The translations under genes were made by a program, and so were the position numbers. The notes below the pieces were generated by a model, which worked only from the letters and a program-made list of their open reading frames with translations, had not been told where the DNA came from and searched no databases. Positions 1 through 42,560 of a DNA stretch of 42,560 nt are shown here, piece after piece (position 1 is the first letter of the stretch; each line of letters starts with the position of its first letter). Origin of the DNA: a virus; IMG/VR virus record IMGVR_UViG_3300002461_000092, positions 1 through 42,560 of that record; one strand, written 5' to 3'.

Positions 1-94
1 CAACACCCTCCTTCGCACCATTGGCGAGGCTCCGGTGAACACCCTGACCGGCTCTCTTCCCGTCGATGCCTCCATGGCTCGTCAGCTTCTCCAC
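1..94 (+). repeat. contig-closing terminal overlap, copy 1 (identical to 42467..42560)
   Basis: nt 1-94 match 42467-42560 base for base. The overlap lies inside the gp11-like ORF. Confidence 0.95.
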
Positions 95-556
95 CAGAAG
101 AGCCGCTCGCTCCAGACCAAGGGCTGGGCGTTCAATCAGGACCTCGACCTTCCCCTTGCCCCCATGACTGACGGCACTGTGCCCGTCCCCGGCAACACGC
201 TCAGCATCGACCCGGTGGACCGCAGCAAGCGCCTCGTCATCCGCGCCGCCAAGCTCTACGACAGGGCCGCCCGGACCAACGTGTTCGCCTCCCCAGTGCG
301 GGTGAACATCACCTACTTCCTCCCCTTCAACGAGCTGCCCGAGTACGCCCGGCAGTACATCACCATCAGCGGCGGCCGGCAGTTCCAAGACGGCACCCTG
401 GGGGATGACAGCCTCCACCGCTTCACCGCGCAGGACGAGATGCGGGCGTGGTCCGACTTCCTCGAAGCTGAGGTGGTGCAGGGCGACTACAACATCCTCC
501 GCGACAGCCCCACCCTGATCCGCACCGCAGCCCGCCAGAGGGTCCCCCTCCGTTGA
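1..556 (+). CDS. tail tubular protein A (T7 gp11-like), 3' part; the gene starts at GTG 42432 and crosses the contig junction
   Basis: The joined ORF is 196 aa. The N-terminus TELEAVNTLLRTIGEAPVNTL fits the conserved gp11 N-terminal pattern (AVN.IL..IGE.PV.TL). It lies between the capsid and gp12 genes, as in T7. Confidence 0.85.
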   Translation, partial: NTLLRTIGEAPVNTLTGSLPVDASMARQLLHQKSRSLQTKGWAFNQDLDLPLAPMTDGTVPVPGNTLSIDPVDRSKRLVIRAAKLYDRAARTNVFASPVRVNITYFLPFNELPEYARQYITISGGRQFQDGTLGDDSLHRFTAQDEMRAWSDFLEAEVVQGDYNILRDSPTLIRTAARQRVPLR

Positions 557-3069
557 TCCTGAACGGCGACCTCCCGAATTTCATGAACGGGGTGTCTCAG
601 CAGGCCGTAGCGCTCCGTCTCCCCACCCAGCTTGAGGTGCAGGAGAACTTCTACTCGACCATTGTGGACGGGTTGAAGAAGCGCCCGCCGTCCGAGCACA
701 TCGCGAAGATCATGGACAGCGCCCCCGACGGGGCCTTCTTCCACATCATCAACCGCGATCAGGACGAGCGATACGTCCTCGTGGTCACCGCCTCCTCCAT
801 CAAGGTCTTCGACTTCGACGGGGTGGAGCAGACCGTCCACGTCCCCAACGGCGTCGGCTACCTGTCCGGCCTCACCGCGCCCACGGACCAGCTCCGGGCC
901 CTCACGGTGGCGGACTACACGTTCCTCGTGAACCGCACCAAGACCGTCGCAGCGGGCACCGACACGTTCCCCCTCAGGGACGCCGAGGCCCTCATCAACG
1001 TCAACGCCGGCAACTACGACAAGCGCTACCGGATCGACATCGACGGCACCAGCGCCGCGGAGTACGGCACCCCCTCCAGCGCCAACAACAAGTTCGTGGT
1101 GGCCAACAACGGCCTCCCCGCGTCCAACCCGTCCGCCAATATCTGGAAGGGCGGGGACACGGTAGAGGCGGCGCCGGTCTCCGGTGACCCCCTCAACGGC
1201 GACGTTGGCCTCCGCCCCAACCAGTGCATCGCCACCTCGGAGATCGCCAAGCGGCTCCGGGCCAACCTCATCGAGAGCATCGGCAACGACGGCGACCCGT
1301 GGGGTGTGGGCATCCACATCAACGCCCTCCACATCGTCAACTACGACGACGACTTCTCCATCGACGGGGACGACGGCGTGAACGGGAACGCGATGAAGGT
1401 CATCAAGGGCCAGGTGTCACGGTTCTCGGACCTCCCCAACTACGGCCCGCTCGGCTTCACCGTCGAGATCACCGCCTCCAACGGCACCAACTTCGACAAC
1501 TACTGGGTCGAGGCTGTGAAGGGGGACAACCCCGGCAGCTCCGCCGTCCGGTGGAGGGAGTGCCCCAAGCCGGGCACCGTGAAGGGCCTCGACGCCGCCA
1601 CGATGCCGCACCTCCTCGTCCGCAACTCGGACGGGACGTTCACCTTCAAGCAGGCTGAGTGGGACGAGCGCGTCTGCGGGGACGGCACCACGATCAACCC
1701 CGACCCGTCGTTCGTCGGTCAGGAGATCGAGGACGTGTTCTTCTTCAAGAACCGCCTGGGCTTCCTCTCGGACGAGAGCTGCATCATGTCCAAGGCCGGG
1801 AGCTACTTCGACTTCTTCCGCACCACGGCCACGGCGCTGCTCGATGACGACCCTATCGACGTCGCGGCAACGCACATCAAGGTCTCGTTCCTCAAGCACG
1901 CGGTGCCCTTCCAAGACACCCTGCTCCTCTTCTCCGCCGAGACGCAGTTCCGCCTCGCCGGTAACGAGCTGCTCACCCCCAAGACGGCCTCTATCCGCCC
2001 CCTGACCGAGTACTCCTGCTCCACCAAGGTGAAGCCCTCGGTGGTCGGGAAGATGGTCTTCTTCCTCTCCGATGCCGATGGCTACGACGGAGGCGGCCAC
2101 GCGGCTGCCTACGAAATGGCCTACGACAAGAAGATGGAGACGGTGGCCGCCGCGGAGATCACCGCCCACTGCCCGGCCTACATCCCCGAGGGCTCCTTCC
2201 GCCTCGTCGGCTCCGTCGATGAGAGCTGCGTCGTGGCCCTCACGGCCGGCGACCCGTCCGCCATGTACGTCTACCGCTACTACTGGAGCGGGGACGAGAA
2301 GGCCCAGTCCTCGTGGTCCCGTTGGACCCTTGCCGGCGCCACTCTCCTCGACGCCGCGTGGATCAACTCCGACCTCTACGTCGTCGTTGCCCGCAGCGGG
2401 AAGGTGTACCTAGAGCGCCTGACGATGGACACGGTGGCCTTCGATGAGGAGGTGGGCTTCAAGGTCGGCCTCGACCGCCGCTTCACTCAGTCCTCCTTCA
2501 TCTACGCCCCGGACAACCCGACGCAGGGCTCGGGCTTCACCGCCCCCTACGCCCCCTCGGCCGGCCTCCGCGCCGTGGTGGTGGACGGCCCCAGCATCCC
2601 CAAGGGTAGCGAGGTCGGCGTCCTGAGCATCTCCGGCTCCACGGTGCGCCTCGCAGGCAACCTCACCGGCCACACGGTCATGCTCGGCTACTCCTACGAG
2701 AGCCGCGCCCGCCTCTCCACGCTGTACCCCCGCCAGCCCACGCAGACGGGACAGCTCATCACCAAGCAGGAAGGCCGCCTCCAGCTCCAGCACCTCGCCG
2801 TCGTCTACGACCGGGCGGGGTTCTTCCGGGTGGAGGTCAGGTCGGAGGGCAGGGCCATGGTGCCCTACACCTTCAACTCCTTCGTGGTGGGCGCCCCGAC
2901 CAACGGCGTCTTGGGCCAGCTGAACCTGGGCCGGGGGCGCATGAACGTCCCCATCATGGCCCGCAACACCCGAGTAGAGATCGACATCGTGAACGATCAC
3001 TGGCTCCCGTCCTCCTTCGTGTCCGCCTCGTGGCGTGGCATCTGGAACCAACGGGGCCGCGAAGTCTGA
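553..3069 (+). CDS. tail tubular protein B (T7 gp12-like)
   Basis: 838 aa. The N-terminal NGVSQQAVALRLPTQ...GLKKRPP resembles T7 gp12 GGISQQPDILRYPDQ...GLQKRPP. The TTG start overlaps the gp11 stop (TTGA). Confidence 0.9.
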   Translation: MILNGDLPNFMNGVSQQAVALRLPTQLEVQENFYSTIVDGLKKRPPSEHIAKIMDSAPDGAFFHIINRDQDERYVLVVTASSIKVFDFDGVEQTVHVPNGVGYLSGLTAPTDQLRALTVADYTFLVNRTKTVAAGTDTFPLRDAEALINVNAGNYDKRYRIDIDGTSAAEYGTPSSANNKFVVANNGLPASNPSANIWKGGDTVEAAPVSGDPLNGDVGLRPNQCIATSEIAKRLRANLIESIGNDGDPWGVGIHINALHIVNYDDDFSIDGDDGVNGNAMKVIKGQVSRFSDLPNYGPLGFTVEITASNGTNFDNYWVEAVKGDNPGSSAVRWRECPKPGTVKGLDAATMPHLLVRNSDGTFTFKQAEWDERVCGDGTTINPDPSFVGQEIEDVFFFKNRLGFLSDESCIMSKAGSYFDFFRTTATALLDDDPIDVAATHIKVSFLKHAVPFQDTLLLFSAETQFRLAGNELLTPKTASIRPLTEYSCSTKVKPSVVGKMVFFLSDADGYDGGGHAAAYEMAYDKKMETVAAAEITAHCPAYIPEGSFRLVGSVDESCVVALTAGDPSAMYVYRYYWSGDEKAQSSWSRWTLAGATLLDAAWINSDLYVVVARSGKVYLERLTMDTVAFDEEVGFKVGLDRRFTQSSFIYAPDNPTQGSGFTAPYAPSAGLRAVVVDGPSIPKGSEVGVLSISGSTVRLAGNLTGHTVMLGYSYESRARLSTLYPRQPTQTGQLITKQEGRLQLQHLAVVYDRAGFFRVEVRSEGRAMVPYTFNSFVVGAPTNGVLGQLNLGRGRMNVPIMARNTRVEIDIVNDHWLPSSFVSASWRGIWNQRGREV

Positions 3070-3542
3070 TGAGCATCCATCGCCCCGCAACCCGGGACGA
3101 TGTTCGGTATATGGCTCCTCGCCTCCGTGCCGCCGATAGGGCGGAGGTGAGGGCCTACACCGGGCTGCCCCCGGAGGTGGTGCTCCACCAATGTCTCGAT
3201 ACCAGCGACCAGTGCTGGGTCGGTTGCGCCGATGACGGCGAGCCGGGCGTCCTATGGGGGACGCAGCCGGTCTACGAAGTCCCCGAGGTGGGCTGGATTT
3301 GGATGGTCTGTACGGACCTCCTCTTCAAGCACCGGTACGAGTTCCTCACCCAGGCCCGTACACACCTCCCCCTCGCCCACGCGAGGTACCCCATCCTCAC
3401 CAATCACGTTGACGCCCGCAACACGGTCCACATCAAGTGGCTCCGGTTCATGGGCTTCTCCTTCCTCCGCCGCATCGAGCGCTGGGGGGCCGAAGGCCGG
3501 CCCTTCCTTGAGTTCGCGCGGCTCGACCCCTCGCAAGGATAA
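3069..3542 (+). CDS. internal virion protein A-like (T7 gp13 position; DUF2833/GNAT-like)
   Basis: The ATG overlaps the gp12 stop (ATGA), so I trimmed the track ORF from 3030. The C-terminal NTVHIKWLRFMGF motif is typical of gp13-family proteins. The position is syntenic. Confidence 0.45.
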   Translation: MSIHRPATRDDVRYMAPRLRAADRAEVRAYTGLPPEVVLHQCLDTSDQCWVGCADDGEPGVLWGTQPVYEVPEVGWIWMVCTDLLFKHRYEFLTQARTHLPLAHARYPILTNHVDARNTVHIKWLRFMGFSFLRRIERWGAEGRPFLEFARLDPSQG

Positions 3543-3544
3543 CC

Positions 3545-4063
3545 ATGTGCCTCCCCGTTCTCGGGGCTCTCGCCAGTGTCGGTAGTGCCATCGCCGGTTT
3601 CGCCGGAGCACAGCAGCAGGCGGATGCCCAAAACGCCTACTACCTCGCCAACGCAGCCGAAGCCAACCGCGCGGCGGGGCAGCAGTTCGTCAATCTGAAC
3701 ATCAAGTCCGACCAGACCCGCGCCTCCGCGCAGGGTGAGGCCTTCGACCAGTCCATCGAGGCCCTCCGCAAGCGCTCCACCGCACAGGTGGCCGCGTCTG
3801 AGGCAGGCGTCTCCGGGCTCTCCGTGGATGCCCTCATCGGGGACATTTACGCGCAGGAAGGCCGCCGCTTCGACCGCCTCGACCAGCAGTACCGCGCCGA
3901 TGAGATGGCCGTCAGGTCGCAGATGGATGACGTTCAGGCCAACGCCCAGCAGCGCATCAACTCCGTCCAGCGGGCCGAGCAGCCGTCGCCCCTCTCCTTC
4001 ATCTTCCAGGGTCTCTCCGGCGCCGTTAACGGCTTCAAGATGCCCGGCATGGGAACCGTCTAA
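3545..4063 (+). CDS. internal virion protein B-like (T7 gp14 position)
   Basis: 172 aa, with a hydrophobic N-terminus (LPVLGALASVGSAIAGFAG) followed by a Gln/Ala-rich helical region. The position between gp13- and gp15-like genes is syntenic. Confidence 0.55.
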   Translation: MCLPVLGALASVGSAIAGFAGAQQQADAQNAYYLANAAEANRAAGQQFVNLNIKSDQTRASAQGEAFDQSIEALRKRSTAQVAASEAGVSGLSVDALIGDIYAQEGRRFDRLDQQYRADEMAVRSQMDDVQANAQQRINSVQRAEQPSPLSFIFQGLSGAVNGFKMPGMGTV

Positions 4064-6564
4064 TGCAGCGCGTCCAAGTCCAAGACCTCCCCGAGCCGGA
4101 ACGCTTCCGCCCCGTGCAGCCGACAGGCGACACCTACGGCGGCGTGGACAAGCCCGTCATCGACAAGAACTGGGAGCGTCTCTCCTCCGCCCTGTCCTCG
4201 TTCAGCACCGCCATCGGCGGCATGGGACGCCGGGACAACAAGGAGCAGGGTCTCCAGTGGGAGGCCATGTACCAGCGGGCCCGGCAGGAGCGCGGCAACG
4301 CCGAGGCCGGCCGTATGGTCATGTCTGGCGAAATCCCCGTCTTCCGAGACCCCGCCCGAGGCCCCGTCGCGGCGAACACCCTAGGCGCCGACCACGCCCG
4401 AGACTGGCTGGAGCAGCAGCGCCGGGACATCGCGCAGGGCACCTACCCCCTCTTCGGCCCGGATGGCCGCCCCACCGACGTGGGCTCCGTCCACTCCCAG
4501 CGGGTGCAGGAGCACTACCAGCGCCAGCCGCCCCAGCTCCAGGTCCGCCCCGGGGTCCTGAACCCCATCGCCCGGGGCTACCAGATGGGCTTCGCTGCCG
4601 AGGTCGAGAAGGCCCGTGAGGAAGCCATTGCCGCCCAGCGGGCCGCGGTGGCGAGCGAGAACAACGCCCTCATCGACAGCAGCATCACCCGCTTCCTCTC
4701 CCCCATCGGGGAGGCCGCCGGCCGCCGCAACCCGGACGGCTCCTTCGCCGTCTCCGACGAGCAGCTCGCGGAGCTGTGGTCCAAGCAGCGGCAGGAGATC
4801 AGGGGCTTCTTCGCCCCGCCCGGCAAAGACAGCCTCATCGACTACCGCCGCATCGAGAACCGCACGGTCGGTCTCCTCTCCGACCTCGCCCGGGACAACC
4901 CCGAGGCGGCCCTCCGGCTGATGCAGCTGAACCGGGGCCGCACCCCCGAGGGCGTGGAGCTGGGTCCGATCATCGCCAACCCGACGCACTTCGACCGCCT
5001 CCGCGACGTGGAGCGGGCCGCGCGGCAGAAGGCCATGGAGAATGCCGACGCTGCGGTCCTCAACCGCGCCGCCGAGGAGGGAGCCCGCCAGCTCCGCGCC
5101 GGTAACGGCATCGCCCTACAGGGCCTCACCGACCGCTCCTACGAGAACCCGTGGGATCAGGACCCCAACACCCGGACCCGGACCCTCTCCGCCTCCCGCA
5201 TCCGTGACGCGGCCTACGCCCGTGCGGCCACGCAGGAGGAGACGGCCATCCGGCAGCAGGGCTCCAGCCCCAAGGCCACCGAGGAGGCGCTCTTCGAGAG
5301 TGCCCGCCGCCTCTACATCCAGAGCAACGTGCCCAACCCGGCGTGGCGGTCCTCCATGAACGAGGCCATCCGCATCTCCGGCGACCCGGCAGCGCTCTCC
5401 GATCCGGCCAACTCGGCCAAGGCGGCGCAGGCCCTCGACCTCTACGAGCGCCTCTCCCGCGAGCACCCGGGCTACCTCAAGACCCTTGGGCTCACCGACG
5501 ACAGCGAGCGCTTCTTCCAGCGTGTCGCCACCCTCCGCGACGGGCTGGGTATGCCCCTCCCGCAGGCCATGCAGGAGGCCGCCCGCATCGGCCAGAACCG
5601 AGCCCCCACCCTCGACGCCGCCGCCCGGCAGCGCGTGGTCACCGAAGCCAACCGCCTCGGTGCTTCTTGGATCGGGTGGCAGTCCGCCGGCTCCAACGTC
5701 ATGGAGGGCCGCAGGAACATCGAGAACCTCGCCACGGAGATCATGGGGGCCAGCGACATCCCGGCTGAGGCCGCGGTGAAGAAGGCCGCCGAAATCCTCC
5801 AGAGCCGCACTGTGGTCCTCAACGGCCGCAGCCACTTCGGTGATCCGTGGGTCTCCAAGGAGAGCCTGCCCTTCTGGCAGTCCCGCCTCGCGCAGATCGT
5901 TCAGGAGCACCGCACCCTCGCCGGCTCTGAGGGCGGCATCTCTGACCCCTCCAAGCTCTCCGTCGTCCGCGTCAACAACGGCGGCGGCTACGCTGTGGTG
6001 GACCAGAACGGCTTTCAGGTCCGCGCCCCGGTCCCCGATCCCCGCAACCCGAATGGCCCTCCCATCCTCCGCCCGGTCTTCATCGAGCCCCGCTCGGTGC
6101 AGAACGCCATGGAGATGGACAGGCAGGCCCGTAAGGCCGGCGAGCTGGCGGAGATCGGACGACAGGCCCAGATCAGGGACATCCGCGCCCAGCTGGCCAG
6201 CGACGAGCAGGCCCGTAAGCAGGGCGGCGACCGTATGGGCCACACCCGCCTCACCGACGAGCGCCGCGCCCAACTGACCGAGGAGCTTCTGGTCCTTGGT
6301 GACCGCGTGGTCGGCCGAGCCCCCGAAGACGGCGGGCCCGCCCAGTCCAACGTGATCCCCGGCCGCAACCCCTTCGGCTCCACCACCGTCGATCCCCGCG
6401 CCCAGCGGATGGATGACCAGCCCGACCCGGCCCCAATGCGTAATCCCCTGACCGACCTCTTCACCCGCTTCCAGCGGCCTGAGGCAGAACGGCAGGACGC
6501 GCAGACGGCGCAGGAGCGGGCAGCCAACGCCATGAGGCGGCGCCGCAGCCGCACCGAACAGTAA
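4063..6564 (+). CDS. internal virion protein C-like (T7 gp15 position)
   Basis: 833 aa, largely helical and rich in charged residues. The start overlaps the previous stop (TAATG). Size and position match gp15. Confidence 0.65.
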   Translation: MQRVQVQDLPEPERFRPVQPTGDTYGGVDKPVIDKNWERLSSALSSFSTAIGGMGRRDNKEQGLQWEAMYQRARQERGNAEAGRMVMSGEIPVFRDPARGPVAANTLGADHARDWLEQQRRDIAQGTYPLFGPDGRPTDVGSVHSQRVQEHYQRQPPQLQVRPGVLNPIARGYQMGFAAEVEKAREEAIAAQRAAVASENNALIDSSITRFLSPIGEAAGRRNPDGSFAVSDEQLAELWSKQRQEIRGFFAPPGKDSLIDYRRIENRTVGLLSDLARDNPEAALRLMQLNRGRTPEGVELGPIIANPTHFDRLRDVERAARQKAMENADAAVLNRAAEEGARQLRAGNGIALQGLTDRSYENPWDQDPNTRTRTLSASRIRDAAYARAATQEETAIRQQGSSPKATEEALFESARRLYIQSNVPNPAWRSSMNEAIRISGDPAALSDPANSAKAAQALDLYERLSREHPGYLKTLGLTDDSERFFQRVATLRDGLGMPLPQAMQEAARIGQNRAPTLDAAARQRVVTEANRLGASWIGWQSAGSNVMEGRRNIENLATEIMGASDIPAEAAVKKAAEILQSRTVVLNGRSHFGDPWVSKESLPFWQSRLAQIVQEHRTLAGSEGGISDPSKLSVVRVNNGGGYAVVDQNGFQVRAPVPDPRNPNGPPILRPVFIEPRSVQNAMEMDRQARKAGELAEIGRQAQIRDIRAQLASDEQARKQGGDRMGHTRLTDERRAQLTEELLVLGDRVVGRAPEDGGPAQSNVIPGRNPFGSTTVDPRAQRMDDQPDPAPMRNPLTDLFTRFQRPEAERQDAQTAQERAANAMRRRRSRTEQ

Positions 6565-6613
6565 CCCAGGAGGGAGGGGGCACCCCGTCCCCTCCCACCA
6601 CACAGGAACCTGA

Positions 6614-9600
6614 ATGAGCAGCATCACTGACGAGCTGGCTGGCGACCCCATTGAGGTGGCGGCCCCCGCCCCCACGACCGAGCAGCAGCTCAACTACGAC
6701 GCCCTGATGAACGCCCCGGCCCCCTCCGCCCCGTTCGTCCCCGGCGACCGGCCCCTCGACCAGGCCTTCCAAGCCCTCCCCCGCAGCGCAAACATTGACG
6801 ACCGCCGAGGCTACCGTGGGATGCGTGAGCGGGCCAACATGGCCATCCGCGACCGCGCCAACGAGGTGATGGCTGCTGACTTCGCCCGCCGCGAGGTCGA
6901 GGCCGAGAGCACCGACACTATCGCCGCGATGCAGCTCATGGGGGAGACCCCCCAGTTCCCCGACATTCAGGACGTGGCCCCCGATCCGGCCCCGGCCGAC
7001 AACTTCGACGGCAGCGACGGAGCCCCGGTGGACGACGCCGCGGCCGCCACCCGCCGCACCCTTGAGATGCCCGTTGGCGGCTACCCCGACGACATCGCCC
7101 CGCCCGCCCCGGCCGCTACGGCGGTCGAGCAGGCCCCTCTCCCGGCCCCGGCTACTACCCCCGCTCCCGCCCCCTCAACGCCCGTCCAGCCCCCCTCTCC
7201 GGCCCAGCAAGTGGCCCCCGAGGACGGGCAGCCGCAGGTCCCGCAGGGCGTGTCCCCCAATGGCGTCCTCACCGCGGTTACCCCCGGCGGTGCCGGCTAC
7301 GACGAGTACACCCGCCGCCTCCGCATTCAGGAGAGCAACGGCGTGGTGACGGCCAAGGCGCCCACCTCCTCCGCCCGCGGCCTCTACCAGTTCCTTGACG
7401 ACACGTGGGGCATCGCAGGGCGCACCCGTAACGGGCAGCCCGTGGGCCTCGCCAACACCCCGACAGGGCAGGCCGCCGGCCTCCGCCCGATCAATCCCGC
7501 GGACGTGGGCACCCCCCGCGACCCGCGCTTCGACCCGGCCCAGCAGGAGATCGCGATCAGGCTCTTCACCGAGCAGAACGCCGAAGCCCTCCGCCGCGGT
7601 GGTCACCCGGTCAACGGTCGGAACCTCTACCTGGCCCACTTCATGGGCTCTGGTGGCGCCCTCCGAATGCTCCGGCTGGTGAGGGACAACCCCGACCTCC
7701 CCGCCGCCACCGTCTTCCCCGACGCGGCCGGCGCCAACCGCAACGTCTTCTACACCCGCGAGGGCCGCGCCCGCTCCGTCTCCGAGGTCTACCGTCTCCA
7801 GACGGCCCGCTTCTCCGACGACGCAGTGGTCACCGAGCGCCCCCAGCGCCGCGTCACCGACCCGCTCGGCCCCGCCGATATGTCCCGTCCCCCGGCCATC
7901 GAGCTGGGCAGGGGCTACCGTGAGGGAGAGCAGGCCGCCATCCGTGCCCTCCGGGGCGAGGAGCAGCGCTCCTTCTTCCAGCTGGTGGGCGATGCCTTCC
8001 AGCGAGAGACCCCCGAGGGTGCCCTCCTCCGACAGGGCCCCGCGTTCACCGAGGAGCCCGGCTGGGCCACCCCGGCCAACCTCAAGCCCTACTTCGACCA
8101 AATCCCCGCGGGCTTCGAGAGCCGCCTATCGCAGGCCATCTCCCCCGCCCACGCGGACTGGATCGTCAAGAAGGCGAAGCAGGACAGCGTGATCGACAAG
8201 GCCATCGAGGAGGCCGGCTGGACCGGCACTGGTGCCTCCGTCCTCGCCTCCTTCCTCTCCCCCTCCGTGTGGGCCATCGGGATCGCCTCGGGCGGCCTCG
8301 GCAGTCTCGCCGCGGGCTCCTTCCGCCTCGGTAAAGCCGGCTCCCGCCTCGCGGGTGCGGCCATCGGTGCGGCTGGTAACGTCGCCTATGAGGGTGCCGT
8401 CGCTGGCATCAGCGGGGACGAGTACGGGGCAGGCGAGGCGTTCGGCGCGGCCATCACCGGTGCCATCTTCGGTGCCGCCTTCGGTCCCATCGGACAGAAC
8501 CCGGCCACCTCCGCCGAAGCCCTGGCCCTCGCCCGGGCAGCTCGCCGCCACGCGGACGACATCATCGGGGGTGACCAGCCCGCCCACGTCCGTGGCCCCG
8601 CCGCGGCAGGCGCAGGCGTCTCCGCCGACCCCAACCTCCCCGAGGTGACGGACAACCCGGCATGGCGTGCCCTGACCGACGCTGCGTTCCAGCGCGGCTC
8701 CGGCAACGCGGTCGCGGACAACCTCCGCATCTCGCTCGGCGGCCAGCTCGCCGTCTCCCCCAACGTGGGCACCCGCGCCGTCGCGAGCGGCCTCGTGGTG
8801 GACGTGGTGGGCAAGGGCGCGGCCGTGAACCACAACACCGCGGATCAGAACATGATCATGCTGGCCCAGCGGTTCCAGTCCCAGTACCTCTCCGTCACCG
8901 ACCCGGCCTACCGCGAGTGGGCCGAGGAGGAAGGCATCGGCTTCTTCGGCCGCCTCATCGGGCGCCGCCGCGAGGAGTTCATGAACACGATCGGTCGGGC
9001 CATCCTGACCGCCACGGACGACGAGATCGCCCAGCTCCCGCCCTCCATGCAGCGCGTCATCAAGGCGCACGGTACGTGGGTCGTGGAGCGCCTGAACGAG
9101 CTACAGGACCCGAGCCTCGTGTTCGGTCCCCGGCAGTTCCGCCGCGGCGTCCCCGGCTCTGAGAACCTCACCCCCGACGCCCGCTACATGCCGGTCCTGT
9201 GGGCCGAGCACAAGATGCAGACGGCCCTCGACAGGGTTGGCTACAACCGGCTTGAGACGTTCATGGCCGGCGCCATCAAGAACGTGCAGACGGAGATTGA
9301 CGACGACCTGGCTCGCCGCCTCGCCGCCGCCATCATCCGTGGCCCCAAGGACCGCATCGCCGGAGCCGACGACGCCATCTCCCGGGCGCTCGCCCACGCT
9401 GACGTGGAGAAGCTCAAGACCATCCTCAAGTCGGACTACGACTGGGAGGACAAGGCCCTCGAAAGCCTCGTCGCCCAGCTCAGCCGCTCCAAGCCGCGCG
9501 TCGAGGGCTTCCTCAACCGCCGCATCGGGATGAACTACCGAGCCGAGATGCAGCTCCCCGATGGCTCCGTGCTCCGCATGACGGACCTCATGGAGACCAA

Positions 9601-11131
9601 CGCCGAGATGCTGATGATGCAGTACGGCAGGAAGCACGCCGGCCGCATGGCTCTCGCCAACTTCAAGGCGGTGAACCCCGAGACCGGCGACGTCCTGTTC
9701 GACGGCATCACGTCCGACGCTGACTGGGCTGCCCTCCTCCGCCTCGCGGAGAACAAGGCCCGTGACACGCCCGGCCTCGACGCCATGAAGGCTTGGGCCA
9801 AGGAGAAGGACACCCTCCAGTACGCCTACGACCGCATCCGCGGCCGGCCCAACCCGGCCGTCGAGAAGCTCGGGCAGGTGGCTGATTGGATGCGGTTCGT
9901 CCGCACCTTCAACTTCGCCCGCGTCATGAACCTCATGGGTCTCACCTCGCTGGCCGACGTTGGCCGCTCCGTGGGCTCCGTGGGCATCAAGGCGTTCACC
10001 CAGCAGATGGGAGCGTACCGCCGCATCCTCGACATGGATGGCCGACAGGTCCTCAAGTACGGCATCGACCGGGAGCTGGAGGCCATGTTCGGTCTCGGCA
10101 CCGACGCCCTCCGCGGCTTCAAGAACCAGGTGATGCTGGACGAGTTCATCCACCACGGCTCCGACCGGCTGGTGGACAAGGCCAACCGTGCCGCCGATCT
10201 CGCCGCCCACATCACCACCAAGTTCTCCGCGCAGCACGCCGTGCAGTCGTGGCTGGACCTCGTGGTGGGTCGCGCAGCCGCCCAGCGGTTCGCTGACATC
10301 GCCGCCAAGGGTACCCTCAGCCGCGCTGAGAGGAACCTTGTGAACTTCCTCGGCCTCGATGACGCCATGCTCCAGCGCGTCCTCGGGGAGGTCCGGTCCA
10401 ACTTCTCGCACGAGACGGGTGCCCTCTTCGGGCGCCGCGTGGTGCAGATGAACATGGACAAGTGGGCCGACGTGGAGGCTCGCGCTGCGTTCCAGCAGGC
10501 CCTCTTTCGGTACGTCCGCACGACCGTCCAGCAGAACGACGTGGGCTCCCTGCATCAGGTGATGTCCCACCCCATGGCGCAGCTCATCTTCCAGTTCCGC
10601 TCCTTCTCCATCGTCGCCCACGAGAACCAGCTTCTCCAAGGCATCGCGATGGCCGATGAGCGGCAGCTGGGGATGGCCCTCGGCACCATGCTCTCGGGCT
10701 CGCTGGTCTACGCCGTGCAGACCCACCTCCAGGCCCTCGGCCGCAGCGATGCGGACAGCTTCTTGGAGGAGAAGGGCATGAAGCTCCGCAACGACGGGGA
10801 CTACGGCAAGCTGGCTCTGGCCACCTTCCAGCGGGCTGGCTTCTCCGGCCTGATCCCCATGGCCGTGGACAGCGCCCTGATGTTCACCCCGATGAAGCCG
10901 GTGTTCAACGCCCGCTCCACCGGGAACCCCTCGGACATCATCTTCGGCAACCCCACGACCAGCCTCGTGAAGAACCTCGCCGGCACCTCACGCAACGTGA
11001 TGGACGCCTTCTACAACGGCAGAGAGCTGACCCAGCCCGAGCTGCGGCAGGCCATGACGATCCCCGTCTGGAACAACGCCCTCGGGCTCTCCAACATCCT
11101 CTCCCTCATGATCAGCGGGCGCCCTGAGTAA
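6614..11131 (+). CDS. internal virion protein D (T7 gp16-like) with a lytic transglycosylase domain
   Basis: 1505 aa. The SLT signature RIQESNGVVTAKAPTSSARGLYQFLDDTWG lies at about aa 237-266. It is the largest ORF and sits directly upstream of the tail fibre, as in T7. Confidence 0.85.
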   Translation: MSSITDELAGDPIEVAAPAPTTEQQLNYDALMNAPAPSAPFVPGDRPLDQAFQALPRSANIDDRRGYRGMRERANMAIRDRANEVMAADFARREVEAESTDTIAAMQLMGETPQFPDIQDVAPDPAPADNFDGSDGAPVDDAAAATRRTLEMPVGGYPDDIAPPAPAATAVEQAPLPAPATTPAPAPSTPVQPPSPAQQVAPEDGQPQVPQGVSPNGVLTAVTPGGAGYDEYTRRLRIQESNGVVTAKAPTSSARGLYQFLDDTWGIAGRTRNGQPVGLANTPTGQAAGLRPINPADVGTPRDPRFDPAQQEIAIRLFTEQNAEALRRGGHPVNGRNLYLAHFMGSGGALRMLRLVRDNPDLPAATVFPDAAGANRNVFYTREGRARSVSEVYRLQTARFSDDAVVTERPQRRVTDPLGPADMSRPPAIELGRGYREGEQAAIRALRGEEQRSFFQLVGDAFQRETPEGALLRQGPAFTEEPGWATPANLKPYFDQIPAGFESRLSQAISPAHADWIVKKAKQDSVIDKAIEEAGWTGTGASVLASFLSPSVWAIGIASGGLGSLAAGSFRLGKAGSRLAGAAIGAAGNVAYEGAVAGISGDEYGAGEAFGAAITGAIFGAAFGPIGQNPATSAEALALARAARRHADDIIGGDQPAHVRGPAAAGAGVSADPNLPEVTDNPAWRALTDAAFQRGSGNAVADNLRISLGGQLAVSPNVGTRAVASGLVVDVVGKGAAVNHNTADQNMIMLAQRFQSQYLSVTDPAYREWAEEEGIGFFGRLIGRRREEFMNTIGRAILTATDDEIAQLPPSMQRVIKAHGTWVVERLNELQDPSLVFGPRQFRRGVPGSENLTPDARYMPVLWAEHKMQTALDRVGYNRLETFMAGAIKNVQTEIDDDLARRLAAAIIRGPKDRIAGADDAISRALAHADVEKLKTILKSDYDWEDKALESLVAQLSRSKPRVEGFLNRRIGMNYRAEMQLPDGSVLRMTDLMETNAEMLMMQYGRKHAGRMALANFKAVNPETGDVLFDGITSDADWAALLRLAENKARDTPGLDAMKAWAKEKDTLQYAYDRIRGRPNPAVEKLGQVADWMRFVRTFNFARVMNLMGLTSLADVGRSVGSVGIKAFTQQMGAYRRILDMDGRQVLKYGIDRELEAMFGLGTDALRGFKNQVMLDEFIHHGSDRLVDKANRAADLAAHITTKFSAQHAVQSWLDLVVGRAAAQRFADIAAKGTLSRAERNLVNFLGLDDAMLQRVLGEVRSNFSHETGALFGRRVVQMNMDKWADVEARAAFQQALFRYVRTTVQQNDVGSLHQVMSHPMAQLIFQFRSFSIVAHENQLLQGIAMADERQLGMALGTMLSGSLVYAVQTHLQALGRSDADSFLEEKGMKLRNDGDYGKLALATFQRAGFSGLIPMAVDSALMFTPMKPVFNARSTGNPSDIIFGNPTTSLVKNLAGTSRNVMDAFYNGRELTQPELRQAMTIPVWNNALGLSNILSLMISGRPE

Positions 11132-11156
11132 GGGCCCCTGATCCCCAACAGGAACA

Positions 11157-13649
11157 ATGAGCACCCCTTCCTTCGCCACCTACACGGGTGACGGGTCGAA
11201 CAGCCAGTTCGTCGTCCCCTTCCCCTACCTCGATCAGGCGCATGTGAAGGTCTACGTCAACGGCACCTCGGTCACCTTCGGGTGGCTGGGGGCCGGCTTG
11301 ATCCAGACGACCGCGGCGCCCGCCAACGCCTCCACCGTCTTGATCCGTCGTGAGACACCGGCCGATACGCCGCTGGTGGACTACGCGAACGGCAACGTAG
11401 TCCTCGACAGCGACCTCGACATCGCCACCCTCCAGGCCCTTTACGTGGCGCAGGAGGCCATCGACCTCGTCAACGAAGGCTTCTCTCTCGACGCCTCGCA
11501 GAACTGGGACGCCAGTAACAGGCGCATCTCTCGCGTGGCCGACCCCGTCGCCGGCACCGACGCGGCCAATCGGCAGTGGGTTCTCACGCAGACCGCCATC
11601 CCCGGCCCTCAGGGTCCTCAGGGTCCGCAGGGTCCCATCGGCCCAACCGGCCTGACCGGCCCTCAGGGTCCTCAGGGTGAGCCCGGCCCGACTGGCGCCA
11701 CCGGCCCGGCTGGTGCTCAGGGCCCCCAAGGTGTCCAGGGTCCGGCTGGTCCGCAGGGCCCGCAGGGCGTCCAGGGTGAGCAGGGCCCGCAGGGCAACTC
11801 CTTCACCCCCGACATCGTCGCGGCGAGCACCCTCCGCTCGACCTACGACGCCGAGCCCGCCGGCTTCTCGTTCCTCGCCACGGACCTCGGCGCGATCTCC
11901 TTCAAGGACACCAACACCTCTGGCGACTGGTCCGACTGGGTCCCGTTCGGCCGCGGCCCGCAGGGTCCCGCCGGCTCTCAGGGTCCGCAGGGCATTCAGG
12001 GTCCGCAGGGCATCCAAGGCATTCAGGGCATCCAAGGCCTCAAGGGGCTCAACTTCCGCGGCGCCTATAGCTCCGGCACTACCTACGCCACGGACGACGT
12101 GGTGCGCGATCAGGGCTCTTCGTGGGTCGCCAAGGCGAACACCACGGGCAACGCCCCGCCCACCCTGCCGACCGTCGAGAATGCCTTCTGGTCCCTCCTC
12201 GCGCAGAAGGGCTCGGACGGCTCCAGCTCCGCCTCGGCGGTCTCCTTCACGCCGGCCGCTGGCATCTCAGCGACGAACGTGCAGGCGGCCATCGAAGAGA
12301 GCGTGGCGGACACCGACACGAAGCTGGCGGGGAAGGCGAACACCTCCCACGGCCACGCCATGTCGGACGTCTCTGGCCTCGACGCGGCTCTCGCGGGGAA
12401 GGCGAACACCTCCCACGGCCACGCCCAGTCGGACATCACCGGTCTCAGCACCACCCTCTCGGGCTACATGCCCCTGACGGGCGGCGGCTTCACCGGGCCG
12501 GTCTCGATCACGGTAGACAGCACGGCGGTCGCGCAGACCATCACGCGATACAGCGCCACTGCCGGCATCCAGCTGCGCCGGTCCAACGGCACGGTGGGTG
12601 CCCCCACGGCGGTCGCTACCGGTGACATCCTTACCAGCCTCCCCGCCTTCGGCTACGATGGCTCCAGCTTTGTCGCTGGGTCCTACATCCGGGCCATCGC
12701 CCGCGGCACGATCTCCGCAGGCAGGGTCCCGATGTCCATCGTGTTTGGGACCATGAACGCCGCGGGAACGCTCGCGGATCGGATGGAGCTGACCGAGGAG
12801 GGTGTCCTGCTCGTCGGCGGTCAGCCGGTCGGCGGCGCCCCCCTCCAGGGCACCTCGCTGAACGATCAGACCTTCGACAGCTCGGGGACGTGGACCAAGC
12901 CGGCGGTTGCTGGCACCTGGGCCTTTGTCGAGATTTGGGGTGGCGGTCAGGGTGGTGGCCGCGACGTCGCCAACTTCAACCGCCTCGGCGGAGAGGGTGG
13001 CGAGTACGTAGCCTTCGCCGTCCCCTTCAGCCACCTCCCGGCTTCCGCGGCTGCAACCATTGGAGCCGGCGGCGCGGGCCGCACGGCCAACTCTGGTGGC
13101 TCGGCCGGCACCGCTGGGGGCAACACGACGTTCCTCGGCGTTACGGCCCGCGGCGGACACCTCAGGGCCAATGCCGACTTCAGTGCCTACCTGAAGCGCG
13201 GGATGCTCAACCCCGTCGTGAACTTCGGCGCCCTGATCGTGGAGCCCGGTGGCTCGTGCATCCTCGACACGAACACAAACCCTGGCTTCACCATGTTCGC
13301 GACCGCGAACGACTTCGACCCCGTGACCGGCCGCTTCGCGCCTGACATCCGCCCGATCACTGGTCAGACCTCCTCGCTGGCCGAGACGGGGCGGCAGTGG
13401 AACGCCGCGTCCGCCTATGGCACCCCGACCGACTCCCGGTTCTCCGGGGGCACCGGCCAGGGCTTCAACAACAGCAACGTCTCGATCCCCAACACGGCCT
13501 CGACCTTCGGTGGCTCGGGCGGTGCTGGAGGCGCCACCAACGGCGTTGCGGGCTCCAACGGCATCGCTCCCGGCGGTGGCGGCGGCGCCGGTACGAACGC
13601 CAACGGCGGTGCCGGTGCGTCCGGTCGCGTCCGCATCCGCATCTTCTAA
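11157..13649 (+). CDS. tail fibre protein (T7 gp17-like N-terminal adaptor, collagen-like repeats, HxH fibre repeats, Gly-rich C-terminal domain)
   Basis: The N-terminus [32 protein letters not shown] is the T7 tail-fibre N-terminal domain pattern. There are two G-X-Y blocks and duplicated [10 protein letters not shown] units. The C-terminus is GGGQGGG...[25 protein letters not shown]. Confidence 0.85.
11604..11795 (+). repeat. collagen-like G-X-Y block 1 (21 triplets) inside the tail fibre
   Basis: [64 protein letters not shown]. The DNA is built from reiterated GGTCC(T/G)CAGGG(T/C) units. Confidence 0.9.
11955..12053 (+). repeat. collagen-like G-X-Y block 2 (11 triplets) inside the tail fibre
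   Basis: [33 protein letters not shown]. Confidence 0.9.
12327..12425 (+). repeat. 66-nt-period tandem duplication inside the tail fibre (33-nt identical cores at 12327-12359 and 12393-12425)
   Basis: GCGGGGAAGGCGAACACCTCCCACGGCCACGCC occurs twice. It encodes [11 protein letters not shown], an HxH phage-fibre repeat. Confidence 0.9.
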
Positions 13650-13657
13650 GGTAACCA

Positions 13658-14059
13658 ATGACGACCTACGCCCTCACGCAGGCTGGTGTCGTGGTCAACA
13701 TCATCGTCGTGGAGGAGGGGGCCGAGTGGTCCCCTCCGTCCGGCCATGAGCTGTTCGCCATCACCGACGCCACCCCCGACATCGGGGACTTCCGAAACCC
13801 TGACGGCACCTACTCCAGGCCGCCTGTCCCCGTCCCCACCTCCATCTCTCCCTTCCAGGCCCGCAAGGCCCTCCGGCAGGCCGGCCTCAAGGCCGCTGTA
13901 GACGCCTACGTCGCCTCCCTCTCGGAGGAGGAGCAGGAGGAGTGGGAGTACGCCATCGAGGTGCAACGCACCAACCCCACCATCAACAACGGCTGGGCCC
14001 TCCTCGGCCGGTCTCAGGCTGAGCTTGATGACCTCTTCCGACTGGGGGCTACGCTGTGA
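13658..14059 (+). CDS. hypothetical protein downstream of the tail fibre (possible fibre assembly or chaperone role, from position only)
   Basis: 133 aa ORF with high GC3 and AAGG 6 nt upstream of the ATG. The next gene overlaps its stop (GTGA). Confidence 0.55.
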   Translation: MTTYALTQAGVVVNIIVVEEGAEWSPPSGHELFAITDATPDIGDFRNPDGTYSRPPVPVPTSISPFQARKALRQAGLKAAVDAYVASLSEEEQEEWEYAIEVQRTNPTINNGWALLGRSQAELDDLFRLGATL

Positions 14060-14247
14060 CACAGCAGAGCATGATCGACCATTCCACCAGCGCCGTAGCC
14101 ACGGCCGCTGTATCGTCCCCCCTGTGGCTCCCGAGCCTCAAGGACGTCAGCGACGTGGCTGCCCTCCTCCTTCCCATCCTCGGCGCCGTCTGGCTGGTCG
14201 TTCAGATAGCCGGCTACATCATCCGCCACCGTAAAGGTGACACGTGA
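14056..14247 (+). CDS. small membrane protein at the T7 gp17.5 (holin) position
   Basis: 63 aa. A hydrophobic segment VAALLLPILGAVWLVVQIAGYII is followed by a basic tail RHRKGDT. The gene is translationally coupled on both sides. An alternative ATG lies at 14071. Confidence 0.45.
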   Translation: MTQQSMIDHSTSAVATAAVSSPLWLPSLKDVSDVAALLLPILGAVWLVVQIAGYIIRHRKGDT

Positions 14248-14477
14248 GCGCCTCCCGAGAACTACATGAGAAGCTGCACCTGATTACTCTGAATGCTTTG
14301 ATCGAGAAGATCGAGGCGGGAGAGGCCACCGCAGCCGACCTCAACGTGGCCCGCCAGCTCCTCAAGGACAACGGCGTCGGCCTCGGGGTAGCCCCCAACG
14401 CCAGCGAGATGGGCAAGCTCGCCAGCCAGCTGCCCTTCCAGTCCGTCCACGACATGGACGACAGCGTCATCAACTGA
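14244..14477 (+). CDS. terminase small subunit (T7 gp18-like)
   Basis: 77 aa and helical. AADLNVARQLLKDNGV resembles the gp18 family. The GTG start overlaps the previous stop. The gene lies upstream of the large terminase. Confidence 0.65.
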   Translation: MSASRELHEKLHLITLNALIEKIEAGEATAADLNVARQLLKDNGVGLGVAPNASEMGKLASQLPFQSVHDMDDSVIN

Positions 14478-14480
14478 CCC

Positions 14481-14557
14481 CCTAGGACGCCCTAGGACGG
14501 CCGAGAGCCCGCTCAGGTACTACCCCTGCTGCCGCCCCTCTCGTGCCCGTCCTAGGG
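14481..14557 (+). promoter_or_regulatory. CCTAGGACG repeat cluster: two tandem direct copies plus one inverted copy (11-bp perfect inverted repeat 14490-14500 / 14547-14557)
   Basis: CCTAGGACGC CCTAGGACGG ...46 nt... CCGTCCTAGGG, in the 102-nt spacer between the terminase genes. Confidence 0.5.
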
Positions 14558-14579
14558 CCCTCCTCTCCCCAGCAATCGA

Positions 14580-16316
14580 GTGTCCAGCTTCAAAGCCTCC
14601 CTCAAGTCCACCACAGCCCTCACGGGCGACCCTCTCAAGGCGGACTTCCGAAACATGCTGTGGCTCATCTGGCGCCACCTCAACCTGCCAGAGCCGACCC
14701 CGATCCAGTACGACATCGCCCACTGGCTCCAGCACGGCCCCCGCCGTCTGGTCATCGAGGCGTTCCGTGGCGTCGGCAAGTCCTGGGTCACCGCGGCCTT
14801 CGTCTGTTGGCTGCTCTACTGCAACCCCCAGTTCAAGATCATGGTCGTCTCGGCCTCCAAGGACCGGGCCGACAACTTCTCCACCTTCACCCTGCGCCTC
14901 ATCCACGAGGTGCCCCAGCTCCGCCACCTGATCCCCGGGCCCGACCAGCGGTCCTCCAAGATCGCCTTCGACGTGGGGCCCGCCACCGCGGACCAGTCCC
15001 CGTCCGTCAAGTCGGTGGGCATCACCGGCCAGCTGACCGGCTCCCGTGCCGACTACATCGTGGCCGACGACATCGAGGTCCCGAACAACTCCGCCACGCA
15101 GGGGATGCGAGACCTCCTCTCCGAGCGCATCAAGGAGTTCGACGCCGTCCTCAAGCCGGGCGGCCGGGTGATCTACCTCGGCACCCCGCAGACCGAGCAG
15201 TCCATCTACAACCGCCTGCCCGAGCGAGGCTACGTGATCCGCGTCTGGCCCGCCCGCTACCCCACTAGCGAGAAGCTCGACAAGTACGGCCCACGGCTCG
15301 CCCCGTTGATCCTAGGGCGCCTTGAGAAGGACCCGAGCCTCGCCGGCCAGTCCACCGACCCCGGCCGCTTCTCCGAGGACGACCTCACCGAGCGTGAGCT
15401 ATCCTATGGCCGCTCCGGGTTCGCCCTCCAGTTCATGCTGGACACCTCGATCTCGGACGGGGACAGGTACCCCCTCAAGCTCTCCGACCTCATCCTCTTC
15501 CCCCTCGACCCCCACCGCGCCCCCATCGACTTCATGTGGGCCAGCGGGAAGGAGCAGGCCCTCGACCTCCCGACCATCGGGCTACAGGGCGACCGCTTCC
15601 ACCGCCCCGGCTGGCACAGCAACGATGTGGCCGAGTACGAAGGCAGCGTCATGTTCGTGGACCCCTCGGGCCGCGGCAAGGACGAGACGGCCTACGCAGT
15701 CCTCAAGGTCCTCCATGGCCGCATGTTCCTTGTGGCCTCGGGAGGCTTCAAGGGCGGCTACGAGCCCCCGACCCTCCGGGCCATCATGCTCATCGCCAAG
15801 CGCCACGGGGTCCACAAGGTCATCTCCGAGCCCAACTTCGGCGGCGGCATGTTCACCGCCCTCCTCAAGTCCATGGCCCAGCAGGTCTACCCCTGCGCCA
15901 TCGAGGATGCGGACTGGTCCGCCCACCAGAAGGAGCGGAGGATCATCGACACCCTGGAGCCCGTCCTCAACCAGCACCGCCTGGTGGTCTGCCCCTCCGT
16001 CGTGGAGGCCGACTACAAGAGCACGGAAGACTATCAGGGCGACGATGTGCAGCGCTGCCGTCTCTTCTACCAGCTCACCCGCATGACGGCTGAGCGGGGC
16101 TCCCTGGCCCACGACGACCGCCTCGACGCCCTCGCAGGGGCCGTCTCCTACTTCGAGAAGGTACTGGCCAAGGACACCAACAAGGCCGTGGTGGAGCACA
16201 AGGAGCGCACCGAGCAGGCCGCCCTAGACCGCTTCATGGCCCACGCCCTCGGTGGGAAGAAGCAGCCCGAGGAGCGCTGGAGCAGCCGCATCATGTCCCG
16301 CATCCCGAGGCGCTGA
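14580..16316 (+). CDS. terminase large subunit (T7 gp19-like)
   Basis: 578 aa. The Walker A-like motif is FRGVGKSWV. DFRNMLWLIWRHLNLPEPTPIQYDIAHWL parallels the T7 gp19 N-terminus. Acidic nuclease-half motifs are present (FVDPSGRGKDETA). Confidence 0.95.
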   Translation: MSSFKASLKSTTALTGDPLKADFRNMLWLIWRHLNLPEPTPIQYDIAHWLQHGPRRLVIEAFRGVGKSWVTAAFVCWLLYCNPQFKIMVVSASKDRADNFSTFTLRLIHEVPQLRHLIPGPDQRSSKIAFDVGPATADQSPSVKSVGITGQLTGSRADYIVADDIEVPNNSATQGMRDLLSERIKEFDAVLKPGGRVIYLGTPQTEQSIYNRLPERGYVIRVWPARYPTSEKLDKYGPRLAPLILGRLEKDPSLAGQSTDPGRFSEDDLTERELSYGRSGFALQFMLDTSISDGDRYPLKLSDLILFPLDPHRAPIDFMWASGKEQALDLPTIGLQGDRFHRPGWHSNDVAEYEGSVMFVDPSGRGKDETAYAVLKVLHGRMFLVASGGFKGGYEPPTLRAIMLIAKRHGVHKVISEPNFGGGMFTALLKSMAQQVYPCAIEDADWSAHQKERRIIDTLEPVLNQHRLVVCPSVVEADYKSTEDYQGDDVQRCRLFYQLTRMTAERGSLAHDDRLDALAGAVSYFEKVLAKDTNKAVVEHKERTEQAALDRFMAHALGGKKQPEERWSSRIMSRIPRR

Positions 16317-16327
16317 GGCACCCCGGC

Positions 16328-16350
16328 ATTTAACTCCTACACTTGCCTAA
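16328..16350 (+). promoter_or_regulatory. phage RNAP promoter candidate P-right (ATTTAACTCCTACACTTGCCTAA)
   Basis: One of three 23-bp near-identical elements. It lies 12 nt after the large terminase stop, analogous to T7 phiOR. Confidence 0.7.
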
Positions 16351-17084
16351 GGCCCCTGATGTTATACCCTATAGAGAGACATAGAGGTCTCCTGAGGGTG
16401 AGCTTAGGGTAGCCTTAGGTAGGCGTGGAGTGATGCATGGAGATCGGTGGGTAGGAGATACCCCCTAACCCCTCCTCCTATAGACCCCCGGATGTCTGAC
16501 GGAAAAATCCGAAGCGGTGGCTCGGATAGCTTGGACCGCGCGTCCCCCCCGTGCCCCCACCCCTGCGCGTCCCGCGAGCGCGTCCTGTGCGCCCGGTTGT
16601 CCATCCCTTGTCACCGCTTCCCGTCACCGCCGGGGCCTAACCCATTGAAAACGCTAGGCTCCCATCGGATTGTCCATCCCATCAGCCCGCCCGAGCCGGC
16701 CCCCGCGCCACCTCAGGCCACCCAAGGCGCCGCGCTATGTCCGGGCACGTCACTGGCATCCCCTGTTTTTGCGTCTCATCCGCCCGGCCCCGGCCCCATG
16801 CATCACGCTAGGACCGCCTCAGGCCACCTCCGCCCGCACCAGGGCGATCCGTGCCATCCCGCCAAAGCCGCGCACCAGGTTGCACCTACCTCCGCCAAAC
16901 CGGACCCTCGCCGCCTCCGCCACCCGACACCCAAACCGCCCAAATCAGTACCGCCGCGACGGTCCCCACGAATACCCAAAGCCCTGCCCTAGCGCCCATC
17001 CCGGCCCCTCCCCAAAGGGGAGCACTCTAGCCCATCCCGGCCCCCATCCGTATTCCTACGTATGTCGGACCCTCACAAACCCCG

Positions 17085-17115
17085 TTGACTGCCAAGGCGG
17101 GATGGTGTCTATAGG
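17085..17115 (+). promoter_or_regulatory. sigma70-like early promoter candidate 1
   Basis: TTGACT, a 17-nt spacer, then TCTATA (or TATAGG with a 19-nt spacer). It overlaps a copy of the ACTGCCAAGGCGGGA motif. Confidence 0.35.
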
Positions 17116-17256
17116 GGCCATCGACGCCGCAAGCGCCACCCGGCCCCGGCTAGATACCTTCCAAGGCGCTCCGCCCCCATACCTACGGGGGAGAGGCTAG
17201 GGCAGGGGAACCGCCCTCCCGCAAGGGACTGGCGAGCGGGTCTAAGGCGGCCCCGT

Positions 17257-17273
17257 TGATCCTCCCTAGCAAG
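17257..17273 (+). repeat. intergenic motif copy, B-like variant (TGATCCTCCCTAGCAAG)
   Basis: It shares TGATC..C..CCTAGCAAG with the copies at 29087 and 20547. Confidence 0.4.
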
Positions 17274-17297
17274 TCTAGCCCGCACCGGGCAGGCGAA

Positions 17298-17316
17298 AAA
17301 TCACTGCCAAGGCGGG
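17298..17316 (+). repeat. intergenic motif copy, type A (TCACTGCCAAGGCGGG), abutting the -35 of early promoter 2
   Basis: A 16-nt core identical to the copies at 19570 and 27836. Confidence 0.7.
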
Positions 17317-17345
17317 TTGACAAGCCGGGACGGATCGCTTAGGTT
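17317..17345 (+). promoter_or_regulatory. sigma70-like early promoter candidate 2
   Basis: A perfect TTGACA, a 17-nt spacer, then TAGGTT. It lies about 370 nt upstream of the first early ORF and points rightward. Confidence 0.5.
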
Positions 17346-17384
17346 CGAGACATCAAGTGCAGCGGCGCCGGGCCTCTCCCGGTC

Positions 17385-17406
17385 GGACCCTAGGCCGGAC
17401 CCTAGG
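17385..17406 (+). repeat. tandem direct repeat GGACCCTAGG-CC-GGACCCTAGG in the early leader
   Basis: Two identical 10-mers with a 12-nt period. The second continues as CCTAGGAC, the motif also seen at 14481, 14491 and 18255. Confidence 0.6.
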
Positions 17407-17718
17407 ACTGACAAGAGATTTCGTCGCCGGGCGCGTAAGTCCCGGCAGGCCGACACGGGCTGGTCCCCTTTGTCCCCGCGACAGAACGCGGCGGTTGGGG
17501 AAGTGGGTAGGCGCTACTAGTAGTCGGCTAGAGGCGTGGGGGATTGTGCGACTACCCCATGTCCGAAGGCAGGCTGGTCTCGGGGCGGAGTGTCACAACG
17601 TAAGGCGTGACCATAGAGTGATATTGCCCGCTTTTAAGTGGCAATCTGCCGGTGGTTTGGCACCCATCGGCCCTCTATTGAGCCCCGTCATCCGGCGGGG
17701 TTGAACTGAGGCATAGCC

Positions 17719-17997
17719 ATGTCTTCCATGTCCCTAGAGCTGCCCCTTCCGGGCGGCAAGGCCAAGGCAGTCATTTTCGAGGAACGGGGCCAGTGGGGCC
17801 TGTACCTCGCAGACGGCGCCAAGCGCCCCATCGGCAAGGGTGTCGCCCTCAACCGTGCTCAGGTGGCGGCCCTCCGCACCTGCGATCCGAAGTGGCAGGC
17901 CAGCATGATTTGGGCCCTGCTTGGCTACGGCAAGCGCGGTCCCCGCAAGCCTCTCGCCATGGCCATGTGTCACCCCGGCACCGGTCGCATGGCCTGA
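17719..17997 (+). CDS. hypothetical early protein
   Basis: 92 aa. It is the first ORF after the early promoters, with GAGG 9 nt upstream of the ATG. Confidence 0.5.
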   Translation: MSSMSLELPLPGGKAKAVIFEERGQWGLYLADGAKRPIGKGVALNRAQVAALRTCDPKWQASMIWALLGYGKRGPRKPLAMAMCHPGTGRMA

Positions 17998-18015
17998 TCA
18001 CTACCTACGCAGGAG
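17995..18015 (+). repeat. intergenic motif copy, type B (TGATCACTACCTACGCAGGAG)
   Basis: It starts at the stop codon of the upstream ORF and ends in the SD of the next ORF. Confidence 0.5.
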
Positions 18016-18023
18016 TACCGCGA

Positions 18024-18224
18024 ATGGTCTACCTCTCCCGCCGAACGGCTCAGGCGGCCGCACACTACCGCCTGAGAAGAGGTCGCTGCGCCCGCTTCGA
18101 GTTGCGCCCTGCGACCGTGCGGAACCCCGATAAGACCGTCGAGATTGGCTTCAAGGTGGCCACCTTCGATGCGCGGGGACGCTTTCTCGGCAACCTCTCC
18201 ACCCTTCCCGTCCCCGCTGCCTAA
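18024..18224 (+). CDS. hypothetical early protein
   Basis: 66 aa, with AGGAG 8 nt upstream of the ATG. I trimmed the track ORF 17793..18224. Confidence 0.45.
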   Translation: MVYLSRRTAQAAAHYRLRRGRCARFELRPATVRNPDKTVEIGFKVATFDARGRFLGNLSTLPVPAA

Positions 18225-18340
18225 GCGGGGCGAATGCTCCCATCGTCTAATTGGCCTAGGACGCCCGGCCCCTCAGCTGGGAGATGCAGGCTCGTATCCT
18301 GCTGGGAGCGCCATTCACCCAACCACCCGCAAGGTGTCCC

Positions 18341-18538
18341 ATGACCACTCCCGCCTACCTCAACCGTTGCGTTGGGCTCGCCCTCACGCTGGTCCGGCGC
18401 AACCCGTTCTGCCCCTTCTGCAAGGCGGCGCTGGACCACCTCAACCACGCCCGGCGGCTCGCCAAGGCTGGCTTCCAGTCGGCGGCCACCATCGCCCTGT
18501 GGCGGGCCTCCCGGCAGTTGAAGCGGGCGGGCATCTGA
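18341..18538 (+). CDS. hypothetical early protein
   Basis: 65 aa, with AAGG 6 nt upstream of the ATG. I trimmed the start from 18284. The stop overlaps the next start (TGATG). Confidence 0.4.
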   Translation: MTTPAYLNRCVGLALTLVRRNPFCPFCKAALDHLNHARRLAKAGFQSAATIALWRASRQLKRAGI

Positions 18539-18750
18539 TGACAGTGATCGCCAACCCCCACGTGTGGATCAAGCGCCCCTCCAGATACGTCCTGCGGGTG
18601 CAAGGCAACGTTCCTCACTATGAGGACGAGGTGGTCATCCGCCTTCCTCGCCAAGACCCGGACGCGGCGGCGAGGCTCGTCCTGCGATCCTACCTCGCGA
18701 TTGGGTGCTCACTGGGCTACGTGCTCGCTGACTTCCCCGGCTACAGGTGA
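18538..18750 (+). CDS. hypothetical early protein
   Basis: 70 aa. The ATG overlaps the previous stop. I trimmed the track ORF 18145..18750. Confidence 0.4.
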   Translation: MTVIANPHVWIKRPSRYVLRVQGNVPHYEDEVVIRLPRQDPDAAARLVLRSYLAIGCSLGYVLADFPGYR

Positions 18751-18754
18751 CGCC

Positions 18755-18823
18755 ATGATGGTCCCCGACTGGATCGGCTTCCCGCTCACCATCGCCCTCA
18801 TCGGGCTCCTTTTCGCCCTCTGA
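18755..18823 (+). CDS. 22-aa hydrophobic peptide (MMVPDWIGFPLTIALIGLLFAL)
   Basis: Nearly every third codon position is G or C (one T). AGGTGA lies upstream and the peptide has one predicted TM segment. It falls below the ORF-track length cutoff. Confidence 0.35.
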   Translation: MMVPDWIGFPLTIALIGLLFAL

Positions 18824-18834
18824 CGGAGGGCCCG

Positions 18835-19569
18835 ATGTTCCCTTTCGACTGGCTCAAACGGCGCCTAGAGGCTGCCAAGGCAGGAGCAAGACGCATGGCT
18901 AGCACGAGCAGCTACAGAACCCCGCATGAGGTGCGGGAGGCAATCGACGGGATGGCCGGGGACGACTGGCTCCAGCAGGCCATCGAGCACTGGCAGTGGT
19001 CCGGCGCCCAATGGTGCTACCGCACCGACAAGGCCACGCCGCGGCTGGGCCCGCCCCCGCTCGCCGTGTTGGCCAACTTTCGGTACTCCGTGGTGGTCAC
19101 CCACCTGATGGGCTCTGGCCTGAACCTGCTCGGTAAGGGCTGCTACGGCGCCGTCTTCGAGCTGAGCCCGGATGACCGGTGGGTTTACAAGCTGGTCGCT
19201 GTGTCCCGCAACGTGCCCTACCTGTCCTACGTCCGGTGGGCCAGGGAGATGCGTACCGGGCCGAACAAGCGGGATGCGTGGGTGCGGTGCCTGCCCCGCG
19301 CCAAGATACTCTTCGAGGACAAGTGGTTCGCCCTGATCCGGGTCGAGCGGCTGGTCGAGCAGCGCGGCAAAGTCACGGCATACGACGCCGGCGAGCACAT
19401 CGCGTACACCTCGACGCCCGGTACCCCGGCGTTCGAGCCCTACCTCGAAGCGACCGACCGCATCAAGCGGTGGTCCCGGTTCTGGAACGACATGCACACC
19501 GGCAACATCATGCTGCGCCCCACCAAGTGCGGCACCTACGAGCCCGTCCACACCGATCCGGTGTGCTGA
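18835..19569 (+). CDS. protein kinase-like early protein (functional analogue of T7 gp0.7?)
   Basis: Gly-loop LGKGCYGAV, VYK lysine, catalytic-loop-like DMHTGN (D-x4-N), and a terminal TDP in the DFG position. The protein ends right after it. Confidence 0.5.
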   Translation: MFPFDWLKRRLEAAKAGARRMASTSSYRTPHEVREAIDGMAGDDWLQQAIEHWQWSGAQWCYRTDKATPRLGPPPLAVLANFRYSVVVTHLMGSGLNLLGKGCYGAVFELSPDDRWVYKLVAVSRNVPYLSYVRWAREMRTGPNKRDAWVRCLPRAKILFEDKWFALIRVERLVEQRGKVTAYDAGEHIAYTSTPGTPAFEPYLEATDRIKRWSRFWNDMHTGNIMLRPTKCGTYEPVHTDPVC

Positions 19570-19586
19570 TCACTGCCAAGGCGGGA
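19567..19586 (+). repeat. intergenic motif copy, type A (TGATCACTGCCAAGGCGGGA)
   Basis: 20/20 identical to 27833-27852. It starts with the kinase-like gene's stop codon. Confidence 0.85.
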
Positions 19587-19615
19587 CACCGCCAGCCAAG
19601 CAAGGAGAAACACGC

Positions 19616-19843
19616 ATGTCCATCACTGCGAAAGCGCCCGCCTCCCGCTCCTACCCCTACGTGGGCGGCCTCAAGTCCGAAGCCCGCCGCGAAGCCGGCG
19701 ACGAGCGTATCGTCCTGTTCACCGGCCCCGGTAAGGGCATCCAGATCGGCGGCAACATCGGCACCATCGGCGACGCGGCCAGCAACTGGCGCGAGGACTG
19801 CTTCGACCCGCTGCCCCGCGGCACCGCCCTCTACGTCGCCTGA
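19616..19843 (+). CDS. hypothetical early protein
   Basis: 75 aa, with AAGGAG 8 nt upstream of the ATG. Confidence 0.5.
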   Translation: MSITAKAPASRSYPYVGGLKSEARREAGDERIVLFTGPGKGIQIGGNIGTIGDAASNWREDCFDPLPRGTALYVA

Positions 19844-19860
19844 TCGCTGCCTAGCCGGGA
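19841..19860 (+). repeat. intergenic motif copy, type A variant (TGATCGCTGCCTAGCCGGGA)
   Basis: 17/20 identical to the consensus. It spans from the stop codon to the A of the next ATG. Confidence 0.6.
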
Positions 19861-20549
19861 TGAGACGCCCGACTGCGCTCGTCGGGATGGAGAGCAGCGG
19901 CACGATCCGCCGCGCCCTCCGTGCCGCCGGCATCGACGCCTATTCATGCGACCTACTGCCGGCCGACGACGGCAGCCCGCACCACATACAAGGAGACGTG
20001 TTCGCCCACCTCGACATGGGCTGGGACCTGGCCATCTTCCACCCGACATGCACGTACCTCACGTGCGCTGCGGAGTGGGCGTATGGCGACGGCCCCTACC
20101 ACCAGCGTGTCCGGCCCGACACCCTAGTCGGGGCGGCCAGACGGGCGGCGCGTGAAGCCGCCATCGCAGACGTGAGACGCCTCTTGTCTGCGCCCATCCC
20201 GCGCATCGCAGTCGAGAACCCGGTGGGTGTTCTCTCGTCCCGTGTGCGGCGCCCGGATCAAGTGATCCAGCCCCACCAATTCGGGGACGATGCCAGCAAG
20301 GGCACCTGCCTGTGGCTGGTCAACCTCCCCAACCTCCAGCCCACCAGACGGGTGGCCGGACGCATGGTCGAGTACCGTGGCCGGCTGGTCGAGAGGTGGG
20401 CCAACCAGACAGACAGCGGACAGAACCGGCTGCCACCTACCAGCGACCGCTGGAAGCTGCGGAGCGCCACCTACCCAGGCATTGCCGCCGCCATCGCAGA
20501 CCAGTGGGGCCGGCTTCTGCTGCCCCTCCACGCCACCGTCACGACCTGA
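19860..20549 (+). CDS. compact DNA (cytosine-5)-methyltransferase-like protein
   Basis: 229 aa. Motif I-like VGMESSGTIRRAL, motif IV-like HPTCTYLT, motif VI-like AVENPVG, C-terminal RSATYPGIAAAIADQWG. The start is uncertain (alternative ATG 19887). I trimmed the track ORF 19179..20549. Confidence 0.5.
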   Translation: MRRPTALVGMESSGTIRRALRAAGIDAYSCDLLPADDGSPHHIQGDVFAHLDMGWDLAIFHPTCTYLTCAAEWAYGDGPYHQRVRPDTLVGAARRAAREAAIADVRRLLSAPIPRIAVENPVGVLSSRVRRPDQVIQPHQFGDDASKGTCLWLVNLPNLQPTRRVAGRMVEYRGRLVERWANQTDSGQNRLPPTSDRWKLRSATYPGIAAAIADQWGRLLLPLHATVTT

Positions 20550-20567
20550 TCGCTACCAAGCAAGGAG
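20547..20567 (+). repeat. intergenic motif copy, type B (TGATCGCTACCAAGCAAGGAG)
   Basis: A stop-to-SD cassette, closely similar to 29087-29107. Confidence 0.6.
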
Positions 20568-20575
20568 CAACTCCC

Positions 20576-22243
20576 ATGCCCGGCCTGAACCTGCCCGACC
20601 TGTCTGTCGGCTTCATCGACATGGCTGCCGTCATGTCCGGCCCGCTGCCCCCGGTGCAGCCCATGCCCCGTGGCCCGGCGCCCGTCGAGGTGCCCGACCT
20701 CGTAGTCGATCCGAACACGGTCTATGCCGTGGTCGCCAAGCGACTGGTCGAGCTTCGGCGGGGCGACGAGAACGTGGCTGAGCTTGCCAAGCGCCTCGCT
20801 GCCCTGCCTGCGGTGGCCCCGAAGGCGGCCATGCTGACGGACCGGAGGGAGTATGACCACTCCACCGAGCGGGAGGTCGTAGCCGATGCTCCGCGCTACA
20901 GCCTGTCCAACATCGGGTCGTTCTTCTTCAGCTACGTCGCCTTCCACCGGTCTCCCGGCAACGTGATGTACTGGCACGACTGGGCGTACCACCTGCGCTA
21001 CGGGCACGAAGTCACCGCCGTCATGCGCGAACACCCCACCCTGCCCACCAAGCAGTGGGAGGTGCGCGAGATCGTACGCTGCTCGGACGGCACCTACTTC
21101 GCCCTGCCGTGGGCCGAAGACCTCGCCCCCATCCCCCGCCACTACGCCCACATCAGCACCGTCGATCCGACCATGGTGTCCTACACCCCGGACGATGCAA
21201 AGGGCGTGGCCGACCGGCAGGTTCGCATGAAGCCGGGCCGGTACCTCGCCAAGTACTACCCCGACATGGACGCCGACGACGTGCGGAAGTACGCCGCCAT
21301 GCTGGACGCCTCGTTCACCGAGCTGCACCTCGCCACCACCGCCGACGAGATCGAGCACGTCTACACCCACGGCCCGTCGTCCTGCATGTCCTACCCGGCG
21401 AGCAGCTTTGACAGCCCGTTCCACCCCGCCCGGGTCTACGCCGCCGGCGACCTGGCCGTAGCGTACACCAAGAAACCGGACGGCAAAATCTCGGGGAGGT
21501 GTCTGGTGTGGCCGGAGAAGAAACTCCGGGGCCGCATCTACGGGGACATCGACCGCATGAAGCTGCTGCTCAAGTCCAACGGCTATGCCCCGCACGAGGA
21601 CAGTCTCGACGGTGCCCGGCTGGTCAAGCACGAGGTCGGCAACGGCAGCGGCGTGTACGTCATGCCCTACATCGACAACTCCAACTCGTTCGGCCACTCG
21701 TCGTGCCGCAAGTTTCTCGTGATCGGTGGGTGCAGCGCCGCCGCCTACACCCACGGCCTGTCTCAGAACGGCACCTACTGCCCCCGTATGGACGACTATG
21801 TGGACGATGACAGCGAGGACTTCGTCTACATCGAGGACCGGGACGAGCGCTGGTCGCCCACGGCGGTAGACCTCTACGCCCAGGTCTGCGACCGCACCGG
21901 AGACGTCTACTCCGACGACGCCGAGTTCCACGACGTGATCGTTCCGCACTATCACTGGAACACCGGGCGGATGGTCGGCCGAAACCGTGAGAGCTGGTGT
22001 GCCAGCGCCGTCGAGCGCCACGCCTGGCTCTGCGATGCCACCGAGAACTACCTCTCCGACGCCATCGCCGGTGTCGAGGTGGTGGACATCGGCACCGTGG
22101 ACCCGAAGTGGGCCGAGGAGAACTGCACCGCCTGCGCTGTGAGCGGTGACCTCTACGAGACTGACCAGCTAGTTCCGAACAAGGACGGGGACCTCGTCCA
22201 CCCGGACCACCTTGCCGACACGGAGGCTGACGCCTCCGCCTGA
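20576..22243 (+). CDS. 555-aa early protein of unknown function
   Basis: AAGGAG lies 8 nt upstream of the ATG. I trimmed the start from 20312. The central block reads KPGRYLAKYY...EIEHVYTHGPSSCMSY. The C-terminus has four Cys-anchored acidic repeats. Confidence 0.7.
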   Translation: MPGLNLPDLSVGFIDMAAVMSGPLPPVQPMPRGPAPVEVPDLVVDPNTVYAVVAKRLVELRRGDENVAELAKRLAALPAVAPKAAMLTDRREYDHSTEREVVADAPRYSLSNIGSFFFSYVAFHRSPGNVMYWHDWAYHLRYGHEVTAVMREHPTLPTKQWEVREIVRCSDGTYFALPWAEDLAPIPRHYAHISTVDPTMVSYTPDDAKGVADRQVRMKPGRYLAKYYPDMDADDVRKYAAMLDASFTELHLATTADEIEHVYTHGPSSCMSYPASSFDSPFHPARVYAAGDLAVAYTKKPDGKISGRCLVWPEKKLRGRIYGDIDRMKLLLKSNGYAPHEDSLDGARLVKHEVGNGSGVYVMPYIDNSNSFGHSSCRKFLVIGGCSAAAYTHGLSQNGTYCPRMDDYVDDDSEDFVYIEDRDERWSPTAVDLYAQVCDRTGDVYSDDAEFHDVIVPHYHWNTGRMVGRNRESWCASAVERHAWLCDATENYLSDAIAGVEVVDIGTVDPKWAEENCTACAVSGDLYETDQLVPNKDGDLVHPDHLADTEADASA

Positions 22244-22260
22244 TCCCTCCAACCCGACAA

Positions 22261-22280
22261 CAACCACTGACAAGGCGGGA
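22261..22280 (+). repeat. intergenic motif copy, type A variant (CAACCACTGACAAGGCGGGA)
   Basis: 16/20 identical to the consensus. It lies upstream of the peptidase-like gene. Confidence 0.55.
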
Positions 22281-22307
22281 TGCCGCCGACCAAATCAGGA
22301 GGGTGAC

Positions 22308-23279
22308 ATGACACCTCGCGAAGAACTGCTCGAAATGCTCCGCTATATGCGGCCCGCCCGCTCTGCCTCGGAGCGCAAGTTCATCAACCGCTTCCTCATG
22401 CCCCTGCCCGGGGCGGTGGTTGACTACTTCGGCAACGTGATCGTGCGGGTGGGCACGTCCCCCATCCTGTGGTCCAGCCACACCGACACCGTGCATATCA
22501 AGTCCGGCAAGCAGGAGGTGTACGTCGATGCCGACGACTACGCCTTCGTCAAGCACAACGACGTGCTCGGCGCCGACTGCACCACCGGTGTCTGGCTCAT
22601 GGTCCACATGATCCGGGCCGGCGTGCCCGGGCTGTACGTCTTCCACCGTGACGAGGAGATCGGTGGGCGGGGCTCGGACTGGATTGTCAAGAACACCCCG
22701 GACCTCTTGACCGGGATCAATTACGCCATCGCGTTCGACCGTAAACGGTGCGACAGCGTGGTCACCCACCAGTTCGGTCAGCGGTGCTGCTCCGAAGCGT
22801 TCGCGTCCTCCCTCATCAGCGTCCTCGGCGGCGGCTACACGGCCGACGACACGGGCACGTTCACCGACACCGCCAACTACGTGGACCTCATCGGGGAATG
22901 CACCAACATATCGGTCGGGTACTGGGACCAGCACACCACGCTGGAGATGCAGGACCTCCAGTTCTCCGACGCCCTCCTCGACACCCTTCTGACCTCTGAC
23001 TTCTCCGGCCTCGTTGCCGAGCGCCAGCCCGGCGATCTGGAGCCCCGCTCCCGTGGCGGGTGGTGGCAGCGGTACGGCACCTACACCGCCGCCGCCAACG
23101 ACGATGACGTGTGGGACGGGCAGGACCAGCTGCCCTTCGCCACCCCCGACACCGACACCAGCGTGGTCGAGCACCTCCGCTCGCTCACCCTGGAGCACCC
23201 CGAGATCGTGGCCGCCATCCTCAACGAGTACGGGGTGGCGCCTGACGAAATCCTGAGCCGGGCCTATGCCCACCACTAA
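22308..23279 (+). CDS. clan-MH (M20/M28/M42-like) zinc metallopeptidase-like protein
   Basis: 323 aa. The ligand order is H-D-EE-D-H: SSHTDTV, GADCTTG, RDEEIGGRGS, GTFTDT, WDQHT. AGGAGGG lies upstream of the ATG. I trimmed the start from 22212. Confidence 0.55.
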   Translation: MTPREELLEMLRYMRPARSASERKFINRFLMPLPGAVVDYFGNVIVRVGTSPILWSSHTDTVHIKSGKQEVYVDADDYAFVKHNDVLGADCTTGVWLMVHMIRAGVPGLYVFHRDEEIGGRGSDWIVKNTPDLLTGINYAIAFDRKRCDSVVTHQFGQRCCSEAFASSLISVLGGGYTADDTGTFTDTANYVDLIGECTNISVGYWDQHTTLEMQDLQFSDALLDTLLTSDFSGLVAERQPGDLEPRSRGGWWQRYGTYTAAANDDDVWDGQDQLPFATPDTDTSVVEHLRSLTLEHPEIVAAILNEYGVAPDEILSRAYAHH

Positions 23280-23291
23280 GAGGAGAACCCC

Positions 23292-23381
23292 ATCGACCCC
23301 CTGCTTCTGGCCGTGTTCATCCTCCCGATCCTGTGGGTGGCAGTAGCCATCATCATCGCGGGGTTGACGGGCCATCTTTAG
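23292..23381 (+). CDS. possible small hydrophobic peptide (start codon unclear)
   Basis: A high-GC3 frame encodes ...LLLAVFILPILWVAVAIIIAGLTGHL. AGGAG lies 6 nt before ATC 23292. The first canonical in-frame start is GTG 23313. Confidence 0.25.
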   Translation: MDPLLLAVFILPILWVAVAIIIAGLTGHL

Positions 23382-23436
23382 GCTTGCAGTCCTACCGAGG
23401 AGACCCTATGCCTACCGTGAACAAGAGGAGAACAAC

Positions 23437-23694
23437 GTGAGTGCGTACCTGACTGACACACCCCCCGACCACGACACGGTGTGGGGGTGGCTGGCCCGCA
23501 ACGAGCCGTGGGTGCTGGGCACGATGTCCGACCCGGTGCTGGGCTGCTTGGGGGACCAGACCAAGGCCATGGAGTTCGCGCAGAGAGCCGGGCTGGAGTT
23601 CATCCACGTGCCCGCCCCGCCCGCTCTCCGGGCCCGGGGCATCCCCGAAGCCTTCGCCTTCCCTACCTCCGTGCTACACGACGTGTTCCCCTGA
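23437..23694 (+). CDS. hypothetical early protein
   Basis: 85 aa, with a GTG start and GAGGAG upstream. A 10-codon upstream ORF ends in GTGA at this start. Confidence 0.5.
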   Translation: MSAYLTDTPPDHDTVWGWLARNEPWVLGTMSDPVLGCLGDQTKAMEFAQRAGLEFIHVPAPPALRARGIPEAFAFPTSVLHDVFP

Positions 23695-23711
23695 TTGCTG
23701 ACAGGGCGGGA
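23692..23711 (+). repeat. intergenic motif copy, type A variant (TGATTGCTGACAGGGCGGGA)
   Basis: 16/20 identical to the consensus. It starts at the stop codon of the upstream ORF. Confidence 0.55.
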
Positions 23712-23746
23712 CGGGAGTAGGCTGGCCTCCGAAAGGAGACCTTCCC

Positions 23747-24121
23747 ATGCGTGACCTTCCCCTAGCCTACCTCAACCCCCTCGCCACCGTGTTCCGAGAG
23801 CTGCGCGAAACCTACCAAGACATGACGGTAGCCCAAGCCCTGGCCTTCACCACGATTGCGTCCAACCCCGGCATCCCGATGAAGCGGATCGAGCAGCTGA
23901 CCGGCCTGTCCGACAGCTCCGTGTCTCGCATCTGCCACATCCTCGGGTCGCAGGGGAACCGGAAGACCGAGCCCCTTCATCTGGTCTACCACCAGCCCAT
24001 GCCCGACGACGCTCGGGTCCTCACCATGCACCTCACCCAGCGAGGCCGGCACCTAGCCCAAACCCTCGCCAGCGAGATCAAAGGAGCACGACAGGATGTC
24101 CGCCCGCCGCAAGAACGGTAG
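23747..24121 (+). CDS. MarR-like winged-helix transcriptional regulator
   Basis: 124 aa. MTVAQALAFTTIASNPGIPMKRIEQLTGLSDSSVSRICHILG...DDARVLTMHLTQRGRHL fits the MarR wHTH pattern. Its 3' end overlaps the integrase start by 26 nt. Confidence 0.6.
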   Translation: MRDLPLAYLNPLATVFRELRETYQDMTVAQALAFTTIASNPGIPMKRIEQLTGLSDSSVSRICHILGSQGNRKTEPLHLVYHQPMPDDARVLTMHLTQRGRHLAQTLASEIKGARQDVRPPQER

Positions 24122-25136
24122 CTGGATGGCCGACTTCATGGTGGCGGGCACCCGCTACCGGGAGTTCGGCTTCCCCGCCGAGAAGGACGCCCAAGCGTGG
24201 GAGATGGATGCCCGCTCCGCCCTGCTGCGGGGCGCCCCCGTCCCCAAGCCCCGCCACGTGGTGGCTGAGGCCCGCTCCGAGCACACCATCGGGGCCCTCG
24301 TGCGCCACGTCGCCAAGGTCCACTGGTCCAGCAAGAAGTCCGCCAAGGGGCTGATCCTCCAGGCCGAGCTGTTCGCCCGCTTCTGCGGCGACGATGCCCC
24401 TGCCGTGGACTGCCTGACCACCGCCAAGCTGGACGAGTATGTCGGCAGCCTGATCGGCAAGGTTGCGGGCGGCACCATCAACCGCCGCCTCGCCGCCGTG
24501 TCCAAGCTAGCCCGCTACGCCGTGGCCCTCGGCCTCATCCCCGCCATCCCCCTCATGTCCCGCCAGCAGGAGAGCCGGGGCCGGCTGCGGTACTTCTCCG
24601 AGAAGGAGGAGCACCACATCCTGAACACCCTGACCTTTTGGGGGCTGCGCGACGAGTACCACCTGTTCGTCTTCCTGTCCGACACCGGAGCCCGCCTTGG
24701 CGAGGCCCTCAAGGTGGAGTGGGGTGACATCCACCCCAACGGTCGGGCCATCACCCTGTGGGACAACAAGGACCCCAGCGGGCGGGGCAAGTTCCGCACC
24801 ATCATCATGACCGAGCGGGTGCAGCGCACCATGGAGCGGCGGCGGGCCACCCACGGGGACGACCCCGGGCCCTTCTCGTCCATCTCCAAGCGCCGCCTCC
24901 GCACCGTGTGGTCCCGCCTCCGTGAGCACCACCCGTTCCTCGGGGACGCCGTGATCCACACCTTCCGGCACACCTGTGCGTCCCGCCTGGTGATGGCCGG
25001 CCTCGACCTCACCCGTGTCCAGAAGTGGCTCGGGCACGACACCATCCAGACCACCTTGCGCTACGCCAAGCTGGCCCCCGAGGCCATGGAGGACGTGGTC
25101 GCTGCGCTGGAGCGGGGGCCCAAGGCGGTGCGGTGA
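24096..25136 (+). CDS. int: tyrosine recombinase / phage integrase
   Basis: 346 aa. TGARLGEAL supplies the catalytic Arg. HTFRHTCASRLVMAGLDLTRVQKWLGHDTIQTTLRYAKL supplies HxxR...H...Y. The N-terminus KNGSWMADFMVAGTRYREFGF is typical of an arm-binding domain. Confidence 0.9.
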   Translation: MSARRKNGSWMADFMVAGTRYREFGFPAEKDAQAWEMDARSALLRGAPVPKPRHVVAEARSEHTIGALVRHVAKVHWSSKKSAKGLILQAELFARFCGDDAPAVDCLTTAKLDEYVGSLIGKVAGGTINRRLAAVSKLARYAVALGLIPAIPLMSRQQESRGRLRYFSEKEEHHILNTLTFWGLRDEYHLFVFLSDTGARLGEALKVEWGDIHPNGRAITLWDNKDPSGRGKFRTIIMTERVQRTMERRRATHGDDPGPFSSISKRRLRTVWSRLREHHPFLGDAVIHTFRHTCASRLVMAGLDLTRVQKWLGHDTIQTTLRYAKLAPEAMEDVVAALERGPKAVR

Positions 25137-25150
25137 CACACCCGGTGACA
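25131..25150 (+). repeat. two tandem CGGTGACA repeats (12-nt period); candidate integrase arm-type sites
   Basis: CGGTGACAcaccCGGTGACA. Further copies are CAGTGACA at 25173-25180 and CGGTGACA at 25403-25410. Confidence 0.4.
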
Positions 25151-25182
25151 GACCGGCCCGATCCTGCTATCCCAGTGACAGT

Positions 25183-25269
25183 GCGGGTGTGGCGGAATTG
25201 GTAGACGCGAACGGCTCAAAACCGTTTGCCTTCAATGGCTTGTCGGTTCGACCCCGGCCACCCGCACCA
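25183..25269 (+). tRNA. tRNA-Leu (anticodon CAA), type II with long variable arm and encoded CCA
   Basis: Manual fold: acceptor GCGGGTG/CACCCGC, 3-bp D stem GCG/CGC, anticodon stem AACGG/CCGTT with loop CTCAAAA, variable arm GCC-TTCAAT-GGC, T arm GTCGG-TTCGACC-CCGGC, discriminator A, then CCA. Confidence 0.9.
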
Positions 25270-25402
25270 CCCCCAGCACCGGTCTCAAAATCCAGGGCCC
25301 CACCGCCCCGCCCTGGTAGCATTCCCCTAACCCCCTGACCGCAAACGCAGAACCGCTGCGCCCCTGCGCTCGCCCCGATCATCCCTACTTGGCAGCATAT
25401 TC

Positions 25403-25410
25403 CGGTGACA
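25403..25410 (+). repeat. CGGTGACA repeat downstream of the tRNA
   Basis: The same 8-mer (9-mer CGGTGACAC shared with 25131) lies on the other side of the tRNA. Confidence 0.35.
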
Positions 25411-25441
25411 CGTGGCACCACTGACAATCTGAGGAGAACTG

Positions 25442-27835
25442 ATGCAGAACATCGACCTTGAGCAGCGCATGAGAGACGCCGGCGTGGCCCGCGCCCGGAC
25501 CATTGCCGCCCGTGCCGCTGACCGTGGGGTCATCTCCGAGACGCCGGCCGGGGTGGCCGCCATCCGCAACCTGATCCGCCCGACCACGCTCAAGATTGCC
25601 GAGTGGATGGTCGAGACGGAGGCCCGCACCTCGGGCAAGCGCGGCCGGCCACCCCACCTGTTCCGCCTGTGCGGCGGGATGGACCCGGAGGTCCTCGCCT
25701 ACCTGACCAGCAAGGTGGCCATCGACAAGGCCGCCTCCGGCCACTCCCTCACCCGCCTCGCCAGCGCCGTGGGCATGGCCATCGAGGACGAGCTGCGCCT
25801 AGCTGACTTCGAGGCCGCCGACCCCGGCCTGTTCGGCGCCATCGAGCGCACCCTGCGCCAGCGCTGCTCCAGCCCCGAGCACCAGCGCAAGGTGTGGAAC
25901 GCCAACGCCGTGAAGCGAGGCATCGAGATCACCCGCTGGACCAAGAACGAGCGGGTCAACGTGGGCCTGACGCTGGCCGACCTGTTCATCCAAGCGTCCG
26001 GCCTCATCGAGACCTACCTCATGCCCCTCGGCCGCAACCGCTGGCAGTACCAGACCCGCCTCACCGCCGCCGCCCGGGCGTGGATGGAGGACCGCACCGA
26101 CAAGGCCGGCCTCCTCCGCCCCATGTACCTGCCCACCACCCAGCCCCCGCTGCCGTGGGCGGACACCATTGGTGGCGGCTACGGGCTGGACAAGCTGGTC
26201 CCCATGCCGCTGGTCAAGCGCACCTACCGTGCCCACGTCGAGGCCCTCCAGGCCGCCGATCTGAGCCGGGTGTACCGCTCCCTCAACGCCATCCAAGACA
26301 CGGCTTGGCGGGTCAACACGCCCGTCCTCGACGTGATGAAGGAGGCGTGGGACCGGGGCCTGCTCACGGACATCCTGCCTGCCCACGACGACCGGCCGCT
26401 TCCACCCCGGCCGGACGCGCCCCCCGACAGCGACGAGTTGCGGGCGTGGAACAAGGCAGCCCGTGACACCTACGAGTTCAACGCCAAGTCCCGGGCGCAG
26501 CGGCTTGAGTTCGCCCGCCTCCTCGGGCTGGCCGACGAGCTGCGTGACGCCCCGGCCCTCCACTTCCCCCACCAGCTGGACTTCCGGGGCCGGGTGTACG
26601 CCGTGCCTGCCGGGCTCAACCCGCAGGGCCCCGACGAGGCCCGGTCGCTGCTCACCTTCACCCACGGTAAGCCGGTCGATGGCTCCGCCTTCTGGTGGCT
26701 GAACGTCCACGGTGCCAACACCTTCGGCTTCGACAAGGTGTCGATGTCCGAGCGGGCCCAGTGGGGGCAGGATAACAGGGCCCGGGCTGCGTCCGTGGTT
26801 GCCGACCCCCTTGGCGACCTGTGGTGGACTGAGGCCGACAAGCCGTGGTCCTTCCTAGCGTGGTGCTTCGAGGTGTGCCGCACTGACGGCCTGTCCTCCC
26901 TCCCCATCGCCCTCGACGGCACGTGCAACGGCCTCCAGCACTTCTCGGCCATGCTCCGTGACCCGGTGGGCGGCGCCGCGGTCAACCTCACCCCGTCCTC
27001 CAGCCCGCAGGACATCTACCAGCGGGTGGCCGACCGGACCATGGAACTGCTCCGCGTCCGGGCCGCCGAGGACAACCACTGGATGGCCCACGGATGGCTC
27101 GCCTTCGGGATCGACCGCAAGATCACCAAGCGGCCGGTCATGGTGCTGCCTTACGGCGGCACTCGGATCAGCTGCATGGACTACGTGCGGCAGGCCGTGA
27201 AGGAACGGATCGCCGGCGGGCAAGAGAACCCCTTTGGGGACCAGCTCCAAGCCGCCACCACCATGCTGGCGTCCGTCGTGTGGGACGCCATCGGTGACGT
27301 CGTGGTCGCCGCCCGAACCGCCATGCAGTGGCTCCAGTCCGCAGCCCGGGCCGCCACCGCAGCCGGCCTCCCGTGCAGCTGGGTCACCCCCTCGGGGTTC
27401 CCCGCCCATCAGGAGTACCGGGAGGTGAAGGGCCGGCAGATCAAGACCCGGCTCCGCGGGGGCATCATCGCCCCCCTCGATTACGGCGAGGTGGACCGCC
27501 TCGACCGCAGCAAGCAGGCCCTCGGCATCTCGCCCAACTTCGTCCACTCGATGGACGCTGCGGCGCTGGCCCTGACCATCTGCGGCTGCCTCGATGAGGG
27601 CATCACGTCCTTCGCCATGATCCACGACAGCTACGGCACCGTGGCTGCCGACACCGACGCCCTGGCCCGGACCCTGAGAGAGGAGTTCGTTCGCATGTAC
27701 GAGCAGCACGACGTGCTTGCCGAGTTCCGCGACCACCTCCTCGCCCAGCGCCCGACGCTGGAGCTTCCTCCCCTCCCACCGAAAGGCTCCCTCGACATCG
27801 CGCTGGTCCGCCAGAGCCCCTACTTCTTCGCCTGA
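25442..27835 (+). CDS. T7-like single-subunit DNA-directed RNA polymerase
   Basis: 797 aa. Motif A is LPIALDGTCNGLQHFSAMLRD, motif C is MIHDSYGT, and the C-terminus ends in YFFA. GAGGAG lies upstream of the ATG. Confidence 0.97.
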   Translation: MQNIDLEQRMRDAGVARARTIAARAADRGVISETPAGVAAIRNLIRPTTLKIAEWMVETEARTSGKRGRPPHLFRLCGGMDPEVLAYLTSKVAIDKAASGHSLTRLASAVGMAIEDELRLADFEAADPGLFGAIERTLRQRCSSPEHQRKVWNANAVKRGIEITRWTKNERVNVGLTLADLFIQASGLIETYLMPLGRNRWQYQTRLTAAARAWMEDRTDKAGLLRPMYLPTTQPPLPWADTIGGGYGLDKLVPMPLVKRTYRAHVEALQAADLSRVYRSLNAIQDTAWRVNTPVLDVMKEAWDRGLLTDILPAHDDRPLPPRPDAPPDSDELRAWNKAARDTYEFNAKSRAQRLEFARLLGLADELRDAPALHFPHQLDFRGRVYAVPAGLNPQGPDEARSLLTFTHGKPVDGSAFWWLNVHGANTFGFDKVSMSERAQWGQDNRARAASVVADPLGDLWWTEADKPWSFLAWCFEVCRTDGLSSLPIALDGTCNGLQHFSAMLRDPVGGAAVNLTPSSSPQDIYQRVADRTMELLRVRAAEDNHWMAHGWLAFGIDRKITKRPVMVLPYGGTRISCMDYVRQAVKERIAGGQENPFGDQLQAATTMLASVVWDAIGDVVVAARTAMQWLQSAARAATAAGLPCSWVTPSGFPAHQEYREVKGRQIKTRLRGGIIAPLDYGEVDRLDRSKQALGISPNFVHSMDAAALALTICGCLDEGITSFAMIHDSYGTVAADTDALARTLREEFVRMYEQHDVLAEFRDHLLAQRPTLELPPLPPKGSLDIALVRQSPYFFA

Positions 27836-27852
27836 TCACTGCCAAGGCGGGA
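27833..27852 (+). repeat. intergenic motif copy, type A (TGATCACTGCCAAGGCGGGA)
   Basis: 20/20 identical to 19567-19586. It begins with the RNAP stop codon and abuts the phage promoter. Confidence 0.85.
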
Positions 27853-27874
27853 TTAAACTCCTGCACTTGCCTAA
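27852..27874 (+). promoter_or_regulatory. phage RNAP promoter candidate P-middle (ATTAAACTCCTGCACTTGCCTAA)
   Basis: 21/23 identical to 16328-16350. It lies directly after the RNAP gene, at the head of the DNA metabolism module. Confidence 0.75.
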
Positions 27875-27889
27875 ATTGGAACGCCCCAC

Positions 27890-28063
27890 ATGCCCCACAC
27901 CATCACCATGCGCTTCGGCGCAGCCCACTGGGACGCCATGATCCTCACGGACAGCGGCCCCATGCACTTCAACATCAGGACCATGAACCGCCAGCAGCGC
28001 GGCCAGTTCTTCGGCGCGATCCGGGACATGGCCCAGCAGGCGTACGGAGGTAACCGCCGATGA
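27890..28063 (+). CDS. hypothetical 57-aa protein (below the ORF-track cutoff)
   Basis: MPHTITMRFGAAHWDAMILTDSGPMHFNIRTMNRQQRGQFFGAIRDMAQQAYGGNRR. GC3 is very high. The stop overlaps the next start (ATGA). Confidence 0.6.
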   Translation: MPHTITMRFGAAHWDAMILTDSGPMHFNIRTMNRQQRGQFFGAIRDMAQQAYGGNRR

Positions 28064-28287
28064 ACCCTGCCAATATGTTCAAGCCCAACACCCTCTACCC
28101 CACCTACTGCCTCCGCGATCCGGCGCCCGCTCCGCAGAACTACCCCCTAGCTGGCACCGCCCTGACCCACGCCGTGATCAGTACCGAGACGGGTCGAGTG
28201 CTTGGCCTGTTCCCCAGCTTCCACTGGGCCTCCCGCTTTGTGGAGCAGCTGAACACCAACACCAAGATCAAGGAGATCGCGGCGTGA
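28060..28287 (+). CDS. hypothetical protein
   Basis: 75 aa, translationally coupled on both sides. Confidence 0.55.
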   Translation: MNPANMFKPNTLYPTYCLRDPAPAPQNYPLAGTALTHAVISTETGRVLGLFPSFHWASRFVEQLNTNTKIKEIAA

Positions 28288-28559
28288 AGCTAAACCGCGA
28301 CCTCCTCAACAACGCCCCCACCAAGGACGTTGTTCAGGCCGTCTACTCCCTCGTGGACGACCTCCAGATGCAGCGCCCCCACATTCAGGCGGCGGCAACA
28401 GCCGTGCTGTTCCTCGTGGTGGCCGACCTCTACCGCGTCCAGCCGCAGGACGTGTTCACCACCGTCAAGAACCTCTTGTCGGACCCCATCCACGGCGAGG
28501 CCCCGGAGCTGCGTGCTCTCAGGCTCTACGCCCAGCACGAGCTGAACCCCAATGCTTAA
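28284..28559 (+). CDS. hypothetical protein
   Basis: 91 aa. The GTG start overlaps the previous stop. Confidence 0.55.
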   Translation: MKLNRDLLNNAPTKDVVQAVYSLVDDLQMQRPHIQAAATAVLFLVVADLYRVQPQDVFTTVKNLLSDPIHGEAPELRALRLYAQHELNPNA

Positions 28560-28743
28560 GATCATCCTCGTCATCCTCGCCCTGTCCGCTTCCGGCCAGC
28601 CCTTCGAGGCCGCCGTCCCCGTCGAGACCATCCAAGAGTGCGCCGAGAAGGGCACCAAGTGGGTCAGCCAGGACCCGGCCACGGTGGGCGCCAAGCGGCT
28701 CGGCTTCGTCTGCGTCGTCAGCGATGAGAGGCCGCAGGCATGA
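28552..28743 (+). CDS. small secreted or membrane-anchored protein
   Basis: 63 aa with a signal-peptide-like N-terminus, MLKIILVILALSASGQ. Confidence 0.5.
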   Translation: MLKIILVILALSASGQPFEAAVPVETIQECAEKGTKWVSQDPATVGAKRLGFVCVVSDERPQA

Positions 28744-28937
28744 AGCTCTACAAGAAAGTAGCCGGGCTCTCCCTCGGCTTCCTCCTCGCCTCCTACCTCC
28801 TCGCCGGGCTGGCTGACCCTCTGTCGGTCGCCCCACGCATGGTCGCTTGGTACGGGGCAATGTCCATCGCAACCGCCACGGCGTCCATCATGGCGGCGCT
28901 GGGTTCCGTGGTCGCCTTCATCGAGGGCCTCGACTGA
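28740..28937 (+). CDS. small membrane protein (two hydrophobic segments)
   Basis: 65 aa with hydrophobic segments GLSLGFLLASYLLAGL and AMSIATATASIMAALGSVVAFI. It has ATGA overlaps on both sides. Confidence 0.5.
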   Translation: MKLYKKVAGLSLGFLLASYLLAGLADPLSVAPRMVAWYGAMSIATATASIMAALGSVVAFIEGLD

Positions 28938-29089
28938 TGCGCTCCCTTCCCTCCTTACACGCCTTCCGCCTGTATCTCCGCGCCCGCCGCCTGTGGGCGC
29001 AGGGCGAGCCTATCCCCGTCGATCTCGCCTTCGACCTCGCAGCCCTCGGCTACGACGTCCCCGCCCTCGAAGCCCGCTATCTGGGCTAA
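28937..29089 (+). CDS. hypothetical 50-aa protein
   Basis: The ATG overlaps the previous stop (TGATG). I trimmed the track ORF 28847..29089. Confidence 0.4.
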   Translation: MRSLPSLHAFRLYLRARRLWAQGEPIPVDLAFDLAALGYDVPALEARYLG

Positions 29090-29107
29090 TCGCTACCTAG
29101 CAAGGAC
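29087..29107 (+). repeat. intergenic motif copy, type B (TAATCGCTACCTAGCAAGGAC)
   Basis: A stop-to-SD cassette upstream of the SSB gene. Confidence 0.6.
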
Positions 29108-29116
29108 CATCTCTGC

Positions 29117-29812
29117 ATGGCAGAAAAGCGCAAGTACCACAAGTTCATTACCCCCAAGGGCACCCTCCGGTACCCGAGGATCACCAAGCCGGACTATGGC
29201 AACGAGAAGTTCCCCAAGCCGGACGGCGAGTACTCCGTTCAGGCTATCTTCCGCCTCGATGACCCGGCCTTCCAGTCGTTCTTGGAGCGCATCCAGCCCA
29301 TCTACGACGCCGCCATGGCCAAGGCCGAGGACGAGTTCAAGAAGCTCAAAATCGACGTCCGCAAGAAGCTGGGCAAGGTCACGCAGAACCCCCTCTACGG
29401 CACCGTCTACGACCCGGACACCGAGGAGGAGACCGGCGAGGTCGTCATGAAGTTCTCGTGCCGTCACTCCTACACGGACAAGAAGACGGACGAGAAGAAG
29501 CTCCTGCCCAAGCCGGACATCTTCGACGCCTACAAGCGCCCCGCCAAGGGCGTCGATCCGTGGTCGGGCACCACCGCCCGCATCGCCTTCTCCGTCGAGG
29601 ACGGTGGCTACTTCATCCCCGGCACCGGCGCCGCTGGTCTCCGCCTCCGCCTCGATGCGGTGCAGATCATCGACCTCGTGGAGGGTGGCAGCCGCTCGGC
29701 CGACAGCTACGGCTTCGATGAGGAGGATGGTTTCGACGGCTCGGGCCGTGACGTTGCGGCCTCCGACGCCAGCGACGACGCCTCCGACGACGACGGCGAC
29801 ACGGACTTCTGA
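29117..29812 (+). CDS. single-stranded DNA-binding protein (T7 gp2.5-like)
   Basis: 231 aa. The N-terminus is KFITPKGTLRYPRITKPD. The acidic C-terminal tail ends in an aromatic residue (DASDDASDDDGDTDF), as in gp2.5. Confidence 0.8.
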   Translation: MAEKRKYHKFITPKGTLRYPRITKPDYGNEKFPKPDGEYSVQAIFRLDDPAFQSFLERIQPIYDAAMAKAEDEFKKLKIDVRKKLGKVTQNPLYGTVYDPDTEEETGEVVMKFSCRHSYTDKKTDEKKLLPKPDIFDAYKRPAKGVDPWSGTTARIAFSVEDGGYFIPGTGAAGLRLRLDAVQIIDLVEGGSRSADSYGFDEEDGFDGSGRDVAASDASDDASDDDGDTDF

Positions 29813-29814
29813 TC

Positions 29815-30255
29815 GTGCGTTCATCCCCGACCCGGCAGCGGGCCCTTGCTGAGGGCTACCGCTCCGGGCTGGAGGAGCTGATCGCCAAGCAGCTGGAGGC
29901 GGCGGGCATCCCCGTCGCCTTCGAGGCGATCCGTGTCCCCTACATCAAGCCTTCCAAGCCCTCCCGGTACTCCCCCGACTTCGTCCTTCCGAACGGGGTC
30001 ATCATCGAGAGCAAGGGCCGCTTCGTCACCGCCGACAGGCAGAAGCACCTCTTCATCAAGGCCCAGCACCCGGACCTCGACATCCGCTTCGTGTTCTCCA
30101 ACCCCAATGCCCGCATCGGGAAGAAGAGCACGACCACCTACGGCATGTGGTGTGAGAAGGCCGGCTTCCAATACGCCGCCCGGACCATCCCCGCCGCCTG
30201 GCTCCGCGAGAAGCCCAACAAGGCGTCCCTCGCTGCCATCTCAAACCTCGACTAG
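29815..30255 (+). CDS. endonuclease I / Holliday junction resolvase (T7 gp3-like)
   Basis: YRSGLEELIAKQLEAAGI...YSPDFVLPNGVIIESKGRF...DRQKHLFIKAQHPDLDIRFVF is collinear with T7 endonuclease I. Confidence 0.92.
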   Translation: MRSSPTRQRALAEGYRSGLEELIAKQLEAAGIPVAFEAIRVPYIKPSKPSRYSPDFVLPNGVIIESKGRFVTADRQKHLFIKAQHPDLDIRFVFSNPNARIGKKSTTTYGMWCEKAGFQYAARTIPAAWLREKPNKASLAAISNLD

Positions 30256-30276
30256 CCCTCTTAAGGAGCGACACTC

Positions 30277-30573
30277 ATGTCCTTTCGTCCCGTTCTCGGC
30301 GCCCCGCAGACCGACCTCCTCCTCTCCCACTTCCGCACCAAGCCGTCGATCAGCCCCATCGAGGCCGCCGCGATGTTCCGCATCCGCAGCCTGAGCAGGC
30401 GCATCAACGACCTTGAGGCCAAGGGCCACGTGTTCTCGCGTGAGCAGAGCAAGGACACCACCGGCCAGCGGTACGTCCGCTACCACTACCTCGGCCAGCA
30501 CTCGCCGGCCGCCGCGGCCCGCCGTTCCGGCCCGGCTCAGGGCCAGCTCGGCCTCCGCTTCGCGACCCGCTGA
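30277..30573 (+). CDS. small helix-turn-helix DNA-binding protein
   Basis: 98 aa. ISPIEAAAMFRIRSLSRRINDLEAKGHVF fits the HTH pattern of small phage wHTH proteins. AAGGAG lies upstream. Confidence 0.5.
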   Translation: MSFRPVLGAPQTDLLLSHFRTKPSISPIEAAAMFRIRSLSRRINDLEAKGHVFSREQSKDTTGQRYVRYHYLGQHSPAAAARRSGPAQGQLGLRFATR

Positions 30574-30575
30574 TC

Positions 30576-30869
30576 ATGGCGAAGTTCAGCAGGGAAGACC
30601 TGACCGACCTCGCCTATGCGTCGGTTGGGGAGGAGTTCGACGGCTTCAAGGTGCTGGTGAACCAGCTCACCGGGTCGAGCCGCTGGTCCAAGCACTATGA
30701 CTTGGTGTTCCGGGCACCGGACGGTAAGTGCTACCGCACACCGTTCAGCGTCGGCGCCACCGAGTATCAGGACGAGGGCCCCTTCGAGCACGACGGCGAC
30801 ACGATCACCGTCACCGAGGTCGAGCCCTTCGAGCGGACCATCACCGACTATCGCGCGGTGTCCGCCTGA
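30576..30869 (+). CDS. hypothetical acidic protein
   Basis: 97 aa and rich in Asp and Glu. Confidence 0.5.
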   Translation: MAKFSREDLTDLAYASVGEEFDGFKVLVNQLTGSSRWSKHYDLVFRAPDGKCYRTPFSVGATEYQDEGPFEHDGDTITVTEVEPFERTITDYRAVSA

Positions 30870-31093
30870 TGCAGGAGTTCATCCTCCTCGCCCCCGACGA
30901 CCGCAAGGTCCTCCATGCGGTGGGCAGCCGGCGACACGCCACCCAAGCGCAGGCCGAGGCGGAGGTCCACGAGATCATCGCCTCGCACCGCCACATCGTG
31001 GTGGCGCAGATCGTCTCCCACTGGCGGGCCAACATTACCGCCCGTGAGTACGACCCGACCGGCGACACCGTGAAGCTCCTGCCCCGCCGATGA
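30869..31093 (+). CDS. hypothetical protein
   Basis: 74 aa. The ATG overlaps the previous stop (TGATG). I trimmed the track ORF 30728..31093. Confidence 0.45.
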   Translation: MQEFILLAPDDRKVLHAVGSRRHATQAQAEAEVHEIIASHRHIVVAQIVSHWRANITAREYDPTGDTVKLLPRR

Positions 31094-32703
31094 CCGACCA
31101 ACCGCAGTCCGAGCTGCTCTTCAAGGGCGCTTGCGACAACTGCGGGTCCTCGGACGCCAACGCCCACTACAGCGACGGCCACGCCTACTGCTTCTCCTGC
31201 GGCCACTACACGGCGGCGGAGGGCGAGGGCGTGGCCGCTCCCGTTCCAGAAGGACCCCGAGTGAAAGACCTACTCCCCACTGGGGAACCCCGTGCCCTGC
31301 CCAAGCGGGGCCTTACGGAAGAGACGTGCCGGCGCTGGGGGTATACCTCCGGGCGCATGGCCGGCGAGCCCGTCCAGATCGCCAACTACCGGGACCCCGC
31401 AACGGGGGCGGTGGTGGCGCAGAAGGTCCGCTTCGCCAACAAGGACTTCAAGTTCCTCGGTGACACCAAGGCGGCCGGGCTTTTCGGCCAGCACCTCTGG
31501 CGTGGCGGACGCCGCGTCATCATTACCGAGGGCGAGATCGACGCCATCTCCGTGTCCCAAGCGATGGACCACAAGTGGCCCGTCGTCTCCATCCCCAACG
31601 GCGCCCAAGGCGCAGGCAAGTCCCTGTCCAAGCAGTTGGAGTGGCTCCTCGGCTTCGATGAGATCGTCCTCTGCTTCGACAACGACGAGCCCGGCCGCGC
31701 TGCCGTGGCCGAGTGCGCCCCCCTGTTCCCACCCGGGCGCGTCTTCATCGCCCACCTCCCCGAAGGAACCAAAGATGCATCCGACCTTGTGGCAAGCGGT
31801 CGCTCCGCGGAGCTGGCCCGCCGCCTTTGGGAGGCCCAACAGTACCGCCCTGATGGCCTCGTCACCCTCTCCGACATCCGCGAGGCCGCCCTTCTGGAGC
31901 CGGCTTCTGGTCTGGACTGGTGGTCCCCTGCCCTCACCTCGCTCACCTTCGGACGGCGCACTGGTGAGTGCGTTGCTCTCGGGGCTGGCACGGGGGTTGG
32001 CAAGTCCGACTTCATCTCCCAGCAAATCGCCTTCGACATCCAAGCCGGCCACTCGGTCGGTGCGTTCCTCCTCGAACAGCAGCCGGTCGAGAGCGCAAAA
32101 CGAATTGCTGGCAAGGTGGCCGGACGACGTTTTCACGTTCCCGGAGATGGATGGACGACTGGTGAGCTTGTATCAGCCCTCGACGCCTTGGCTTCGGGCG
32201 GCAAGCTCTACCTCTACGACAACTTCGGAGCCACGGACTGGGAGATCATCCGGGACCGCATCCGGTTCCTCGCCCGCTCCGAGGGCGTAAAGCTCTTCTA
32301 CCTCGACCACCTCACGGCCCTCGCCGCGCACGAGGAGGACGAGCGTGTCGCCCTAGAGCGCATCATGGCGGAGCTGGGCGGCCTCGTGAAGGAGCTGGAT
32401 GTCTGGCTCCTGTTCGTCTCGCACCTCGCCACCCCCGAGGGTAGACCCCACGAGGAGGGCGGCCGGGTCACCATCCGCCACTTCAAGGGCAGCCGATCCA
32501 TCGGCTACTGGTCCCACTTCATGTTCGGCTTGGAGCGCGACCAGCAGGCCGAGGACGAGATCGAGCGCAGCATCACCACTTTCCGCGTCCTCAAGGACCG
32601 GCTCACGGGTCAGGCCACGGGCCAGACCATCCCCCTCACCTACGACGCAAAGACCGGGCTGCTCCACGAGGGCGGCCGGGCAGCAGAGGATCACGGCTTT
32701 TGA
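31090..32703 (+). CDS. DNA primase/helicase (T7 gp4-like)
   Basis: Zinc finger CDNCGSSDANAHYSDGHAYCFSCGH, TOPRIM ITEGEIDAIS...FDNDEPG, Walker A GAGTGVGKS, and a DnaB-like C-terminal half. Confidence 0.95.
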   Translation: MTDQPQSELLFKGACDNCGSSDANAHYSDGHAYCFSCGHYTAAEGEGVAAPVPEGPRVKDLLPTGEPRALPKRGLTEETCRRWGYTSGRMAGEPVQIANYRDPATGAVVAQKVRFANKDFKFLGDTKAAGLFGQHLWRGGRRVIITEGEIDAISVSQAMDHKWPVVSIPNGAQGAGKSLSKQLEWLLGFDEIVLCFDNDEPGRAAVAECAPLFPPGRVFIAHLPEGTKDASDLVASGRSAELARRLWEAQQYRPDGLVTLSDIREAALLEPASGLDWWSPALTSLTFGRRTGECVALGAGTGVGKSDFISQQIAFDIQAGHSVGAFLLEQQPVESAKRIAGKVAGRRFHVPGDGWTTGELVSALDALASGGKLYLYDNFGATDWEIIRDRIRFLARSEGVKLFYLDHLTALAAHEEDERVALERIMAELGGLVKELDVWLLFVSHLATPEGRPHEEGGRVTIRHFKGSRSIGYWSHFMFGLERDQQAEDEIERSITTFRVLKDRLTGQATGQTIPLTYDAKTGLLHEGGRAAEDHGF

Positions 32704-32945
32704 GCACCCGCTTCTCCATCGAACGCGCCGACAACGGCGGCTACATCCTGACCGACGACAGCCTCCCCAAGGGCTACATCAACCACCCCGCGGCCGCATT
32801 CACCAGCGCCGGCGCCCTGCTCGACTGGCTCCGCACCGACGAAAAGAGCCCGCTAAAGGCGGACCTCAAGGCGTCTGAGAAGGAGCTGGCCGAGGCCATG
32901 CGGATGTATGTGCGCCCCGGTACCATCTACCCCGCCGGCCTGTGA
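32700..32945 (+). CDS. hypothetical protein
   Basis: 81 aa. The TTG start overlaps the gp4-like stop. Confidence 0.45.
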   Translation: MSTRFSIERADNGGYILTDDSLPKGYINHPAAAFTSAGALLDWLRTDEKSPLKADLKASEKELAEAMRMYVRPGTIYPAGL

Positions 32946-33127
32946 TGCCGTCTGAGCCCATCACCTACGAGCCCCCGGGCCCCTTCAACATCCGCATCGA
33001 GCGCGACATCCCCACCGAGCGCGTCCTCATGGAGGTCATGCACGGGCGCGGGGTGTTCGTCTCGTTCGTCCTGTCCACCCAGCAGGCCAGAGAGCTGGCC
33101 GCCAACATCAGGGATGTGTGCAGCTGA
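32942..33127 (+). CDS. hypothetical protein
   Basis: 61 aa, coupled to both neighbours. Confidence 0.45.
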   Translation: MMPSEPITYEPPGPFNIRIERDIPTERVLMEVMHGRGVFVSFVLSTQQARELAANIRDVCS

Positions 33128-35001
33128 GCAAGGTACTGCTCTTCGACATTGAGACCAACGGCCTCCTGCCCGAGCTTGACCGCATCCACTGCCTCGTCAT
33201 CAAGGACCCCACCACCGGCGATGTGTTCTCCTGTTCCGACGCCCCCGCCCACACCGGACCTTCGGTGGATGATGGGCTACGACTTCTTGAAGCAGCAGAC
33301 GCCATTGCCGGCCACAATATCGTGGGCTTCGACCTCCCGGCCATCTGGAAGATCCACCCCGAGTGGGGTCCCCGGTTTCGTACTGGAGGACCCGGTGTCG
33401 TCCGCGATACGATCGTTATGGCCCGCCTCGTCTGGCCTTCCGAGCGCATCCGAGACATGGACTTCACCCGTGTCGGACGCGGGGTCGCCTTCCCCAAGCA
33501 GCTCATCGGACGCTTCTCCCTAGAGGCGTTCGGCTACCGGCTCGGGGAGTACAAGGGCGACTACAAGGGCGGCTGGGACAGCTGGTCCGCGGAGATGCAG
33601 GACTACTGCGTTCAGGACGTAGAGGTCACGCACCGCCTGTGGGACCGCCTCATCAAGGAGCTGACGGACTGGGGCATCGACCCCCTCGATCCGGCCCCGC
33701 CCGCCGGCAAGGACTGCGTCCAGCTTGAGCACGACGTGGCCCGCATCATCGCCCGGCAGGAGCAGCACGGCTTTGCCTTCGACCGCAAGGCCGCGCTCAC
33801 CCTCATGGGCAAGCTGGCCGGCCGCCGCGCCGAGCTGACCGACGACCTCCAGCGGGTGTTCCCGCCCAAGGTCATCGAGACGCCGTTCATCCCCAAGTCC
33901 AACAACTCCAAGCTGGGCTACCGCAAGGGCGAGCTGTTCATCAAGCGCCGCACCGAAGCGTTCAACCCGTCCTCCCGCCGTCAGGTGGCCGAGCGCCTCA
34001 TGGAGCTTGGCTGGAAGCCCGACGAGTTCAACATGGACGGCACCCCCAAGGTGGACGACGACACCCTGTCCTCGCTCCCCTACGAGCCGGCCCAAGTCCT
34101 TGCCGAGTACTTCATGGTGACCAAGCGATTGGGCGCCATCGGAGAGGGCAAGGAAGCGTGGCTCCGGGCTGACCGGGGCGGGCGCATCCACGGCCGCGTC
34201 GAGACCAACGGCGCCGTCACGGGGCGAATGACCCACCAGCGGCCGAACATGGCTCAGGTGCCCGGCAACGCGGCCCCCTACGGCCACGAGTGCCGTTCCC
34301 TCTTCACCGCTTCCGCGGGCCGGGTGCTCGTCGGGTGTGACGCCGACGCCCTGGAGCTGCGCTGCCTCGCGCACTTCATGGCCCGCTACGACGGCGGCGC
34401 GTACATCGAGACGGTCCTCGCCGGGAAGAAGGAGGAGGGCACGGACATGCACACCCTCAACGCCAAGGCGCTGGGGTGCGACCGTGACACCGCCAAGACG
34501 TGGTTCTACGCCTTCATCTACGGGGCTGGGGACTGGAAGCTGGGCTACACCCTGACCGGCAAGAAGGGTCCCCGCCGCAAGATCGCGGCCATCGGGGCCA
34601 AGGCCCGTGAGGACTTCCTCGCCGCCCTGCCCGCCATGGGCAAGCTGGTGAAGGCGGTCAAGGCCGCTGCCAAACGAGGATGGCTTCTCGGCATCGACGG
34701 CCGACACATCTCGATCCGGTCGGACCACGCCGCCCTCAACTCGCTCCTCCAGTCGGCCGGTGCCGTCGTGATGAAGCGGGCGATGATCCTTCTGGATGCC
34801 GCCGCCGCCCACGCTGCCGCCTCTTGGGAGTTCTCGGCCAACGTCCACGACGAGTGGCAGATCGACGCCGAGCCCATGGTGGCCGAGGAGCTGGGCCGCT
34901 GCGCTGCTAGCTCTATCGCCTACGCCGGAGACTTCTACAGCTTCCGGTGCCCCCTCAAAGGCAACCATGTCATCGGCAAGAACTGGGCCGAAACCCACTG
35001 A
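33118..35001 (+). CDS. family A DNA polymerase with 3'-5' exonuclease domain (T7 gp5-like)
   Basis: ExoI LLFDIETNGL, motif A GCDADALELRCLAHF, motif B RDTAKTWFYAFIYGAG, motif C ANVHDEWQ. Confidence 0.95.
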   Translation: MQLSKVLLFDIETNGLLPELDRIHCLVIKDPTTGDVFSCSDAPAHTGPSVDDGLRLLEAADAIAGHNIVGFDLPAIWKIHPEWGPRFRTGGPGVVRDTIVMARLVWPSERIRDMDFTRVGRGVAFPKQLIGRFSLEAFGYRLGEYKGDYKGGWDSWSAEMQDYCVQDVEVTHRLWDRLIKELTDWGIDPLDPAPPAGKDCVQLEHDVARIIARQEQHGFAFDRKAALTLMGKLAGRRAELTDDLQRVFPPKVIETPFIPKSNNSKLGYRKGELFIKRRTEAFNPSSRRQVAERLMELGWKPDEFNMDGTPKVDDDTLSSLPYEPAQVLAEYFMVTKRLGAIGEGKEAWLRADRGGRIHGRVETNGAVTGRMTHQRPNMAQVPGNAAPYGHECRSLFTASAGRVLVGCDADALELRCLAHFMARYDGGAYIETVLAGKKEEGTDMHTLNAKALGCDRDTAKTWFYAFIYGAGDWKLGYTLTGKKGPRRKIAAIGAKAREDFLAALPAMGKLVKAVKAAAKRGWLLGIDGRHISIRSDHAALNSLLQSAGAVVMKRAMILLDAAAAHAAASWEFSANVHDEWQIDAEPMVAEELGRCAASSIAYAGDFYSFRCPLKGNHVIGKNWAETH

Positions 35002-35008
35002 GGGGTGG

Positions 35009-35284
35009 GTGTACGTGATCGCTAACCCGGCATGGCCGGGCTACGTGAAGATCGGCACCGCCCTCGACCTTAAAGACCGCCTCAAGGTCTACAACACCGG
35101 CTCCCCGTTCAGAGACTTCGCCATCACCGCCGCGGCCCGCTTTAAGGACCGGAGGGCGGCTGAGCGCCGTCTTCACGGGGAGCTTAAGGGCCTCAGGGTG
35201 GGGCGCACCGAATGGTACAACCTCCACCCCCTCGACGCCCGCAACCACCTCATAAGGCTGACAAAGCAGGAGCACTGTCAATGA
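35009..35284 (+). CDS. GIY-YIG superfamily / T5orf172-like domain protein
   Basis: 91 aa from GTG 35009. The sequence reads YVIANPAWPGYVKIGTALDLKDRLKVYNTGSPF...ERRLHGELKGLRVGRTEWY. I trimmed the track ORF 34796..35284, which overlaps the polymerase gene. Confidence 0.55.
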   Translation: MYVIANPAWPGYVKIGTALDLKDRLKVYNTGSPFRDFAITAAARFKDRRAAERRLHGELKGLRVGRTEWYNLHPLDARNHLIRLTKQEHCQ

Positions 35285-35448
35285 GCATCGCAGAGGAGAA
35301 AGCATGGGCCAGCGCCCTCGCTACCAAGTACGGCATCAGAGAGCCGACACGCGCCCGCCTGACGTGGGCCGAGGACTACGACGCCTTCCGGCAGGCCCAA
35401 GAATGGACGACTGGGCCGACACCAGCCACCACGGCTACGGCATCGTAG
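35281..35448 (+). CDS. hypothetical 55-aa protein
   Basis: The ATG overlaps the previous stop (ATGA). GC3 drops over the last ~15 codons, where the ORF overlaps the next one. Confidence 0.35.
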   Translation: MSIAEEKAWASALATKYGIREPTRARLTWAEDYDAFRQAQEWTTGPTPATTATAS

Positions 35449-35570
35449 TCCATGAGGGAGACGACACCCCCGAGTGGTACGACACCGGCATCCTCGACCC
35501 CGCCGGCGACCCGATCTACGGGCGCATCTACCGGCCTCAGGTCGGCTTCATCCACCGAGATGACGAGTGA
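35403..35570 (+). CDS. hypothetical 55-aa protein
   Basis: GC3 is very high. The stop overlaps the GTG start of the exonuclease gene. I trimmed the start from 35304. Confidence 0.45.
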   Translation: MDDWADTSHHGYGIVVHEGDDTPEWYDTGILDPAGDPIYGRIYRPQVGFIHRDDE

Positions 35571-36328
35571 CCCGCACGCTCCTCATCGACGCTGACATTT
35601 TCGTCTACCGCGCCGCCTTCGCCTGCCAGCGGGACTACGACTGGGACGGGGACGGCGACAAGGCCAGCGTCACGGACTTCGAGGAGGCCAAGCTGGCCTT
35701 CCAAGACCTTGTGGACGGCGCCCTAGCCGACGCCGACTGGCCGGACTACGTCATCTGCCTGTCCGACAGCGAGCCCTGCTACCGCCGCGACTTCTACCCC
35801 ACCTACAAGGGCAACCGGAGCAACCGTCCGGTCCTCTACTCGGACCTCCGGCAGTGGATCATCGACCAGCCGAAGTGGCGCACCTACCTCCGCCCCCGGC
35901 TGGAGGCAGACGACATCCTCGGCATCCTCGCGACCCACCCGAAGCTCATCCCCGGGCAGAAGATCATCTACTCCGGTGACAAGGACCTCCGCCAAATCCC
36001 CGGCCTGCACCTCGACGTGCGGGACGGCGACATGGTGACGGTCACGCCCGAGGAGGCGGAGCACTTCTTCCTTGCCCAGGTCCTCACCGGCGACCCCGTG
36101 GACAACTACCCCGGCTGCCCCGGCATCGGCCCCGTCAAGGCCGCCCGCATCCTCGACACCGACGCCCCGTGGCCGGCCATCGTGGCCGCTTACGAGGCCA
36201 AGGGTCTGACCGCCGACGACGCCCTCATCCAAGCCCGCTGCGCCCGCATCCTCAGGGCCACCGAGTACGACTTCAAGAACAAGGAACCGATCCTCTGGAA
36301 CCCACCCGCTGCGTCCACTGTGGCGTAA
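35567..36328 (+). CDS. 5'-3' exonuclease (T7 gp6-like, FEN family)
   Basis: LLIDADIFVYRAAF, GDKDLRQIPG, and the H3TH motif GDPVDNYPGCPGIGPVKAARIL. Confidence 0.9.
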   Translation: MTRTLLIDADIFVYRAAFACQRDYDWDGDGDKASVTDFEEAKLAFQDLVDGALADADWPDYVICLSDSEPCYRRDFYPTYKGNRSNRPVLYSDLRQWIIDQPKWRTYLRPRLEADDILGILATHPKLIPGQKIIYSGDKDLRQIPGLHLDVRDGDMVTVTPEEAEHFFLAQVLTGDPVDNYPGCPGIGPVKAARILDTDAPWPAIVAAYEAKGLTADDALIQARCARILRATEYDFKNKEPILWNPPAASTVA

Positions 36329-36363
36329 CCAGCACTGATCCCTGCCTCACTGCCGCGTACGCA

Positions 36364-36756
36364 ATGGGGTGCAACCAGCTCTACAGGACGGCCCTGACCA
36401 AGCCTGATCCGGTCCCCTCGCCGGTGTCCGGGGCCACTGTCGGGGTCAAGTTCGACAACGACAAAGCCGACCTGTCCCTCCTAGCCTACATCCCCGCCGA
36501 CGCTCTGGCCGAGATCGGTCAGGTGTTGGACTTTGGCGCCAAGAAGTACGACACGGACAACTGGCTCAAGGGGTTTGCGTGGCGGCGGCTCATCGCGGCC
36601 GCGTTCCGCCACCTGCTGGCGTGGTCCAAGGGGCAGGACAAGGACCCCGAGACCGGCCTCTCGCACCTCGCCCACGCCGCCACCTGCCTGATCTTCCTCA
36701 TGACGCACCAGCGCCGGTCCCTCGGCACTGATGACAGGATCAAAAGCGTCGCATGA
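36364..36756 (+). CDS. DUF5664-like protein (dATP/dGTP diphosphohydrolase N-terminal-domain-like)
   Basis: 130 aa. FDNDKADLSLLAYIPADALAEIGQVLDFGAKKYDTDNWLKG...RHLLAW...DPETGLSHLAHAATCLIFL matches my recollection of that family. I trimmed the start from 36169. Confidence 0.5.
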   Translation: MGCNQLYRTALTKPDPVPSPVSGATVGVKFDNDKADLSLLAYIPADALAEIGQVLDFGAKKYDTDNWLKGFAWRRLIAAAFRHLLAWSKGQDKDPETGLSHLAHAATCLIFLMTHQRRSLGTDDRIKSVA

Positions 36757-37013
36757 CCAGCGCCCGCATCGACCGCACCGGGGGGCAATCTGGCCCCTCG
36801 GGATTTAAGTCATACACTTGCCTAACGCCGACCGAAGTTCCCCTCAAGGTTCCACCTATCGAGGATGTTCTGGTCGCGTACCTCAATCATGCGTTCCCCG
36901 ACAGCCTACGTCTCGTGTCCACCCTCGGCTCAATCGAGGCGGCCCACGGCGCCCGTGCAGTCGTGGACCACATGATTGAGCTTTATCGACAACAGAACAC
37001 AAAGGACACCTGA
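36753..37013 (+). CDS. hypothetical protein (contains the late promoter candidate)
   Basis: 86 aa. The ATG overlaps the previous stop (ATGA). There is no in-frame start downstream of the promoter. Confidence 0.4.
   Translation: MTSARIDRTGGQSGPSGFKSYTCLTPTEVPLKVPPIEDVLVAYLNHAFPDSLRLVSTLGSIEAAHGARAVVDHMIELYRQQNTKDT
36803..36825 (+). promoter_or_regulatory. phage RNAP promoter candidate P-late (ATTTAAGTCATACACTTGCCTAA)
   Basis: 21/23 identical to 16328-16350. It lies about 450 nt upstream of the portal gene, embedded in a small ORF. Confidence 0.7.
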
Positions 37014-37016
37014 CGC

Positions 37017-37274
37017 ATGTGTTTCGGAGGGGGCTCAACCCCACCCCCGCAGCAGGCCCCCGCTCCGCCCCCGCCGGACCCGATGGAGGCCCCCGCTGCC
37101 CCGGCCTTCAACGAGGATATGACCAGCGCCACCAACGCCGACGCGGCCGTCTCCGGCTCCCGGCGAGGCCGCAAGGCCCTCCGCGTTGACCTCAATGCAG
37201 GCACCCGCACCAACACCCAGGCCGCCAATCAGGCCGCCTCCAGCTCGACCTCGGGTCTCAACATCCCGACCTAA
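37017..37274 (+). CDS. small Pro/Ala-rich protein upstream of the portal (T7 gp6.7/7.3 position)
   Basis: 85 aa, MCFGGGSTPPPQQAPAPPPP...SRRGRKALRVDL...SGLNIPT. AAGGA lies upstream. The stop overlaps the portal start. Confidence 0.5.
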   Translation: MCFGGGSTPPPQQAPAPPPPDPMEAPAAPAFNEDMTSATNADAAVSGSRRGRKALRVDLNAGTRTNTQAANQAASSSTSGLNIPT

Positions 37275-38902
37275 TGGCAGAGCGCACCTCGGTGCCCACG
37301 GCCGGTGCCGCTGCAACAGCAGCCTCCCGCTACGAGGCACTCAAGCGGCATCGCGACCCCTTCCTCATTCGGGGACGCCAGTGTGCCGCTCTAACCGTTC
37401 CGTACCTGTGCCCCCCTGAGGGCTTCAACGTACACTCCCAACTCCCCACGCCGTTCCAGAGCCTCGGTGCTCGTGGCGTCAGGACCCTCAGCTCCAAGCT
37501 GCTGATCTCCCTCTTCCCACCCAACACGCCCTTCTTCAAATACTCGGTTGACGATCTCACGATGCGTCAGCTTGAGCAGCGTCAGGGAGATCAGAACGGG
37601 CTCCGCGGCGAAGTGGAAGCCGCACTCTCCGCCCGTGAGCGGGCCATCCTACAGGAGATGGAGAGCGCCCTCTTCCGCACGACCGCCTACACCGTCTTCC
37701 AGCACCTCCTCGTCACCGGCAACGCTCTCGTGTACGTCCCCAAGACCGGCCGCTCCCGCGTGTTCCGGCTGGACCAGTACGTCGTCCGGCGTGGCCCCGA
37801 AGGCGGGCTGCTGGAGCTGATCATCCACGAGAAGGTGGCCCCGGCCTCCCTCCGCGACAAGCTCCTCCGCGGCGCTGATGTCCCCGCCCCCGGCGCGGCC
37901 AGCGACGAAGAGCACCTCGACCTCTACACCGTGATCCTCCGCGAAGGCGACCGCTGGGTTGTCCACCAAGAGCTGGAAGGCGCCCTCGTCCCCGAGACGG
38001 ACGGCTCCTACACCCTCGACCAGCTCCCCTGGCTCCCCCTCCGCCTCTCCATCCAGCCGGGTGAGAGCTACGGCCGGTCCTATGTGGAGGAGTACCTCGG
38101 TGATCTCGACAGCCTTGAGGGGCTCGTTGAGACAATCGTTGAGGGCTCGGCAGCCGTCGCTCGGGTGGTCTTCATGGTCTCCCCCAACGGCTCCACCAGC
38201 CTCCGCTTGGTGTCCTCCGCCCGCTCCGGTGACGTGATCCCGGGCGAGGCGAACGACGTGAGCACCATTCAGGCCCAAAAGCAGGCAGACCTCGGTGTCG
38301 CCCGCCAGCAGGCCACCGAAATCGCCCAAGGCATCTCCGCGTCCTTCATGCTCAACTCCGCGATCCAGCGGACGGGTGAGCGCGTCACGGCCGAGGAGAT
38401 CAGGTACATGGCCGCCGAGCTGGATGCTGCCCTTGGCGGCGTCTACACCCTCCTCGGTGGCGAGTTCCAGCTTCCCGTAGTCAACCTCTTCTCCACCCGC
38501 ATGGAGAAAAACCGCAACGTCCCCGCCCTCCCGAAGGACATGGTGCAGCCCACCATTGTCACGGGCATGGAGGCCATCGGACGGGGCCAGAACCAGCGCA
38601 ACCTCAGCCTCTTCGTCAAGGAGATCATTCAGGTGGTCGGCCCCGAGCTGGCCTTCCGCAAGATCAACCTCGATGAGTTCCTCAAGAGGGCCGCCGCGGA
38701 CTACGGCATCGACACGCAGGGCCTCATCGTCTCCGACGAAGAGCTGGCCCAGCAGCAGCAACAGCAGATGCTCATGCAGATGATCCAGCAGCTTGGCCCC
38801 GACGCCATCACGCAGCTGGGCGGCATGGGCAAAGAGGTGGTCAAGGGCGCTGTAGCCCAGCAGACCGCCGCCCCCACACAAGGAATGAACCCCAATGGCT
38901 GA
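37274..38902 (+). CDS. portal (head-to-tail connector) protein (T7 gp8-like)
   Basis: 542 aa. RYEALKRHRDPFLIRGRQCAALTVPYLCPPEG...LGARGVRTLSSKLLISLFP is collinear with the T7 gp8 N-terminus. Confidence 0.93.
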   Translation: MAERTSVPTAGAAATAASRYEALKRHRDPFLIRGRQCAALTVPYLCPPEGFNVHSQLPTPFQSLGARGVRTLSSKLLISLFPPNTPFFKYSVDDLTMRQLEQRQGDQNGLRGEVEAALSARERAILQEMESALFRTTAYTVFQHLLVTGNALVYVPKTGRSRVFRLDQYVVRRGPEGGLLELIIHEKVAPASLRDKLLRGADVPAPGAASDEEHLDLYTVILREGDRWVVHQELEGALVPETDGSYTLDQLPWLPLRLSIQPGESYGRSYVEEYLGDLDSLEGLVETIVEGSAAVARVVFMVSPNGSTSLRLVSSARSGDVIPGEANDVSTIQAQKQADLGVARQQATEIAQGISASFMLNSAIQRTGERVTAEEIRYMAAELDAALGGVYTLLGGEFQLPVVNLFSTRMEKNRNVPALPKDMVQPTIVTGMEAIGRGQNQRNLSLFVKEIIQVVGPELAFRKINLDEFLKRAAADYGIDTQGLIVSDEELAQQQQQQMLMQMIQQLGPDAITQLGGMGKEVVKGAVAQQTAAPTQGMNPNG

Positions 38903-39041
38903 CGCCGCAAAGCCCGCCCCCAAGGCGGACCCGAAGAAGGTGAACATCGAGGAGGCCGCCGCCGTTTCGGCCGGTGAGTTCCTCAGTGAACCGAAGTCCG
39001 AGACCCGCCTCTCCAACGGTACGGTTGTCCAGACCTTCTGA
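38895..39041 (+). CDS. hypothetical 48-aa protein between portal and scaffold (below the ORF-track cutoff)
   Basis: MADAAKPAPKADPKKVNIEEAAAVSAGEFLSEPKSETRLSNGTVVQTF. It overlaps the portal 3' end by 8 nt. Its stop overlaps the scaffold ATG. Confidence 0.45.
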   Translation: MADAAKPAPKADPKKVNIEEAAAVSAGEFLSEPKSETRLSNGTVVQTF

Positions 39042-39865
39042 TGGTTGACCGCGTAGACCTCGCCCCGCCGCCGGCCGATCCGGTGGTGGGGGCTGAGGCC
39101 CCTCAGGGCAATGACCGCCCGGCTTGGCTCCCCGCCGAGTTCACTTCCGTCGAAGACTTCACCAAGTCCTACGCCGACACCAAGGCCGAGCTGACCCGCA
39201 AATCGCAGGAGTTGGCTTCCCTCCGCAAGGAGCCTGACCCGCCCGCTGAGGGCGATCCGCCGCCGGCCAAGCCCGACGCCCCCAAGACCCCCGAAGGTGC
39301 CGCCCTTGAGATCAAGGACGAGGTGCAGGACAAGCCCGCCGATGGCCCGACCATGGAGGACTTCGCTCCCTACCAGCAGGAGTTCGTCCAGACCGGCGAC
39401 GTGGCCCCGGAGAACCGCGAGAAGATCGCGGACAAGCTCAAGCCCCTCTTCGGTGACATGGCCCTCGCCGTCGTCAACGACTACATCGAGGGCTCCAAGG
39501 TCCGCCGTGACGCCACCACCAGCGAGCTGATGAGCGCCGCGGGCGGGGCCGAGCAGTACGGCGCCATGATGGGCTGGGCCAAGGACAACCTCAGCCAGCC
39601 CGAGAAGGAAGCCTACAACCGACAGGTCAACTCCGGCGACGTCCATTCCGCAAAGTTCGCCATCGAGGCCCTTCGAGCCAAGTACGAGAAGGTAGCCGGC
39701 CGCGAGCCCAAGCTGGTCGCAGGCGACGGCACCATCACCCCCGCCCCCAATGGCGCGTTCAAGTCCGTGCAGGAGATGACCGCGGCCATGAAGGACCCCC
39801 GCTACGCAAAGGACCCGGCCTACCGCGCCACGGTCCTTGAACGAGTGAAGCTCTCCAACCTCTGA
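39041..39865 (+). CDS. capsid assembly (scaffolding) protein (T7 gp9 position)
   Basis: 274 aa, acidic and helical with a Pro-rich segment. It lies between portal and capsid. Confidence 0.7.
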   Translation: MVDRVDLAPPPADPVVGAEAPQGNDRPAWLPAEFTSVEDFTKSYADTKAELTRKSQELASLRKEPDPPAEGDPPPAKPDAPKTPEGAALEIKDEVQDKPADGPTMEDFAPYQQEFVQTGDVAPENREKIADKLKPLFGDMALAVVNDYIEGSKVRRDATTSELMSAAGGAEQYGAMMGWAKDNLSQPEKEAYNRQVNSGDVHSAKFAIEALRAKYEKVAGREPKLVAGDGTITPAPNGAFKSVQEMTAAMKDPRYAKDPAYRATVLERVKLSNL

Positions 39866-40566
39866 TGAACCGCGCGACCTTCTTCGCCCGAGTTCGCGGC
39901 CCGCTCTTTGGTGGCCGCCTCACCGCCTCTCAGGTGGCTGGCATCGAGCGCATCCTTGACGAAGCGCAGAAGCGTCAGACGCCCCTCTACTGGCTCGCCT
40001 ACATCCTCGCCACCTGCTACCACGAGACGGCCCGCACCATGCAGCCGATCCGTGAGTTCGGCAGGGGGCGAGGCAAGCAGTACGGCAAGCCCACCAAGCA
40101 CGGTGGCCAGATCGCCTATGGGCGCGGCGACGTGCAGCTCACGTGGGACTTCAACTACGATCGGGCCGACAAGGAGCTTGGCCTCAACGGGGCCCTGATC
40201 CGCAACTACGACCTTGCCCTCGACCCCGCCATCTCCGCCCGCATTATGTTCACCGGGATGGAGGAGGGCTGGTTTACCGGCCGCAAGCTGACCCCCGGAC
40301 CCGCCACCTACAAGACTTGGCGCCGGATCATCAACGGCACCGACAAGGACGACGAGATCGCCGCCATCGCGGTGAGCTTCGAGGCCGCTCTCCGAGCCGC
40401 CGGCTACGGGACCGCACTGGATACGTCCACCGCCCCCGTGGCCCCGGCACCCCAGCCGTCGCCCGCCGAGGCGCCCGCTTCCACCCCCTCCCAGCCGGCA
40501 CCGGCACCGGCGCCCAAGCAGGGCTTCTGGTCCCGAGTGATGGCCAACTGGAAGAAGCAGTCATGA
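39865..40566 (+). CDS. glycoside hydrolase family 19-like endolysin with a Pro/Ala linker and cationic amphipathic C-terminus
   Basis: CYHETARTMQPIREFG and AYGRGDVQLTWDFNY match the GH19 catalytic Glu pair and the YGRG.IQLT..NY signature. The tail is APAPQPSPAEAPASTPSQPAPAPAPKQGFWSRVMANWKKQS. Confidence 0.7.
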   Translation: MNRATFFARVRGPLFGGRLTASQVAGIERILDEAQKRQTPLYWLAYILATCYHETARTMQPIREFGRGRGKQYGKPTKHGGQIAYGRGDVQLTWDFNYDRADKELGLNGALIRNYDLALDPAISARIMFTGMEEGWFTGRKLTPGPATYKTWRRIINGTDKDDEIAAIAVSFEAALRAAGYGTALDTSTAPVAPAPQPSPAEAPASTPSQPAPAPAPKQGFWSRVMANWKKQS

Positions 40567-40616
40567 TCCGCGCCCTCATCGCCCTGATCATCGCCAACTG
40601 GAGGAAGTTCAAGTGA
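40563..40616 (+). CDS. 17-aa hydrophobic/cationic mini-ORF (MIRALIALIIANWRKFK)
   Basis: There is an ATGA overlap with the endolysin stop and a GTGA overlap with the next ORF. Every third codon position is G or C. Confidence 0.4.
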   Translation: MIRALIALIIANWRKFK

Positions 40617-40702
40617 ACTACGCCATCCCGATCCTTCTCCTCGGCGTGGCGGCCGTTTGCTGGGCGGCCCTTGCGGTCATCGCCAAGGGAATGAGCCGAT
40701 GA
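40613..40702 (+). CDS. 29-aa single-TM mini-ORF (MNYAIPILLLGVAAVCWAALAVIAKGMSR)
   Basis: Coupled on both sides, with high GC3. Confidence 0.4.
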   Translation: MNYAIPILLLGVAAVCWAALAVIAKGMSR

Positions 40703-41115
40703 ACGGCCTCCTGTCCCTCCTCCCGGCCATCCTCGGCCCCATCTCGGACATCCTCGGCCGGCTCATCCCCGACCCGAACAAGCGGATCGAGCTGGAGAAC
40801 GAGATCACCAAGGCCCTCCTCTCCAACCAAGCCTCCATGCTCGACGCCATGAAGAGCGTCATGGTGGCGGACGCACAGTCGGAGGGCTGGCTCACCCGCA
40901 ACGCCCGGCCCCTCACCGTCGTTTGGGGCCTCTCCATGCTGACGTGGCTGGGCGTAGTCGCCCCGTCCCTCGGCATCGGCAGCGAAGCCATCGCCGCCAT
41001 CAAGCAGGTCCCCTCCGACCTGTGGAACCTCGTGACCGTGGGTGTGGGTGCCTACATCCTCGGCAAGACGGGCGAGAGCATCGCCACGTCGATGGCCAAC
41101 CGGCCAACCAAGTGA
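40699..41115 (+). CDS. 3-TM holin (GTA-type holin family-like)
   Basis: 138 aa from ATG 40699. The N-terminus LLPAILGPISDILGRLIPDPNKRIELENEI, then SEGWLTRNARPLTVVWG and hydrophobic segments, resemble the Rhodobacter GTA 3-TM holin family. Confidence 0.6.
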   Translation: MNGLLSLLPAILGPISDILGRLIPDPNKRIELENEITKALLSNQASMLDAMKSVMVADAQSEGWLTRNARPLTVVWGLSMLTWLGVVAPSLGIGSEAIAAIKQVPSDLWNLVTVGVGAYILGKTGESIATSMANRPTK

Positions 41116-41420
41116 TCCCGCGGCGGCCCTGCCGCTGGTCCCCGGCTGCGACCCGGGTCATGAAACTCGCACTTACTGGCGGGCCAACCGGCCTTGGCCA
41201 CCCCACCGCCGGACCTGAGCATGTCCCATAAACTGCTCACCTTCCCTGCCGTCCTGTCAGCGGAAGCGTTCGGTGACTTCGTGCCCCTCTTTAGGGGGCG
41301 AACACCACGGCTGAAACCAGACCGTTTGGCTCGCATGGCCCGCCCCTGAGGGGGCCGCCCCAGCGAACTACCTGACCGTCTCGGTGCTCGGGCCTATCCC
41401 CAACACCAGGACAATCCCCA

Positions 41421-42368
41421 ATGCCTGATACCACTGTCTCCCGCGTCGGCCAGATCAACACCTCTGGCGCCGTTGACGCCCTCTTCCTCAAGCTCTTCGC
41501 CGGTGAGGTCTTCACCGAGTTCGAGCGCACCAACGTCTTCAAGGACAAGCACTTCGTCCGCCCGATCCAGTCGGGTAAGTCCACCCAGTTCCCGCTGATC
41601 GGTCGCGCCTCGGCGTTCTACCATGACGTGGGTGAGTGGATGGACGGCTCCGCCATCCCGCACGCCGAGAAGGTCATCTCGGTCGGCAAGCCGCTCAAGG
41701 CCACGACCTTCATCTCGGACATTGACGAGGCGATGAACCACTACGAGGTTCGCGGCCCGTATGCCGCCGAGCTGGGTCAGGCCCTCGCCCTCGCCTACGA
41801 CGAGAACGTCGCCCGCGTCATGACCCTCGCCGCCCGCCAGTCGGGCCAGGTGACCGGCCGCGCCGGTGGCTCCCGCATCGTCAACGCCTCCATCCACTCG
41901 GATGCCGCCATCCTGACCGCCGCGATCTTCTCGGCCGCTCAGATTTTCGATGAGAAGGACATCCCCGAGGGTGAGCGCAATGCGTTCCTGCTCCCGGCCC
42001 AGTACTACCTGCTCGCGCAGAACGAGAGCCTCCTGAACAAGGACATCGGCGGCTCGGGCGCGATCAAGGATGGTACCGTCGAGACCGTCGCCGGCATCAC
42101 GCTGGTGAAGACCAACCGCGTCCCGCGCACCGACGTCTCCACGCCCACGGGCACCGTCGCCCCGGCCGCGTCCGGCAACTTCACCACGACCCGCGGCATC
42201 ATCGCCACGCCCATGGCTGCCGGTACCGTGCAGCTGATGGATATGTCGATGGAGAGCGAGTACGAAATCCGCCGCGCCGGCACCTTCATGGTCGCCTCGT
42301 ACGCGGTGGGCCACGACTGGCTCCGCCCGGAGTGCGCCATCGAGCTGGCGACCGCCAACCTCTCGTAA
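41421..42368 (+). CDS. major capsid protein (T7 gp10A-like)
   Basis: 315 aa. DALFLKLFAGEVFTEFERTNVF...VRPIQSGKSTQFPLIGR...DIDEAMNHYEVRGPYAAELGQALA is collinear with T7 gp10. Confidence 0.95.
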   Translation: MPDTTVSRVGQINTSGAVDALFLKLFAGEVFTEFERTNVFKDKHFVRPIQSGKSTQFPLIGRASAFYHDVGEWMDGSAIPHAEKVISVGKPLKATTFISDIDEAMNHYEVRGPYAAELGQALALAYDENVARVMTLAARQSGQVTGRAGGSRIVNASIHSDAAILTAAIFSAAQIFDEKDIPEGERNAFLLPAQYYLLAQNESLLNKDIGGSGAIKDGTVETVAGITLVKTNRVPRTDVSTPTGTVAPAASGNFTTTRGIIATPMAAGTVQLMDMSMESEYEIRRAGTFMVASYAVGHDWLRPECAIELATANLS

Positions 42369-42379
42369 TCCGTCCCTCA

Positions 42380-42416
42380 GGCCGGGGTCCCTTCACGGGG
42401 GCCTCGGCCATTTTTT
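42380..42416 (+). terminator. intrinsic terminator after the capsid gene (T-phi analogue)
   Basis: GGCCGGGGTCCC-TTCAC-GGGGGCCTCGGCC forms a ~12-bp GC stem. It is followed by A and TTTTTT (42411-42416), 12 nt after the capsid stop. Confidence 0.8.
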
Positions 42417-42431
42417 CGTTCCAAGGACACC

Positions 42432-42560
42432 GTGAACCTCACACCCACTACCGAGCTTGAGGCGGTCAACACCCTCCTTCGCACCATTGGCGAGGCTCCG
42501 GTGAACACCCTGACCGGCTCTCTTCCCGTCGATGCCTCCATGGCTCGTCAGCTTCTCCAC
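42432..42560 (+). CDS. tail tubular protein A (gp11-like), 5' part; continues at nt 95 of the window through the overlap
   Basis: GTG 42432 is in frame with the ORF ending at 556 after removing the 94-nt overlap. The sequence begins MNLTPTTELEAVNTLLRTIGEAPVNTLTG. Confidence 0.8.
   Translation, partial: MNLTPTTELEAVNTLLRTIGEAPVNTLTGSLPVDASMARQLLH
42467..42560 (+). repeat. contig-closing terminal overlap, copy 2
   Basis: Identical to nt 1-94. Confidence 0.95.

Follow-up and report, generated by a model that had tools for sequence, protein, structure and literature searches.

An intergenic motif family of early and middle genes in a temperate T7-like phage: a candidate extended ribosome-binding-site leader

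A repeated intergenic motif family, here denoted E1, is confirmed in the window, i.e., the whole 42,560-nucleotide stretch of viral DNA that was analyzed. The window is a circularly permuted genome of 42,466 bp, from a temperate T7-like phage with an RNA polymerase (RNAP) of its own; the host is probably an alphaproteobacterium. E1 comprises 15 good copies, all located on the plus strand between 17083 and 35272 and none in the structural genes. Eight copies (type B) carry both an SD sequence and a start codon, while the other seven (type A) have no start codon. Judged from the sequence, we lean towards reading E1 as an extended ribosome-binding-site (RBS) leader, or ‘start-associated sequence’, that precedes early and middle genes. 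It would act on the mRNA, forming the 5' portion of the region bound by the ribosome.

The E1 family and its delimitation

The constant part of E1 is a core, ATC-R-CT-R-M-C-W-A, situated 2-4 nt 5' of GGAG or GGGA. A formal search with TCACTGCCAAGGCGGGA, allowing up to three mismatches, returned six matches, all on the plus strand, against 0.27 expected. The type B consensus returned two matches against zero expected, and the shared core TCRCTRCCWAG with at most one mismatch returned 12, again all on the plus strand, against 3.1 expected. With a 15-nt PWM, ten sites (17083, 17298, 17995, 19567, 19841, 20547, 22261, 23692, 27833 and 29087) score 16-25, or 8.6-24 under leave-one-out scoring. No equally good match exists on the minus strand or in a structural gene, where the top matches (12.6 and 10.6, respectively) are both in the random range.

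An initial annotation of the same DNA had already described a motif family that spares the late region, which is correct. All strings that it listed are present at the coordinates given, and the motif is also found in related genomes. Two copies had been overlooked (18868-18886 and 35253-35272). Among the partial copies that it proposed, the one at 25417 is genuine (15.1 with a PWM of the 5' half; conserved in the 88% relative L184), whereas those at 17257 and 36336 do not score above chance and are degenerate remnants at best. Similarly, one of its three additional TGATC contexts, at 22241 (TGATCCCTCCAAC), looks like a degenerate copy (TGATCCCTCCAACCC, 22241-22255) on the stop codon of a 555-aa gene; 30571 and 41113 are merely stop contexts and were rejected as E1 copies. 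The family had been described as anchored to stop codons, and an upstream stop codon does open the motif at seven out of ten core sites (six TGA, one TAA). This pattern is real but is not the functional core, as the stop codon is absent from copies without an upstream gene (17298, 18868, 22261 and 25415). The anchoring is apparent because upstream genes end exactly at the 5' edge of the motif; it would follow from the close packing of the genes, whose translation is probably coupled, and would not be a separate signal.

E1 copies at gene starts and gene ends

In the window and eight relatives taken together, the core alone occurs 114 times on the plus strand versus 24 times on the minus strand. 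The composite of core, N2-4, SD, N3-11 and start codon occurs 29 times on the plus strand and three times on the minus strand, compared to 0.5 by chance (40 shuffles, maximum two). Translational (re)initiation, one of the candidate functions in the initial annotation, gains support from this excess and from an internal start in the primase/helicase gene of relatives (see below). E1-type RBSs precede eight of about 38 early and middle genes and none of about 22 late genes (p = 0.019). The gap between SD and start codon is 5-10 nt in the eight type B copies, and 8-10 nt at 17995, 20547 and 29087. At these three sites the upstream gene stops exactly at the 5' edge of the motif, leaving a stop-start spacer of approximately 26-28 nt.

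The type B copy at 17995..18015 (TGATCACTACCTACGCAGGAG) opens with the TGA of gene 17719-17997, and its AGGAG is the SD for ATG 18024. A newly found type B copy at 18868..18886 (GAGGCTGCCAAGGCAGGAG) is followed by 8 nt and then by ATG 18895 of a gene with a weak match to the gp0.7 kinase. This ATG is the true start of the gene, because GC3 climbs from 0.60 to 0.92 at 18895. The TGA of the same gene (18895-19569) opens a type A copy at 19567..19586 (TGATCACTGCCAAGGCGGGA), directly followed by a B-like half copy at 19587..19607 (CACCGCCAGCCAAGCAAGGAG) that gives the SD for ATG 19616; the CCGCC of the half copy can pair with the GGCGG of the A copy before it (GGCGG-GACA-CCGCC). This tandem, already noted in the initial annotation, is real and recurs at 22261..22302, where a type A copy (CAACCACTGACAAGGCGGGA) precedes a B-like half (TGCCGCCGACCAAATCAGGAGG) whose SD, from 22281, serves ATG 22308 of a peptidase gene. 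In L182 the orthologous site (6832) is a single B-type site. Between the two tandems, the TGA of gene 19616-19843 opens a type A copy at 19841..19860 (TGATCGCTGCCTAGCCGGGA) upstream of a DNA methyltransferase gene (start 19860 or 19887, end 20549). The TGA of the latter opens a type B copy at 20547..20567 (TGATCGCTACCAAGCAAGGAG), orthologous to L182 site 5185, with the SD for ATG 20576 of the 555-aa gene. Further downstream, the TGA of gene 23437-23694 opens the most divergent copy, type A at 23692..23711 (TGATTGCTGACAGGGCGGGA), upstream of a MarR gene (23747-24121).

The type B copy at 25415..25436 (GCACCACTGACAATCTGAGGAG) is the RBS of the RNAP gene (ATG 25442); it is kept in L184 and has an equivalent in L001. 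Likewise, L182 conserves the RBS copies of the peptidase gene and the 536/555-aa gene. At 29087..29107 (TAATCGCTACCTAGCAAGGAC), the TAA of a small upstream gene opens a type B copy with the SD for ATG 29117 of the SSB gene. Its position is kept in all clade members, with the RBS copy conserved in L184, L182, L101, L001, L186, L187 and L188, and in a diverged form in Mesorhizobium phage Lo5R7ANS. Another newly found type B copy, at 35253..35272 (TAAGGCTGACAAAGCAGGAG), lies within the last codons of a T5orf172/MUG113 gene (35009-35284) and provides the SD for ATG 35281, which overlaps that gene as ATGA. The same arrangement, with E1 in the last codons and an ATGA overlap start, occurs in L188 at 10972.

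A further argument comes from the primase/helicase gene of L001, L101, L187 and L188, which contains the motif internally. There it directly follows the zinc finger, GGGAG or AGGAG stands at +3, and a GTG at +13 is in frame. T7 gp4B has its internal start at this position. Such a location favors an RBS element, as a promoter, terminator or cassette linker would have no reason to be there. The core lies 5' of the SD and therefore cannot extend the pairing with the 3' tail of 16S rRNA. Rather, it may improve or regulate initiation through the ribosome itself (e.g., protein S1 or the mRNA-exit side of the platform), or it may be read by a phage or host factor. On terminating at the stop codon, a ribosome would already be positioned over the motif and might pass straight to the next start.

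Nonetheless, the RBS-leader reading does not account for the seven type A copies (…AAGGCGGGA, …GGCGGGA), i.e., seven out of 15, which keep the core and an SD-like GGGA with no start codon at SD spacing. Two are located in the non-coding genome-end region: a variant at 17083..17102 (CGTTGACTGCCAAGGCGGGA), overlapping a sigma-70-like string (TTGACT-N18-CTATAG), and a copy at 17298..17317 (AAATCACTGCCAAGGCGGGT), immediately next to the -35 box of TTGACA(17317)-N17-TAGGTT, a likely host early promoter. The orphan at 27833..27852, at the RNAP stop codon, must have a role other than gene start. It is conserved in all clade members examined (L184, L182, L185, L101, L001, L186, L187 and L188) and adjoins a putative phage promoter, with a 4-nt overlap with the 5' flank of the latter. 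Relatives at a greater distance often have, at the two positions conserved across the clade, small hairpins that pair an anti-SD-like arm with an SD-like arm. This suggests a role in structure or occlusion that is not clearly kept by the copies in the window. The likeness among copies may also stem partly from recent copying rather than per-base selection, the copies at 19567 and 27833 being identical in 20 out of 20 positions.

Alternative explanations

The promoter next to the 27833 orphan belongs to a second motif, P (consensus GG[GC]ATT[TA]AA…CACTT/GCCTAA), which we infer to be the phage RNAP promoter and distinct from E1. Its three copies in the window are all on the plus strand. They lie at 16325..16350 (GGCATTTAACTCCTACACTT/GCCTAA; predicted +1 at 16345), just after the large terminase gene (end 16316) and thus matching the position of T7 phiOR; at 27849..27874 (GGGATTAAACTCCTGCACTT/GCCTAA; predicted +1 at G 27869), just after the RNAP gene; and at 36800..36825 (GGGATTTAAGTCATACACTT/GCCTAA; predicted +1 at 36820), a putative late promoter upstream of the portal gene. 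The initial annotation did not recognize a T7-like phage with its own RNAP and therefore missed these copies and left a promoter role for E1 unweighed. As the phage promoter itself, E1 was rejected: its 5' half is identical in the window, L184, L182 and L185, yet their RNAP recognition loops and P boxes differ. It is unlikely, too, that E1 forms a second, weaker class of promoters for the single-subunit RNAP, comparable to the T7 class II promoters and starting at GGGA or GGAG. Such a class would fit a 20-nt, asymmetric, plus-strand-only element whose 5' end (TGATC or TAATA) is richer in AT and whose copies are homogeneous inside each genome. The 3' GGGA resembles the T7 +1 GGGAGA, GGGATG is read in three type A copies, and the type A core CACT/GCCAAG is similar to the P start region CACTT/GCCTAA. 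E1 copies also immediately precede the SSB and RNAP genes, where ONT-cappable-seq mapped phage-specific promoters in the temperate T7-like phage LUZ100 (PMC10134795). However, P is by far the better T7-type promoter, with a 16-18-nt upstream part opening with GATTA and a conserved start region G/CCTAA. The positions of its triad are conserved in Lo5R7ANS and L182, and the sequence of P, unlike the 5' half of E1, drifts together with the recognition loops of the RNAP. Moreover, the majority of E1 copies in the window are found 5' of the RNAP gene, with none before late genes, and their distance to the start codon is SD-like, including at the internal start that is in frame within the primase gene of relatives.

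Quite unlikely is an RNA structure or processing element, i.e., a cistron-end stem-loop for 3'-end stability, attenuation or cleavage, like the RNase III sites that separate the early genes of T7. Many relatives do carry, 3' of the RNAP gene, a stop codon followed by 2-5 nt and a 4-8-bp hairpin with varying stems (CTCCG/CGGAG, TCCCG/CGGGA, TTGCA/TGCAA and others). L005 and L048 have 8-11 strong hairpins between early genes with a related 5' arm (TTCCCTGCCAT). In the window, the canonical A copy has a folding energy of -7.6 to -9.2 kcal/mol, A copies 19567 and 22261 may form GGCGG-N4-CCGCC with downstream sequence, and the PHROG annotation of the gp0.7 kinase family, of which the phage has a weak homologue, includes ‘positively regulates RNaseIII’. 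Yet the ten window copies have no common fold (z-scores -2.4 to +2.3), which leaves this candidate of the initial annotation unsupported, and for type B and several type A copies, shuffled sequences give short folds that are equally good. Among 121 relatives, a hairpin after the RNAP stop with z < -1.5 occurs in 27%, versus 15% of in-gene controls, which is not a significant difference (p = 0.11). No T-runs, terminator-like sites or Rfam family were found, and a terminator directly 5' of the SSB gene would sever the replication genes from their only upstream promoter.

A cassette difference from a relative is seen at one place in the window. A window-specific 980-bp cassette (19580-20546), comprising a 75-aa ORF and the DNA methyltransferase gene, lies exactly between the E1 copies at 19567 (left boundary) and 20547 (right boundary). 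L182 lacks the cassette and has a single copy there, and collinearity between both genomes runs up to, and resumes from, the 13-nt repeat. This lends support to the recombination linker envisaged in the initial annotation; being dispersed 13-nt direct repeats, the E1 copies are, as a side effect, places of cassette gain and loss. Very unlikely, by contrast, is that E1 is only a dispersed linker without expression function, persisting through cassette recombination or co-copying. In addition to the cassette and the identity of copies 19567 and 27833, this would agree with four type A copies besides 27833 that have no A-type equivalent in L182 (nothing there matches 17083, 17298 or 23692, and a single type B site takes the place of 22261), and with 19567 and 19841 flanking genes that L182 lacks. 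Against it, the SSB and RNAP copies stay put across phages whose RNAPs are just 56-88% identical, the distances from core to SD and start codon are fixed, and the motif is retained within coding sequence at the gp4B-like internal start. The comparison covered a single cassette boundary, and the indel of any cassette has to break between genes, which is where E1 sits. Hardly credible, finally, is an operator array through which a MarR-like or winged-helix protein of the phage silences early genes in the lysogen. The phage encodes both MarR and an HTH_39 protein (30277-30573), the MarR gene and the RNAP gene are each preceded by one E1 copy, and the LUZ100 study passes on a proposal according to which, in temperate T7-like phages, the promoter 5' of the RNAP gene is flanked by MarR sites (PMC10134795). 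Still, the operator array put forward in the initial annotation finds no support, as E1 is asymmetric without a dyad and occurs at gene junctions rather than promoters and, in relatives, inside coding sequence. A much better operator candidate, the nearly palindromic GGTGACACGTGGCACC (25404-25419), adjoins it; L182 has GTCACC/GGTGAC inverted repeats at the corresponding place, and L184 has similar but weaker ones.

Relation to start-associated sequences

The initial interpretation is thus partly supported. It had likened the family to the start-associated sequences (SAS) of cluster K mycobacteriophages. Although the literal cluster K SAS consensus is absent here, the analogy is apt, and these sequences are the closest analogues of E1.

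Distribution of motif E1 and its genomic setting

Motif E1, an intergenic element with the core ATC-R-CT-R-M-C-W-A placed 2-4 nt 5' of GGAG or GGGA, occurs in the window in 15 copies, all on the plus strand and all within 17083-35272. Mismatch searches and scans with position weight matrices (PWMs) bear out the family described in the initial annotation, every listed string of which is found: ten strong sites are recovered (17083-29087, all on the plus strand), the late and structural genes are free of E1, and the minus strand of the window offers no comparable match. The partial copies at 17257 and 36336, which were the weakest on the original list, score at chance. Further copies are contributed by a PWM of the 5' half (25415, in front of the gene for the single-subunit RNA polymerase, RNAP) and by a core search at clade level (18868 and 35253). 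The RNAP gene has 11 of the 15 copies on its 5' side, and the late genes are not preceded by any. Slightly altered versions recur in the closest relatives, namely L001 and L101 (…CCTGCCAAAACGGGAG), L182, L184 and L185 (TGATC.CT.CCAA…) and L186-L188, and every member of the clade carries E1 at two sites, the RNAP stop codon and the SSB ribosome-binding site. An exact scan of viral contigs returned a single match, unrelated, in a contig of 41% GC. Coding-bias k-mers dominate a de novo k-mer search in such high-GC DNA; the motif of L001 was nevertheless recovered.

Bases 1-94 are an exact repeat of 42467-42560. Because of this 94-bp terminal overlap, the window is taken as a circular assembly of 42,466 bp, and its coordinates are therefore permuted with respect to the physical molecule, whose ends probably fall within 16350-17300; the non-coding stretch 16320-17718 is the genome-end region. 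Every real gene is on the plus strand and the G+C content is about 67%. Pfam assigns a T7-type gene set, all on the plus strand, with a large terminase (14580-16316), a MarR-like regulator (23747-24121), a tyrosine integrase (24096-25136), the RNAP (25442-27835), a T7-type SSB (29117-29812), endonuclease I (29815-30255), a primase/helicase (31090-32703), a DNA polymerase (33118-35001), a 5'-3' exonuclease (35567-36328), a portal (37274-38902) and a major capsid protein (41421-42368). The nearest named relatives, all T7-like and of Alphaproteobacteria, are Mesorhizobium phage Lo5R7ANS and prophages of Xanthobacter, Bradyrhizobium and Mesorhizobium. The gene order, which runs from early genes through MarR, integrase, RNAP and small genes to SSB, is similar to that of the temperate T7-like phage LUZ100 (PMC10134795).

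Some features of this genome are recorded in their own right. A tRNA-Leu(CAA) gene (25183-25269) separates the integrase and RNAP genes, and the contigs L186-L188 open with tRNA-like sequence just 5' of their RNAP genes, which suggests an attachment site in or beside this tRNA. Directly 3' of the DNA polymerase gene lies a small T5orf172/MUG113 gene (GIY-YIG-related; 35009-35284), also present at this place in L186 and apparently in L187 and L188, which may be a homing-endonuclease-like insertion. The 830-aa tail-fibre gene contains collagen-like GGN-NNN-NNN (Gly-X-Y) repeats with a period of 9 nt (11568-12046). Finally, a non-coding block at about 17513-17660, 5' of the first early gene, is some 95% identical to L182, compared with only about 72-82% for its flanks and 74% for the RNAPs, and is a candidate for a conserved leader, small RNA or regulatory region.

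E1 as a probable leader of translation starts

On balance, we favour a reading of E1 as an extended ribosome-binding-site leader of early and middle genes and regard cassette exchange as a side effect. The 3' GGAG or GGGAG is the Shine-Dalgarno (SD) sequence of the next gene in eight window copies and in most copies of the relatives. In these eight (type B), the SD lies within the motif and a start codon follows 5-10 nt on; neither applies to the seven type A copies, which end in AAGGCGGGA with no start codon in range. When a core, an SD at +2 to +4 and a start codon are counted as one composite, nine genomes together hold 29 on the plus strand, against three on the minus strand and 0.5 in shuffles.

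The most telling case is internal to a gene. T7 gene 4 yields two proteins, gp4A and gp4B, the latter made from an internal ribosome-binding site. In L001, L101, L187 and L188, a copy of E1 sits at this gp4B-start position within the primase/helicase gene, just past the zinc finger, with an in-frame GTG 3' of it at SD spacing. As in T7, an SD and an in-frame start thus stand just past the primase zinc-finger region, and initiation there would yield a shorter, helicase-only product. In the relatives the internal site bears the full E1 core, which makes it one of a motif family spread over the genome instead of an isolated ribosome-binding site; the motif seems to dictate the protein sequence encoded there, PTKTGE. 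At the same place the window has GAAGGA-N6-GTG in frame (31205-31233; GTG at 31231) with a degenerate core, the probable internal start of a predicted gp4B-like, helicase-only protein. Two other copies, at 35253 and at position 10972 of L188, are embedded in the final codons of one gene and serve an ATGA-overlapping start. In the kinase-like early gene, GC3 rises from 0.60 before 18895 to 0.92 after it and a full E1-type ribosome-binding site is present at 18895, so that the gene probably starts at ATG 18895 rather than at 18835. A copy inside the RNAP gene of L001 and L101 was set aside as probably a coding coincidence; it encodes CLP(K/N)RED, where the window has ILPAHDD and no motif. Pairing of the E1 core with the 3' tail of 16S rRNA is ruled out by geometry, as the core lies 5' of the SD, where the rRNA tail is exhausted.

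The initial annotation also described the motif as anchored on the stop codon of the upstream gene. The overlap with stop codons holds, but the stop is not part of the functional core, since the four copies that have no upstream gene (17298, 18868, 22261 and 25415) carry AAA, GAG, CAA or GCA in place of TGA or TAA. The leader's 5' edge is just where upstream genes terminate. At the type B junctions 17995→18024, 20547→20576 and 29087→29117, the distance from the first base of the stop to the ATG is constant at 29-30 nt, a geometry that would set a terminating ribosome on the leader, which makes translational coupling a reasonable, predicted consequence.

Of the type A copies, that at the stop codon of RNAP is kept across the clade, and its GGGA overlaps the conserved 5' flank GG[GC]ATT[TA]AA of a separate three-copy motif, P. 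The other six have no equivalent type A copy in L182: those at 17083, 17298 and 23692 lack any counterpart there, 22261 is matched by a single type B site, 19567 by the single type B copy at 5185 of L182, and 19841 lies inside a segment missing from L182. Several of the six are almost the same as the one at 27833, of which they look like recent copies. At 19567 and 22261, the real SD comes from a B-like half 3' of type A, and a GGCGG-N4-CCGCC stem can form between the two.

Promoters, hairpins and operators

Immediately 3' of the type A copy at 27833 lies GGGATTAAACTCCTGCACTTGCCTAA, a copy of motif P (GG[GC]ATT[TA]AA…CACTT|GCCTAA). This copy (27849-27874, after the RNAP gene) has near-identical counterparts just after the terminase gene (16325-16350) and just before the portal and late genes (36800-36825), all on the plus strand; at up to three mismatches, the window contains these three copies against none expected. 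In the complete genome of Lo5R7ANS, a version particular to that phage, GA(T/A)TAGGGCCTCTACTAG, occurs exactly three times, in the same three places (12985, 22930 and 45000), and L182, with an RNAP 74% identical, has the triad at the same places as TTAAGGCCCACAACAGCCTAA (2453, 12409 and 21671). Aligned across the clade, the P boxes consist of a 16-18-nt upstream part opening with GATTA and a conserved G|CCTAA, in a register that agrees with the promoter consensus of K11 and SP6. This is the layout of T7-group promoters (T7 consensus TAATACGACTCACTATAG, quoted in PMC10134795). As in that group, P combines a recognition part of about 17 nt, an AT-rich 5' end, a conserved initiating G, fixed positions and co-drift with the polymerase: its upstream part varies among the window, L184, L182 and L185, and so do the recognition loops of their RNAPs. 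Given this layout, these positions and this co-variation, P is a probable phage-RNAP promoter with predicted start sites. Its three positions are comparable to those of T7 phi1.1A, which is annotated 26 nt past gene 1, a late promoter and phiOR. The recurrence of the same triad in the window, Lo5R7ANS and L182 suggests that this phage group uses only about three polymerase promoters.

The main rival to the leader reading is that E1 itself is a promoter of the phage RNAP, which we consider quite unlikely. Both E1 and T7-group promoters are asymmetric, intergenic, about 20 nt long and confined to one strand; their 5' end is richer in AT, their 3' end is rich in G, and in both some copies overlap the upstream stop codon. 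Yet the 5' half of E1 is unchanged in the window, L184, L182 and L185 although the recognition loops differ at several positions, its spacing to start codons is of the SD type, and it lacks the placement of a promoter (3' of the polymerase gene, ahead of the middle and late blocks), a role that P takes in the window. An unlikely alternative of another kind is an RNA operator, bound by a dedicated trans-acting factor (a small RNA, or a protein of phage or host) through which translation of the entire early and middle set would be turned on or off, with the orphan type A copies as docking sites. This T7-like phage would then have a translational regulon similar to RegA control in T4, and the orphans would dock ribosomes or the factor, stabilising or insulating transcripts. 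As for an array of RNase III-like hairpins, no common structure was found within ±30-60 nt of ten sites or in folded cores of 22-26 nt; T7-type RNase III sites are irregular inter-cistronic hairpins of about 20 bp, and 90-nt folds at the ten sites gave no hairpin in common (z from -2.4 to +2.3). Rfam contains no family matching E1. To our knowledge, the likeness of E1 to sigma-54, ECF -35/-10, CsrA-type GGA, T7 class II pause (ATCTGTT) and phiKMV-type nick consensus sequences is limited to 3-5 nt or has the wrong spacing.

A consensus scan of 16300-30300 found no sigma-70 promoter-like sites, and terminator-like sites at the level of shuffles. By eye, promoter-like strings touch only the two genome-end copies of E1: TTGACA-N17-TAGGTT (17317-17345), which aligns with a ..TATATT string of L182, and TTGACT-N18-CTATAG (17086-17115), both missed by the consensus scan. 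From their sequence these are likely host sigma-70-type early promoters. A hairpin 3' of the RNAP stop is a weak trend only among 121 relatives. Many more distant relatives carry small hairpins at the RNAP-stop and SSB positions in which an anti-SD-like arm pairs with an SD-like arm, and these may be the ancestral form of E1. In the early regions of L005 (1300-3960) and L048 (3860-7920), whose RNAPs are 47-48% identical, 8-11 strong hairpins lie close to stop codons; they consist of TTCCCTGCCAT..ATGGCAGGGG followed by GTTTGTCACTTTTC, their 5' arm resembles E1, and they may be its terminator-like relative.

E1 has no dyad that would mark it as an operator on DNA, and a better candidate is at 25404-25419, just 5' of the RNAP ribosome-binding site. 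This near-palindrome, GGTGACACGTGGCACC, is a candidate operator of the MarR-like repressor, through which polymerase expression would be controlled. At the same place L182 has GTCACC/GGTGAC inverted repeats, L184 has weaker similar ones and L186 has GGTGACAA direct repeats. With apparently only three polymerase promoters, at fixed positions, and an abundant intergenic motif that is probably not the promoter, the regulatory map of this temperate T7-like group is corrected, which bears on annotation and on the mining of new RNAP-promoter pairs.

Cassette boundaries and start-associated sequences

Relative to L182, the window holds 980 bp extra, 19580-20546, with a DNA methyltransferase gene and an ORF of 75 aa. 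Collinearity of the two genomes extends through the 13-nt TGATC.CT.CCAA at 19567 and resumes with this 13-mer at 20547, and L182 has one E1 copy where the window has those at 19567 and 20547. The segment thus bears the signature of a putative gain or loss by recombination between E1 copies, although this E1-bounded indel is a single case and every cassette indel must break at gene boundaries anyway. A known parallel is offered by the PeSL cassettes of T4-type phages, in which repeated regulatory motifs lie between small, non-essential early genes and recombination accounts for the segments inserted, deleted or replaced when close relatives are compared (Arbiol et al. 2010, PMC2839356). E1 copies likewise bound an indel between close relatives, in one case, and would mark places of early-gene cassette exchange. 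PeSL, however, is a composite of about 50-70 bp with a strong sigma-70 promoter and a stem-loop terminator (PMC2839356), whereas E1 is about 20 nt long and has no sigma-70 consensus, no terminator and no common fold.

In its apparent mode of action, E1 is closest to the start-associated sequences (SAS and ESAS) of cluster K mycobacteriophages, described in 2011 (Pope et al. 2011, PMC3203893), a likeness already drawn in the initial annotation. SAS are short and asymmetric, occur in one orientation in the non-structural part of the genome only, and lie at the position of the ribosome-binding site, typically 3-7 bp 5' of the start codon, with an AGGAG core and conserved bases that are unable to pair with 16S rRNA; the upstream stop codon is sometimes inside the SAS (PMC3203893). 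A function in translation initiation was proposed but not proven (PMC3203893), and was still untested in 2025 (PMC12699233). E1 shares the asymmetry, the single orientation (15/15 on the plus strand), the restriction to the non-structural part, with none among the late genes, and, in its eight type B copies, the ribosome-binding-site position with the SD inside the motif. Both are conserved across sub-lineages ahead of unrelated genes, and both have a subset with an extra upstream element. The likeness does not extend to family membership: with up to two mismatches, the SAS consensus GGGATAGGAGCCC gives two matches in the window against 2.3 expected, both on the minus strand in structural genes. 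This absence, together with unrelated phage and host lineages, places E1 outside the SAS family, as SAS phages are siphoviruses of Actinobacteria and the E1 phage is a T7-like podovirus with a probable Gram-negative alphaproteobacterial host. Moreover, the conserved extra bases of E1 lie only 5' of the SD, while SAS has them on both sides, nearly half of the E1 copies are orphans without a start codon, and one type of E1 copy marks an internal, in-frame, gp4B-like start in relatives. The placement of E1 at the RNAP gene, the SSB gene and this internal start is conserved. Few systems would be easier to test than T7-like phages, which offer small genomes, a defined polymerase and simple reporters. 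Should E1 act as an RNA operator, start-associated sequences would be a general phage strategy with independent origins in actinobacterial siphoviruses and proteobacterial podoviruses. As a second, unrelated start-associated example, in a T7-like phage, E1 indicates that the phenomenon is not confined to one phage cluster.

Follow-up and report, generated by a model that had tools for sequence, protein, structure and literature searches.

The window, which is the whole stretch of 42,560 nucleotides that was analysed (IMG/VR record IMGVR_UViG_3300002461_000092), contains a module with the gene order MarR-like gene, int, tRNA-Leu(CAA) and T7-type RNA polymerase (RNAP) gene, every gene being located on the + strand (Table 1). 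The original prediction of a co-oriented lysogeny-type module that immediately precedes the RNAP gene was upheld in this order and proved exact in its coordinates: the MarR-like gene and int overlap by 26 nt (24096-24121), and the complete tRNA-Leu(CAA) gene, the sole tRNA detected by ARAGORN in the whole window, starts 46 nt past the integrase stop. The conserved ORF upstream of the regulator gene matched neither a Pfam nor a PHROG family at E-values up to 5; its position is occupied by an ORF of 80-104 aa in the related loci L026, L027, L031, L034, L035, L036 and L038 (comparison by position). It may be part of the module, for example as an excision factor.

Table 1. Features of the module and of its flanks, with their positions in the window
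Feature	Position	Strand	Evidence or remark
Conserved 85-aa ORF	23437..23694	+	directly upstream of regulator gene
Predicted MarR-like winged-helix regulator of 124 aa (candidate repressor of lysogeny)	23747..24121	+	MarR_2, PHROG 9665
Tyrosine integrase, 346 aa, lambda-Int-like three-domain architecture	24096..25136	+	PF00589, PHROG_1
Left-arm repeats, three direct GTGACA boxes	25132..25181	+	25133-25138, 25145-25150, 25175-25180; probable integrase arm-type sites
Complete tRNA-Leu(CAA), CCA encoded	25183..25269	+	ARAGORN; Rfam 52.7 bits
Predicted attP core / crossover region, CTCAAAA loop copy + TC	25284..25292	+	comparative
7-bp hairpin CCAGGGC...GCCCTGG	25292..25316	+	starts at core; predicted fold
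Right-arm repeats, GGTGACA 25404-25410 and CTGACA 25421-25426	25404..25427	+	just upstream of RNAP ribosome-binding site
T7-type single-subunit RNA polymerase	25442..27835	+	Pfam RNA_pol E 6e-103; PHROG 414 E 2.6e-250

The contig that carries int also encodes a T7-type SSB, endonuclease I, primase-helicase, DNA polymerase, terminase and tail protein, so that the T7-type RNAP is accompanied by T7-like replication and structural genes. An exact 94-bp repeat at the window ends indicates that the genome was assembled as a circle and was not integrated. No sigma-70-like promoter or intrinsic terminator was detected in 23300-25500, and no phage-type promoter was found upstream of the RNAP gene; a 23-mer phage-promoter-like motif occurs at 16328, 27852 and 36803 only. 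The RNAP gene is the presumed target of control by the cassette.

The integrase matched Pfam Phage_integrase (PF00589) with an E-value of 1.6e-16 and PHROG_1 with an E-value of 5e-45. The predicted R...HxxR...Y set is present, and the concern that an alignment might expose missing catalytic residues was not borne out: among 56 homologues R200, K225, R291 and Y323 are invariant and H314 is nearly invariant, while H288 is conserved in a 4-phage alignment only and is not one of the positions that are invariant or nearly so among the 56. The enzyme thus has the catalytic set of tyrosine recombinases (Arg, Lys, His-x-x-Arg, His/Trp and the Tyr nucleophile). Its AF2 model (pLDDT 91) comprises an N-terminal three-strand sheet plus helix (residues 4-44; strands 4-6, 9-16 and 19-26, helix 29-44), a core-binding domain and a catalytic domain. 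The model aligned to full-length lambda Int (1z1g, 1z1b, 5j0n) over 341-347 columns with a TM score of 0.63-0.65 and, so modelled, the integrase appears to possess a lambda-type N-terminal arm-binding domain; at the sequence level there was no detectable match to lambda Int in PDB. Values of dN/dS against close relatives were 0.27-0.37 for int and 0.14-0.20 for marR, i.e., both genes are under purifying selection similar to that on the RNAP gene. The closest integrase matches in the phage database were from Mesorhizobium, Rhizobium/Bradyrhizobium, Pseudomonas, Bordetella and Ralstonia phages, and related prophages reside in Xanthobacter and Mesorhizobium, which does not agree with the initial view that T7-like phages with an integrase are mainly marine. 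A scan of IMG/VR with the integrase as single protein returned no close relative. Two candidates were discarded as relatives of the cassette: the Ancylobacter integrase homologue P0014, which has a non-T7 context and no tRNA, and P0007 (64% identical), which has a different gene context.

The regulator scored 26.8 bits against Pfam MarR_2 (PF12802), just below the cut-off of 27.0 and over residues 25-66 only, and matched PHROG 9665 ('transcriptional regulator') with an E-value of 1e-16; no PDB sequence match was obtained at E<=1. It is 25-33% identical to LUZ100 gp10, Lo5R7ANS gp11 and Pasto gp007. The AF2 model is poor (pLDDT 56), with helices at 6-22, 28-39, 45-52 and 56-66, a short wing and a helix at 98-117, in the helix/wing order of MarR; its top 50 PDB matches were all MarR-family proteins at a TM score of about 0.5, the best E-value being 1.3e-3. 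On a Pfam score below threshold and a low-confidence model, the protein is best described as MarR-like.

The tRNA gene scored well above the gathering score of 29 of the Rfam tRNA model and has the features of a type II tRNA-Leu: a cloverleaf, a long variable arm, the anticodon CAA and a 3' CCA. Its sequence is identical in L026 and L042, and the cloverleaf is preserved in 12 element-borne tRNA-Leu genes, with compensatory changes at 19 of the 23 pairs. Fourteen nucleotides past its 3' end, the 7-nt anticodon loop CTCAAAA is repeated at 25284-25290. In 19 of 23 related loci the loop 7-mer of the tRNA is likewise present a second time, 11-24 nt past the tRNA gene and in the same orientation, at a chance per locus estimated from base counts to be about 0.002; the second copy is absent in 4 of the 16 IMG/VR loci that have a tRNA after int. 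The copy tracks the anticodon, i.e., CAA is accompanied by CTCAAAA, TAA by CTTAAAA and TAG by TTTAGGT.

Phage tRNAs often supplement codon usage, and this one might have been retained mainly for the translation of phage UUG codons, with its position beside int being incidental. Against this stand the rarity of UUG, which accounts for only 19 of the 929 Leu codons of the phage (2%; UUA: 0), and the behavior of the tRNA in the relatives, where the anticodon switches between CAA, TAA and TAG and always matches the adjacent loop copy. Furthermore, the tRNA stays with the attachment-site boxes even if int is 1.4 kb away, as in Lo5R7ANS, whose boxes remain beside the tRNA. A role mainly in translation is accordingly regarded as extremely improbable.

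The meaning of the loop copy is best seen in relatives that are integrated. In L031 (Xanthobacter sp. YC-JY1, a complete chromosome), L034, L035 (a CAA case) and L050, the integrases of which are 36-47% identical to that of the window, the integrase gene is followed by an intact phage tRNA and the loop copy, after which come the 3' half of a host tRNA-Leu and flanking host DNA. On the RNAP side of Xanthobacter prophages, a half tRNA cut at the anticodon loop is located about 200 nt upstream of the RNAP gene. This junction structure indicates that integration splits the host tRNA-Leu. T7-like prophages are resident in Xanthobacter, Mesorhizobium and other genomes, isolate genomes included. The contig L042 (int 79% identical, tRNA identical) agrees with the window up to and including CTCAAAATC, after which it runs on into a tRNA-Leu 3' half, stopping 35 nt into it; judged from its sequence, L042 is probably integrated, and the 3' half may there be phage-borne. 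By comparison with these relatives, the phage of the window is predicted to have its attP between int and RNAP, with a match to a host tRNA gene, as is characteristic of temperate T7-like phages.

The original prediction had embedded attP in the phage tRNA. Its choice of tRNA-Leu as the integration target stands, but the core is not placed within the phage tRNA: in the relatives the phage tRNA is complete and the junction lies at the loop copy 11-24 nt downstream. A core inside the phage's own tRNA-Leu, with exchange of a segment with the host gene and a hybrid tRNA at each junction, would resemble the many tRNA-targeting phages in which a tRNA-derived segment holds the core, as well as the 42-bp tRNA-Leu match beside int in P-SSP7 (as cited in 10.1101/410191), and may be used in the 4 of 16 IMG/VR loci that have no downstream loop copy. 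It does not fit the complete phage tRNAs of L031, L034, L035 and L050, which are unlike in sequence to the host half that follows past the loop copy, nor the loop copy of the window at the expected distance, and is very unlikely here. The attachment core is thus probably located outside the phage tRNA, at the downstream anticodon-loop copy, and we infer that the crossover in this phage occurs at this position.

Genome and metagenome scans for integrated copies, which had been suggested as a check, gave a divided answer: relatives were found integrated at tRNA-Leu, but no integrated copy of this exact phage, no host, no host attB and no junction that would attest its integration or stable lysogeny was recovered in these scans. 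Copies of this integrase were all located on circular 42.6-kb contigs or on one short fragment. An exact-pattern scan of IMG/VR with the tRNA 3' end plus core returned nothing, and the matches to this pattern in JGI metagenomes were rejected, as they came only from an unrelated conjugative element.

In all lineages examined the core has repeat boxes to its left and right, the motif of which is specific to the lineage. Two to three GTGACA boxes with a spacing of about 12 nt occupy the interval from the int stop to the tRNA in L026, L040, L042, L027, L031, L035, L036 and L038. Pairs like that of the right arm immediately precede RNAP in L026, in the Xanthobacter prophages L004, L005 and L012 and, as GTCACC-N9-GGTGAC, in L027; in Lo5R7ANS such a pair precedes the operon that leads to RNAP. 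The motif of the boxes is only loosely tied to the N-terminal domain of Int: a strict correspondence of the GTGACA box with the N-terminal motif was rejected, because repeats of the GTGAC type are also found after integrases whose N-terminal sequences are of other kinds.

The GTGACA boxes, or at least the RNAP-adjacent pair, could instead be operators at which the MarR-like protein exerts repression. Such an arrangement is proposed in the MarR-repression model for the RNAP gene of Boeckman et al. 2022, in which, as relayed in PMC10134795, MarR sites flank a promoter upstream of RNAP. The RNAP-proximal site of the window contains a near-palindrome, GGTGACACGTGGCACC at 25404-25419, with 14 of 16 positions symmetric; inverted repeats also occur in L027 and in Pasto (GTGCCA...TGGCAC). 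The left-arm boxes, by contrast, are direct repeats with a phasing of about 12 nt, lie beside a tRNA whose expression should continue, and would be 40 kb from RNAP in the prophage. The boxes are arranged symmetrically about the core as in a lambda-type attP, and the Int N-domain is, as modelled, of the arm-binding type. In addition, Lo5R7ANS shares with the window the GTGACA box and the Int motif ADF..RYRE, whereas the recognition helix of its MarR resembles that of phages with other boxes. On balance, it is doubtful that MarR operators account for the boxes; we infer that the left-arm boxes probably belong to Int rather than to MarR. For the right-arm repeats both roles come into consideration, and they are probable candidates for arm-type sites and/or a MarR operator; the near-palindrome and its counterpart in L027 are the only candidate for the latter.

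The locus is, with good probability, the lysogeny cassette of a temperate-type T7-like phage that was caught in its free circular form and in which the anticodon-loop copy serves as attP core. In the proposed mechanism, attP would correspond to the whole int-RNAP intergenic region (about 25130-25430) and would be served by a lambda-like integrase with an arm-binding N-terminal domain. The left arm would consist of the three GTGACA boxes, followed by the complete tRNA-Leu(CAA) and the core CTCAAAA[TC] (25284-25292), and the right arm of the two boxes beside the RNAP ribosome-binding site. The partner of the core in recombination would be the anticodon loop within a host tRNA-Leu(CAA) gene. The prophage would then lie between the two halves of this gene, bordered by the RNAP gene on one side and by MarR-int-tRNA on the other. 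The predicted attR reads ...ACCGGTCTCAAAA joined to the tRNA-Leu 3' half, and the predicted attL the tRNA-Leu 5' half joined to CTCAAAATCCAGGGCC. As the phage does not carry a 3' half, the host tRNA gene would be destroyed, and the phage-borne tRNA-Leu(CAA) would most likely replace the split host gene and assume its role. The MarR-like protein, translationally coupled to int, is likely to act in the lysogen as a repressor that silences the RNAP gene, which after integration would be faced by the promoter of the split host tRNA-Leu. The right-arm boxes adjoin the RNAP ribosome-binding site in all lineages that were compared. Less likely, the integrase complex, alone or together with the MarR-like protein on shared GTGACA half-sites, would itself block RNAP transcription; if this were true, integration and lytic shut-off would be a single physical event. 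In a weaker form, destruction of a host tRNA gene and its replacement by the phage may be put forward as an ancestral, general strategy of integrase-bearing T7-like phages, marine and soil, beyond the pelagiphages.

The arrangement MarR-int-tRNA-Leu-RNAP is not new; it has been published for pelagiphages, Pasto, Lo5R7ANS and LUZ100. The suggestion that MarR plus integrase is not a characterised combination is therefore superseded by Zhao et al. (10.1101/410191), who annotated MarR, int and RNAP in 13 pelagiphages and mapped attP between int and RNAP, and by Putzeys et al. 2023 (PMC10134795), who reported co-transcription of MarR and int in LUZ100 from a host-type promoter. Pelagiphage integration was demonstrated by sequencing and PCR (10.1101/410191). 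The core of HTVC011P is situated downstream of its tRNA, HTVC025P disrupts the host tRNA, with its own tRNA 'likely used instead', and environmental attR reads contain int together with an intact tRNA-Leu and the 3' end of a tRNA-Leu (10.1101/410191). These two phages (HTVC019P-type, Autographiviridae) have SAR11 hosts and the anticodon TAG, in contrast to CAA in the window; HTVC011P has, in addition, a partial tRNA by which the host gene is repaired and which is lacking in the window. The integrases of the related pelagiphages HTVC200P and HTVC119P are about 30% identical to that of the window.

Rhizobium/Agrobacterium phage Pasto (MT708545), which is reported to integrate into Agrobacterium (Boeckman et al. 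2022, as relayed in PMC10134795), resembles the window in its zinc peptidase, small ORF, HTH regulator overlapping int, tRNA-Leu and RNAP, and in a loop copy CTTAAAA between repeated boxes (integrase 32% and regulator 26% identical), but differs in about 2 kb of extra genes between int and tRNA, a tRNA on the opposite strand, the box GTGTGCCA and the anticodon TAA. Mesorhizobium phage vB_MloP_Lo5R7ANS (KM199771) is the best phage-database match for the integrase (36%) and for the RNAP DNA; it shares GTGACA(A) boxes on both sides of tRNA-Leu plus loop copy and the Int N-terminal motif MADFMVAG.RYRE, but has a restriction-modification pair between int and tRNA, three genes between tRNA and RNAP, and the anticodon TAG. 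Pseudomonas phage LUZ100 (OP329100) combines a MarR-family regulator, tRNA-Leu, tyrosine integrase and RNAP in a single early block, with a loop copy GACTTAAAAGGTC between int and RNAP; its tRNA, unlike that of the window, is located between marR and int on the opposite strand, and a phage-type promoter precedes RNAP. The likeness to lambda Int/attP consists in the three-domain integrase (predicted structure) and a predicted attP of roughly 300 bp whose short core has probable arm-type boxes to its left and right; unlike in lambda, the core is a mimic of the anticodon loop of a tRNA, the left arm contains a complete tRNA gene, and no excisionase was identified in the window.

An intact cassette is no proof of a temperate lifestyle, since no stable lysogens were obtained with LUZ100 (PMC10134795) and T7-like cyanophages integrate without lysogen formation (PMC8776855). 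Both cases, along with the recovery of this phage as free circular contigs only, would be compatible with a cassette that is a relic or used for transient integration only, in a phage that is lytic in nature. This is judged to be rather improbable, as every part is intact, int and marR are under selection like that on RNAP, and the relatives are resident prophages in isolate genomes, one of them in a complete Xanthobacter chromosome. The phage is a real but ordinary new addition to a known group of integration modules; with it, the growing set of T7-like phages that have a working-looking lysogeny cassette gains a high-G+C member, which stems from a drinking-water carbon filter. Current understanding is unchanged, because the experimental demonstration was given earlier by the pelagiphage work, and the finding supports the view that the T7-like family is not uniformly virulent, which is relevant to phage therapy screening and the reading of viromes. 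Three points can be tested: that the crossover takes place at the loop copy beside the tRNA, that the phage tRNA is a spare for the broken gene, and that this design recurs in most of the relatives examined.

The RNA structure of the right arm is not unusual for the region as a whole (z = 0.02). The hairpin that starts at the core is retained in L026 via one compensatory change (CCAGAG...CTCTGG), and its 5' strand, TCCAG, has the sequence of the 3' strand of the anticodon stem in the tRNA-Leu(CAA) of L032.

The window represents a new and well-preserved member of the T7-like phages with an integrase, a group already known. It is a complete phage genome in free form, with an exact 94-bp repeat at its ends and all genes on the + strand. 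The sequence is also present as 42,593-bp contigs in activated-carbon metagenomes of PRJNA301005, which also encode T7-type SSB, endonuclease I, primase-helicase, DNA polymerase and terminase. ORF calls and ARAGORN confirmed the features and coordinates predicted for the MarR-like gene, the overlapping integrase gene (int), the tRNA-Leu(CAA) and the RNA polymerase (RNAP) gene. The tRNA scored 52.7 bits on the Rfam tRNA model (threshold 29) and is the sole one found by ARAGORN in the entire window.

Features of the integrase-tRNA-RNAP region and repeated motifs of the window
Feature	Position	Strand	Remarks
MarR-like ORF	23747-24121	+	124 aa
Integrase ORF	24096-25136	+	346 aa; 26-nt overlap with MarR-like ORF
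Left-arm boxes, three direct GTGACA	25133, 25145, 25175		between int stop and tRNA
tRNA-Leu(CAA)	25183-25269	+	ARAGORN; 46 nt past integrase stop
Right-arm box GGTGACA	25404		shortly before RNAP ribosome-binding site
Right-arm box CTGACA	25421		shortly before RNAP ribosome-binding site
T7-type RNA polymerase	25442-27835		next gene after tRNA; Pfam RNA_pol E 6e-103; PHROG 414 E 2.6e-250
ATTTAACTCCTACACTTGCCTAA	16328-16350		past terminase gene
ATTTAACTCCTACACTTGCCTAA	27852-27874		directly past RNAP gene
ATTTAACTCCTACACTTGCCTAA	36803-36825		before structural genes
ATCACTGCCAAGGCGGG	17085-17101, 17300-17316, 19569-19585, 19843-19859, 22263-22279, 27835-27851	+	

The integrase matched Pfam Phage_integrase (E 1.6e-16) and PHROG_1 (E 5e-45). 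Of its catalytic residues, R200, K225, R291 and Y323 were invariant in an alignment of 56 homologues and H314 nearly so; conservation of H288 was seen in a four-phage alignment only. In the confident predicted structure (pLDDT 91), residues 4-44 form an N-terminal sheet of three strands with a helix, and a linker, the core-binding domain and the catalytic domain come next; the model aligned over its full length with lambda Int structures 1z1g, 1z1b and 5j0n, arm-binding domain included (TM 0.63-0.65). The MarR-like protein scored 26.8 bits on Pfam MarR_2, slightly below the cut-off of 27.0, matched PHROG 9665 ('transcriptional regulator', E 1e-16) and was 25-33% identical to the regulators of phages LUZ100, Pasto and Lo5R7ANS. 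Its predicted structure is poor (pLDDT 56), yet the helix/wing order is that of MarR, and the top 50 PDB matches of this model were all MarR-family proteins. Relative to close relatives, dN/dS was 0.27-0.37 for int, 0.14-0.20 for marR and 0.24-0.32 for RNAP, values at which all three genes are read as being under purifying selection. Two close relatives, L026 (11029-11232) and L042 (1755-1937), carry an additional ORF of 60-67 aa between int and the left-arm boxes, which the window lacks; in L026 the MarR-like ORF is lengthened to 192 aa and its overlap with int is lost.

The closest integrases in the phage database were those of T7-like phages with non-marine, often high-G+C hosts, namely Mesorhizobium phage Lo5R7ANS (36% identity), Rhizobium phage Pasto (32%), Pseudomonas phage LUZ100 (32%), Bordetella BB8 and numerous phages of Ralstonia; the integrases of Pelagibacter and Roseobacter phages were about 30% identical. 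The proposed lysogeny-type module was right in kind, the same int-tRNA-Leu-RNAP block occurring in Lo5R7ANS, Pasto, LUZ100 and pelagiphages. The annotated record of LUZ100 lists a MarR-family regulator, tRNA-Leu, integrase and RNAP, as in the window; that of Pasto a zinc peptidase, a small ORF, an HTH regulator overlapping the integrase, tRNA-Leu and RNAP; and that of Lo5R7ANS gp11, integrase, tRNA-Leu and RNAP. In pelagiphages, 13 of which were annotated with MarR, int and RNAP, attP was located experimentally between int and RNAP, and HTVC011P and HTVC025P carry a tRNA-Leu between int (upstream) and RNAP (downstream) (Zhao et al., bioRxiv 10.1101/410191). MarR and int are co-transcribed in LUZ100 (Putzeys et al., PMC10134795), and Pasto is reported to integrate into Agrobacterium (Boeckman et al. 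2022, as cited in PMC10134795). The observation behind the original prediction was correct and the errors of its interpretation were two: the position of the core (the attP crossover region), and the description of the MarR-integrase pairing as uncharacterised, an arrangement already published for pelagiphages (bioRxiv 10.1101/410191) and LUZ100 (PMC10134795). T7-like cyanophages integrate without lysogen formation (Shitrit et al., PMC8776855), a caveat on any lifestyle claim.

Relatives were drawn from integrase homologues, RNAP-based genome loci and IMG/VR. In the loci examined first, seven that have tRNA-Leu on the + strand between int and RNAP, the 7-nt anticodon loop of the tRNA was in every case repeated on the same strand, 11-24 nt beyond the tRNA gene. 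This loop copy varied with the anticodon, reading CTCAAAA with CAA (window, 25284-25290; L026), CTTAAAA with TAA (L027, L031, L006) and TTTAGGT with TAG (Lo5R7ANS, L019). It was also found in L034 and L035 (with L042 the count is 10/10, L038 being left out) and in 12 of another 16 IMG/VR loci, all having a + strand tRNA immediately past int. The overall tally was 19/23 loci with three anticodons; by our own arithmetic the chance of one given 7-mer within a 25-nt window is about 0.002. LUZ100 (L001, OP329100) has at 3912-3930, between int and RNAP, an anticodon-loop copy acagaCTTAAAAggtct flanked by GTGTCG/CGACAC repeats, a candidate attP core; attP is not mentioned in the LUZ100 paper (PMC10134795).

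Four junctions (L031, L034, L035 and the IMG/VR locus L050) are unambiguous because host flank follows. L031, on the chromosome of Xanthobacter sp. YC-JY1 (integrase 47% identical to that of the window), has the order terminase, early genes, MarR overlapping int, three GGTGACA boxes, a complete tRNA-Leu(TAA), 21 nt and CTTAAAA, the last running into the 3' half of another tRNA-Leu(TAA) of different sequence, past which lie host azlC and azlD. The L034 junction has anticodon TAA; that of L035 has CAA and reads ...ggaCTCAAAAtccgc... on to CCA. Xanthobacter prophages L004, L005 and L012 show the opposite junction: about 200 nt upstream of RNAP they carry half of a tRNA-Cys, truncated at its anticodon loop. 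Judged from both junction types, the crossover in this clade lies at the anticodon loop of a host tRNA, and the phage site lies between int and RNAP. In the closest informative relative, L042 (integrase 79% identical, tRNA identical), the sequence reads ...cactggtCTCAAAATCgagttccgcaaggagtgctggttcga up to the contig end, versus ...caccggtCTCAAAATCcagggcccc... in the window; past the shared CTCAAAATC, L042 reads as an anticodon stem (3' strand), then a long variable arm and then a T arm. Most simply this would be an attR junction; since the contig stops there, it may also be a 3' half borne by the phage. Together, the loop copies, the relatives' junctions and the L042 comparison place the predicted core of the window at 25284-25292. 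It had been proposed that the core is embedded in the phage tRNA, whereas the junctions of integrated relatives sit at the loop copy downstream of the complete tRNA.

Of the integrated copies bounded by tRNA-Leu that had been suggested as a check, scans of genomes, metagenomes and IMG/VR yielded none of the exact window phage, nor its host, but relatives are integrated at tRNA-Leu (L031, L034, L035). The nearest genome-borne relatives were Xanthobacter and Mesorhizobium prophages (RNAP 41-50% identical; Xanthobacter integrase 47%), and a Hyphomicrobiales-like alphaproteobacterium is only a reasonable guess for the host. L006 (LVWT01000027.1, 42,271 bp, binned as Nitrospira sp. SG-bin2) carries a MarR-like gene, int, tRNA-Leu(TAA), loop copy and T7-type RNAP, and is either a mis-binned free phage or a hint at a Nitrospira host.

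Because no tRNA 3' half follows the window core, integration would cut the host tRNA-Leu(CAA) gene in two. The phage tRNA-Leu(CAA) is complete with CCA encoded, and 12 homologous elements retain its cloverleaf, 19/23 pairs showing compensatory changes. Nor does it duplicate the host gene: in L035 the two differ in the acceptor and anticodon stems as well as in the variable arm. Codon supply for the phage is less favoured as its role, given that UUG makes up just 19 of 929 leucine codons, UUA is absent, and the anticodon of relatives always matches the adjoining core. These features thus make compensation for the broken host gene the best explanation, as proposed earlier for pelagiphages (Zhao et al., bioRxiv 10.1101/410191), where a split host tRNA-Leu and a copy brought by the phage, the design common to them and the window, have already been shown; HTVC025P disrupts the host gene, its own tRNA being 'likely used instead'.

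All clade members have GTGACA boxes on both sides of the core. In other lineages the arrangement is retained with a different motif (GTTGCGG in L006, GTGTGCCA in Pasto, GTGTCG in LUZ100, GCGACA in L034), and in Lo5R7ANS the boxes remain with tRNA and core, even though separated from both int and RNAP by over 1 kb. By analogy, boxes and core are laid out like a lambda-type attP, about 300 bp long, on which basis the boxes are assigned as putative sites of the Int N-domain. Integrases with the N-terminal motif ADF..RYRE all occur with GTGAC-type repeats, as do some with other N-termini, so that co-variation lends this link weak support. The RNAP-proximal site GGTGACACGTGGCACC (25404-25419) is a palindrome symmetric at 14/16 positions, which in L027 reads GTCACC-N9-GGTGAC; this makes it the best candidate for an operator of a dimeric MarR-like repressor as well, in line with the MarR repression of the RNAP gene proposed by Boeckman et al. 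2022 (as cited in PMC10134795). A 23-mer motif search of the window found no phage-type promoter directly before RNAP, which would presumably be reached by host polymerase read-through of the cassette. The 23-nt motif ATTTAACTCCTACACTTGCCTAA occurs in three copies with at most two mismatches (none expected by chance) and nowhere else in the window; these are probably phage RNAP promoters. The 17-nt motif ATCACTGCCAAGGCGGG has six copies (three exact; about 0.17 expected by chance) at gene boundaries of the early region, two adjoining TTGAC-type hexamers and one the phage-promoter-like 23-mer past RNAP. Its exact form is absent from relatives L026 and L027, and it could be a regulator site.

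Several minor observations concern tRNA targets and other genes. In L038 (7166-7380) and L036 (7270-7500) the host side past the core 'gaCTT' resembles a group I intron (…caattggagtgcccgcagggaaatctgcggagtagaaccgctcaaagtcggggaacgctaacggg…); apparently a host tRNA-Leu(UAA) with an intron in its anticodon loop still served as attB. In the T7-like prophage L036 (Logan SRR12762294 contig, 7066-7330) the tRNA-Leu(TAA) carried by the phage has in turn been interrupted at its anticodon loop by a low-GC segment with the AGGTGCA-repeat signature of L032, as if the spare tRNA of the prophage had been the target of a second element. L032 (JGI Ga0335397_10036869, 1-400) and L033 belong to a non-T7 element with VirB8/9/10-like genes, in which a tRNA-Leu(CAA) 5' half ending CTCAAAA is followed by a low-GC stretch of about 160 nt, containing AGGTGCA repeats, and then a complete tRNA-Leu(CAA). 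The acceptor, D and T arms of the latter are nearly those of the window tRNA and its anticodon arm equals the window core at 11/12 positions; this conjugative element may likewise split and replace that target. In the window, a small ORF at about 35009-35284, directly past the DNA polymerase gene, matched T5orf172/MUG113 (GIY-YIG-like) on the identical contig and is possibly a homing-endonuclease-type insertion. The large late ORF 11157-13649 contains collagen-like Gly-X-Y repeats with a 9-nt period (11568-12046) and presumably encodes a tail fibre.
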